From assembly GCA_038087875.1 (NCBI GenBank), contig CM075988.1:27716001-27780000 (forward strand): 64,000 nt of DNA, read 5' to 3'. The position numbers and the translations under genes were made by a program. This document shows positions 1 through 64,000 of this stretch, one piece after another. This DNA comes from Malacoraja senta. Taxonomy: Eukaryota. The notes under the pieces were generated by a model. It was not told the origin of the DNA and did no database searches. It saw only the letters and a program-made list of their open reading frames with translations. Position 1 is the first letter of the stretch; each line of letters begins with the position of its first letter.

Positions 1-9
1 AGGCTGATC

Positions 10-1092
10 ATGGTGCAAATCAACTCTTATCTCGACAAAAACCTGGACTCACTGCAGTTCGCTTACCGCCACAACAGATCAACGGTGGATGTGATCTCAC
101 TGGCTCTCCACTCTGCTCTGGACCACTTGGACAACAAAAACTCATATGTCAGGCTGTTATTCATTGACTACAGCTCAGCATTTACTACCATCATCCCCTC
201 CAAGCTGGTTACCAAGCTCTCAGATCTGGGTCTCTGTGCATCCCTCTGCAATTGGATCTTTGACTTCCTCATTCAGAGACCACAGTCTGTCTGTATTGGT
301 GGAAATCTGTCATCCTCGATAACAATCGGCACGGGAGCACCTCAAGGCTGCGTGCTCAGCCCTCTGCTGTACTCACTCTATACTCATGACTGCGTAGCCG
401 GACATAGTGCGGACTTCATCATCAAGTTCGCAGACGACACCACTGTTGTGGGACGTATCACTGATGGGGACGAGTCAGAGTATAGAAGTGAGATCGACCG
501 ATTGACCAAATGGTGCCAGCACAATAACCTGGCTCTCAACACCAGCAAAACCAAGGAACTGATTGTGGACTTCGGAAGGGGTAGGATGGGGACCCACAGT
601 CCCGTTTATATCAACGGGTCGATGGTGGAAAGGGTCAAGAACTTCAAATTCCTGGGCGTGCATATTTCCAAAGATCTCTCCTGGTCCCAGAACACTGATG
701 CAATCATAAAGAAAGCACATCAGCGCCTCTACTTCCTGAGAAGATTACGGAGAGTCGGTATGTCAAGGAGGACTCTCTCGAACCTCTACAGGTGCACAGT
801 AGAGAGCATGCTGACCGGTTGCATCGTGGCTTGGTACGGCAACCTGAATGACCAGGAGCGGAAAAGGCTGCAAAAATTTGCAAACACTGCCCAGTCCATC
901 ATCGGATCTGACCTCCCTACCATTGAGGGGATCTATTGCAGTCGTTGCCTCAAAAAGGCTGCCAGCATCATCAAGGACCCGTACCATCCTGGCCACACAC
1001 TCATCTCTCCGCTGCCATCAGGTAGAAGGTACAGGTGCCTGCAACATCAAGGTTCAGGAACAGCTACTTCCCCACAGCCATCAGACTATTAA
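10..1092 (+). pseudogene. Non-LTR reverse transcriptase C-terminal region of the Rex1/Babar LINE
   Basis: Motifs [53 protein letters not shown]. The frame is open for 360 aa but drifts off the family C-terminus after GRRYRCL, implying a frameshift near 1040. Confidence 0.9.
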
Positions 1093-1163
1093 ACACAACT
1101 TCAAACAAACTGTGAACTATAACTGCCTATTGCACGTTATCTGTTTATTTATTTGTGTATATA

Positions 1164-2765
1164 CAGTGGCTTGCAAAAGTTTTCATACCCCTTCCACATT
1201 TTGTCACGTTACAACCACAAACGTAAATGTATTTTATAGGGATTTTATGTGATAGACCAACACAAAGTGGTGCATAATTGTGAAGTGGAAGGAAAATGAT
1301 ACATGGTTTTCAAATTTTTTGAACAAATAAAAAACTGAAAAGTGTCGCGTGCAAAAGTATTCAGCCCCCCTGAGTCAATACTTTGTAGAACCACCTTTCG
1401 CTGCAATTACAGCTGCAAGTCTTTTGGGGTATGTCTCTACCAGCTTTGCACATCACAATGTTTGCCCATTCTTCTTTGCAAAATAGCTCAAGCTCAGTCA
1501 GATTGGATGGAGAGCGTCTGTGAACAGTAATTTTCAAGTCTTGCCAGAGATTCTCAATTGGATTTAGGTCTGGACTTTGACTGGGCCATTCTAACACATG
1601 AATATGCTTTGATCTAAACCATTCCATTGTAGCTCTGGCTGTATGTTTAGGGTCGTTGTCCTGCTGGAAGGTGAACCTCCGCCCCAGTCTCAAGTCTTTT
1701 GCAGACTCTAACAGGTTTTCTTCCAAGATTGCCCTGTATTTGGCTCCATCCATCTTCCCATCAACTCTGACCAGCTTCCCTGTCCCTGCTGAAGAAAAGC
1801 ACCCCCACAGAATGATGCAGCCACCACCATGTTTCACAGTGGGGATGGTGTGTTCAGGGTGATGTGCAGTGTTAGGTTTCCGCCACACATAGCATTTTGC
1901 ATTTAGGCCAAAAACTTCAATTTTGGTCTCATCTGACCAGAGCACCTTCCTCCACATGTTTGCTGTGTCCCCCACATGGCTTGTGGCAAACTGCAAACGT
2001 CACTTCTTATGGCTTTTTTTCAACAATGGCTTTCTTCTTGCCACTCTTCCATAAAGTCCCGATTTGTGGAGTGCACGACTAATAGTTGTCCTGTGGACAG
2101 ATTCTCCCACCTGAGCTGTGGATCTCTGCAGCTCCTCTAGAGTTACTGTGGGCCTCTTGGCTGCTTCTCTGATCAATGCTCTCCTTGCCCGGCCTGTCAG
2201 TTTAGGTGGACGGCCATGTCTTGGTAGGTTTGCAGTTGTGCCATACTCTTTCCATTTTCGGATGATGGATTGAACAGTGCTCCGTGAGATGTTCAAAGCT
2301 TGGGATATTTTTTTATAACCTAACCCTGCTTTAAACTTCTCCACAACTTTATCCCTGACCTGTCTGGTGTGTTCCTTGGGCTTCATGATGCTGTTTGTTC
2401 ACTAATGTTCTCTAACAAACCTCTGAGGTCTTCACAGAACAGCTGTATTTATACTGAGATTAGATTACACACAAGTGGACTCTATTTACTAATTAGGTGA
2501 CTTCTGAAGGCAATTGGTTGCACTGGATTTTATTTAGGGGTATCAGAGTAAAGGGGGCTGAATACTTTTGCATGCGACACTTTTCAGTTTTTTATTTGTA
2601 AAAAAATTTGAAAACCATGTATCATTTTCCTTCCACTTCACAATTATGCGCCACTTTGTGTTGGTCTATCACATAAAATCCCAATAAAATACATTTACGT
2701 TTGTGGTTGTAACGTGACAAAATGTGGAAAAGTTCAAAGGGTATGAATACTTTTGCAAGCCACTG
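1164..2765 (-). mobile_element. Full-length Tc1/mariner DNA transposon, IR/DR type, Passport/Eagle/Glan-like
   Basis: TA|CAGTGGCTTGCAAAAG...CTTTTGCAAGCCACTG|TA with TA duplication at 1162-1163 and 2766-2767. About 205-bp TIRs with inner and outer direct repeats (GCAAAAGTATTCA-like). Length 1602 bp. Confidence 0.97.
1375..2386 (-). pseudogene. Tc1 DD34E transposase with one in-frame stop and one C-terminal frameshift
   Basis: Paired-like HTH with GRPPK, then WSDE, QQDND and NPIE (34 residues between the second D and E). ORFs 2000-2386 and 1361-1996 are the same frame, separated by TGA at 2000-2002. A small deletion near 1455 shifts the final [25 protein letters not shown] segment. Confidence 0.95.
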
Positions 2766-3059
2766 TATATATTCTATGGTATATGGACACACTGATCTGA
2801 TCTGTATTTATGCCCACAATATTCTGTTGTGCAGCAGCAAGCAAGAATTTCATTGTCCTATCTGGGACACATGACAATAATCTCTCTTGACTTGACTTGA
2901 CTTGAAAATCAAAAGAAAACTGCAGATGATGGAAATCTAAAACAAAGATATGCTGGAATATCTTTCACTTAAATCCTAGATTTATGGTAAGAGAAAAAAA
3001 ATTAATATTTCAAATCAGGGACCTTTCACCAGAACTGAAAAGTAATCAGAAGAAGTTTA

Positions 3060-3630
3060 TAAGTCATACAAGCAGAATTGGGCCAAATGGTCCATTGAGT
3101 CTGCTCTGCCATTCAATCATGGCTGATCTATCTTTCCCTCTCAACCCAATTCTCCTGCCTTCTCCCCATAACTTTTGACACCCTTACGAATCAAGAACCT
3201 GTCAATCTCTACTTTAAAGATACCCAAAGACTTGGCCTCAACAGCCGTCTTTGGCAATAAATTCCACAAATTCACCACTCTCTGGCTAAAGAAAACCATC
3301 CTCATCTCCTTTCTAAAAGTACATCCTTTTATTCTGTTGTGCCCTCGATCTAGATTCTCCCACTGGTGGAAACATCCTCTCTATATCCACTCTATTCAAG
3401 CCTTTCATTATTTGGTAAGTTTCAATGAGATTCCACCTCATCCTTCTAAACTCCAGTAAGTCAAACACTCACCATACGTAAACCCAATCATTCCCGGGAT
3501 AATTCTAGTAAACCTCCTCTGGACTTCTCCAATGCCAGCACATTCTCCTCAGCTGTGGGATGCAAAACTGCTCACTATACTCCAAATGCAGTCCGGCCAG
3601 TGCCTTATAAAACCTCAGCATTACATCTCT
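3060..3630 (-). mobile_element. Degenerate CR1-type LINE 3' fragment
   Basis: Similar to the better preserved copies at 14642-15180 and 51719-52920 (ccattcaatcatggctgatc, aattccacaaattcaccactct). Confidence 0.75.
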
Positions 3631-4428
3631 GCTTTTAGGGATTGCATCCCTCACTCGCTTGAAACTCGTAAAGCCACAGGGTGTGTGCGGGTGAAGTTGT
3701 CTCTGATAGGATCAGTGTGATCATGGGGATAGACTGTATATAAGACTATCTGGTCAGTGAGTGAATGCGAGCTGTTAGACTAAAGATGAACGTTTGTTTG
3801 TCTATATTTTCAATGTGCATGTTTTACAGCATTTATAACACTCTTAGACAGGTTTGGAATGATATGGACCACATGTAGGCACGTGGAACTGACTTGCTTG
3901 AGCAACTTGGTTGGCAAGGATTAGTTGGGCCGAAGGGACCTATTTCTGTGCTATATACCATTACTGTACAGCACAGAGCTATTCTATCTAACCTGCCAGA
4001 CAGTTTGTATGTGCATGTCATACACATTTTTAATATTTATTATTTTGAGAGTTCAATTAAATATTTCGATGGGATTTATTATTTACTGAAAATGCTTAAA
4101 ACAAGATTCTATCAACTCATTTTTTTAATACTTTTTAAAAATCTTTCCCTTTTTAAAATTTAGTTATTTTTCAAAGTGTACCCCCTCCATCCTCTCTTCC
4201 TAAAGTTGGAAAGATGCTTTGCTTCTAAACATATTTTTTTTCCTCACAACTGTTTGGCTCTTGCATTAGCTGTTTGAGTCATTTACCAGTGCTTCCTCCT
4301 TCACTATGAGGAACTGCTTAGCATCATATAGTTTTGCCGATTTAAGATCTGGAATTCAGAGTGTGGAGAATCACAGAAGCATATCCAGTATTCTGTGATA
4401 TAGTGTATTGATAAACTACACTGAATTG

Positions 4429-4520
4429 TCTGAAGAAGGGTCTCGACCCGAAACGTCACCTATTCCTTCGCTCCATAGATGCTGCCTCACCCGCTGAGTT
4501 TCTCCAGCATTTTTGTCTAG
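4429..4520 (+). ncRNA. Solo Penelope terminal module with an intact minimal hammerhead ribozyme core
   Basis: gt-CTGAAGA(4430-4436)-a-GGGT-ctcg-ACCC-GAAA-cg-TC(4456-4457)-acc. The same sequence forms the 3' end of the Penelope elements at 20720 and 47795. Confidence 0.75.
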
Positions 4521-4633
4521 CCTAGTGTTTTGATAATGTCTGTGCCAATCAGCTTAATTAACAAAAACAAAATGCACATAAATAAAATTCAGATTATTTT
4601 TCTTCTGTTAGATACACTTCAGCACTTATTTAG

Positions 4634-4673
4634 GTGAACAGCAGTGATGATGAGCTGAACATACCGGCTATAA
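4634..4673 (+). CDS. Candidate internal coding exon (40 nt) of an unidentified host gene: VNSSDDELNIPAI
   Basis: acttatttag|GTG...ATAA|gtatgc. Ends in phase 1 and joins in frame to the exon at 5327. Confidence 0.35.
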
Positions 4674-5326
4674 GTATGCTATTTTTAGGGGTTCATTGCA
4701 CATTTGAAATCAGTTACAGTGATTTGACTCCATTTTGATTACCTGCAAACATGAACAAAGGTTACAAATTATTTTCACACACATGTCAATTTTTAAATAT
4801 TCTTCAATATTTTGTCTATATTTATATTGTCAATAATTATAGCTTTTGATGATAGTGATATCTAGTTTAGCAGATTTTTGAAAAATACTTTATTTTGCAG
4901 ATTATTTTGTACATTTGTTGATATCAGAATCTGGTGTTTGTCTTTCTGGATATTGTTTGTCCCCAATTAAAAAAACAAATCACATTACATTTTTCTTTAA
5001 ATCATAATTATTTATTGGGATATGTAGTTAGAAAATATATACAAATGCAAAGACTGTGGAAAACAACCCTTAATGTTTCAAATTATATTAGATGCAACCA
5101 TAAATCAATGTGAGTTTAAAGGAGAGTTTATAAGAGAAATAGAGACCCGATGCAAGCAAGTACCAATTGAACTCTTGTGTATTGAATCTATTTAGGAATT
5201 CTGTTAGTGATTGTACTGTAGGTCAAAATTAGAGAACAAATCCCCCCAAAAAATCTTTAATTTGATGAGTGGCTAAATTTTTGTTTATTAACTGCACTAT
5301 CTTCAAACTTGATCCATGTTTTCAAG

Positions 5327-5392
5327 TAATTGAGAATGAACAGAAAGCACAGATATTGGGTCTTATGAAAGTATCCATGGAAAACCCAGCTG
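5327..5392 (+). CDS. Candidate internal coding exon (66 nt, phase 1-1): (I)IENEQKAQILGLMKVSMENPA
   Basis: catgttttcaag|TAATT...CCAGCTG|gtaaga, with a strong donor and an open frame in non-repetitive sequence. Confidence 0.4.
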
Positions 5393-5596
5393 GTAAGAAA
5401 ACAAAAAACTCAACAGGCCCTTCATGCCTGGCTGTAATTTAATATCATCTTGGATGATCTGTACTGGTACATTGCTTTACTATTGGCATCCTGCTCATTC
5501 CAAAATGGATATGCCAGAATGAAGACTGAAAGGTTAAAATGGTAGAGTACTGGAGTTATTAAGGGAGTGCAGCAGGATTTCATGGGGGGGGGGGGG

Positions 5597-6460
5597 GCTG
5601 GAGTAACTCAGCGGGACAGGCAGCATCTCTGGAGGCAAGGAATGGATGACGTCTCGGGTCGAGACCCTTCTCATCACTTGGTCCATTGTCTTTTTGTAGT
5701 TTGATATTCTTTCTCCATTTCTCACCATAGGCTACTCTGTATAAATTTACTGACACTTGCAGGCACTTTGGCAACATTTCCTCTCATCCTGCCGTCTGCA
5801 GAAACATTAGGTTTCACTGACTCCATTGAATTTGTTTAATCATTTGTTCTCTTCTTCCGGATCAGTGTTTTCAATGTCTTCTATTGTCAACCAGGATTTC
5901 CACTGCACCATGGTTTACCAGGGCATTGACTATGTTCTACCACTTGCACTCACTCTTTCACCGTAATCCTGGAACTTTGACATGGTTTGTCTTGTTCTCA
6001 CATCCCACCCGCCATGTCTCCATATTCAATGGATCAAGCACCAGTATGATGCTCGTACCAAATATATCTACATTCCTCCCATTACAATATTCTGACATGT
6101 CTTTTTTTCCATGATATCCTCTTTAATAATTCCAATACCCAATCCCTTAATAACACTGATACTCTTCCCTTTGTCATGAAATCTACCCATGAAAGCATAG
6201 GAAATGCATTACCTATAATATTACCTCTTCCCTTACAATCTTTGAGGACCATGAACACAACTTTGAGGTGAAAGTGATTTACTTGGAGTCCTTATTTATA
6301 TTTAATACAATGCATTAACTGATTATAATGTAGCTTCTAAACCGAGGAGACAAAACAGGAATTTTCCCTTTGGTCATTTTGTAAAACCCCAATTGTCTAA
6401 CCACCTATCATTTTAACCATCCTCCTTGCTACCACTTTAACCTTTAATTCCTCTTTCTTC
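5597..6460. mobile_element. Penelope terminal-module fragment (5597-5675, minus) followed by highly decayed Penelope-like sequence
   Basis: ctggagtaactcagcgggacaggcagcatctctgg matches the module, but its ribozyme core is broken. The downstream sequence weakly resembles the Penelope body at 46900-47500. Confidence 0.5.
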
Positions 6461-7824
6461 AATGCTCCATCATAGACTTTTTTTTCTTTCCTCTTTTTTC
6501 ACCTTTTTCAGGTTTTTAACTTGCTGAAAACCTAATGCATTTTTAATTTTCCAATTAAATTATAGATTTTTAATGTGAAACATTTACTGACAATTTCTCT
6601 TGTCAAAGATGAAGCCTGACACGCTGGGTATTTCAAGATGTGCTTGTTTTGTCCAAATATTACAGTGCTTACAATTACTTGTTAGATGTTACATAGAATA
6701 TGAATTTATTTAATTCATGGAGTAGATCAATTCTTATCCTGATATGTTGAGTTTTCAGTTATGCCAGCACCTTAATAACAATTTGTTGTTTGTGCAATTT
6801 TTTCTGAACAGGGAGTTATACCAGGTTCTCATCACAATTAATTTTCTAGATCAATTTCAGTTTATTAGCAGAGAGAATAATGAATTTTGCCCCACCCACC
6901 AACTTAATGAAATAGTATTTGAGAGGAGGAGGAACTTTATTATAATATATAATTGTATTTACAATTTAAAATTTAGATACAAATATTACATGGAAAGACA
7001 CTTGTATTTAGGGTCGAATTCCAAAGAAGGTAATATCCTCTGAAAACATGGTTTCCTGAAGTTTACCAAGACACCAAAATGTTTTACCAAAAATAGTTTT
7101 TCTTTGAATTTTGTGGTTTGTTGTTCCTATTTTCAGCTTGGGTTTGGAGACATTTGTAGATGCACAGTGGTTTGACCTATCTAAAGGATTTAAAATGTGT
7201 TTGGATAAATGTGCATAAAAACTTTGAAAAGATTGCTTGATCTTAGCAGTTGTGATGTGTTCATTCAGAATTTGGTTTGGTTAAAAATGATGTATTTAAT
7301 TTGCTCATTTGCCTTTTTCCTATTAAATTTAATACACATTAATCAGCTCTCTGTTTTTAGAAAAATCGTTTTAAAAGCATCCATAGAAGATGATTGAATA
7401 TTTATGAAAGTACACGTCTTCTTAAGGTATTTGCCTTTGTCATTGTATGAATTATATTTGTGAATTAAAATGTGTTTCTATACCATATTTGTATACATTT
7501 TAAAGCAAATCTTGTGTGAATTGGTTATTCTAAGTAACTGATGGCATACCATTTTTGTGATTCATGGTCTATTTTTAATTTGAGGGTGGACATTAATAGA
7601 TTTACCGAACAGTTACATTACTTTCATGACTCTTATTCATCTTTCCCCCTTGTTAATTTTTAAAAATGCCTCCATTAGCAACACTCACCTCTTTGATCCA
7701 GAATAAAGGTTGATATGCCTCTGCTTGTACAGCATTAAATGTACTCACTTGGAGATGCACAAGCAGACTCCAAAGGGATTTGCCTACTCATAAAATATGG
7801 GGTGAAAATTGAAAATTACATGCC

Positions 7825-8230
7825 AAAAAGGACGGACAGGTTGGGATAGTGGGAAGGGAAGTGGCAGATAGAATATAGTACAGCAACGTGTGGTCATGCA
7901 TTTTGGTAGTAGGAATAAAGACATAGACCTTTTCTAAATGTGGTGAGAATCCAGAAATCGGAGGTGCAACGGAGGCTTGGGAGTGCTGGTGCAGGATTCC
8001 CAAAAAGTTAATCTGCAAGTCGAATCAGTAGAAAAGAAAGCAAACTCAATGATAGCATTTATTTCAAGAGGATTTGTGTACAAAAACAGGGATGTAATGT
8101 TGAGGCACTATAAGGTGCTGGTAAGGCCTCATTTGAAATATTGTGAGCAATATTCGGGCACCATATCTGAGGAAGGATGTGCGGGCTCTGGAGAGGGTCG
8201 AGAGGAGGTTTACAAGAATGATCCCAGGAA
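7825..8230 (+). mobile_element. CR1-type LINE ORF2 fragment
   Basis: Translation LGVLVQDSQKVNLQV...KKANSMIAFISRGFVYKNRDVMLRHYKVLVRPHLKYC matches the CR1 post-RT region. Confidence 0.85.
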
Positions 8231-8528
8231 TGAGAATCAGAAAATTGCTGAGGTGGTGATTAGTGTTATGCAGTGTTCAAGAACCCAAAGGTTGCTGGGG
8301 AAAGAGCTGTTCCTGAAGCTGGTGGTCACAGTTTTCAGATTCGTGTCTTCCCAATGGTATTAGGGTGATTCTTCAGTAACTGTCCACTTTGGTGTCCCGC
8401 TACTTTGATGCTGTATAAAAGGAAAATCCATAATTCTATCCCATTTCTTCTTTTTCTATATTGCTAATAAACATAATCCCCATAAAGAACGATTAAACCC
8501 TAAATGAATAAGGTGTTATTTTTTAATT

Positions 8529-9603
8529 TGTTTCCCGATGTCTGATTCCCCCCCCCCCCCCCCCCCCCCCCCGGCCCCGGAAAACTGCATGTCCAGGTGG
8601 TTACTTGTGAAATTTCAAGTCGGCATATTTATTTAATGGGGGATCTATCTGAAATGAAAATACTTTTAAACGGTAGGTATTAATAATTTAAATATTTATC
8701 ACCCTTAAAAAAGAATCCTCTATTCTTGATAAAATTATAAATCTTACTGTTTTTTTTTCAAAACTGTCTTGTCCCGACGATTGGAGTAATTTACCGTCAC
8801 TCACCTCTGTTGAGCAATCCCTCATGGATTTAAATGGAACATATGCGCACTTCCTTCCTCAAAAGACCGCGGAATTCGAAAGTCCCCTACCTTGTGAATT
8901 ACCTCGTGGGATAAGAAGCTTGTGAAAACTCCGCTTTTTGCTGCATTATGGGTGAGTATCTTTAATGAGCGCCACCTCCGAACGGTGCTGAACTCTTAGA
9001 AAATAAAAAAAATATTTTTTTTTAAAATGTGGTCTGGAGAACAAATCGTGCCATGTGCCATTCGGGAATCGATATGGCCAGGGGGTGAAGAGGGCCGGGT
9101 GTGGAGAGGGACATCGGGTCACGGGAAGAGGCGACGGAGATGGCCGTGACGGACATGACAGATTAATACCTCCCGCAGCCGGCCTCAATGGCAAGGAGGA
9201 TAAGGTCCCCAGGTCTTCTCACCGGGCCCTTGTGCAGCGAATGCCTCCGTCCACTTCTCCCCCCCACTACCCCTCCCATTCCCAGTCCAAGGGAGTGTCC
9301 CTGCTCACCGGGAGTGTTCCGGCCCGTTAGTTCCGTTAGTTGATTCACGGGATAATTGCCATGACTCCTGTCCATGCACATAGTTTGCAGATGACATGAA
9401 TAACCCTAGCCCTAGCCCTAACCCTATCAAGAATAGAGGTATTTTTTTACGGGTGATAAATATTTTAATTATTAATACCTACCATTTAAAAGTATTTTCA
9501 TTTCAGATAGATCCCCTATTAAATAAATATGCCGACTTGAAATTTCACAAGTAACCATCGGGACATGCGGTTTTCCGGGGGGACATCAAACATCGGGAAA
9601 ACA
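8529..9603. mobile_element. Inner foldback element with about 180-200 bp inverted arms and TGT...ACA ends
   Basis: 8529-8731 (tgtttcccgatgt...ctctattcttgata) is inverted at 9426-9603 (tatcaagaatagag...acatcgggaaaaca). Confidence 0.8.
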
Positions 9604-9604
9604 T

Positions 9605-9915
9605 GGGGCTCGTCAGCCTGGGAAGGCAGTCCATCTAGGAGAGTGAAAACTCTGATTTAAGACCTCCACTGCCTTGTGGCCATATCCAGTCATGGAAAAG
9701 GCTCCTGGAGTAAACCTCAAGAAAATCCGGAGTCGGAGCCCCTAAGGCAGTTCGTCGTTGTCTACAACCCGGCTCTGGCAGCTCCTGCGACGGTGCTGGT
9801 GCCAAACTGTAATGGCCCTGCTGTTCCTTTGGATCGATCAGCGACGTGGAGAGGGGGACGTGCTGCATGGGCAACAGCCTGTCCTCCATATGACATCGCC
9901 CAGGCTTGCATCCGA
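9605..9915 (+). mobile_element. Probable RTE-clade LINE 5' UTR-derived fragment
   Basis: ggcagtccatctaggagagtgaaaactctgattt resembles, from memory, the 5' leader of fish RTE/Expander elements. No RT sequence is present. Confidence 0.4.
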
Positions 9916-9959
9916 CCACACATCACCTGCAAACCCGCAGACTTCGCTGTCCGGGTTGC

Positions 9960-10324
9960 CGGACACAGAGGAGGAAGGCAACCTTCATCCCCAGGGCTGT
10001 CCTGCTTTTTAATGCTGATCACTGACTCGAACATGTGAAGTGAAATGGCCTTCTATATGCACTTTCTGGTTGAAGCAGTAAGGAAGCACTTTAGAGGATG
10101 TTACTATGTGTTGAAGATTATTACTATGTGTTGAATGTAGATGTGCTGTGTGTGTTGTGTGATTGTGCAGTGTGTCTGTGAGATGCGTGTGTTGGTTGAT
10201 TGTGCAGTATGCGTGCTGCTTATGTTTGTTGATTGTGTCTCTTTTTTTTTAGAAGCTACTGTAATGCGCCCTTTTAAATTGCCCCTCGGGGACGAATAAA
10301 GTGCTTTGACTTGACTTGACTTGA
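9960..10324 (+). mobile_element. LINE 3' UTR fragment with a (CTTGA)n tail
   Basis: Ends gaataaagtgctttgacttgacttgacttga, the same tail type as the Rex1 element at 2886-2905. Confidence 0.6.
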
Positions 10325-11329
10325 ACTAGGATGCATCACCCATGGTCAGTCATGACCAAGGGGGGCCTACTGATTCATTTAGGGTTTAATCTTTATTAAT
10401 GAGGATTATGTTTATTAACAATATAGAAATAGAAGAAATGGGATAGAATTACGGATTTTCCTTATATACAGCATCAAAGTAGTGGGACACCAAAGTAGTT
10501 TCTGAAGAATCACCCTTTAGTCATCTCCGTCACATGACACTCCCGAACTTGACCATCTACATCACGCTGTCATATCCGTCACATGAGTATTTTATGCTCA
10601 TAATTTGTAAAATAAGACAATTACCATAATTATGAATTGTAATTGATAAATGAACCGTATGCTTCTGCCTATTCATCTGAAGTTAATATTGTTTTTGAGG
10701 AAGTGGGTGAAATGTTAGGTGACGGTTACCATTCTTGTTTAAAATCACCACTTTTTTTCGGCAGTAAACAGTTAAGAAGGTTTAAAATCAAAGCGTTAGA
10801 CTGAAAAAGTTTTTTTTAATGTTTTATTTGAGGAAGATACTCTAATTTGAAAGACTACGACAAAAAATTGATTTTATATTCTTAAATCAGTTATATTTTA
10901 CAGTTGTTTATCATAAAAATGCGATGAATATGACTGAATGCAATGGGCAACCTGGAAAAAGAAGAGGAAAAAATAAATTAAATTCTCTAAAAGATTGCGC
11001 CAAACATATTTTTCCCATAGTAGAGATGTTCATCAATGTGAAATAACATTCAAAGTTGCAAAAATTTAAGTTTTATAATCAGGTTTCCTGAAACTTCAAA
11101 GTAGACACTTACTGAGGTATCACCCATTAGCGAAATGACAGCGAGGCCAGGGTGGTGCAAGTCTTTTTGAAGTAGCACCACCTGTAAACAGCTTTGGTGA
11201 TGGGGAGGTCAGTACCTGTGATGGACTAGGTAATATCTACCACTCGCTTTTGCCTCCTTCATTCCTGGTATTATAGTTACCCAACTAGGCCCTGATGCAA
11301 ACAGTCAGTATGCTCTCTACTATACACCC

Positions 11330-11690
11330 TGGTGGTGGGATATATAGAATGAACTGCCAGAGGAGGTAGTTGCTACAGATACTATAACTACATTTAAAAG
11401 TCATTTGGATAGGTACATGGATAGGAAAGGTTTAGAGCGATGTGGGCCAGACACGAGCAAGTGGGACCAGTGAAGATGGGGCATCTTTGTTGGCATGGGA
11501 AAGTTTGGCTGAAGGGACCTCCCACACTCCAAAGACAAACAGATTTGTAGATTAATTGGCATCGATAAAATTGTAAATTGTCCCTAGTGTGCAGGATAGT
11601 GCTAGAGTGCGGGGTGATCGCTGGTCGGCGCGGACTCTGGGCCGAAGGGCCTGTTACTGCACTGAATCTCTTAAGTCTAAAGTCTGTCCC
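11330..11690 (+). mobile_element. CR1 3' end followed by the 3' half of an HE1-like V-SINE
   Basis: gaactgccagaggaggtagtt...ggataggaaaggtttagag (CR1), then cctcccacactccaaagac...ttaattggc...gggccgaagggcctgtt (V-SINE). Confidence 0.7.
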
Positions 11691-13139
11691 ATTGAAATCC
11701 TCAACTGAGGCCTCTGAAGCAAAATTGCAGCATAACCTTGTTTCCTTTCGACCATGGCAATCAGGTTATGGTTGCAACACTGCTGGCAATGACATAAAGT
11801 ACAATCAGTTGCCAATGATGCCTCCTGATGGACCTTGATGCTGTCTTGGTATTAGGGAATTCTTTCCTCATCTACACCTGTTTCCCAAGGATAGTGGAAA
11901 ATTTGGCTGTGCTTTCTGCTCCATGGTCTTCAGAGCTTGTTCCAACATTTACAAAGCTGTTAAACAACTTCACACAGTAATGTGACGTCTCTTTTTGCGT
12001 TGTGCATATAATCAGTGCCAATTAAACAGCTGCTACCTTTTTCCATACTTGCACCTTGTGAATGTGAACCACTGCATTAAATAACATTGGTTGTGGCTGG
12101 ATGATACCATCATGTTACATACCTGCACACATTTTAGATATGAGTTGTATCAGGCCAGATTAATGCAGGTGCGTATGTTGCTGTATTCTCCTTTTATTTT
12201 ATACACTATTTCTTATTATCCTTTTTTGTTATTTTTGTGAATTTGTAAAGTTGAATACATCTGAAATGCTTTGAGTCTTACTAAAACACTGGAATTCTGA
12301 ATAAATTCCAATCAACATCTAGCATTCAAAGGTCTGGAGAAAATAAAATTATACCTAAACTTGGTCAAACATCCTGGTTGTGAATTGATTGAGTTTGAGA
12401 CAAAAGCAGGAGTAATCTGTTTTTATAAAATATTTCCAGAACAAGTAGGATTCAATGAGATTAATTTCTGATATTTACATACATTTTCCCAGGATTAATT
12501 TTATTTATTATTTCAGAAGCATATTTTTCATTGTTAATTAGATTAATTGTATGATTGATACTATGTTTTAAAATTGAATAAGAAACATACTTTAAATAAA
12601 AGATCCTATTTGATCTTAGAATAGTGATTTCTCTGCTTTAAATTTATTTCTCGACTAACACCAGAATTACTTCTGAAACTTAACTCTGCACAAACTGGCT
12701 GGTATATTTGCTTCCATAACAACAATTTCTGTAGTTGAAAAGTAAAGTTTGGCTGTGAGATTCTTGGTATATCCCACGAATGTAAGAACGAGTTGTATAA
12801 ATGCTCATTATATATTCCCTAATATCAATTATGATTTTTTAAACAATTAACTGAACCTTAGGCAGAATTATATATCTGAATTGATTTCTCCTTCATTTTC
12901 CCTATTATATGAATTACACAGGGGCAATACACCCAGACCAAAAAACATCAGGTGGAACAATAATATGGTTATTGTTTTGGACTCTGATCTTTTGAAAGTA
13001 TTTACCTGGTGTTAACCAGGCAATTGCTGATGGGAGAGCGGTTTAGGACACGTAAATGGATGACAGAAGCAAAATGCTTCCTTCTGGCTTGGCATGTACT
13101 GCCAAGTAATACCATTAGTCTGCTGCTGTACTATCGCAA

Positions 13140-13560
13140 GACCTTTTTTTCTTTTCGTATCAAAAATAATTAATTTAATTATGATCACGATACAAAACCA
13201 AACCGTGGTAACACACCTACCACCATAGTATACAATCACCAAATTATCTAGACACTACATTTTCAAACAACTGTTACAATCCTTACAAATATACTAAATA
13301 ACTACTGTACAACTATGTCCCTCTCTAACACCACCCGGGCGCGGACGAAACCCTGGAAAAGGGGCAAGGATCTGGCTCGGGCAAAGCCCTCTTCCGCCTG
13401 GTGCTGTGACTTGTGGATGACCAACTTAGCCAGGCCAAGGAGCAACCCAACCAGGACATCTTCGGCCCTTCCCTCTTCCTGGATCCCGTCACCAGTCCTC
13501 CGGTTGCTGACAGGAGAGCTGCTCCTCCCTAGGTGGAGTGGCGGTGCGCCTTGCCCTCCG
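13140..13560 (-). mobile_element. Tx1-like (L1 superfamily) LINE 3' fragment
   Basis: Minus-strand translation near 13315-13470 gives RAEDVLVGLLLGLAKLVIHKSQ...LPLFQGFVRARVVLER, typical of Tx1 ORF2 C-termini. A-rich tail near 13143-13155. Confidence 0.6.
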
Positions 13561-13719
13561 GATCTTGGCTACAAGGGACGCTCTACTGGTCCCCTACATC
13601 AAAGCCTTGGAAAGTCTTGAAATCCCAGGCCCACAAATAGGAAGGGAAAGACCGACCATGTTTCTTTGATGAGAGTTTCTGTCATTATTAACTACAATAT
13701 AAGCAGGCTTACTTACCAC

Positions 13720-14050
13720 AAGAAGTAGCCCAGACCATCACACAAACCAACCTCCTTTCCATTGACTATCTACAACACGCTACCTAAGCAGGGCTGCCAG
13801 CATAATCAAGGACCAATCTCACCCCCGGTCAGTCCCTCTTCTGCCTTCTCCTGTCAGGCAAGAGCTACAGAAGTTTGAAAACGCATAACTCCAGATTCAA
13901 GGGCAGTTTCTTTCCAGCTGTTCTCAGGCAACTGAACGGTATTCTCATCAGCTATAGTGCAGTCCTGAGTCTCTTAATCTACCTCATTGGACAGCTTTGA
14001 AGTATCTTTAACGCACTTCATCTTGCGCTAAATTTTGTACTCTTCATTCT
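13720..14050 (+). mobile_element. Rex1-like LINE 3' fragment
   Basis: gcccagaccatcac...gctgccagcataatcaaggac...tcaggcaagagctacagaag parallels 890-1090. Confidence 0.7.
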
Positions 14051-14641
14051 TTATCCTTTAGAGAAAAATGCTGCGTTGAGCTTTATACCTATATAATAAG
14101 CAGTGTTGCTAAAACAAAATAGAAGTTATTTTTAATTGAAATTTACACACCTCTGTCAATTTAGTGTATTTTGTATTGTTCCTCAGTTAAAATTCTCCAT
14201 ATGAGGGATTAAACAACCTGATTAAATGAATGTAGTCATTCAGCAATGAAACATGCGTTTTGGCTGACCGTCAAGAACCCTTCCATACTAATCCAATTTA
14301 CTTTTTATTGATCTATGGCCTACTATGCCTTGGGATTCAATTGCTTGTCCAGATGCTTTGTAAATTTTGTGAGAATCCCTGTCTAAATCCCAGGCATTGT
14401 TTGAAATTGCAGCCATCCTCTTTGTGAAAAGAAATCTCCACACTCAACCTATTTCTCACTGTGAATCTACAGTATGTCCTCTGCTCTTGTGCACTGTTGC
14501 CGTGGGGATGTTTGATACTATTTACCCTACCAATGCTTCTCATAATTTTGTATAGTTCTTTCAGATTCCCCAAAAAACTCTTGAAGCTGTCAAACACGAC
14601 TTCACTTCAGAAATTCATGTTGTATACCCAATCGCATCATT

Positions 14642-15180
14642 TAGAAACATAGAAACATAGAAACATAGAAATTAGGTGCAGGAGTAGGCCATTCGGCCCT
14701 TCGAGCCTGCACCGCCATTCAATATGATCATGGCTGATCATCCAACTCAGTATCCCGTACCTGCCTTCTCTCCATACCCTCTGATCCCTTTAGCCACAAG
14801 GGCCACATCTAGCTCCCTCTTAAATATAGCCAATGAACTGGCCTCGACTACCCTCTGTGGCAGAGAGTTCCAGAGATTCACCACTCTCTGTGTGAAAAAA
14901 GTTCTTCTCATCTCGGTTTTAAAGGATTTCCCCCTTATCCTTAAGCTGTGACCCCTTGTCCTGGACTTCCCCAACATCGGGAGCAATCTTCCTGCATCTA
15001 GCCTGTCCAACCCCTTAAGAATTTTGTAAGTTTCTATAAGATCCCCTCTCAATCTCCTAAATTCTAGTGAGTATAAACCAAGTCTATCCAGTCTTTCTTC
15101 ATAAGACAGTCCTGACATCCCAGGAATCAGTCTGGTGAACCTTCTCTGCACTCCCTCTATGGCAATAATGTCCTTCCTCA
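14642..15180 (-). mobile_element. Young 5'-truncated CR1 (HER1-like) LINE
   Basis: Open ORF2 C-terminus QRRFTRLIPGMSGLSYEERL...RRLRGDLIETYKI...FFTQRVVNLWNSLP (14747-15151) and a (TTTCTATG)n tail at 14642-14671. Confidence 0.92.
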
Positions 15181-15889
15181 GATTTTATTTCCTTGTGTCC
15201 TGTTACCATGTCAATAATAATAGTTTCTAGTATTTTTACCATTTCTGGTATTGGGTTTGGAGTTGATTTGTTTTTTTCCCCTCCCTCTAATGGGGGGTTT
15301 CTTAGATACTGTTTAGTCTGTGGGAACTGTGGTATAATCTTTGTAATTTTGCAACAAGCAGCCAATATATCCATTATTTTCATCACCTCAAAGAGCTGTG
15401 ATCATCAGGTTATTTGGTCCTGGGGGGTTTATGATATGTCGATCACATTAATTACTCCAATATAATATATTTTAAACTAATTATGATTTATGATTTATTT
15501 TGTCACTGGAGAGTTGTCCACTATTGCTCGGAAGTGTTCTGGCTCTTCCTTGGAGGTAGACACAAAATATTTCTCTGTCATTTCATTTTCCCCCAAAATA
15601 ATTTATTTGCAGTATGTCAGGGACCTGCATTAATTTTAGTAATCTTTTCCTTTTTTACATAGTTATAGAGACACGCAGCATTGTAACAGGCCTTTCGGCC
15701 CACCAAGTCTATGTTGATCATCAGCTACCATTTTTACTAAACTTGCATTAGTCCCTTTTTATTCTTCCAAACTTAATATCAACTCCTTCACCCAAATATA
15801 CCACCCACATACACATGACGACAGATTTACGGTGGCCAATTATCTGACCAACATGCGCATCCGCATAGTAGGCTGCTGCTTGTTAGACT

Positions 15890-16650
15890 GTATGGGCTCC
15901 AGGGTGAGCTAGCTAACTGGATATAAAATTGGCTTCATGGTAGGAAGCAAAGGGCAGTTGTATAAAGTATTTTTTGGGGACTGGAGGCCTATAACTCGTG
16001 ATGTGCCACAAGAATCAGTGCTGGGCCCATTGCTGTTTGTCACCTATATCAATGATTTGGATGATAATCTACAAGGCATGAGGAGTATCTTTACAGATGA
16101 CACTGTATGTGGTATTGTAGAAAGTGACATTGTTTATCAAGAATTGCAGTGTTATCTTGATCAGGTGGACCAAGGTGTAATTATTAGAGTGTAATTCAGA
16201 TAAGTATGGAGTTTTGGGAAGACAAATCCGGGCAGGATCTTCACAGTGAATGGTGTGGCCCTGGGGAGTGTTTTAGAGGGATCTAGGAGTATAAGTAAAT
16301 ATTGCACTGAAGGTGGCATCGCAAGTACACAGGGCATTGAAGGAGGTTTTGGTGTCTTGGCCTTCAGTCAGGGAATTGAGCACAGAAGTTGGGACTTTGT
16401 TACAGATGTATAAGACACTGGTGAGACTGCACGTGGAGTACTCTGTTCAGTTTTGGAACACAGTAGGAACGATGTAATTTAGCTGGTGAGAGTGCAGGGA
16501 AGATTGATGAGGATTCTACCAGGACATGAGGACTCTGAGCTATAGGGAGGGATTGGATTGGTAATTACCATTTCTTGGAGTGCAGGATGCTGAGGGGTGA
16601 TATCACAGATGAGAATAAAATCATGAGCAGAGTAGATAGGGTGAATTGAC
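15890..16650 (+). mobile_element. Degenerate CR1 LINE RT fragment
   Basis: VPQESVLGPLLFVTYINDLD...FTDDT, followed by decayed post-RT sequence. Confidence 0.8.
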
Positions 16651-17469
16651 TAATCCTATCTTATCGTGTTTTATTTTCCCACATTTCAATTAGTTCCCTT
16701 GTACATTCTACCATTCATGCACACGGTTGGAGCAATTTATAGTCTCTATAAACCTAGCAATCTGGATTTGGAATGTATGAATGTTTTTGTATGTTTCATA
16801 CTGTGTGAAAAATCTGTCCCTCAGCTTCCCATTAAATCTTTCTCCTCTTATCATAAACCCATCACCTCTAGTTCTTGATTTCCCTACCCTGGGAAAGCAG
16901 AGCACCTTTAAGAAACCCACACAGTCATGGGGAAAATGTTCAAATTCCATACAGACAGCACTAAAAATCAAAATGCAACACGAGGCACTCAAGCTGTATG
17001 ACGGCAACTCTGTTGCAGGGCTGCCAACTCTCACGCATTGAGCAGGAAACTCACACATTTAACGAAATTCTCACGCTCTCACGCTGATCACAGAATTCCT
17101 CACGCTCAAAAAAACAAATTTGGGTTTTAAAATAAATAAATAAATAAAGTCACGGGCAATTCAATTCGCCCAAGGCTTCCAGATCTCCTCCACACTCATC
17201 AATGAGAATAGTTTTCTGTCGGAGGGTTTCCTGTAAAGAACGAACAATTTGATTGCTTAAGCCCATCGCACACTATTTAAAATGGCAATGTAACTTCAGT
17301 ACTAACGATTCCATTTGACATTCATGGAACCAAAATCTGCAGGTGCTGGAAATTCAAAATAAAACAAAAATGTTTTGGAGGTGAGTAAATATAAAAACCA
17401 TGAGGGGAATATATATGGTAGTTTTTCCCGGGATATGTGATTCAAGAACTAGAGGGCATTGGTTTAAAG

Positions 17470-17530
17470 CAGGGGGTGTCAAACTACTGGCTCGCGAAGG
17501 GGTCCAATCCGGCCCGCGGGATGATCTGGG
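17470..17530 (+). mobile_element. 5' terminus of a hAT/Charlie-like element
   Basis: CAGGGGGTGTCAAAC...atccggcccgcggg, with typical GGCCCG subterminal motifs. No matching right end found. Confidence 0.55.
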
Positions 17531-18017
17531 GAAAAAAAGTAGTTTAGTTTAGAGTCTAAAATGCACATTCCCGTGCAGATGGTGTGATAGGTGAGACACA
17601 GCGGCAGTCCCAGCACCGACCCCTGAGGCACCGCTCACACCTCCCACCCTCAACTCCGGCGGCTCTGTGTCCGTCGGCCGCTCTGTCCACACCCCATGGA
17701 GTTTTAACCCCGGCCCGGAGCCAGCAGCGGACCGGGTGAGTGGGGGTGTCGGTGCCGCCTCCGGAGCTGCGGGGATGAATCACGGGCTAAGACTCCGCTC
17801 CGATGCCCGACCCCCGGGTCATTGACCCTCAACCTTCCCCGGAGCCCAGCTGGACGCAGAGCACCTGGGCCGTCCCGCATTCCCGGGGTCGGGCAGGATG
17901 AAGAGACGGGGGGGGGGGGGGGGGGGGAGAGAGAGAGTGAGAGTGAGGGAAACGCTCCCCGGACATCGCCAAGTCTCCGAATGTCCGCTCACTCCGGGTG
18001 TTGTCGCCGCTTCACTA

Positions 18018-18322
18018 ACACACACTCTCACACACAACCTTACACATACACCCTTACACAGACACTGGCACACACACTCTCACATACAGGCACACACCCT
18101 CACACATACATTCTCATACTCACACACACTCACAAATACACACCCTCACACACTCACACACACTCGCACACCCTCACATACACTCACGCACCCTCACACA
18201 CACTGACACACCCTCACACACACTGATACACACTCATACATACTGACACACACACACTGACACACACCCTCTCACATACTGACACACACCCTCTCACACA
18301 CTGACACACAATCTTTACACAT
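18018..18322. repeat. Degenerate (CA)-rich simple repeat
   Basis: Runs of acacac/ctcacac. Confidence 0.95.
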
Positions 18323-18881
18323 AAATGGGACTAGTTTAGATGGGGCATCTTGATCTGCATGGACAAGTTGGGATGAAGGGCCTGTTTCCATGCTGTAAGA
18401 CTATGACACATTGTAGAAAGGGTGCAATTCCTCTGGAGAGGATCATGGGGTGATTTATGAAGATTTTGGCAGGGCTGGAATTTCTTTTTCACTTTGAAGA
18501 AAGATTTGATAACTGGAATTGTACTCTCTGCAGCAACGGAGGTGAAGAAAATACTTAGTTGAGGTGAATAATATTATGAGAATAGGACCTGCTTCGCTTA
18601 ACAAAGAGTATAGGAAGGAACAGCAGGTGCTGGTTTAAACTGAAGATAGACACAAAAAGCTGGAGTAATTCAGTGGGACAGGCAGCATCTCTGGAGAGAA
18701 AGAATGGGTGATGTTTCGGGTCGAGACCTTCAGACTGAAGAGGTTGAAAACCAGCCATATAGATGTAAAACACAATGACTAGAGCTGTGTGTTATCCAAC
18801 TAAGGGCGGAAATCAGAATCATGTGTTCATCTTTATTGATGTGACACCATAATGAATATATTACAGTAAAAATAATTTAAT

Positions 18882-19160
18882 GGGGTGGCATGGTGGCGCA
18901 GCGGTAGAGTTGCTGCCTTACAGCACCACAGACCTAGATTTGATCCTGACTGCGGGTGTTGTCTGTGCAGAATTTGTACATTATCCCTATGACTGCAGGG
19001 GTTTTCTCCGGATATTACGGTTTCTCCCACATCCGAAAGAAGTGCAGGTTTGTAGGTTAATTGGCTTCTGTAAATTGTCCCTGGTGTGTAGGATAGAACT
19101 GGTGTATGGTAGATTGCTGGTCAGTGTGGACTTGGTTGACTGAAGGGCCTGTTTCCATAT
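18882..19160 (+). mobile_element. tRNA-derived V-SINE (HE1-like), full length
   Basis: A-box-like tggcgcagcggtag, decayed B-box atttgatcc, V-domain ggtttctcccacatccgaaaga...ggttaattggc, and CR1-like tail gaagggcctgtttcc. Confidence 0.85.
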
Positions 19161-20464
19161 ATATGTTTTACATATATATCTTAATTTAATTGAACCATAC
19201 ACTTGATTGAATATGTGGCATTATTTTCATTTTGTTTCTATAATCAAAGGGTAAGGTTGATTAATTTATTTGTGCAGAACCATGACGGAAGTCTGACTCC
19301 TTTTGCCTTGTTTCTATTTAAAAAAAAAAATATATATATATAAGCATAACACCATGAATTATAATCTGATTTCCATACATGAATATACTAAGGTTATTCA
19401 TGTGCTGCACCTGTTGATCAGAGCCTGGCTCTGCTGTGGAATGTAATTAAGAATGTAATTTAGCCTAACCTTATTCATACAATTGAAAGCATAAATGTTG
19501 TATTCAAGTGTAAGTTAAAAGACTCGCCACAGTATGCACCAGATTGCACAGTTTCAAGCTGTAAAATGCAAAAGCTCCCTACCGTGGGAAGGGAGACAAC
19601 TCCTTCCCCCCCTCCTCCTCCCCTCCCCCCTCCCCCTTCCCCCCCCTCGCCCCTCCCTCCCACACCCTTCCCCCCCTCGGTCGCTGCACTCCCTCGCAAT
19701 TTCTCACTCTCAACTCGCACCCAATGTTGGCAACCCTGCTGTTAGCTATGTCACTGCTGTACTCCATTCTGTTCCTTCCAAGCAACAATACACACACATC
19801 TTAATTGCATCCTATGTTAGTACATCATCGCAAATCAGGTTTGGTAATTCTCCTCTTAAATGATTCAAGATGCTCTTTGTTAAAGGTCCTAATTTATATG
19901 CATATTGGTTTATAGTGTAAAGTTGGCATTTTGTGTTTGTACCACAGAAGAGCAGAAACCTGATAATAGGCGGTCTCTTTAACAACGCTTAAATAATCTG
20001 CTTTATGCTGTAAATTGTTTCAGATTTCATCTTTTGCATTTTTAGAATTTTTCCATGTTCTTGGTACATTTCAAATAAATATTATTTTGACCTCACTCAA
20101 GATTTAAGGATGTTAAAATTATTTTTCATTTGGTGAATTAGTCAGAAATGTGAGTTAGTGAATGACTGATCTTCTGAAAATACATATTTGCCTCTGCTTC
20201 TGACATGTCTTATGTTGTTAAATAACAAAATGAAGCAATTACTAATTGATAGATCTCCAGATTTTAAATTCTGACCCCATAGCAGAATACTGTTTAAAAT
20301 TGATTAAAGCAGTTCAGAAAAGCATCAATGTTGTTTTTGAATGAAACATCTGAATTATCTTCAATATAATTTCTCTGCACTCAATGTCATTCAACAGGAG
20401 AGTAGGCGTATGAATCATGCCTATTAGCACAGCTTTCATAGTTATGGTTTTTCTCAACCTGCAG

Positions 20465-20532
20465 GTGTGTCATCATTCCCTGCAGATCGAGAAGTTGTTA
20501 AAGCATTTCTGAGAGGATTGCAGCCCAGCTGA
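20465..20532 (+). CDS. Candidate terminal coding exon: (G)VSSFPADREVVKAFLRGLQPS*
   Basis: Strong acceptor ggtttttctcaacctgcag|G, phase 1, compatible with exon 5327-5392. TGA at 20530-20532. Confidence 0.4.
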
Positions 20533-20714
20533 GATTTAACATTATTTATCAGAGTTTAATATTCATGTCTGTGGGCATAGTATAACTGCACACACTGGAA
20601 ATCTGAAATAAGACCAGGTGATGCATGAAAAACTCAGCAGGCCAGGCAGCATTTGTGAAAAGAGAAATCGAGTTAACATTTCAGTTTGAAAGACTGTCAG
20701 TCCAAGTCTGCATT

Positions 20715-21435
20715 CATTTAAGGTAGACACAAAATGTGGGGCAGGCAGCATCTCTGGAGAGAAGCAATTGGTGACGTTTCGGGTCGAGACCCTTCTTCTG
20801 ACTGATGTCAGAGGAGTGGGTGGGACAGAGATACAATGTAGTCGGAGACAGTGAGACTGGTGGGAGAACTGGGAAGGGGTAGGGGATGGAGAGAGAGGGA
20901 AAGCAAGGGGTATATGATGTTAGAGAAGTCAATGTTCATACCGCTGGGGTGTAAGCTACCCAAGCAAAATATGAGGTGCTGTTCCTCCAATTTGCGCTGG
21001 GCCTCACTCTGACAAAGGAGGAGGCCCAGGATAGAAAGGCCAGATTGGGAATTGGAGGGGAAGTTAAAGTGCTCAGCAACCGGGAGATCAGGTAGGTTAA
21101 GGCGGAATGAGCAGAGGTTTTCAGTGAAACGTTCGCCGATATACAGGAGTTGACACCTGGAACAGCGGATACAGTAGATGAGGTTGGAGGAGGTGCAAGT
21201 GAACCTGTGCCTCACCTGAAAAGAGTTCTTGGATGGAGCGAGGAGGGAGGTAAAGGGACAGGTGTTGCATCTCCTGCGGTTGCAGGGAACAGTACCTACG
21301 GAGGGGGTGGTTTGGGTGGGCAGGGACGAGTTGATCAGGGAGTTCTGGATGGAACGGTCTCAGCGGAAAGCAGAAAGGGGTGGAGATGAGAAGATGTGGC
21401 CAGTAGTGGGATCCCATTGGAGGTAGCGGAAATGT
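20715..21435 (-). mobile_element. Penelope-like element 3' part (GIY-YIG endonuclease plus terminal module)
   Basis: RFTCTSSNLIYCIRCSRCQLLYIGE...LPVAEHFN...RKLEEQHLIFCLGSLHPSGMN. The terminal module at 20720-20805 has a mutated core (CAGAAGA). Confidence 0.9.
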
Positions 21436-21439
21436 TGGA

Positions 21440-21712
21440 CATTTCGAGGGCCATAGGACATAGGTTTAAGGTGAAGGGGAAAAGATTTAATAGGATTTTG
21501 AGGGGTAACTTTATCACACAAAGGGTGGTGGGTGTATGGAACAAGCAACCAGAGGAGGTAGTTGAGGCAGGAACTATCACAACGTTTAAGTAACAGTTAT
21601 GGATAGGTCGGGTTTAGAGGGATATGGACCAAACGCGGGCTGGATGGACTAGCGTAGCTGGGACCTGTTGGCCGGTGTGGGCAATGTGGGCAATATTGTT
21701 CTGTGATTCTAT
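21440..21712 (+). mobile_element. CR1 LINE 3' end
   Basis: GHRFKVKGKRFNRILRGNFITQRVVGVWNKQPEEVVEAGTITTFK followed by 3' UTR. Confidence 0.85.
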
Positions 21713-22795
21713 GCTCAAGTAACTCAGTGGGGCAGGCAGCATCTCTGTAGAACATGGATAACTGAGCTTTTGGGTTGGGACCCCTTTTCAGACAGATTGT
21801 GTGGTGGGGGGGGTGGGAAAGAAAGCTGGAAGAGAGGGGCAGGACAAAGCATGGCAGATAATAGGTGAACACAGGCGGCGGGGGGGGGGGGGGGTTGATA
21901 TGCAGATGATTGGTAAATACCATAGATGAAAAAACAGATGATGTGAGACTAGAGGATTGAAGAGTTGTGCATTGTGGAGCCAAAGGTAGGAATGTAGTTG
22001 GATGGGGGAGAGGGGAATATGTGTGAGTCCAGTGGGGCACAGGGAAGGGTGGGGATGCAAATGAAAGGGTGGGGGGGAGGATTGGAGGTTAACTATAGTT
22101 GGAAAATTCAATGTTCATACCGTTACCCAACTATCCCAAGCTACCCAATTGGAATTTGAGATGCTGTTCCTCCAGTTTGCATGTGACCTCACTCTGCCAA
22201 AGGAGGAGGCCCAGGACAGCATGGGAATGGTTGGCAACGGGGAGATCCATTCGGCCTCGGCAGTGAGCGTAATTGTTCAGCGAAGCGGTCGCAGCGTCTG
22301 ATTTGTGATGCTTGCTCTCACCGATGTAAGGGTTGCCATATCGTGAACGCCGGATTCAGCTGATGAGGTTTGAGGAGGTGCATGTGAACCTGTGTCACAC
22401 CCGGAAGGAATGCTGGGGTCCCTAGATGAATGTAAGGGAAGAGGTATAGGGACAGGTGTTGGATCTCCCATTGTAGCAGGGGTAAGTACCTGAGGTAGTT
22501 TAGATGGGAGGGCATGAATGAACCAGGGAGTTGTGGAAGAAACCGGTTCTGCGGAAGGCAGAAAGGGGTGGGGTGGGAAGATGTGAATGGTGGTGGCAGA
22601 AATGTCAGAGAATACTGTTTTGGTTGGTGGAGCGAAAAGTGAGGACCATGGAAACTTCATCCTTGTTCTGGAGGGGGAGGGGAGGGGAGGGGGCAGAGTG
22701 AGATTAGACACAGAGGAGATGCGGGTGAGGGGATCCCATCTATGACAGTAGGGGACACCACTTTTACTAAAGTAAGAACACTTCTCTGATGTCCT
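21713..22795 (-). mobile_element. Second, more decayed Penelope-like element 3' part
   Basis: Parallels 20720-21435 (aattcaatgttcataccg, gctgttcctccagtttgc, gatgaggtttgaggaggtgcatgtgaacct). Confidence 0.8.
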
Positions 22796-23201
22796 AAATA
22801 TGACCATGTATAATGGTGCCTGCACCTCATATTTTCCATTGATTTGCTGTGTTTTGGATCATTTGCATGATGGCTCAAATTATGCATTATGATATGGGCG
22901 GTGATGTCTCAGAAGAATTATGTATATCCTGGGCAGACATCAGAAAGATTCCTCTATAATTATCACAATCAGAAATCTTCTTTCATGAAGATTGTCATCA
23001 TTACAGCTTCTCTGCAATGCTCTCTCTTCTAATTAGATGTGGAAAATTAGATAATTGATTTGTTTTTGGAATGTTTCTTACCATGTTTACTACTTCAGCA
23101 GGATTTCGTCTGATCCAGAATCTTGTTTTCAGTTGTTGCGAATCCTTTTAACCCACCTGCTAAGCTTGGTTATGATAGGGTTGAATCATGAATCAAGCAA
23201 C

Positions 23202-23520
23202 AGTTTAGTTTAGTTTAGTTTAGAGATACAGCATGGAACAGGCCCTTCTGCCCACCGGGTCCACGCCGATCAGCGATCCCTGCATATTAACACTATCCTA
23301 CACACACTGGGGACAATTTAAAAAATATATATATTTACCAAGCCGATTTACCTACATACCTCTTTGGAGGTACGTATTTGGAATGTGGGAGGAAACCGAA
23401 GATCTCGGAGAAAACCCGTGCGGTCACGGGGAGAACGTACAAACTCCGTACAGACAGTACCCTTAGTCCGGATCGAACTCAGGTCTCTGGCGCTGTAAGG
23501 CAGCAAATCTATGCTGTGCA
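23202..23520 (-). mobile_element. HE1-like V-SINE
   Basis: B-box gagttcgatcc on the minus strand, V-domain (gaatgtgggaggaaaccg on plus), and a (CTAAA)n tail. Confidence 0.88.
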
Positions 23521-24639
23521 GGGGTTAATATTGATTAGTCATAACTGAATAGGTTAATATAAATGTATTCTGGGATTTTTAAATATTTTTGGAATCCAGT
23601 TTCATAATCCTATTCATTCCTCTTAATCTGGTATAAACATTACTCTGAATCTGGTATATATGAGTTGTTTGGGGTGCAATTCACAGCTTTGCTGGTACTG
23701 GGTCAGTTCTTGGTTTTTGCATTATTGAGGAGTGGGGCAGTCCTGGCTAGGAAAATAATTGGAACATTCTATGGTTAGAGGGGACATGTCTAACATCATG
23801 GAGTTTGCCATGTTTTGGGAGTATTGGTATTCTTGAGCTTTTGAAACGGTCATGGTACTGTCCTATCTATTGGATAATGGGGTACTCCTATCTGTTAATA
23901 TAATAACAAACAGAATTAAAAGTATCTCACACTTAAGAACTATTGGGAACATTCCTAGGCAGAATTGAATGCAGAATTCAGAATTTCCACACAAGGAATT
24001 TAAATATACATATTGACACCAGGGAGAGCATGGTAAATAAATGGAAGATTATACCATGAATTTACAGTACTGCTCTTCTTTGTGTGGAACATAAACACTG
24101 GCTTTGACTAGTTTGGTTGAATGCCTCGTAGCTGTATGGATATTCTATGTTAAATGCACTTTTAATGTCACTTTTTAGAAAAACATATCTCAATACACAA
24201 ATTGGTATCAAACCAAAGGCTTGCCCAGTCTTTTTTTATACCAACAAAATGTGTTAACCATCTGAACCACTATGAAAGCATGATTATAAAACATTGATCA
24301 GAATGCACCATGAAAAATTGGGAAGACATTTATAAGACACATGAACAGTAAGAGTCAATCTAACCATCAAAGCAAATATTTGCAACATGATATTAAATTG
24401 GGAAGTGATATTAGTTAAATAGAAAAATAATCTTGTATTTAATAAATTATGTCGTTTTCTTAAAATTTCGGAGCCAGAAACCCATGGAGTATCTACATAC
24501 GACATACATTGTCTTGAAATGTGGTTTATCATAAACATTTTCAAAATTTAATAGCTCTTGAATTTTCTTTTTTTCTGGAATCTTCTCTCCGGCTTTCACT
24601 TTCCCCCGTCAGTCTTACCCATTGCAATGCTTAGCCTAA

Positions 24640-25130
24640 GCTTTGCAGTTGCCTGTCACTTTAATTCTCGCCCCCCCCCCCCCAACCATCCCCCAGCATT
24701 ACACGTAGCCTCTGCCTTTGGTTTCATACGTTGCTTCAATTGTGCCCAAGTGGATGTGAAGAACAGCACCTCAGCTTCCATTTGGGTATCTTGCAACCTT
24801 CAAGATTTAATGCTGAATGTAAGAATTTCAGGTCTCTAGGTTTTTTTCCTTGAGATACAGCCATTCCTTTCTGTTTCATTTTATCTCCCAGATCTGCGCT
24901 TCTTAAAACATATAGTCTGGTCCGTAGTACATAGATTATTTCTGTTCTTTCCACATGCCCCACTTCTCTGCAGCTTATAACATACTTATTTACTTGTTTT
25001 TCCAGTTCTGAAAGAAGCTGCTTAACCTCAAACATTGACTATGTTTGTCTCCCTATGGAAGCTGCTTGACATGCTGAGTGCTTCCAACATTTTCTGCTTT
25101 GTTTTAGATTTCTAACATCAACAGTTCTTT
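24640..25130 (+). mobile_element. Decayed Penelope 3' fragment
   Basis: cagttgcctgtcactttaattc...gaagaacagcacctc...ttgggta (PVA.HFN / EEQHL..LG remnants) plus a decayed terminal module at about 25005-25130. Confidence 0.6.
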
Positions 25131-27224
25131 GCGCCAATTATATTTGGGTAGTCCACTTTCCCTCCCATCAAAGAGAATGCATAGTTTATCACAGAATAGT
25201 GCAGTTTTAGAATAGAACATCATTGCTTATACTGTTCAGTTAAGGAAATAAAATGGAAATAAGCATAATCGGTCATCCAACCATTCCAGCTGCAAACCAT
25301 GAACAATCTATTTGAAACTCAAGGAATTAAGCACAGATTTTGGCCTTTATTGTTGATTGACTGAGTGAAAGGAGATTAACTTTTGAAGGTGGTTACTGTA
25401 TTCCTATTTCAACAGAATCTGGATGGGCCAAATGGCCTAATTCTACTCCTATCACTTATGACCTTGTCCCTGCTATACTATTCAGTAAGATTCTACCTGA
25501 TCTTTTCTTCAGTTTCACTTTGCTGCATTAAACCCATATCTTTTGATCTAAAAATATAAAATCTATAGGTTGCCATGCCTTTTTTGTGGACAGATTGGTG
25601 CCAGTACACATCAATTAAAAATGGAGTTACATTTATCAATAATATTTTACCATCAGTTTTCCCTCCTTCTGTTTTGACGATCAATTTCTAATTTAATAAA
25701 CTAACAAATAAAAAGTGCAAAACCGAGTTAAAATTCTAAAAATTTAATCTAGATGTTAACTTTTAGAGGTGCCGTACCATCATACAAATAGCACTGGTTA
25801 TATGTAAACAATTCCCATATTGATCTGCGGAAGCAATGCCGAGATCTTGGTTGCAGTGGTCTTGCTATGGAGCAGTCTTCACCATCTGCTTCATTTTTGT
25901 CACCTCGCTTGATGGTTGTTAAGTCCAACAAACACTGAGCTAAGGTTAATATTTTATACTTGTTGATGTGTAACTGCACTATTTTAGTGGCAATGGGGTA
26001 GGTTCTTCCTCAGCTGGATGGAAGTTATCAAAATGTGTCATGGTGCTCTTAAGGCATATATCAAGCCAATTTTTTTCAGTGATAGTGGGTAATTAAAAGA
26101 TTTCCTCAAAAGGTAATAGTGACGACTGGCCTATTGATTATTGGCAATGAGGATTTTGTGAAGAGATATCTATTTTATTGCTTTTGTTCTTTGCCTTGGA
26201 AAGACCTTCAGTAATATTTTTGACAATCCTAGATTTAAGCTTGGTGCGTTAGTGTCAATTTCCATTAAACCAGATTTTTGAAGGAGTAGAGTTGCCACAT
26301 TGAGCCTGTTGTTGCTTGAACAAGTTGGAATGAGGAGTAGAGTGGTATCAATGAGTTACAAAAGATGATTATTAAATCTGTTTATCCGATTTAGGAAAAT
26401 ATTGAATTTTGACATGGGGAGCAAATAATGGCAGTTAAAATGAAAGATAACATTCCTATCTGTTATATTATCGTGCGGAGATTTGCTGTCTTTCAACATC
26501 AATTGCCAATAATACGATACATTTATACAATTTTGTTTTTCTTTTGGGATTTAGATAACTACACAAGTTGTACTTTCAGTCAAGGATATGATCAGTCAAA
26601 ACTACAATGTAAAATTGTTTGTATTTTTAGTTACATATTGTGACATATAATTGTCTATGTAGCTATATAATTGGTTTGTAACCCATTGAAATCCTCCGGA
26701 GTGCAAATTGGACCAATAAATTTGAAAACTAATTTTGTGGCAAGAAATATGTTCTCACCATTCTGTCAGCTGTTAAATGCTTTAAAATAAAGAGGAATAA
26801 CAGATGCTGAGTGTGATTAAATATTGAAATATAATTTTGATTTTGAGGGGATTTGCATTTATTTTGCACATCTTGGAACTTGCCAAAGCACAACATCACC
26901 AATTAATGAAGACAATTGTCACCGCTTGTTTTCACGAAAAGGCCTCTTGAGCAGCAATGAGACCAACCAATTTTAGTGGTGCTTGAGTCTTCTTAAATTG
27001 TGCCCATATAATTGAATTGAATGTTGTAAATATAAAAAACAATCTTGTTATTGAGAGCTGTGGGGAATTTGTACAGAAGAGATGAGTTGATCAGCTATAA
27101 TTATATTGATTGATGGGAAATGCTTGAGGGGCTGAGTTACTCTCCTACGTTCCTATTTTAGATTGTTCATCGGTTAGATTTTATTTTTCCATATTAATTC
27201 AAATTTATCAAGATTTATATTTAT

Positions 27225-27530
27225 GTTTAGTTTGAATATACAATGAGGAAACAGACCCTACGGCCCAATGGGACCGCGCCGAGCAGCGATCCCCGTACAC
27301 TTGCACTATCCTACACTCTAGGGACAATATACAATTTTTATCAAAGCCAATTAACCTACAAAACTGTTTGTCTTTGGAATGTGGGAGGAAACTGGAGCAA
27401 CCGGGGCAAACCCATGCAGTCACGGGGTGAACGTACAAATTCCATACAGACAGCACCTGTAGTCAGGATCGAACCCGGGTCTCTGGCACTATAATGCAGC
27501 AACTCTACCTCTGCGCCACCGTGTTGCCCT
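27225..27530 (-). mobile_element. HE1-like V-SINE, full length
   Basis: Minus strand reads gggcaacacggtggcgcagaggtagagttgc...cccgggttcgatcctgac, followed by the V-domain. Confidence 0.9.
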
Positions 27531-28379
27531 TTCATGATAAATGAAGGGAGAAAACATAGTTAATGCCTAAACCAACTAACTAATCTGTTCCTCTGCTTTA
27601 TTAAAACATTGGGTCAAATTTAATGGCAATAAAAATGTTCAGTTAAGAAGAATTATGCGAGGTTAAATCAATCTCCTATCTGAATTTGGATCTTCTGTAC
27701 CATGCAGAAACTTCATATCCCAGATTGCAATGAAAAGGCTAAAGGAAGAATGTTGGAAAAGCTGAAAAATAACTGAAAAGATTTTTAAAAAGTCTAATTG
27801 TTTGTTCCCTTTTGCAAGAGAGCATTACAGTGAGGAGGTGCCTGGTAGACTCACTGTGGTGGATGTTAAACTGTGTTCATTGTGTGTTCTGTTATTTTAT
27901 TCTCTTTCATGACTGCAAGGTACGTAATTTCGTTCAAACTAAAAGTTTGAATGACAATAAAGGAAACTTTATACTTCATACTTTATCTATCTATATTACT
28001 AAAAGTCTGATCTTGACCACTTCCTGTTCTGTATATTGATTTTAGAAAAAACGCTGCCACTTACAGCTGTGATTTTGGGCCATCTTACTCAGGGTCCCCA
28101 TCCGCTGCGCAGGACAAGAGGATTTTTCCCATCGATGAAAAATAAAAGAGTTAGTAGTGTTTAAAAAATGTTGAGATTCTCTCTCCTGAAGGCCACGCCC
28201 CTTCCGGAATGACTATAAAACCCGGACGTGTTGAGTGCCTCAGTCAGTCTCTGCAAATGGGGGAGCGAGAGGGTCACGTCTCTCAGTCTGAGCTGTGAAT
28301 AACACTGAACACATGTCTACTAAACTGTGAGTGGTTTTACTGACCTGTCAGTGCCCTTAATGTGGTTTGAAAATATAGC

Positions 28380-28677
28380 TTGGAAATGCTAAAGCTGTGT
28401 TGCCTTTGGTTTGGAAATGATATGCTGTGTTGCCTTTGGTTTAGAAATGCTAAAGCTGTGTTGCCTTTGGTTTGGAAATGCTAAAGCTGTGTTGCCTTTG
28501 GTTTGGAAATGCTAAAGCTGTGTTGCCTTTGGTTTGGAAATGCTAAAGCTGTGTTGCCTTTGGTTTGGAAATGCTAAAGCTGTTTAGCCTTTGGTTTGGA
28601 AATGCTAAAGCTGTGTTGCCTAATTAAAGTTGCCTTGCCTAATTAAAGTTGCCTTGCCAAATTAAAGTTGCCTTGCC
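28380..28677. repeat. Minisatellites: about 8 x 31 bp then 3 x 19 bp
   Basis: Units tttggaaatgctaaagctgtgttgcctttgg and taattaaagttgccttgcc. Confidence 0.95.
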
Positions 28678-29244
28678 TTCTATATAATTAAAAGTCTAAT
28701 CTTGACCACTTCCTGTTTCCCATCGATGAAAAATAAAAGAGTTATTAGTGTTTAAAAAAGGTTGAGATTCTCTCTCCTGTCAATCACGCCATGAAGGCCA
28801 CGCCCCTTCCGGTGGGAGGGGGAGGGACTATAAAACCCAGAAGTGTGGGCGTGGCTCAGTCTCTGCAAGATGAAGAAGGGAGAGGTCACGACTTGCTGTC
28901 TTTAGTGGCCTTGCACCCTGCTTGAAATATACGTGTGTGTATATATATATAATAAAAGTCTAATCTTGACCACTTCCTGTTTCCCATCGATGAAAAATAA
29001 AAGAGTTATTAGTGTTTAAAAAAGGTTGAGATTCTCTCTCCTGTCAATCACGCCATGAAGGCCACGCCCCTTCCGGTGGGAGGGGGAGGGACTATAACAC
29101 CCGGAAGTGTGGACGTGGCTCAGTCTGGGGAGGGAGAGGTCACGACTCTCAGCCTGAGCTGTGAATCAACTGAACACACTGAATGTCTACTGAACTGTGA
29201 GTGTGTTTTTTATGTGGTTTTTATGGTGGTTTTATGGTGGTTTT

Positions 29245-29690
29245 ACCCTGCTTCAAATGGTATAAAACTGCATTTGAATTTGGTGGCCTTGCACCCTGCT
29301 TGAAGTGGTATGAAACTGTACTTGAATTTGGTGGCCTTGCACCCTGCTTGAAGTGGTATGAAACTGCATTTGAATTTGGTGGCCTTGCACCCTGCTTGAA
29401 ATGGTATGAAACTGCATGCACTTGAATTTGGTGGCCTTGCACCTTGCTTGAAATGGTGTGAAACTGCATTTGAATTTGGTGGCCTTGTACCCTGCTTGAA
29501 ATGGTATGAATCTGCACGAATTTGGTGGCCTTGCACCCTGCTTGAAATGGTACGAATCTGCATTTGAATTTGGTGGCCTTGCACCCTGCTTGAAGTGGTA
29601 GGAAACTGCACTTGAATTTGGTGGCCTTGCACCCTGCTTGAAGTGGTAGGAAACTGCACTTGAATTTGATGGCCTTGCACCCTGCTTGGA
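29245..29690. repeat. 48-bp minisatellite, about 9 copies
   Basis: Unit gaatttggtggccttgcaccctgcttgaagtggtatgaaactgcattt, with starts at 29276, 29324 and onward. Confidence 0.95.
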
Positions 29691-32559
29691 ATGGAATTTC
29701 AAGGAATAGCCGTGACTCAACTGCCAGCCGACCAGCCATGAGTGAGTGAGCTGCCAGCACACCAGGCTTGAGTGACAGATCTGCCAGCCCAAGAATCCAT
29801 TCGGTCCGCAATGTCCATACTAGCCCTCTGGAAACCAGTCCCTTCAGCCCGCAACACCCATACTAGCGCTCCAGAAAGCCCCCCCCCCCCCACTGGCCAC
29901 CAATATTGGAATTGGTGGAGAGGTGGAATATTGCGTTGGGGGACCAGCCGTCCCGTGTGATCATGGGACCCAACGGGTCCCACTTAGTCCAGTACTTTAT
30001 AAAACCTTTAAACAAAAGTATCAATTCAAGTATTTGTTTAAGAAAGAACTGCAGAAGCTGGAAAAATCAAAGACATAAAAATGCTGGAGAAACTCAGCGG
30101 GTGAGGCAGCATCTATAGAGCGAAAGAAAAGATGACATTTCGGGTCTTCATACTCAAGTATTTAGTGTGTTTTGAAGCACCATCATGCATTAAATTCATA
30201 CCAGCTCATATCAGATCCTGATAGCTCCATTGGGTATGTTGCATTGGGATATTGGAAGCATGTAATCCTAGAAAATGTTGTAGCAACCAATCTTTGGATT
30301 CCCAGTGCAGGCAGTGACACGTGAACATTTGTAATCAAAAGTACACATCGTAAGTGTTTTTCTTAATGATCCACCCATCTTAGAATCTTTTGTATTTGCA
30401 TACCCCAGACACATCTCTTCCTGCAGCAGAGCATGCACACTAAACTAATCAGGTCCCCGGACTAGAGTATTGAACTTCTTTGCTTCCATGAATATGTATT
30501 GAAGCATTAAAAAAAGTAGTAGTTACTAAGACAACGTCCTCCCCACATGCAGCTTAAACATCATGATTTTAATGTTTTGAAAAGCCAAAAACTATGTACT
30601 GATATTTGTCCACAGCCCTCACCCCTGAATCAAGTGACTTGGCATATTATCACAGTGAATAAATGTAAGCATTCATTTTCTTCTATTGTGTCTTCTTCGT
30701 CTGCAACTCAACTACTGCGTTTGAAGTTGATTTCACAAATCAGATATGTAGCTCCCATAATTGCTTTCTCTCTTTTCATTTGAATCCTCGGCACGCAATC
30801 TAAACGGTCCATCCAGAAAACAGGCGCTGTCAAAATTCCATAATTATCGATGATTTCTTGTCTTTCTGAGTAAAGAAAAATTGTCAGATTTTTGCAAAAA
30901 TGAAAGAACCATCTAAGTTCTTATCAAACCGGTTGTCATGGAAACCTTTGTGTACATGATATATATAGTCTGGGAGATTCTTCTGCCTACTTTTGTCCAT
31001 CATTTTCTCTGAAAGCTCTTATGAAGTTAGGCAGTGCATTATATTCAAGCTGAGCAACAAAACACCATCAATGAGTACTTCATGGAATACAAACTAGCAT
31101 AACTTGAATGTTTTTTGAATAACATCAAAAATATTTAACTATAGATAGAATTCTGTGGTGATTTAGAAATTATGAATTTTACTAATAACTATTCATGTCA
31201 TGCAGCAAAATTCTCATAATTCTGACAGTTCTGGATCTGGCTCACAAGGGCAGTGTTTCCCAAATTCCCCTTGATCTCACCAGGCTTGTTCAGATGCCCT
31301 TTAAACTCCCTGGTGCATATTTCCTGTGCCCTCTTTATGCTTATCAGGCCCCTTTTCCATCCACATTTTAAACTCACGAAGGCTTCATTCCCAAGCTTCC
31401 CCAAATCATCCCCTGCTTGCTTTAACCTCGCCTTCTTCAAAATTGATCCTACTATTGTGCAACGTTACAAATTTAAAAAAAAAAGTAGATTGGAGTATTA
31501 ATAGGGATAAATTCAATTATCTGGAAGATCTGCCGGTCTGGCACCAATAAAATATTGAAGGTGCTGGATTATTGGAGATTTATTGTATTTCTGTTTCAGC
31601 TGTAGCAAAGTATTCATTAAGTTTGATTCAGCATCTTTATTATAGGCTAAAGCTGAGTGCCCAATAAGATTCAGGTGATTAGATCTGCTTTCAGTGAAAT
31701 TCGCTTTATAAATACTCTGAATTATGGACATATAGTTAAAATGTTGTAATAACAACTTGCATTTACATTGGAGAGACAAGGAACTACAGATGCCAGAATC
31801 TTAAGCAAAACATAGTGCTCAGTGGGTCAGGCAGCATCTGTGGAGAGAATGGTCAGGCAACATTTCGGGTGGTGACTTTTTTTTCAGACAGTTTCGGCAC
31901 TCTCTCTTTTGCATTAAAATTTCTTCTTTAATGTAGAATAATGTCCAAAGGTGTGTCACATAGTTCACCCAAGTGTATAATTTCTGTGAACAAATAAACA
32001 GCTTGATATGAAATTTGGTTGTCCATCAGCATTATGGGAGTTTAATGAGAAATCCAAAAATATTAGGAAAAGTTAATGTGGACTTTTGTTAAATTCATGT
32101 CTTTTTGAGATAATAAGCAAGTTACTTCACACATTTATTATCTGCACCTTCTGTATCTTATTTGGAAATGATTTACAAAGTGTTCTGCTCATGATAATTA
32201 AGAAAGTTTCATATTTCCCTACTGTGTGGTCATTGATTTCGTTCTTTGGTTCAAGGGAATCAATTTGTCCTGTCCTTAATTATTCACGTTGGTATTAAAA
32301 AAGGCTATCATTAGAAGTAATGAGGCATTCGTTCAACCCACGCATTTTAATATAAATATATCAAAGGGTGGTTTTCTCAGTGGAATATCCAATGTCGGAT
32401 TGAGATAAAGAATATCTCAACTTTACCACACTTGGACAAAAATGGAGAGTAGTTAATGTGGTTATTGTGCAAATTGATATGAAATAAAATAGCTGGCAAC
32501 TTGTTAATCAAGGCCTCCTTTTGCTCGCATCCACTTCACTGGAGGTCAAATGCAGACTG

Positions 32560-32830
32560 TTTCATTATTATATTAAAATGATACAAGATCACAGTTAAAC
32601 ACTTTTTATATGACCTTTTGGTATTTATACTGAGCCATTACATTGCCAGAGGCCACCAATAAAAACAATTGTCCTTCAATGCTTGGCAGTCGGCAGTTCA
32701 CCGAAGTGAATTAGGTGCAAGGGAAAGGGCAACTCGTGAGTTTCTATGGCCATTTTTTATTCTTTCATTTATTTATTTTTGTGTAATCAGGTTCTCATGG
32801 ACTTTATGGCATTTATCAAATTTTAATGGG
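32560..32830. promoter_or_regulatory. Candidate conserved non-coding enhancer element
   Basis: Non-repetitive, non-coding, with clustered posterior-Hox/Cdx-type motifs (CCAATAAAA 32656-32664, TTTATGGC 32803-32810, TTTTATATGAC) and an AACAAT. Conservation not tested. Confidence 0.4.
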
Positions 32831-34789
32831 AATCATTTTTATTAGGCAGTCCCTTGGAATCAAGGGTAACTTGCTTCTCAAAGTACATATTTTGCTTGGG
32901 CAGCTTTCAACCCAGTGGTATGAACGTTGATTTCTCCAATTTCAAATAACCCCTACATTCCCTCTGACTAATTCCACTGATCGCATCCATGTATCCCTTT
33001 GTTATCACCTATTCGCTGACAATGGGTACTATGGGCTCCACCATTCCTTGGTCATCTGTTGCTGGCCCTGATCTTTTCCTACCTCCAGTTCCCACCCACT
33101 CCCCACCTTCAGTCCGAAGAAGGATTCCGTGTCACCCATCCTTTTTCTCCATAAATGCTGCTTGACCCATGCGTTAGTCCAGCACTGTGTATATCTTCAT
33201 GGGAATATTGCTTGGACTGGAGGGCTTGAGCAAGATAAAGTAATTAGATAGGCTAGAGCTGTTTTCTCTGGAGAGAAGGAGTCCGAAGGGTGATCTCATA
33301 GAGGTATATATAATTGAGGGGCAGAGATAGAGTAGTAATAGGTATTAGTGCAGCTAGCCTTGCAGTTAAAGACACAATACAAATCTCTGCCTCATGACAG
33401 AGAAGGTAGAAGTGTGAAAGTAAATGGGTGTTAAGCAGAAGAGGCAAAATAACAATAGGGGAATTTATTGCTGATTCTTAACATAGCGGGTAACTTCTTT
33501 GTTTTATGTTGCCACGCTCATATCATGAGGCTGAGGAGGTAACTCCAAGCTACCTTTTAATAGGCTGTTTTAATTGTAGTTTTCCTTTACCTGTAAAACA
33601 ATTAATAGCGGAATGAAATAATGGATATAAAATATTAGCAGTTTTTGTCATTGAAGGATTTAAAACAACCCTTTTGCAGACATTAACATAAAGCCCAAGA
33701 AAAGGGAAGCAATAGTATAAGAGAAGTAAATGAAAAGGAACCAATTCAAATTGTACCTTTACCACTGATCTTGCAAATATTATGTCATCACAAATTTGAG
33801 GGGAAGCTGCAATGTCCAATGAATACACCAAGTTGATGTTAAATCTGTCGCATTTCCAACCCTTGCATGCTGAATTAATGCACCATTAAACTCTTGCCAT
33901 CCCATAGATGAGAGCTCAAAAGCTAGTGAATAAAAATCTTAGCCCGACAATAGTAAAGGAAACGGTGAGAAACATTAAAGTAAAGGTGAGAAATGCATGT
34001 TTCCAGCAACCACCAGTTCCATAACTTCTCTTCTTAGCAAAGGTACTGTTAGTTTCAACCGCAGTAGGTCAACCCACAACAGATCTGAACATCCTATACA
34101 GAAATAAAATTTGGTGGGCAGTCCCAAGTGCAAATTTGGAAAATAAATTCTGATATTCTACCACATTGTGGTCAGTTGCCCTTTCCACTCCTCTTCTCCT
34201 TTCCATTAGGTTGGAACTGGCATTTAGAAAATGTGTGTTGCAGAGATGTAGAAATGCAACATGGAATTTTTCAATTAAACAATCTAGCAGCAAATATTTT
34301 ACAAAAATTTTAAACTTTTCCCACAGTGAACGCATGTGACCTGTGGAAAGTCTTTTAACGAGTAATTTACCCTCATTGGAAAAGTGAACTGAGGTACCAT
34401 TTGAATTAGTTCCTTTTCATTCACTTCTCATAATATTTCTTCCCTTTCCTTGGTCTTTATGATGTTTTAAATCTTTCTCTGACAGAAATGGCAAATATTT
34501 TGTTTTCATTATCTTGTATAATGACTTCATTCTAGATGGGATAGGTAGGAAAGAACTTGTTGGGGCCCTGGCAGAGACATCTGCATCAACTTTATCCACG
34601 ATTGAGGTACCATAAGACTGGATGTTGGCAAATATAGTCACTTTATTTAAGAAAGAGTGCAAGGGCAAGTCAAGGACCCACTCCCCTAACCTGAACATCT
34701 GGCAGTCAAGTAGTGACCAATCTACCTCTTGAGGGAGTTCTAGATTATGCCACAACATATATTCTCATGTTGAAAGGGAGAACATTGAC

Positions 34790-35380
34790 ACATGTTCACA
34801 AGCCCCTCCACTCTGCCCCGGAACATCTGGACATAGGCTGCTGTTTGTCAACTGCAGCTTGCTGTTCAAGATTATCGTCCCCTCCAAACTCATCACCAAT
34901 TTTCAAGACCTGGGCTTCTGCGCCTTCCTTTGCATCTGGATCCTTGACTTCTTCATTCGCAGAGCTCAATCAATGTGGATCGGTGAGAACATTTCTTCCT
35001 CATTGACCATCAACCAGATTCACCTCAACTGTGTGCTTTGCCCCCTGCTCTCCTCTCTTTGCACCAGTGACTGTGTGGCTCAGCATAGCTCCAATGCCAT
35101 CTTGAAATTGGCCATCTACACCACTGTGGTCAACTAAATCAGAGATTGACCTGAGCATGATGCAATCACAAAGAACAGTGCCAGAGCCTCCATTTTCTGA
35201 ATAGTTTAATGAGATTCGGCATGATTCAGAATACTCACAGGCCTTTGTACTGTTGAAAGTTATCTGACTGCATCATGTCTTGGTATGGTAATTCCAATGC
35301 ACAGAAATGCAAGACGCTGCAGAAAATGATGGCCCAGTCCATCACGCGCACAGCCCTTTTCTCCATTGAAAGCATTTACA
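34790..35380 (+). mobile_element. Degenerate Rex1-like RT fragment
   Basis: IIVPSKLITNFQDLGFCAFLCIWILDFFIRRAQSMWIG...CVLCPLLSSLCTSDCVA parallels ORF 10-1092. Confidence 0.85.
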
Positions 35381-36693
35381 TGGAGGGATATGGCCCTAAC
35401 ACAGACAGGTGGGATGTGCAGATGGGGCATCTTGGTTGGTGTGGGTGAGTTGGCCCAAAGGGCCTGTTCCGTGCTGTATGACACTATAACTCTAAAGAAG
35501 GATGAAATTAAAAATCTCATTGCCTTGAGGAATTTACAAAGAAAGCCTACCAGCTGGATGTTATTCTAGATATTATTTTGTATATCGTGAATTGTTTTTA
35601 TTTAGTTCTAACTATTCAAAAACAGCATCATAAGAACAAGAGAAATGCTAGCAGGAATTAATCTTTGGGCCACACGTGCTTATTCCATAATTAAACAAGG
35701 TCTTTCCTCTTCTCCCACAGCACCACTTTCTTATACTAATTCTAAAAGGGGTAGGTCTTTCATGATCTTGGAGAAGGCATTTCTTCATTTGGGGCATAGT
35801 GAATCTTTGAAATCCCATTAGGAATGTGAAGACACATTTACTGAGTATATTTAAGATCAATAGATATTAGATTATTGAGAAATCTCAATATTGAGGAATA
35901 ATAATATCTTCAATTGAGGAATATTGCTTGATTTTATCAATACACTAATATCTGTTGTGTCTTTACAAGCTTTATCAATACACTAATATCTTGAATGTGT
36001 CTTTACAAGCTTATTGGGATCAAAGAACTATTAGCCTCTAAACAAAGACATTTCTTCTCGGTTCTAAAAGACCCTATCATTTTATTTGAGGCTGAACTCT
36101 GTATCCACCCCGTCAAGTCCATTAGAATGTCGGGTGTTTCAATGAAATTCATCTTCTACTTCATTAGACAGTGTAGAGCCGATCTGTATAGTCTCATCAC
36201 ATATTTCCTTTTAATATTCATCGTGATTGTGGTATTAGTTGTCAGATTAGATGATACAAAACATATTTTGTTGTTAATTTAGACAAATTAACCTCAGTTA
36301 AAGTTTCTTGCAAAAAACATTCATCACTGGCTGGAAATATTTTTGATCAGTTCTGATTTGAAGATGTATTATTTTAGAATCTTAATGAGATACAACATGG
36401 AATAAGCAATCATATTTAATGAGCAATTGGTACACTTGCTTGTAACTTTTGTAAACCTCTAGGAGGCACTATGGGTTAGCATTTTTTACTGTGGTTCAGT
36501 AAAGATTCATTATTTAGAACTATAATGATTCATGGTAACCAACTGACTTAAGGTGATAGTTCATGACACTTGGTCCGATGTGCCATCTGCATCTCACTGT
36601 CATCCCTCATACAGGAATGCAATGAAACGAAGACGGGAGGAGGAATTGCTGTGTTAATCATGGTTGAGTAATGTTTAGTGTGTAGCACTGTGG

Positions 36694-36694
<1 letters not shown>

Positions 36695-36747
<53 letters not shown>
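36695..36747. repeat. (TA)n microsatellite
   Basis: Perfect TA run of about 26 units. Confidence 0.98.
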
Positions 36748-36749
<2 letters not shown>

Positions 36750-37799
36750 CAGTATCATTTTAGAATTGGTTCATACATTTTTGTGCACATGATACAGTAT
36801 TCCAATATGAACTTGAAATTGGATTCCACTGCATTCTCAGGTAGGAACATTTAAGGAAAAAGGTGCAAATATGTCTTCAACATCAATTTCTATAATCTGG
36901 AATGTATTATGAATGTTTTGAAGTAACTTGCATTAGGCTCAGTATAATAATTCAGGAAATAATAACCGAGTACTTTTCTTTCAGTAACCTGGATACTTCG
37001 TTAATAATTCCAAATGGGAATTTATTATGCATTAAAATTACTTCACGGGTGATGCTGTGGGATACACCTATTGTTAGTTTTATTTGTAACCTAGCACGAG
37101 GGAGTTAATTTTGATTCTTCAGTGTATTGTCACTCATTATCTTGGACCTTCGTAGGTCACACTGGAATTCAGTTGATCAGATTTTCTTCACATGTAATTG
37201 AGCTCTTGCACTGCTGAGTATCCCTTGTTAAAATTAAAATTGTAAAAACATGAAACCTGAAAAAATATGTGAATTCTGTAAATTTGACCCTGTCAAGAAA
37301 TAAAAGTATGTATTTTCAGTTGGAAGGCTTAATCAACCTCTTGATAACAAAAAATATATTAGTGTAATTTTTTGTATTGAGATTGTCAAAGGAAGGAAAA
37401 ATTACCTTTAGCTTCAAGGTCTTGCTCATTTTATTTTAATGTATTCCATACCTTGTATTCATCTGTGAAATCTAACTAGAATATTAGAAAATCCAAGTAA
37501 ACATGGGTTTAAAAAAATATGGAAGTGAATACAAACAGTATTATTTTAGTTATGGAAGTATTGATTCCTTATATTAAAGACTCATTCTTGCTGGAGTGTG
37601 AGCTGCTCCCTCCTTATACTCGCCTTTTGAACCTTCTGTTCCACTGACTTCAAAGGAACTAACTAAGAAGCGAGTACAAACATAATACTGATATTCTCAA
37701 ACATAGTGGTAGCAACCAAGGGAAAGTTTTAACTCTATTTCTAACTAAAGGTGAATAGTGCAATTCTAGAGAAAGGAAAATATATCTGCTACCTTTTAA

Positions 37800-38130
37800 T
37801 ATGAGAGGAATACAGCACAGAAACAAGCCCCGCAAAACAGTGAGTCTGTGCCAACCATCAAGCACCCATTTATTCTCATTTTAAACTAATCCTATTTTAT
37901 TTTTTTACATTCCTCTAAACTTCTTCCAGATTCTACTATTCACCTATGCTTTTGGGGCAATATACAATGGCCAGTTAATCAACCAACTCGCATATCTTTG
38001 GGATAAGGCAGGAAACCCGAGGTTACGGGGAAAACATGAAAACTGCACAGACAGCATCTAATCTCAGGATTGAGATCAGGTTGCTGGAGCTGTGAGGCAG
38101 CAGTTCGACTTACTGCACCTCTGTGCCACG
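37800..38130 (-). mobile_element. Old V-SINE copy
   Basis: tctttgggataaggcaggaaacccg...gctggagctgtgaggcagcag...ctgtgccac, a decayed version of 27225-27530. Confidence 0.65.
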
Positions 38131-40739
38131 CTATTGAATAGACACTTTAAATTCTGAATCTTCCTAAAGCAATTTTTTTTTGTTTTCCCTTTTTTATTGG
38201 TAATTGATTTGAGTATTTGCGGAAAGATTTGTCATTCCGATATCATGCTTTAACTGTCATGTTATTGGGTTGATAAATAGAAATACACAGTCAAGAAAGA
38301 ATTACATTACTTGTTATTCGAAACGGAGGAATTTCTTAAGTCCAGCACTAATGCAGAAGAAAAAACAGTGAAACCCTTAAAAATAAATATATATATTTTC
38401 CTCATATGGTTACTTTTGTTGAATGCAATGAATGATCAAGATAGATTTTATGGAACTGTTACTCTAGCCTCACCTATTGAATTATACAAAATAATTTGTA
38501 TGCAAAACTTGGGTATGGATTTTGTTTCTCACCTCGAAAGACCGTTCAACTTTCTTAAAAGTCCCCACAGTCTTTTCTGAAGCAGAAATATATTGTAACC
38601 TGGTGTTCGTTCATGGTAACTTTTAGATGAGTTCTATGATATTTGTGAGGAAGTAAAGAAACACCAACTATTTTAAATAATAATCAAACTGAAGTCACAT
38701 AGGTATGAATCCTTTTTTTCATTTCTTACTACAATGATGTTTGATTGTTGGCACTGAATAGAAGTGGTTTCTATAAACACTGCAGGCACAGAAGTGTTAA
38801 ATGGAAAATATGAATCAAACAAATCAAAATCAGATTAAGATAAAAGGTAAAGAATTCTATATAATGATGATGATCAGATTGTCTTGATTATGATAATTAT
38901 ATCCCCATCAAATATTTGACATGGAGTACGAACAAAAGTTAAATAATTTATTCAACAACTTGAAAGATTTTTTTAGAATATAAGGAATATAAAGATAATA
39001 TAAATTAAATGTTCTGTAAAACATAATTTTACCTGACACTTGTAATATGGAATGTCACTGCAAGACACAGTTTTCAAGATGATAAGTTGGAAAGCCTCTA
39101 ATATTTTTGTTGGATTTGAGAATTAAGTTGTGGCTCAAAGACTCTGAATGTTATATATGCATGATAGTGTTGAAACTTAATGGAGGGAGCTAGATTGTGT
39201 GATTTTATTCTGTGTTATTTTCTTATTTGTAGCAATTCTTACTTGAATTTCTAACAAGGACTCAATGTTCCTTAAATTACATTGGATTAAGAAGTTTAAA
39301 AATATTGCAGAGCCCCTTAGAGGTAATGCATTGAGCATTTTTGAGCATATTTTGCTGCATTTGTTGAGCAGTTTTGCATATATTTTTGCTGCATTTGATT
39401 TTACTTATTACAGTACATGCATCATTGGGATTCCAAAGGAAAATATACAGGATGTCCCAGCTTCATCAGTGTCCGAAAGGAAAAGATTAATTGGCATATT
39501 CTTTGCCAACCTAATTTTTTTTTTTTTCAATTTATTGTCCCTCTTGGTCAGTTTCAATTTGAGGGCATGAAATTGAGATACCATGAAAAGAATAAAGGAA
39601 AATACCCAGGAAAATTGATCATATTTTTCTGCTCATGAGCTACAAAAATCTCTAATTACAGGAGATGGCAGTTTTTGCCTTCTATCAGAGTAGAGGAATG
39701 AGGGGGAGGCTTGGGTGGTGTTCGGATAAGCAAAAATCTGTGGGTGGAATCATTGCATGTTTGCAATTGTATTTCAGATCAATGAACTGAATAAAAAATC
39801 TTGTAAAATAGCTGTCTTGAAATTGTTACTAATATTAATTTCCTGCAAATTGGATTGAAACTATTTTTACCCTACTGTAATTACCATTCTGAAGCAATGT
39901 ATAATTTATTTTCTTGTACATGTGATCAAACTGTTGAAATCACAGCTGTACATGTGTAATATTTCATTTATTTGAAATATGCATAAGGCAGTTGTATCTA
40001 ATCTTATTAAAATCTAAATCTAAATTATTTGCAACATTTTAAGAAAAGTCGGCTGTGTTCAACAGTGTTGATCTTTCTTATAATTATTTCTAGTAGAGTT
40101 AAATATATCTTGAATTCTGTGTTGCCTGGTTTTAAGTCAGTAATTAGACACTTTGATTACTGACAACTCATTGTGTGGGTAATTATTCCAAGATTCAAAG
40201 ATGCACCATTCTAATGCACATTTCATTAAAGTCTCAATATCTTGCTTTATTCCTTTCCAACCCAACCCTTAACTAACAGCCAGGTTTCTAACTGTACTGA
40301 TGACTGGTGAAGCCCTGTTGGGGCTTATGGTATTCAGAATTTTGTGACCTTTTCCATAACTCTCCATATTTTTCTCATGGAGTGAATTATAAAAATAGAA
40401 ACTGCTCTTTTATATAGGAAGCTGAAGAAACTTAAAATATTTTTTACTTTTCAAGATCCAGAGATTAGACATATTAATAAATATTGCTTCTGCTAGTGAG
40501 GCAGCTGAGGAAGCTAACTTCGCTTATTATTTCTTAAATCTTTTAATGGTCTTTATAATTAATTTCAAAACCATTTCTAATAGTGTGACAGCAGGGAAAG
40601 ATATGGTGGTTGACTACTTGGGCAGACAGAGAAATACATAAATGTTGTTCCTTGATTATCTTTGAAACATTGTTTCCCTCCTAGTTTTGCTTCATTGGTT
40701 ACAATGTTGGCATTGGATTTCTTGTACACAGAAGAGTAA

Positions 40740-41068
40740 TAGCCCTGTCCCACGGTGCGAGTTCATTCAAGAGCTCTCCCGAGTTTAAAAAAAATCAAAC
40801 TCGTGGTAAGCACGGAGAATGAACGTAGCGGGTACGTCGGAGCATGGGGACGTCTCTTAGCGGCTCGTAACGCTAACGGCAGGTACTCGGGAAGACTCGC
40901 TAACGGCAGGTAAGCACGGGAAGACTCGTGAAGATTTTTCAACATGATGAAAGATGTCCACGAGAGCCCCGAGTACCGACGAGCGGCCATTACCGTAAAT
41001 CTCCAAGTTCGAATCAGGGCAAACTCGGGAGAGCTCTTGGAATGAACTCGTACCGTGGGACAGGGGTT
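40740..41068. mobile_element. PIF/Harbinger-type MITE
   Basis: About 47-bp TIRs (ccctgtcccacggtgcgagttcattcaagagctctcccgagttt and its inverse), flanked by TAA at 40737-40739 and 41069-41071. CpG-rich, so probably young. Confidence 0.85.
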
Positions 41069-41359
41069 TAAGATTGTTTTAGATATGGTACTTGATTGCT
41101 GTTAATACAGCTGAAAAAGTGCTTTTCAATTTCCATAAGTGAAAGTAGGTTTTCGCTTATGACTTCCTTATGCTAGATGTTGGCATTTCAGCATTTCTGG
41201 ACTATTGCAGAATAGAATATGGTGCAAGAGTTTATTGAGATTGTACAATGACAATTCATTACAGTTAAAATGCAAGTGAAATTTTAAGCAATATGTCATA
41301 TTTTTTCATCCCACTTTGATGAGCAAATTTATTTGTAATATGTCACAGCAGTTATCAGT

Positions 41360-42730
41360 AGAACATAGAAACAGAGTACAGGAAGAAGCCCGTCGGCCCA
41401 TAATGTTCATGCTGAATATGATCCCAAGTTAAACCAATCTGAACATGATCAATATCCCTTCATTTTCTGCATTTCCATGTGCCTATCTAAAAACATCTTG
41501 AATGCTATAAACATATCTGCTTCCAGCACCACCCCTGACAATGTGTTCCAGGCACCCACCACAGTTAGCGTAAAAAGAAATACTTGCTCCGCACAACATC
41601 TTTAAAATTTGCCCCCTCTCATCTTAAAGCTAGGCTCTCTAGTCTTTGACATTTCTACATTGGGAAATGATTCTGACTGTTCACCCTATCTATGCCTCTC
41701 TTAGACATAGGTTTATATACTTCTATCAGGTCTGCCCTTGGCCTCTGACACTCCAGACAAAAACAATTCTAGTCTGTATAACCTCTCCTTATAGCAAATA
41801 CCTTCTAATCCGGGCATTCTGTTAAACCTCTTCTGTCCCCTGTCCAAAGCCTTCACATCCTTCCTGTAATGGGGCAATCAGAATTAAATACAATGCTCCA
41901 AATAGGCCTAACCAAAGCTGCAATATGACCTCCTGACTCTTGTATTCAATGCCCCAAGTCATTCCTTTTCTCCAGAGATGCTGCCTGTCCCGTTGAGTTA
42001 CTCCAGCGTTTTGAGTCTACCCTGACCAATGAAGGTTTGCAGAGTATTTACTTTCTTTACAACTGCATCTACTTGTGTTGCACTTTCAGTGACCTATGGA
42101 CAAGGACCCCCAGATCCCTCTGTATATCAGTGCTGCTCAGAGTCTTACCATTAACTGTATACATTCCCACTACATTCAACCTCTCAAAATGCAACACCTC
42201 ATACATACTCAGATTAAACTGCATCTGCCATTTTCCCTGTCCATATCTGATCGATATCCTGCTGTAAATTTTCTTCACTGTCTGCAACTGGACCAATTTT
42301 GGTGTTGTCACATATTACAAATATATCTGCTCATCAAGGTGGAATGAACAAAATGTGACATATTGCTTAAAATTTAACTTGCATTTTAACTGTGGTGAAT
42401 TATCATTGTACAATTTGGTGTTGTCTGCAAACTTATTAACCAAGCCATTTACATTTACGTCCAAGTTGTTTATATATATATATTACAAACAACAGAGGTC
42501 CCAAGTTGCTCTGAGGAACTCCAGTTGTCACAGAATTCCAGCCAGAGTAATAGACTTCCACCACAACCCTCTGTTTTCTGTTGGCCAGGCAGTTCTGAAT
42601 ACAAACAACCAGGTCACAGTGTAACCCCATACATCTTAACCTTCTGTATCAGCCTCCCATGAGGAACTTTATCGAATGCCTTGCTAATATTTATGTGGAC
42701 AATATTTACTGCCCTACCCACATTGATGCA
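41360..42730 (-). mobile_element. Degenerate CR1 LINE fragments with a small Penelope-module insertion at about 41957-42020
   Basis: WIQNCLANRKQRVVV-like and GVPQ.NLGPLLFVIY motifs, WQMQFN...RDLGVLVHRSLKV, and an agaacatagaaaca tail. Confidence 0.8.
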
Positions 42731-43417
42731 CCTGTGGTATAACAGTTCCCAGGCTGTTGCTAGAATTAATTATTTCAAAACCACGCTCAGCCATACCAAT
42801 TCTATTGCTGTTGCACAATTTAACTGTAAACCAGTGGTACCATGACATTAAAAGCTCTGTAAACTCTCAAACACATTTTGGTTAATATATATCTTGATGC
42901 TTCATTTATGTTCTTGTCATGGGATGGGGAGTATATGTTTGTTTCCGTTTTGCTTGCATAAACTGCAGGAAAGTGGGTGGTTTTACTAGATTGTTTCTCT
43001 ACAGAAGAATCACACGTATATATTTTATGTAGCATTAAAACTGAAACATTTCAAATAACAAAAAGTTAAGTAATAGCTAGATTTCAGGGTATACTTCCCA
43101 TACATCACCCTGGTGTCAATAGTAACTATGATAAAATTATTTAAAACTGTTTTTAAATTGATAAAAATATTGGGATTAGATATTTTAATTAAAATAACAT
43201 AAAAAGACAGGAAAGCAATGGCACTCAAATAAATAAAACTGATCTAAATCCTTTGGACGATGTAAAGCGGAGAGATCACATATGATGTATCTGTACCTCC
43301 CCCCACCCTCCCTAGTTCAGTATATTGTGATGTCGCTACCAGACTCAATGGTGAATTGAGTAGTGGAGCAAAGATCAAACGCACCACCATCTGATCTTTC
43401 AGCCAATTTTGTATTCA

Positions 43418-43551
43418 TGTGTAAGAAGGAACTGCAGATGCTGGTTTAAACCGAAGATAGACACAAAAAACTGGAGTAACTCAGCCGGATAGGCAGCATT
43501 TCTGGAGAGAAGGAATGGGTGACGTTTCGGGTCAAGTCCCTTCTTCAGACC
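43418..43551 (-). ncRNA. Solo Penelope terminal module with an intact minimal hammerhead core
   Basis: Minus strand 43551-43518 reads ggt-CTGAAGA-a-GGG-acttga-CCC-GAAA-cg-TC-acc. Confidence 0.7.
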
Positions 43552-43781
43552 TTTAGATTTATGTGCTGCATTAACGAGATTCAGGAGACTAGAATGTGCA
43601 AATACAGTTATAGTTAGGCGTAAGATATTTTAGGGAACCTCTGGCCATCAGCATGACGACGCATTGAGTTGAATCTAAATAAGTACAAAACTGATCTGAA
43701 GTACGAAACTATTAAAATGTTTAGACATCAGGAGTAGCCTAAGTCCTCTTATCAGATGGTTGGCTTGCGGTGACTCCTAAT

Positions 43782-44649
43782 CAGTGCTTCTTAAACTATT
43801 TCAGTGTCATTCACCATTGAGTCGTTATCACAAGATTTCATTCACCCTCGACTAAATTTTCTTATGTTTTTTGATAATTTTCGTCATTTTCTCCCTTGTG
43901 TATCATTTTGTATATAATTTATTTTCTCACATGAGCAAAAAACATAAATTAGTCATTTCTTAAGTGTTTATTTTATTCAACTTTTTGAACATCCTAAAAA
44001 TATGTAAAGAAAACTAGGAGTGAAAAAAAAGTTTACCACTGGAGTTGGAAAATCATTCTATTAGAATGATAAAAAAAACATTCCAACGTCTAAACAATGG
44101 GCATCAGCCCCATCCTACCCTTTCGGGCTTTGATTACTGCAGTTTTTTTCTTGGAAAACTAGCTCAAAAAAACATGGAGTATGTGATTTAATACATTAGT
44201 ATCAAGCTAATATAACTTTCTATAACTCTCCCCTATGAAAGCTCACAATACCACAGGTAGCTAAATGGCTATACAAAGTAAAGTTACGGTTCAACAGTTG
44301 CCTACGACGATCCTCCAGTGTTGCCTTTTATAAATTTATGATCCCACTAGCTCGTCTGGTCTTCCCTAAAAGGTTATATTACAGTAAATTTGGGTACTAT
44401 CCTGCTACTTTGAAATTAGAAAACCATAGGTAGAGAGAAAAAAAAATCAAATTTCCAGCTCCACTGCCATTAAAACCAATAAAAGCTTACTAACTACTTC
44501 AATGACAATGCCTTTTTTAAGTATAGAAAAAAAAGGAAATATCTGAATAAATTAAGTCATTCATCCTTCATTCACCCCTCTAGTTGCCTTCACCCCAAAA
44601 TAATTTCATTCGCCCTTGGGTGAACCATTCACCAGGTTAAGAAGCACTT
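43782..44649. mobile_element. Probable old hAT-type non-autonomous element
   Basis: CAGTGCTTCTTAAACT versus AGGTTAAGAAGCACTT (14/16 inverted match) and repeated ATTCACC subterminal motifs at both ends. No TSD seen. Confidence 0.5.
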
Positions 44650-45339
44650 AAATTATGGACAGGATGTGCCACGGCACAATCTTTATTCTTTTCCGTTTTT
44701 TATTTTCAGCCGTGATCACATGATCACAGTGAATGGAGATGCTGGCTCGAAGGGCCGAATGCCCTACTCCTGCACCTATTGTCTATAAAAGTGGTACATT
44801 TTACTGAGTGAATTTAATTTGGATGTCCTAAAAATGAAAAAAAAAGATTAGATGAATACAAATTATTTGATATTTTACTTTGCTTCATCAGAATGGGTGA
44901 ATTATTAATTTGTAAACTCCTGCAAGAATCTTGCTTGCCGATAAGGTACGTTGCAACATGGTTTGCCAAAATTGCACAAACATGCTGATTAATGATGCAC
45001 AGCTCAAAATTGTACTTATCAGCTGATCTAAAATGATGAAAGTACAAATCGTACTTTACTAATTATGGGTAGAACCTAATTATGGTAAAGTAGTTCAGTC
45101 GTGTAGTCTAGTAAAAACATAAACAGTAAAAACTTTCAATAATATGTTAAAAAAAGATCAAAGCAATGGGCATCTTACAGAGATGTAAGAAATTATTTTT
45201 AAGAATAATGAAATGTCAGAGAAATGCATAATTTCTGCCTGAAGAACTATTGGGCTCAAATGAAGAGTGAGTATTAGTTAAACATTTGTATTTGAGAAAT
45301 GAGCTTGTCTGAAAGCAACAAATCCCCAAGTCATGATGA

Positions 45340-46010
45340 CTTTCAAGCCAAGATTTTGAATCATCTTCCAAAATTTCATAGATCCTAGAATGATTCCCCA
45401 GGTTGGAAAGTAGCAAATCTACAATTTAAGGAAGGAAGAAATTAAAAAACAGAACAATAAAACAGTTAGCCTGATGCTGGTTGGGACAAAAATATTGGAG
45501 CTCCTTATGTGGCAAGTGGTAAAAGGAAAGTTTTAAAAATAACAATAGGATTGGGCAGAGTCAACATGAATTTATGTAAGAATATAATGTTTGACAAACC
45601 CGTGGCACCTATTCAGAGGTACCTGCATATCTTTGCACACAATTCATCAAAAATTAAAATAGCATTGCATTAATAAAATTAATAGGCACAGCAAGCAATT
45701 ACAAAGGTAAATGACATGTTGACCTTCATTGAAAAAGTGCTTGAATGAAAATATCTAAGAGGCGCAAGGAATAAATATCTAAATCTGATTATGTACATTC
45801 CTGGTGAAACTACATTTAGAATATTACGTACAGTCCTGTTCTCCCTTCGTATTACGCGATGACACTGTGTACTGCAGATTCGCCAGAATGATTGTCTGGG
45901 ATCCAGGAGGTGGGTTTTGTCGTATAACGAAAGTTTACTTAACCTAAGCCTATGCTCGCTTGAATTTGGAACAATGAGATGTGGCATCATTGAAACATGC
46001 AAAGTACGTA
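45340..46010 (+). mobile_element. Highly decayed CR1 fragments
   Basis: gagtcaacatgaatttatg...tgtttgacaaa and aattacaaaggtaaatgacatgttgaccttcatt resemble CR1 ORF2. Confidence 0.5.
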
Positions 46011-46706
46011 TGAGCCTTTTCAGAATTTCTGGGCCTCTTAGTTTTGGATAGGCCTTGCACAATTCCAGACATGCCCTTCTACTCTTGATCAAGCACAAAG
46101 CACAACCAATGCTCGCTGGGATAAGTATTTGCTGTACTGAACCAAGATTCTCTTTTTGACATGAGTGTTATTAACTCCATACCCCTTGAACTCCATCACC
46201 CGTGAAGGCAGAGCATTCCTAATTTTGGTCCTGTCTCACTGCCATCTCAGACTGAGGCTTAAAGGTCATATAACAATTAAAAAAAAAAAAAAAGCCTCCG
46301 GAACATGCAGTATGCCTCCGGGAAATTCTGAAATTTGCAGAGATTAATGTTTGACACAAGCCCATCTATCCCATCTGGGAAATAAGAGGAAATGCCATGG
46401 GATCCGAGTGATGCTGTGATTGTGACTAACTTTTTTTTTAAAATGGAGACAAATCAGATTGCGGTATCTGCAGTGCAATCTCCATGCTGATTGTTACAGG
46501 GAAAGTCATCACAACTCTTTGACAGAAGGTAAAGCTGTGTGTGGAACTTTCTTTTCAAATCTGCCAAGTATTTTTTACATTTTTCAATGTCTCTGACATT
46601 CACAGATATTTAAAAACTGTTTAACATGAGGGAACTATTCAACTTTAAGCTTTTTCCATATAGTGGCAAATCTTTGGAATTATTTGTCCTCGTGGGTGAT
46701 GGAGGT

Positions 46707-47922
46707 AGGGTGGGAAGCAGTGTGGTCCAGATAGCCATGGGAGTCAGTGGGTTTGTAGTAGATGTCAGTCAGTAGTCTGTTACCTGCGATGGAGATAGTG
46801 AGGTCTAGAAACCCACTGACTCCCATGGCTATCTGGACTACACTTCTTCCCACCCTGCTTCCTGTAAGGACTCTATCCCCTACTCCTAATTCCTCCGTCT
46901 ACGCAGCATCTGCACCCAGGATGAGGTGTTCCAAACCAGGGCATCGGAGATGTCCTCATTCTTTAGGGAACGAGGGTTCCCCTCTTCAACTATAGATGAG
47001 GCTCTCACCAGGGTCTCCTCTATATCCCGTAGCTCTGCTCTCACTCCCATCCCCCCACCACTCGTAACAAGGGCAGAGTCCCCCTTGTCCTCACCTTCCA
47101 CCCTATCAGCCGTCACACACAACAGGTAATCCTCTGACATTTTTGCCATCTCCAACGGGATCCCACCACTGGCTACATCTTCCCATCTCCTCCCCTTTCT
47201 TTCGGCTTTCCGCAGAGACTGCTCCCTCCATAACTCCCTGGTCAATTCGTCCCTTCCCACCAAAACCACCCCCTCCCCTGATACTTTCCCTTGCAACTGC
47301 AGAAAAAATGCTACACTTATCGCTTTACCTCCCCCCTTGACTCCATCCAAGGACCCAAGCAGTCTTTGCAGGTGAGGCAGAGGTTCACCTGCACCTCCTC
47401 CAACCTCATCTATTGCATCCGCTGCTCTAGGTGTCAACTGCTCTACATCAGTGAGACCAAGCGCAGGCTTGGCGATCGGTTCGCCCAACACCTCCACACA
47501 GTTCACATTAACCAATCTTATCTCCCAGTGGCTGAGCACTTCAACTCCCCCTCCCATTCCGAATCTGACCTTTCTGTCCTGGGCCTCCTCCATGGCCAGA
47601 GTGAGCCCACCGCAAATTGGAAGCGTAGCACTTCATATTTGGCTTGGGTAGTTTACACCCCAGCGGTATGAACATTGAACTCCAGTTTCAGGCAGTCCTT
47701 GCTTTCTCCCTCTTTCCCCTCCCCTTCCCAGCTCTCGCATAACCCACTGTCTCCGCCTCTTCTTTCCTTCTTCCCGTCCCCCCACCCTCACATCAGTCTG
47801 AAGAAGGGTCTCGACCCAAAACGTCACCTATTCCTTCGCTCCATAGATGCTGCCTCACCTGTTGAGTTTCTCCAGCATTTTTGTCTACCTTCGATTTTTC
47901 CAGCATCTGCATTTCTTTCTTA
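46707..47922 (+). mobile_element. Penelope-like element, 5'-truncated with an inverted 5' segment
   Basis: KPTDSHGYLDYTSSHP..CKDSIPYS thumb region, GIY-YIG region NLIYCIRCSRCQLLYISETKRRLGDRFAQHL, and terminal module at 47795-47922. 46707-46754 is an inverted copy of 46809-46856. Confidence 0.92.
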
Positions 47923-48189
47923 AACATATACATACCTATGTATCTATTGATAGGTCTTATGTCTCTTCCTGAAAGTCCATTGCGGTTCAATTCCTGTAAT
48001 TTAAGCAAAAAGTGCTTTAATCCATATTTCAGACCATGAGATGCTCTTAACATTCTCTGCGTTTTGGAGCTTGTGAAGATCTACATAGACTGCTCAATCT
48101 ATACTTGTGCAAGTGTAGACTTGGCCATGAGAATAGGAGTCTGTATGCATGGTATTAATTGTGGTGGTGTTGACATCTACCTTCCTGTC

Positions 48190-49200
48190 TCTCATAACAT
48201 TCCTGCACTTTTCTGCGTGTGCTCCTCTCTTGTTGCTGCTTATACAAATTGTCCGTGTCCCTGGTGAATGTCCTCTAATCTTAATACCGTCCTGAATGCT
48301 CTTCCTCTGTTTTGAGTGTTCATGGGCCAGGCATTCCCAGTATTTCATCAAGGAGGCTTTCAGCCTGTCTGCCCAGTAATCCCTTCCCGCGACGCTTGTT
48401 AGTACACAGACACATTTAAATGATTCTAAGAATTGAGTTAGCAATAACTTGCATTTTATGTGCCAGCGCGTTGGTGCCATTACATGGAACATTGAGATGC
48501 CATTCTTTCTATTTGCTGCGCAAATAATTGGGAGGGGGGTCTTTTGAGGAGCTGATTTGCAGAGTGTACCTGTTTTCGTTGCATTTGGCCTCAACAAATG
48601 AACATTTCAAACACAATCCTATAAATGAGATGATGACAAACAATGTAAAACAGCATTTTCGCACATTACGAGCTGGAGATATGATTAATTTGTGCAGCAA
48701 TATATGGAGCCAGTTTGTAATGGTTCGCTGATTTCTGTCAAGACCACTCTCGCACAAAATAAATGACGATAAAGCTCTTTACCGGTGACGTTGAAGTTCT
48801 GTTTTTAATTGCGTGCCCATCAAGCAACTTTGACGAGCTGATAGGCTGCTTTCAGTGGTCTGTTACATTTTGACGCACACCGTGCGAGGTGCAGTGCAGC
48901 TAACGGAATAGCCTGGCCCTGCCTCCGGCCTGGAATCATTGGTGCTGAGCTCGGACCGATTACATTGGCCGGGTTTATGATTAGTTAGTATGGCTGTCAA
49001 TTAGAACTCTGAGTTTACACTGTGACTCCTAGTCGAGCGGGACTGAATGGAGGCAACTACTATATTGCATGTGCGGGGGTTAGTTAATTAGGTCATGATT
49101 TTTTATTTTCGCAAAAATATATTTTAAACTTACTGTTCTTGCATGTTTGCGGTATCAGTATAATACCAGTTTACGAATGAGCTGCAGGCAATTTGTGTTT
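48190..49200. promoter_or_regulatory. Large candidate conserved non-coding element / developmental enhancer
   Basis: About 1 kb with no repeats and no credible ORF, with CpGs retained. Motifs: TGATTAAT (48682-48689), CTGTCA (48735, 48994), AACAAT (48639), TTTATGA (48974) and many TAAT cores. Confidence 0.55.
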
Positions 49201-49852
49201 GAGAAAGTTAGAGAAATTGCATCTAATGAATCCAACGCTTCGCTGTAACCCCCTAAACTGGCAAATGTCTGCTGCATTTGACAGGAAATCTAGAGCGGTG
49301 AGAAAAATAAATCTCGAAAGTAAACGGAACTGGTGTTCCGGTTCTGAAATATTTCAAAGGCAAAGTGGGGATTAATTTCTAACGTTGTGTTGAAAGTGGA
49401 AGGGTAAGTGAAACGCGTAGAGATCCGGGGGATGAGGGATAGTGTAATGGGAGCTTTGTGAACTGGTCGAATGATAGCATCAGACTGATGCATTGTGTGT
49501 TCGCGGAAAGTTACTGCAACATTTTGGAAGAACAGTTATTCCAAGAGTTAAAGGCCGTTCGAGCATCTTATAGTGGAACAATCGGCATTCTACGTACCAA
49601 TCTTGTGAAATGACAAATACCGAAGTAATTTTAAAGAAATAAACTTTCTTTAAAAAAGACACAAAGTGCTGGAGTCAGCGGGTCAGGCAACATCGCTGGA
49701 CAACGTGGATAGGTGACGTTTTGGGTCAAAAGTTCTGTTAAACTTTCTTAACTTAGATTTTGTTTTCAGAAAGTTATCCAAAAGTATTAGATTGCTTTGA
49801 AATACTGATGTCAAAGTATTTTGGAGTAGAGGCATTAAGAAAATTGTTGGTA

Positions 49853-50098
49853 TGTGTAAGAAGGAACTGCAGATGCTGGTTTGAACGGAAGATAGACACA
49901 AAAAGCTGGAGTAACTCAGCGGGACAAGCAGCATCTCTGGAGAGAAGGAATGGGTGACGTTTCGGGTCTGAAGAAGGGTCTCAACCCGAAACGTCACCCT
50001 TTCCTTCTCACCAGAGATGATGCCTGTCAAGCTGAGTTATTCCAGCTTCTTGTGTCTATCTTCGGTTTAAACCAGTATCTGCAGTTCCTTCTTACACA
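49853..50098. mobile_element. Inverted pair of Penelope terminal modules forming a foldback, with an intact hammerhead core at the centre
   Basis: tgtgtaagaaggaactgcag...gggtgacgtttcgggt is inverted as acccgaaacgtcaccc...ctgcagttccttcttacaca. CTGAAGA at 49968-49974 and GAAAcgTC at 49988-49995. Confidence 0.9.
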
Positions 50099-51718
50099 CC
50101 TGTTCATTAGGGTTATTCAGATATCACTTTCATGAATTATAGTGGCATTAAAACACCATTAAAATACTGTCATTCAGGACCATGCCAAGTTTTTACATTT
50201 CCTGTGGCAAAAAGTAAACTGTAGAGGCAAAGGGATAATTGATACTTTGGTTCAAGACCCAACCTTTGTTTCCTGTTGATGTTGGTTGGAATTACTAAGA
50301 GTTTAACTATTATATTGTATTTTAGTCAATGTAAATATTGTATTTTAGTCAATGTAAACATTCATAGATTGCACATCTATTTTTGGAAGGCATAACCTAT
50401 GGTGTTAAATTGAAATTAGAAACGGAGGTGATCAGAATGAATTGTTCACATGAAAGGTTCAGACAGTAAATGATTACAGATTTTAAAATTAAGTGAAAGA
50501 AAAAAAACTTTACTTTTAATATGGAGTAAGATAACATTGTAGTTCTTTGAAATGAGTAGATCTCACATACACGGAGATGAATTACTAATGGAAGAAGATA
50601 CCAGCAAATGAAGAAAGAAAACTTTGAGATTAATCAAAATATAATCTTTATTGCTTCTAGAAATTTGTTCTTCGGTTTCATTTATTAATCGTGATTTTCC
50701 ATGCAATTTTATTGTATGATGCATCCTCATACAACATTTATAACTAATCAATCAGTAAACTTCTGAAGAAGAAAGTAATATTTCAGCAGAATCTTTTGTA
50801 TAACAGGGGTCAGATATCATTAATGAATGCAGAAAAAGTTGAAAAGTAATTTATTGAAACAAAACATTGCAACTCTCTTCAAGTATTGTTTCATAAATTT
50901 GAAAGACATGTTGAAGTTGGCTTTGTTCCACTTTCTGCATCCCCTGTCAGTCTTAGGAGGCCTTGAAGAACAAAAGATTGTTGTTACTTGCCGCTGGTAT
51001 TGCACTAACTAATCCAGCAAAAGGAAAACATTTTATTGCATTAATGTATCCTTTTAATTTCTCATATAAATTTCTCACATCATGCATCCTTATTACTTCG
51101 GAATCATTGTGCTACATGTTACATGGAGCATGTGCTACATTGAGCATGTCTTGCTAATTGTAACCAACACCAAATAGTGGACAGTTTTGTGCAATGGCCA
51201 GCAGAGAGGAAGCATTCAACATCAATAGTTTGGGCTGCAGCAGACATTTTTCAATTGAAGAGAATTTTAATCAAATTTTATGGTTACATCCAATCCTAGT
51301 AGTGCATTTTTTTTTGGTTGCCTTCAGCAGAATTTCCAAGATATTTCTTTAAATTATTTTCATGTATGTACAATGTAATACTATAGTACTAGGGCATTTT
51401 GCTATTAATTTATCTAGACTACCACAAAGGGGTGGAGTTGATTTAAAAGCCAAGAATCTGAAAAAAATGCAGACAATAGTTAACACAGGAACATAGTCCA
51501 GAGAAAGCTCCTGTTATCTTTTAGATTTCCTCATTCAAATGGCTTAATGTTTTCCAGAAAAAGGCCATGTCACTGGAATTTAATCACATAGTGCAGTGTT
51601 TTTGTTTCCCAAGATATTTTTAAAGTCAGTAGCAAGCTTTCTGAAATTAGATTTGAGACCATCTTGCGCATTACCTCTCTGGTTTCTGAGGTATCATTTT
51701 TACATGCATGAAGGAGTA

Positions 51719-52920
51719 GTAGAAACATAGAAAAATACGTGCAGGAGTAAGCCATTCGGCCCTTCGAGCCAGCACCGCCATTCAATATGATCATGGCTGA
51801 TCATCTAAAATTAGTACCCCGTTCCTGCTTTTTCCCCATATCTCTTGATTCCTTTTGCCCAAAGAGCTAAATCTAACCCTCTCTGGAAAAAGTCCAGTGA
51901 GTTGGCCTCCGCTGCCTTCTGTGGCAGAGAATTCCACAGATTCTCAACTCTGGTTGAAGAAATTTGTCCTCATCTCAGTCCTAAATGGCCTACCCCATTA
52001 TTCTTAAACTGTGACCCCTGGTTCTGGACTCCCCCAACATCGGGAACATTTTTCATGCATCTAGCCTGCCCATCCTTTAAGAATGTTATATGTTTCTCTA
52101 AGATTCCCTCTCATCCTTCTAAATTCCAGTGAATACAAGCCCAGTCGACCCATTCTTTCATCATATGTCAGTCCTGCCATCCTGGGAATTAACCTGGGGA
52201 TTACGCTGCACTCCCTGAATAGCAAGAATGGCCTTCCTCAATTAGGAGACCAAAATTGCACACAATACTCCAGCTGCGGTCTCACCAGGGCTCTGTACAA
52301 CTGCAGTAGGACCTCCTTGCTCCTAAACGCAAATCCTCTCGCAATCAGGGCCAACATGCCATTAGCTTTCTTCACTGCCTGCTGTACCTGCATGCTTACT
52401 TTCAGTGACTGATGTACAAGCACACCCAGGTCTCGTTGCACCTCCCCTTTTCCTAATCTGACACCATTCAGATAATAATTTGCTTCCTGTTCTTGCAACC
52501 AAAGTGGATAACCTCCAATTTATCCACACCATACTGCATCTGCCCACTCACCCAACCTATCCAAGTCACCCTGCAGCCTCATAGCATCCTCATCGCAGCT
52601 CACACTGCCACCCAGCTTTGTGTCATCCTCAAACTTGGAGATGTCACATTTAATTCCCTCATCTAAATTATTAATATATATTGTAAATAACTGGGGTCCC
52701 AGCACCGAGTCTTGCGGCACCCCACTCGCCACTGCCTGCCATTCTGAAAAGGACCTGTTAATTCCTATTCTTTGCTTCCTGTCTGCCAACCAGTTCTCTA
52801 TCCAAGTCAATACCCTACCCCCAATATTCTCTTGTGTGGGATCTTGTCAAAGGCTTTTTGAAAGTCCAGATACACCACATTCACTAGCTCTACCTTATCC
52901 ATTCTACTTGTTACATCCTC
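51719..52920 (-). mobile_element. CR1 (HER1-like) LINE, 3' 1.2 kb
   Basis: WIENWLADRKQRIGIN...GVPQDSVLGPQLFTIYINNLD...ISKFEDDTKLGG and RDLGVLVHQSLK...LVRPQLEYCVQFWSP, with a tagaaacatagaaa tail. Confidence 0.92.
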
Positions 52921-53499
52921 AGTAGCTTGTTTAAGGTTCCACCTAAACTAAATCCTGCTAACCCTGTTTTTTCTTGGATTAGTAGATAACCCTGATTGAC
53001 TACGAATAGGACAATGGAGTTTAAATTGGATTACCTTTTAATTTTTTTTGTATGATAGAAAAAAAACACATGAAACTTAATTATGCAGGCTCAACCAATT
53101 AATGAAATTTCTTTATACACAAAACATAGAATCATAGAAAATAGGTGCAGGAGTAGGCCATTCCGCCCTTCAAGTCAGCACCACCATTCAATATGCTCAT
53201 GGCTGCCATTCAATATGAAACAAACAATGATTATGTACCATTGAATGTGTGGTGCTGCATGTGTAAATAAACGTAAAAATACAGGTTCTTGGAATTCACA
53301 GTAACCTTTTCCGAGTTATTCAATTTGTTTGTTGATACTATAAGACAATATTTTCAGTTAGAAAATACCACATGAAGTGTATAACACAAATAATGATGGG
53401 ACTAATTGTTCAAACCCATTTCACTACCTAGTTGAAAAATGAACACGAGTATTTTGGTTTTAATCCTTTATTTTCTTTTAAATTGGGGGAAAATACTAT

Positions 53500-54007
53500 T
53501 GTTGCTATTGAGGGAGTGCAGCGTAGGTTTACAAGGTTAATTCCCGGGATGGCAGGACTGTCATATGCTGAGAGAATGGAGCGGCTGGGCTTGTATACTC
53601 TGGAATTTAGAAGGATGAGAGGGGATCTTATTGAAACATATAAGATTATTAAGGGTTTGGACACACTAGAGGCAGGAAACATGTTCCCGATGTTGGGGAA
53701 GTCCAGAACCAGGGGGCCACAGTTTAAGAATAAGGAGTAAGCCATTTAGAACGGAGACGAGGAAGCTCTTTTTCTCACAGAGAGTTGTAAGTCTGTGGAA
53801 TTCTCTGCCTCAGAGGGCGGTGGAGCCCGGTTCTCTGGATACTTTCAAGAGAGAGCTAGATAGGGCTCTTAAAGATAGCGGAGTCAGGGGATATGGGGAG
53901 AAGGCAGGAACGGGGTACTGATTGGGGATGATCAGCCATGATCACATTGAATGGCAGTGCTGGCTCGAAGGGCTGAATGGCCTCCTCCTGCACTTATTGT
54001 CTATTGT
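53500..54007 (+). mobile_element. CR1 LINE 3' end
   Basis: AIEGVQRRFTRLIPGMAGLSYAERMERLGLYTLEFRRMRGDLIETYKII and a (TATTGTC)n tail. Confidence 0.92.
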
Positions 54008-54084
54008 CCCACTCAGTGATGTACACTTCAATTATTTTTCTTTGAGATTACCTCATAATGTTGCTACCATGCCGAGAGCAGGTG

Positions 54085-55676
54085 GCAGCTCTTGGACATC
54101 TCCTGAATCCTAGCCCTTGACCATGACCCCACAGATGAACACCAGGCTATCATCTCCCAAACTGTTTCTGATCTCATCACCTCTGGCTATGCTCCCCCCA
54201 CCAGAGGCTCTAACTTTGTTGTTCCCCAGCCCCGCACTGTCCATTTCTATCTCCTTCGAAAATCCACAAACAGGACTGCCACAGTAGACTCCCCCCTCCC
54301 CCCCGTCTATGCCTGCTCCTGCCCGACTGACCTAATCTCCATATACCTTGATTCTATTCTATCCCCCCTTATCCAGTCCCTTTCCACTTACATCCGAGAC
54401 ACCTCACAAGCCCTTCAAATCTTTAATAACTTTCAATTTCTAGGCCCCTATTGCTTCATCTTCTCTCTGGACACCCGGTCCCTCCACATCTACATCCCCC
54501 AAAGGAAGGTCTCAGGGACCTCGATTTCTTGCTCGAACCCAACAATTTTTCCTCCTTTAACACTCTCCTCCACCTGGCAGAACTTGCCTTCATCCTCAAC
54601 AACTTCTCTTTTGATACCTCTCAATTCCTCCAAGTTAAAGGTGTAGCCATGGACACCTGCATGGGCCACAGATATGCCTGCCTTTATGTCAGTTACATCG
54701 AACAGTCCTTGTTTCAGGCATACACTGGGCTATTGAATAACCTCTCTGCTACATCGACGACTGCATCAGAACTGCCTCCTGCAGCCGTTCAGAACGTATG
54801 GATTTTAACTTCACCACTAACTTCTACACTGCCCTCAAATTCACCTGGACTATCTCTGACACCTCTCTACCCTTTCTTGATCTCTCTGTCTCCATCAGAC
54901 TATCGACTGACATCTATTATAAACCAGCCAACTCCCATAGTTATCTGAACTGCACTTCCTCTCACCCTGTCTCTTGCAAAGATGCTATTCCCTACTCCCA
55001 ATCCCTCTGTCTCCGCTGCATCTGCTTCCAAGATGAGACGTTCCATTCGAGGACATCCAAGATGTCCTCTTTTTTAATAAACCTGGTTCCCCCCCCTCTG
55101 CCTTCTGCCATAAATGAACCCATCAACCCTATGTGTCCCGTAGTTCTGCTCTTGCTTCCCCCACCAGGCAGAACAAGGAGCAGTCTGAAGAAAGGTCTTG
55201 ACCCGAAACGTCACCAATTCCTTCTCTCCAGAGATGCTGCCTAACTGGTTGAGTTGCTCCAGCATTTTGTGTCTAGAACAAGGAAAGAGTTCCCCTGGTC
55301 CTCACCTTTCACCCCACCAGTTTCCGCATCCAACACATCATACTCGTATTCTGACATTTCCGTTACCTCCAATATGACCCCACCACTAGTCACGTCTTCT
55401 TATCTCCGCCTCTTTTCACCTTCTGGAGAGACCACTCCCAATGCAACTCCTTGGTTCACTCATCCCTCCCTATCCAAACCACTCCCTCCCCAGGTAGTTT
55501 CCCCTGCAACTGCAGGAAATGTAACATTTATACCTACACCTCCACCATTGCCTCCATCCGGGGTAAAGTCCTTCCAGGTGAGACAGAGGTTCATGTGCAG
55601 AAGAATAGCACCTCATATTCCGCTTGGGTAACTTACAACCCAGAGATATGAACATTGAATTCTCCAATTTTAGGTC
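54085..55676 (+). mobile_element. Penelope-like element RT region, frameshifted and internally deleted
   Basis: KIHKQDC, YLDSILSPLIQSLSTYIRDTSQAL, QVKGVAMDTCMGHRYACLYV, CYIDDCI (catalytic YxDD), SLPFLDL and YKPANSHSYL..SSHP motifs. Confidence 0.9.
55180..55274 (+). mobile_element. 95-bp hammerhead-bearing module inserted with a 10-bp TSD
   Basis: AGAACAAGGA at 55170-55179 and 55275-55284 flanks gcagt-CTGAAGA-aa-GGT-cttg-ACC-c-GAAA-cg-TC-acc...tgtgtct. Confidence 0.85.
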
Positions 55677-55929
55677 CAACATTGGCCAGGTGGGGTTTTT
55701 GATAGGTAGATGGTTGGAACAAAGCCAGAGGTAAGAACAGGTGTGAGACAGCTTTCAGGAGTTATGGGTTGTGAAGTCAGAGGGAGGAAAGTGGTGGGGG
55801 GAAGGGGGTGAGTGGAGGGGAGAAACAGTTGGGGCACAGGGAAGGGAAAGGGGTGGAGTGCTAGAAAGAGATTGGGGGGGGGAGGAGTGTGGGGGTTCTG
55901 TACTCTTTTGCCCACAGTAGGGGTATCGA

Positions 55930-56185
55930 ACCATAAGACATAGGTTTAAGGTGTGGGGTAAGATTTAATAGGAACCTGAGGGGTAACGTTTTTACACAAA
56001 GGGTGGTATGTATGTGGAGGAGGTAGTTGAGGCAGGTACTATCATCATAATAAAAAAAAAACACATTTGGACAGGTTCATGGATAGGACAGCTTTAGAAG
56101 GGTATTGGCAGGTTGGACTAGTGTAGATGGGGTATGCGGGCAAGTTGTGCCAAAGGGGCTGTTTTCATGCTGTATGATTCCGAGT
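55930..56185 (+). mobile_element. CR1 LINE 3' end fragment
   Basis: cataggtttaaggtg...agatttaataggaacctgaggggtaac...tttacacaaagggtggt, as at 21440-21712. Confidence 0.8.
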
Positions 56186-56575
56186 GATGATGCTTTTTAC
56201 ATTTTTGCCAAGCTGACTTACTTATTATCTTAGAGAAGTGATTAAGCTTGTTCAATTTTGTCCTGAGTGGTAATAATGTGAAGGCTTGTTTTCAATATGT
56301 TGTACACGCTTTGTTGAAATCAATAACATTTTCATTTTTAACTTATAATACTCTGTATGCATTAGATGGTGTCAATGAGCAGAGTGATATTTTTGTTCAT
56401 GGTTTATTAGAGCATCATTGGAAAGTGTCTACATGCCTTATGGAAATGCGTCTATAAAACATTTAAAAATAAAATGAATACCAGTAGATTACAAAATATG
56501 AAGGCTTTGTTCCATGTCTGCATTTCACACATTAATGTTTGGAAGCACCTTGGTGTGGGCGTATGTGAAACGCAT

Positions 56576-58760
56576 ATTTTTATTTTTTTATTTTTCATTT
56601 GTTTAATTAGAAGTATTGTACAATGCAGTGATCTCAAACAAACATAAAAGTATACATTTCTTGTACCACTTCTTATTTTAAACTTTAATAAGAAAAAAGA
56701 TAGAGAGAGTTAGCGAAGATAGTGAGTGAGTGAAAGAGTGGTCCAGGGAAACCTGTAGGGACCTAAACCACAAGAAAGAGTTAAACAGAAAATAAAAGAA
56801 AAATAAAGAAAAAACAAGTAAGATAAGACAAGATAAAAGGGATGTACCTACTTCATATCTTTACACACCCCTCACCAGGTCCTGAAACCATATATTTTCA
56901 ACATTTTGTTGCACCCTATGTTTGTAATAAGTCGATAAATGGAGACCAAATCTTTTGGAAATGGTCTGATTTACCTGCTAAGAGGAATCTCATATCTTGT
57001 AGGTGTAACAGTTCGGACATATTAGAAATCCACATTTTTATCGTTGGTGTGGGAGCGTTTTTCCAGAATTTCAGTATGTTTTTTTGCCATTATTAAGCCG
57101 TAATTAAGGAAGCTCTTTTGAAACAAAGTCAGCTCAAAGCTGGCTTCGATTGTTCCAAAAATAATCACTTCTGCATTCGGTTTCAGTTTTATTTAAAATA
57201 ATTTCGTAAAAATTTCAAAGATTTCATTCCAAAATTTTTGAATTTTTATTCAAAAAACAAAAGAATGTGCTATAGTTGCTTCTTGGGTTAGACATTTACC
57301 ACAGATGGAAGAGACATTTGGATAAAATTTACTTATTTTAGCTTTTGAGTAGTATAGTATGTGTAAAGTTTTAAACTGAATTAGAATGTGTCTTACATTA
57401 ATCGAGCATTTATGCACATATAGCAAGTTATCCCAGCTCTGTTTTGAGATTTTTATAGCTAGTTCTTGTTCCCATTCTCTTCTAATTCTATCAGATGATG
57501 GTATTTCTGTATTTAGGATGTTATTATACAAATATGATATTAAGTTAGTTGATTCCGCCTTTATATTCATAGCATCGTCTAATAGGTCTGGAGATAAATT
57601 TTGATATTCTTGTGTATATTTTTTCAAATAGTCACGGATTTGAAAATATTTAAAATATTGATTACTTCTCAAATTGTATTTAAGTTGTAGTTGGTGAAAT
57701 GATAAAAAAAATTCCATTATCATACATGTCTCCAAACATTTTAATTCCTAATCTGTCCCAGTATGTAAAAGATTTATCTATAATAGATGGTTTAAACAAT
57801 GGATTATTAACTATAGGTGAGAGAAGCAATAGGTTTCTTAATTTTAAAGTTAATTTTATTTGTTTCCAAATTCTAATTGTACTATGAATAATTGGATTTT
57901 TACTATATATTGTATTATTCAATTTTGTTGGTGAGAGAAGGATCGCTCCTATATTAAAAGGGGAACAATCCTCTCTCTCCATTACTATCCAATCCATCTG
58001 CTGGGCCGAGTTGTCCAACAGGTGAATCATATTTTTGACATTTGCTGCCCAATAATAATACAAAAAATTAGGGAGTGTTAATCCGCCAAATTCTTTAGGT
58101 TTGCACAAATGTCTTCTTTGAATTCTATGGGATTTATAGTCCAGTTAATAAAAAAAAATTTGGGGGAAGTATTGATTGGAATAGATATAAAATTTGTGGT
58201 AGAAAAATCATTTTTATAGCATTGATTTTTATAGCATTCCGATTTTTATAACATCGGAAGAGTTTTCCAAAATTTAATCAGTGTGTTTAGTTTATTGAGT
58301 AAGGGCATATAGTTTGCATTAAATAAAGATTTATATTTTCTAGTAATTTCAATTCCCAAATATTTGAATTTTTCTGAAGCAATTTTAAAAGGGAATTTTA
58401 ACAGGTGTGTTGAATCTTGAGGTTTTATCGTCATAATTTCACTTTTATTCCAATTCTATATCCTGAAAAGGATCCAAATTCCTCTATTAGATTTAATATA
58501 TTTGGTATACTGATTTGTGATTTTGTGATATATAGTAATACATCATCTGCATATAATGATATTTAATTATTTGAGTATTTTGTATTATAACCATGGATAT
58601 TCGGATGTATTCTAATACTTTCCGCTAAAGGTTCTATTACAAGAGCAAATAGCAGAGGTGATAATGAACATCCCTGTCTATTTCCTCTTGATAATTGAAA
58701 TTTCGGGGACAACATATTATTCGTTAATATTCTGGCAGTAGGCCTGTCATATAATAGTTT
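56576..58760 (-). mobile_element. L1-clade LINE, 3' 2.2 kb of a disrupted ORF2 plus 3' UTR
   Basis: Minus-strand RGNRQGCSLSPLLFALVIEPLA (about 58620-58690), SLYADD (about 58545), FKYLGIEIT, KEFGGLTLPNFLYYYWAA, CGKC...HSF zinc-knuckle remnant, and an A-rich tail near 56576-56596. Confidence 0.9.
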
Positions 58761-60860
58761 TTATAAACGCATATTGATGGAGACCATTTCTGTGTCTTTC
58801 ATCCACGTGTATGGTTGTTTGCTGTCCATTGTTGATTGTGAAGATATTGTACCTCAAATGCAGAAGCATGCCTCTCCAGCACATGACACCTGTTTTGGTG
58901 TTGCTGAAGAAGCTAGAATTAAAAAACGGCTGACTCTTAGGATAGTTTCCAAACAGTATCCCTCATTCCAGCTGTACCCCAGATCATGAAACGTCACTAC
59001 ATTCCTCCAACTCTGCCTGCCAAAGCCAACTCCATTTCCCCAATTTAAACCTTAAGTCCTACCCCATCCTATTATTTGATTCCCAAGAAATATACCTGCA
59101 AACTATTCCATTTTCCTTCCCCTCTGGTGTGGTTTATGTAACTGCAAGGTATCTTAAATGTGGGAATAAGCTTCCCTGTTCTTTTAAATGTTATTGTTTC
59201 ATGAGCACTGAATTAAGAAAACCTATTTTTTGATGATTTTGATAATACAGACTGTTGGACATCAGTTTTGGAATTCCCAGTTGTCTTCGAGCAGGTGCTA
59301 TGTCGAGGGCAGTTCCTTGACCATAGTGAGAAATGTTCACCATGATCTGTCTTTTTGTATCAGCTCAGAGCATACATTTCTGAATTTAAGGCATATATAT
59401 GAAAGAACAATGCAGAAATATTGCAGAAATATCTTAACACATTTTTCTTGCCACCATTAGTATAACCTATTATAAGAGGTCTGAGTGAAGACATTTTGAA
59501 ATATTCAGATTATCTTTTTAGATAGGTAGCATCTTCGTCGCTGATTAAATGGCAATTTGCAAGACAAATTTACAATTTTAGCTGTTCTTGGATTAATACC
59601 AATGCATGAATTTTGATTGTTGCTGCAAAGAGTGTTGTTGAAGAAATGGAACTGATAGTATGAAAAAGATTAATATCTATTTTCTGGTTGCAATGAATTA
59701 TGGTGGAAAGAAAGTGCATTCAATTAAGAATTGTATGAAATAGGACTTAGGGGTCATAATTGAAAACTTCTTGCACTTCTGGATGAGACAAAACCCTTGA
59801 CTGGTTGTAAAAGATACAATGACATTATCTTGAAAGATGGTTATTCTTGTCCAAAATTTATCTTTAAACCAACAATACAAAAAAGATTGGTCTTTATCAA
59901 ATGGCTGTTTGTGGTATCTTCCTATGCATATTATATTTATCTGCATCATAAAAATGTCTGTACTTCAAAAGTACATTGTTGATTGCAAGGAGATCGGGGA
60001 TTTTGTAAAAATGACTGCAAAAGGTGCTGTGACCAATGAAATTAAGTGGCAATCTTGAGTAAAAGATATTATACCCAATCTGCCTTTGAAACTTAATTTC
60101 TGTCAATTGTGTTATTAGTTATATTTTTCAACTAATTGCAGATGAGGAAGTCTCAATGATAAGGATCACAGTATTTGAATTTGGTATCACTAATATCCAG
60201 AAAGTGGTATAATTTGTTGATCATACCAACTTACAGTAGACAGCCCATCAGCAACTGCTTGATCAATCTTTACATGTTTCAACCTTGGGAACAGAGAGTA
60301 TTAGTGCTCTTGATATCATCAATAAGAATTGGTTTGTTCATTTTCTTCCACGTCATACAGTGGGATTTTCTGAATCTGTGTTCATGTTATTGTTACCTTC
60401 AAACAACAGTTTTTGGTTATGAAGTTTGAGAATACCAAAATTTTTGATATACAAATAGCCACCAATGTCTATTTTTTTCCATATATAGACAGTAATTGGC
60501 ATGTTGCTATACTTATTACTATCTAACTACCCTTATTCTAGGTGCAATTAAAACATGTTTTGCGTGCATTTTATTTGGAATGGGAGGAAAACCTGCAGAA
60601 ATGTTGTGTAATGTTCAAATGGATGGTGATATGGCACAATTCATGCCAATGTCTATTTAAATATTAACAATAAACATCAATGCAAATTTACTTTTTCCTG
60701 GCGATGGTGTTCTAGTAACAGTTAGGAACTGAATAAAAGATCTATAATTTTATGCACTGGAAGATGAAACCACTGCACCCTCAACAAACTGTTTGAGAGC
60801 AAATCTACAATACAGCCTTTATGTTGAGAAAACAATTATGTCATGTGTCATTTATTATTC

Positions 60861-61363
60861 AGTTCCCAAGTGGGTCACATTGTTCTTGTGCAGATAGTTA
60901 GTCATTACATGTTGCTAAGAAACCATCATGGTAGCATCTTTGACTTTTTTTTACTATTGCATAATAATAATAATTGAAAAGTTAATAAAATCCATGAGTC
61001 AAATGGTAATTCTGAAATTGTGTTTTTTTCATTGCAATACTTGGGCAATTCTTTGAAGTTTTGCAAATATTGCAAAATAAAAAATATGCCGGCTGTCGCA
61101 TTCATTGATAGTTGAAGCTCAGCCTTTTGGGGCTCAAGAGACGAGGAGAAGGAAGTGACAGTGAAATGGTTTCTCAACTTTTATTTGATTTATTTATAAT
61201 GAAAAAAACACAATTTCAGAATTACCATTTGACTCATGGATTTTATTAACTTTTCAATTGTTATTATGGAATAGTTTAAAAAAAAGATGCTCCCATGATG
61301 GTTTCTTAGCAACATGTAATGGCTAACTATCTGCACAAGAACAATGTGACCCACTTGGGAACT
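60861..61363. repeat. Inverted repeat with arms of about 170 bp (60861-61033 and 61198-61363)
   Basis: agttcccaagtgggtcacattgttcttgtgcagatagttag...gaaattgtgtttttttcatt and its reverse complement, with scattered substitutions and indels. Confidence 0.92.
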
Positions 61364-61364
61364 T

Positions 61365-61601
61365 GAGAGTTGTGAATTTGTGGAATTCCCTGCCACAGAG
61401 GGCAGTGGAGGGCAAATCACTGGATGGATGTAAGAGAGAGAGTTAGATAGAGCTCTAGGGGCTAGTGGAATCAAGGGATATGGGGAGAAGGCAGGCACGG
61501 GTTATTGATTGGGGACGATCTGCCATGATCACAATGAATGGCAGTGCTGGCTCGAAGGGCCGAAAGGCCTCCTCCTGCACCTATTTTCTATGTTTCTATG
61601 T
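61365..61601 (+). mobile_element. CR1 LINE 3' end
   Basis: gagagttgtgaatttgtggaattccctgccacagagggcagtggagg...tttctatgtttctatg tail. Confidence 0.9.
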
Positions 61602-62494
61602 TAATTGCCCAAGTATTGCAATGAAAAACCCCAGAATTTTAGAATTGCAGAATATAACAATGTTTTAAGGAACTTTCCATGTAACTGTAGTTCATTATGA
61701 GTGAATTATAAGGCAATGTCACCAAACTTCATGAGCCCAGCATAATAGGCACTTTACTGTATAATTTGGTGTGACTATGTATATAGTTTATTTTATAAAA
61801 GTCATCTTTAAACTTTGTGATTGGTGTAGTTAGATTTTAGAATATCTTTCTAATATTAAATGTACAAAGACTGAGCCAGGGATTTATTAAATGATGACCA
61901 ACTGAAATTTCTTAGTCCCTGGTGATTTTAACTTTATTTAAAAAAGAGAAAATGTTGGAAATATTCAGAAGATTTGTCAGCATTCTGTGAAGAGAGAAGC
62001 AGAGTTAATAATTCAAGTAATCAGAATGCACTGGAGCCCACATTATCAGAATGATTTGACCATCTGTTACGGATGTGAGGAGTAATTCCTTTGCTCAGGG
62101 TGATGAATCTTTGGCATACTCTATACTTGAGATTTGTGGCAGCATAAACATTGAGTTCATTCCCTACTACATTCGATAGATTTCTGATTAAGAGAAATGG
62201 GGATGGTGCTGGAAAATAGTTGAAAATTGGCCACAATCTTGATTAAAAGCCGAGCAGGTTTGAAGGCAGAGGGCCTACTCTGTTTCTATTTTGTGCTTTC
62301 TTATGTCCTGGGCTCCATGGCCAAATTAACTCTAAAGGATAGTGAGGTAAATATTGATGGGAAATTCATCTGTCTGGTTTTAACAATGTAGTCAAGTTCC
62401 TGCATTGTTTTCAGGCTACAAACGTATTCCATTTATTTCAAAAGCATTTATTTGGTCAGCTATATCATCAACAGATGATATGGCTGACCAAATG

Positions 62495-62665
62495 CTACAT
62501 ATCAATGATTTGGATGAAAATATCGAAGGCTTGATTAGTAAGTTTGCCGATGACACAAAAGTGGGTGATATTGTAGATAACAAAGATGGTTGTCAAAAAT
62601 TACAGTAGGATCATAAACAGTTAGGCAATTGGGCTGAGGGAATTGTTAATGGAGTTTAATGTAGT
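62495..62665 (+). mobile_element. CR1 RT fragment that hosts the Tc1 insertion
   Basis: HINDLDENIEGLISKFADDTKVGDIVD. Confidence 0.8.
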
Positions 62666-62667
62666 TA

Positions 62668-63160
62668 CAGTGTCCTCCATAATGTTTGGCACAAAGACCC
62701 ATCATTTATTTATTTATCTCTGTACTCTGCAATTTGAGATTTGTAATAGAAAAAAAACATGTTGTTACAGTGCACATTGTCAGATTTTAATAAAGGCAAT
62801 TTGCATGCAATGACTGCTTGAAGTTTGCAATTCATGGACATCACCAGTTCCTGGGTGTCTTCTCTGGTGATGCTCTGCCTGGCCTGTATTGCAGCCATCA
62901 TTAGCTTATGCTTGTTTTGGGGGCTAGTCCCCTTCAGTTTTCTCTTCAGCATATAAAAGGCATGCTCATTTGGGTTCTGATCGGGTGATTGACTTGGCCA
63001 CTCAAGAATTGACCACTTTTTAGCTTTGAAAAACTCCTTTGTTGCTTTAGCAGTATGTTTGGGATCATTGTCTTGTTGTAGAATGAACCACCGGCCAATG
63101 AGTTTTGAGGCATTTGTTTGAACTTGAGCTAATAGGATGTGTCCATACACTTCAGAATTC
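62668..63160 (-). mobile_element. Second Tc1-family transposon (different subfamily), 3' end with transposase C-terminus
   Basis: TA|CAGTG terminus at 62666-62672 and [20 protein letters not shown]...WPSQSPDQNPNEH on the minus strand. Interrupted at about 63162. Confidence 0.88.
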
Positions 63161-63164
63161 CTAA

Positions 63165-64000
63165 AGGGGCTGTCCCACTGCGGCGACCTAATCTGCGAGT
63201 TTAGAAGAGTTTGTCCTCGACTCAAACTCGCAGCATGGTCGACACGTGGTCCTAGGAGGTCCTATGAGGTCACTGGAACTCTCCTTCATGCTCGAGGGAA
63301 GTTCCTGTATACTCACGGCCTCAGCTAGGTTGCGGAAAATTTGTCAGCATGTTGAAAAATTTTCAGCGAGTAAAAACTGGTCGACATGGTTCTTTAACTC
63401 GTAGTGCAGTGGAGTGAGGTCGCTATGTAGTTACAGGCAGTCGAGGGCAGCCGTAGGCAATCTCCTTCGCTGACCAGGCATTTTAATTGGCTCATTGGAG
63501 TTTTCAGGACCAAGGAAAACCGACCGGTAGGTTAAATACCCGCTAAACTTTATTAAACGTTGTCTGACTTCTTAAAAGTGTCTCCCCCCCTTCACCCCCC
63601 TTCTCTCCCCCCTTCTCTCCTCCCCTTCTCTCTCCCCCTTCTCTCCCCCCCTTCTCTCCCCCCCTTCTCTCTCCCCCTTCTCTCTCCCCCTCTCTCTCCC
63701 CCTTCTCTCTCCCCCCTTCTCTCTCCCCCTTCTCTCTCCCCCCTTCTCTCTCCCCCCTCTCTCTCCCCCCTTCTCTCTCCCCCCTTCTCTCTCCCCCCTT
63801 CTCTCTCCCCCTTCTCTCTCCCCCCTTCTCTCTCCCCCTTTTTCTCCCCCCCTTTCTCTCCCCCCCTTTCTCTCCCCCCCTCTCTCCCCCTCTCTCCCCC
63901 CCCTTCTCTCCCCCCCTTCTCTCCCCCCCCTTCTCTCCCCCCCCTTCTCTCCCCCCCCTTCTCTCCCCCCCCTTCTCTCCCCCCCCTTCTCTCCCCCCCC
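63165..64000 (+). mobile_element. Harbinger-type non-autonomous element, left part, running off the window
   Basis: TAA|AGGGGCTGTCCCAC start shares CTGTCCCAC with the MITE at 40740. CpG-rich body. Confidence 0.65.
63585..64000. repeat. Pure pyrimidine (CT/C-run) low-complexity repeat
   Basis: Tandem ccccc(c)ttctct(ct) units. Confidence 0.97.

Follow-up and report, generated by a model that had tools for sequence, protein, structure and literature searches.

Penelope-derived modules with a minimal hammerhead motif and a sharp 5' boundary are dispersed at very high copy number in the skate Malacoraja senta

A loop-less helix III and cleavage through a dimer have already been proposed by Cervera and De la Pena (2014) for the minimal hammerhead ribozymes (min-HHRs) of Penelope-like elements (PLEs). 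The role of the hammerhead in PLEs has been called "still unclear" (Craig 2021). Frangieh 2024 (PMC11167929) reports that the hammerhead is dispensable for insertion and that uncut RNA is the main template. In the present study, a 64,000-nucleotide stretch of the genome of the skate Malacoraja senta (the window) and the genomic copies of a Penelope module found in it were analysed. Because a motif of this kind, with no loop on helix III and with cleavage as a dimer, was published in 2014, the main claim of a preliminary description of the window was already known; the ribozyme identity is ordinary, and the copy scale and the copy boundaries are new here.

More than a dozen module copies had been noted in the window, in agreement with the 17 full or partial matches of a profile search, compared with 0 in reversed decoys; blastn with the 4428 copy as query gave 15 matches besides the query itself. 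The loose core pattern alone occurs at chance level (8 matches vs 6.2 expected). The core letters are intact in 4 of the 12 motif-spanning window copies (4428+, 43550-, 49966+ and 55183+), the same four as described before, with the caveat that only 2 of the 4 pass the full descriptor. The 49966 plus copy has an intact core but is buried in a long inverted-repeat hairpin, its ribozyme fold lying 28 kcal/mol above the minimum. The point changes reported for the modules at PLE ends were likewise recovered, namely CUGA>CAGA at 20802- and GAAA>AAAA at 47796+, the module formerly placed at 20720 being 20802-20707. Among the 150 of 300 unmasked window ORFs that were scanned against Pfam for host genes, none gave a match above the cut-off. 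The features of the window are as follows.

4428..4521 (+): solo module of subfamily B, the sole fully intact, unsequestered copy, with an imperfect ~14-bp target duplication around it
4428..4459 (+): minimal hammerhead of the 4428 copy, from sequence, descriptor and published consensus; helix I 5' strand GU 4428-4429, CUGAAGA 4430-4436, bulged A 4437, helix II 4438-4449, GAAA 4450-4453, C-G-U 4454-4456, C17 4457 (predicted cut 3' of C17), helix I 3' strand AC 4458-4459
5597..5671 (-): partial module starting inside the core (blastn and profile)
18616..18735 (-): solo module with tail, core with a 4-nt deletion
20622..20689 (-): degenerate module fragment (profile)
20707..21434 (-): 5'-truncated PLE, GIY-YIG end and 3' pLTR
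20802-20707 (-): module of this PLE, with CUGA>CAGA and an internal deletion
21711..21794 (-): old-subfamily module, decayed core
25007..25128 (+): highly decayed module (profile)
30044..30156 (-): module with most of helix II lost by deletion
31779..31894 (-): old-subfamily module, decayed core
33104..33206 (+): decayed module
41960..42032 (+): 3' half of a module only (blastn and profile)
43425..43550 (-): solo module followed by the tail, all core letters kept, an A.A mismatch breaking helix II pair 4
46701..47917 (+): 5'-truncated PLE with an inverted 5' piece at 46701-46811
47796-47917 (+): module and tail of this PLE, G12>A at a CpG (GAAA>AAAA)
49649..49730 (-): partial older module copy (profile)
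49861..50091 (no single strand): head-to-head inverted pair, 49968-49861 minus and 49966-50091 plus, with a GTC/GAC overlap as joint
54086..55669 (+): older decayed PLE RT/GIY-YIG region, host of the 55183 insertion
55183..55276 (+): solo insertion into the older PLE ORF, flanked by a 10-bp target duplication, with intact core letters and loss of G10.1

First, the motif in this module is, as judged by its sequence, the known stripped-down self-cleaving RNA motif of PLE terminal repeats, and it fits the min-HHR of Cervera and De la Pena (2014). The core boxes CUGANGA, GAAA and NUH are whole in 5 of the 6 subfamily consensuses, the oldest differing by CpG decay at G12, and the unpaired base between 9 and 10.1 and the G10.1-C11.1 pair are found in all 6. 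The earlier assignment to the minimal type I hammerheads of PLEs is upheld by these core and pairing features, as is the view that helix III is the ACGU palindrome alone, the palindromic 15.2-16.2 being C-G without a loop III in all consensuses. It is reasonable that cleavage would require two copies to pair through ACGU, which is the published 2014 model and not a new one. Helix I, which closes the motif, is limited to 2 bp (G-C and U-A/U-G), at the short end of the published range, and the other subfamily changes within the motif, among the 6 consensuses, keep pairing or are located in loop II or at H17. With respect to the compensatory changes suggested as a check, pair-keeping changes between consensuses are one-sided only and none is two-sided, and the 2 double changes seen in single copies, of 15, are within what relatedness can give. 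The features of a canonical type I hammerhead (6-bp helix I, looped helix III, Rfam model match) were not found. An Rfam scan of the window gave no hammerhead match at E<=5, the top matches being an inverted repeat and AT runs, and a PDB sequence search gave no match.

Second, sequence comparison indicates that the module is the distal ~95 bp, with an optional ~35-bp tail, of a Neptune-like Penelope pLTR and opens with the hammerhead motif. It forms the distal part of both pLTRs in the RT and GIY-YIG elements L071, L078, L079 and L082; thus, one copy also lies just upstream of the ORF, and the preliminary placement at the element end is right for that end, but the module is not there alone. 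In the full-length L071, which encodes RT and GIY-YIG, the pLTRs are 97.4% identical, and the module at both ends is followed by the tail and the ORF, whose first ATG is 3' of the tail. A single ORF with RT then GIY-YIG, pLTRs, an optional tail and inverted 5' pieces identify an EN+ PLE. The RT-EN linker holds a Zn-finger-like Cys motif (C-x4-C-x2-C in L072), a feature of the Neptune/Nematis clade (Craig 2021); none of the 120 homologues listed bears a clade name, and the closest named there are shark proteins with 70% and 64% identity. The hammerhead motif is conserved by the master elements. The pyrimidine tract and CAG upstream of the motif also resemble a splice acceptor or a protein roadblock.

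Third, the module is present in ~0.6-1.0 million copies (about 0.8 million), amounting to ~4% of the sampled DNA, and 38,169 genomic copies match the intact motif. The very large repeat family anticipated by the preliminary description is real: an exact 32-mer of the module occurs in 10,683 copies genome-wide vs 0 for the reversed control. In a random sample, a fully intact motif was retained by 9 of 104 motif-spanning copies, and of 103 unbiased copies, 29 no longer have G12, a base that CpG decay removes. CpG mutation appears to account for much of the decay of the dispersed copies. Among copies, non-CpG core positions change slightly less than others (6.3% vs 8.5%, p=0.018), and the comparison with the downstream block gave p=0.07. 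A non-LTR retrozyme, with tandem units each carrying an intact hammerhead, was considered and rejected, the copies being dispersed; close same-strand pairs number 2 among the first 100 intact matches. One candidate retrozyme array (L200, 2.45-kb) is a tRNA-gene-like host repeat with a passive, mutated module copy.

The boundaries were mapped in 146 copies that were located through an anchor 3' of the motif, all of them within the initial 37 Mb of a single contig and comprising 37 long, 30 inverted and 79 short copies, with the tail present in 47 of the 146. Starts of 51 of the 79 short copies fall in -6..+9 (p about 1e-23 vs uniform), and target duplications of at least 8 nt flank 32 of 55 short copies vs 1.4 in shuffled pairs. 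For an exact 30-mer of the young subfamily, 16,371 copies reach G0, 13,305 reach -1, 11,325 reach -2 and 9,068 reach -5. Between G0 and -5, just 5' of the core, 45% of the intact young copies come to an end. An excess of G was observed just 5' of the start (47/100 at -1, 38/100 at -2), weakly in line with a cap-templated G. Re-priming duplications ending in GAAGG, or an A>G change, are alternative sources of such an excess. Cleavage after an upstream GUC at 0..+2 was rejected by inspection as a cause of the boundary, helices I and III not being formed there.

Herein, we propose that solo modules derive from an internal RT start followed by run-off at the 5' end of uncut element RNA with a weak ribozyme, a reading that we regard as probable, if only mildly so. 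Most genomic module copies would then be by-products of the Penelope element's own retrotransposition. The element transcript would begin 1-4 nt 5' of the core, with a predicted RNA 5' end at TCAGTC. The element protein would nick the target, and RT would start internally at ~+94 or ~+133 from G0, a mechanism taken from Frangieh 2024 (PMC11167929). Two module 3' ends, about +94 and +133 from G0, were seen. An RT start near the transcript front would run off at the RNA 5' end to give a solo module with a target duplication; alternatively, the RT product may snap back to give an inverted pair, and a start on the downstream pLTR would give the ordinary longer truncated copies. Counting against this model, a relative's poly(A) run, in which the element ORF is barely covered, has no pile at the element start. 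More tentatively, and with slightly more doubt than confidence, we suggest that transcription of the Penelope element starts 1-4 nt ahead of the hammerhead and that internal priming close to this 5' end has generated several hundred thousand strong-stop-like short insertions, in which the start site, both RT starts and the frequency of ribozyme cleavage in vivo (no more than about 1% of templates) are recorded. If true, this would explain solo pLTR fragments and head-to-head PLE inversions, and would argue for a ribozyme that acts as a seldom-used switch in the 5' leader instead of routinely processing multimers.

The same identity and weak ribozyme could also be combined with a boundary that marks an RT stall or template release on a longer RNA instead of a transcript start, the cause being a protein on the pyrimidine tract and AG, or pairing of the module 5' end with the tail. 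This reading is considered unlikely, though it has several points in its favour: the pyrimidine tract ending in CAG lies directly 5' of the motif in every subfamily, base pairing between the module 5' end and the end of the tail is predicted, the sequence of ~55% of intact young copies continues as far as -5, and in D. virilis Penelope an intron ends at helix I with the start site about 120 nt upstream. However, stops occur at -3..+5, before the pyrimidine tract is entered, duplications often adjoin the start without extra exon sequence, and in the relative's poly(A) reads, with low coverage of the element's own RNA, no RNA-supported joint into the CAG was found among the 15 joints listed, apart from which there are 75 more. 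That the module has turned into a SINE-like, non-autonomous element in its own right, with solo copies as the source of its transcripts and the PLE protein moving it in trans, was judged improbable. Short copies outnumber long ones ~2:1 and have their own duplications, and a solo copy that retained promoter activity would hold both presumed RT start sites; nevertheless, subfamily-diagnostic changes are common to solo and long copies, no solo-only subfamily was seen, and solo copies are without the ORF sequence 3' of the start sites that the minimal template of Frangieh 2024 required.

As regards cleavage, clean starts at the predicted cut are rare: among ~50,829 copies there are 204, with 150 and 155 at the control positions. 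After correction the count is 450 vs 244 and 220, ~2x neighbouring sites; therefore, some cleavage may occur. Starts at the cut account for about 1% of copies, suggesting that RT templates are almost never pre-cut; thus, the ribozyme appears to be an element of the master RNA with weak activity, probably assisted by the protein or by dimer formation. The preliminary description had further raised the possibility that dispersed intact copies cut host intronic or read-through RNA. That they would dimerise in cis or trans and do so at a meaningful level gains something from the 38,169 intact matches, from head-to-tail duplicated motifs (e.g. L281, 38 nt apart), from the slight core conservation among copies and the small excess of starts at the cut, and from a relative in which module RNA is ~10% lower on the presumed ribozyme strand than on the other. 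Against this, the ACGU duplex is predicted to be worth only -3.1 kcal/mol, the predicted catalytic fold lies 1.8-28 kcal/mol above the minimum in all 6 constructs, and the dimer-like fold of L281 and L282 is 12-15 kcal/mol above the minimum. In the relative's poly(A) reads, the strand ratio is equal on either side of the cut (0.91 vs 0.90), and the RNA ends expected at the predicted site do not pile up there. The published minimal motifs show no activity as monomers and little as multimers, and the Anolis motif needs the element protein, according to Frangieh 2024 (PMC11167929). With 9 of 104 copies intact and neither favourable folds nor two-sided compensation, such cutting is very unlikely, and we infer that dispersed copies decay without appreciable cutting of host RNA.

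Compared with published PLE min-HHRs, the skate motif has in common the CUGANGA box, the bulged base, helix II with G10.1-C11.1, GAAA-C-G-U-H without loop III, the presence in both pLTRs, the mostly dispersed single copies from truncated elements and the dimer model. Among the differences, helix I has 2 bp, a length shared by 6 of 44 rows of the published supplementary alignment, most of which have 3-5, and helix II has 4-5 bp. The 38,169 intact and ~0.8 million total copies compare with about 4,000 in coelacanth and 9,000 in Xenopus, where other descriptors were used. No shark, skate or Callorhinchus entry was found in the 2 searchable min-HHR supplements, and no shark or ray report and no solo or strong-stop pLTR products were found in the open-access literature. 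In Anolis Poseidon PAc (Frangieh 2024, PMC11167929), the hammerhead likewise sits where pLTR and ORF meet, there are two 3' ends with a tail that may be absent, the template is uncut RNA, and RNA-seq shows no ends at the site. PAc differs in a first ATG inside the hammerhead rather than 3' of the tail and with respect to the Cys linker motif of the skate protein, and the accessible part of that paper has no description of solo modules sharing a sharp 5' end. D. virilis Penelope (Schostak 2008, PMC2377424) shares the internal-promoter pLTR and a 2-bp helix I directly preceded by an AG boundary; that boundary is the acceptor of a 75-nt intron, with the start 46 nt before the intron, whereas the 130-nt 3' UTR of the skate element offers no good donor, nor was any splice joint observed. 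Non-LTR retrozymes (Li 2026, bioRxiv 2026.07.22.740005) are likewise non-coding and PLE-related with a type I hammerhead, but form tandem arrays with the motif in every unit, whereas skate copies are dispersed. A repeat that makes up ~4% of the genome will be a source of error for RNA-motif scans and for the annotation of transcripts in this lineage, and its ~0.8 million copies are a natural record of the places where RT starts and stops. The rarity of cut templates that they suggest agrees with the sole in vitro study and extends it to another type of PLE.

With the G of the opening GTCTGA numbered 0 and cleavage predicted after +29 (window position 4457), a module profile built on 162 seed copies matched the window 17 times and reversed decoys not at all, consistent with the preliminary description, which had noted more than a dozen copies. 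Core letters were kept in four of the 12 motif-spanning copies, at the places described there, the full descriptor was passed by two, and the two core point changes quoted earlier (CAGAAGA and AAAA) are real. The copy at 55183 is a solo insertion within an older Penelope-like element (PLE). A loose hammerhead core pattern gave no excess over chance in the window, and an Rfam search of the window returned no hammerhead match, as expected because the motif lacks helix III. Truncated PLEs, compared with L071, a full-length PLE elsewhere in the genome, and other repeats were located in the window as follows.

1-1089 (plus), 1364-2398 (minus) and 62713-63261 (minus): LINE RT fragment (PF00078) and Tc1-like transposase remnants (PF13358 at 1364-1999)
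20745-21434: 5'-truncated PLE, 71% identical to L071
29235-29697: tandem repeat, units of ~94-97 bp
46805-47892: 5'-truncated PLE, 82% identical to L071

In addition, a CpG island at 17550-17950 that is possibly a host first exon has a strong plus-strand GTGAGT donor close to 17737; Pfam gave no match on the ORFs scanned.

Beyond the window, the supposition of a very large repeat family was borne out. The 11 largest contigs were sampled in forty 10-kb stretches placed at round coordinates; 163 module matches there covered ~4% of bases, which extrapolates to 0.60-0.98 million copies genome-wide. Of these matches, 104 cover the motif; the core letters are retained in 34 and nine are fully intact, and an independent descriptor found 11 intact copies in the sample and none in 11 controls. 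Across the 1.94-Gb genome, an exact module 32-mer occurs 10,683 times and the intact motif pattern 38,169 times. Young long-ORF copies were reached via protein searches. The module is the distal portion of both pLTRs of L071 (mutual identity 97.4%), where the tail and then a frame of 1,186 codons with the RT domain follow the upstream pLTR, and GIY-YIG lies in another frame past a frameshift; at a second locus, L072, both domains share a single frame. The RT-EN linker carries C-x4-C-x2-C, a mark of Neptune and Nematis PLEs (Craig 2021), and among the homologues listed the named proteins with the highest identity come from sharks (70% and 64%), pointing to a cartilaginous fish as the probable host. 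The N-terminal region ahead of the RT (L071:7247-3690, minus) is very long, Pro/Ser-rich and internally repeated.

The motif agrees throughout with the 2014 minimal consensus (core boxes, bulged base, G10.1-C11.1, palindromic C-G and absent loop III; PMC4209133), which upholds its reading as a PLE minimal hammerhead with a loop-less helix III. The dimer model is a previously published idea, put forward in the same paper, where minimal monomers were inactive, multimers were weakly active and single motifs were attributed to truncated PLEs. Constraint on the fold is only suggested by sequence comparison. Among 254 copies (L011 and L079 removed as duplicates, two clusters merged), six subfamilies of ~3-20% divergence keep the core in their consensuses, apart from G12 of the oldest, which shows CpG decay; otherwise they differ by variants of loop II, by U-A to U-G in helix I and helix II, and by GUC to GUU. 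The anticipated excess of core conservation is slight (in 109 unbiased copies, non-CpG change rate 6.3% vs 8.5% elsewhere, p=0.018, and vs 8.0% in the block downstream, p=0.07). Of the changes between the six consensuses, none compensates on both sides of a pair, and the 60 nt downstream are about as conserved as the motif. G12, the hammerhead general base, is part of a CpG, and 29 of 103 copies have lost it. Helix I has 2 bp. All six predictions place the catalytic fold above the minimum, the gap being 1.8 kcal/mol at 4428 and reaching 28 in the inverted pair; the main cause is pairing of the core with CU-rich tracts downstream. ViennaRNA takes no account of tertiary contacts or of assistance by protein. 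The predicted ACGU duplex has -3.1 kcal/mol; in the young subfamily consensus, GUC>GUU creates a 6-nt palindrome at +24..+29 (predicted duplex -5.7 kcal/mol), which would pair the cleavage-site base, possibly damping activity further. At L071:7376-7243 (minus), module and tail are predicted to form a closed domain with the 5' end paired to the tail end, and AUGCUG is able to pair with one or the other of two CAGCAU copies, which lie shortly ahead of the two respective 3' ends. A natural cis-dimer candidate, probably arising by re-priming, is L281 (G000:C1:3997250-3997620, minus), which carries two intact copies of the motif in head-to-tail order with 38 nt between them, each beginning at ATCAG; its predicted dimer-like fold lies 14.7 kcal/mol above the minimum. 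Separately, a 2.45-kb tandem array at L200 (G000:C1:4008000-4013200) contains tRNA-gene-like segments, recognised by eye, and two passive module copies per unit.

Transcription was followed in one stranded poly(A) run of a relative (~6% used, 7,645 reads, strand sense assumed). Module coverage was 1,200-2,400-fold per strand, PLE ORF coverage was 0-16-fold on the presumed sense strand, and since 95% of the module's reads run on into unrelated sequence, it is carried passively in host RNA. The cutting of host intronic or read-through RNA by module copies, raised in the preliminary description, is unlikely. No start or end piles at the module are listed in this run. The motif bin had a strand ratio of 0.91 and the bin after it 0.90, and the sense deficit of ~10% at the module, larger in the endonuclease region, cannot be assigned to cleavage.

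The 5' boundary bears on the mode of PLE self-copying. The 5' ends were mapped in 146 copies anchored 3' of the motif, which all come from one contig (its first 37 Mb) and exclude three duplicate loci. Of these, 37 reach past -60, 30 are inverted head to head and the other 79 are short, with 51 of the latter starting in -6..+9, seven in -60..-7 and 21 in +10..+48. Young-subfamily reach genome-wide (16,371 at 0; 13,305 at -1; 11,325 at -2; 9,068 at -5) confirms the drop at the module start. The short copies are true insertions, because duplications of at least 8 nt flank 32 of 55, vs 1.4 in shuffles. Cut templates would give copies beginning at +30, and clean starts there number 204 (150 at +28, 155 at +34) among ~50,829, or 450 (vs 220 and 244) after rough composition correction; starts at the cut are thus ~1% and exceed the control positions twofold, with some internal deletions and palindromic junctions counted in. 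On the simplest reading, element RNA starts at TCAGTC directly before the core, a sequence in keeping with the initiator consensus. Internally primed cDNA would reach this RNA 5' end, run off, and then be inserted or snap back. Copying of the cap would yield G directly ahead of the start; the observed G excess (47/100 at -1, 38/100 at -2) is weakly in line with this, but re-priming duplications could also produce it. UCAGU is also present no more than 11 nt from the core in four of 44 published alignment rows (PMC4209133). The boundary could instead reflect a stall at the pyrimidine tract plus AG; in D. virilis an intron ends at the corresponding spot (PMC4209133, PMC2377424). No RNA splice joint appears among the joints listed in the relative's run. 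Self-priming as a source of PLE inversions has a precedent, in that case on an antisense template.

Within the open-access literature, no report of the module in sharks or rays was found, although one supplement file of PMC4209133 may list further species and bioRxiv 2026.07.22.740005 covers one cartilaginous fish; nor was a solo class with a sharp start found in that literature. Further sources drawn on were bioRxiv 2021.04.23.441226, PMC6155905 and PMC3846280. The module belongs to the known PLE minimal hammerheads and is unusual in its copy number and boundary; by the descriptor of Cervera and De la Pena, the coelacanth has ~4,000 motifs and Xenopus ~9,000 (PMC4209133). The module has two 3' ends, the tail being present in 47 of 146 copies, which resembles the Anolis PLE, where two internal RT start sites were described by Frangieh 2024 (PMC11167929).
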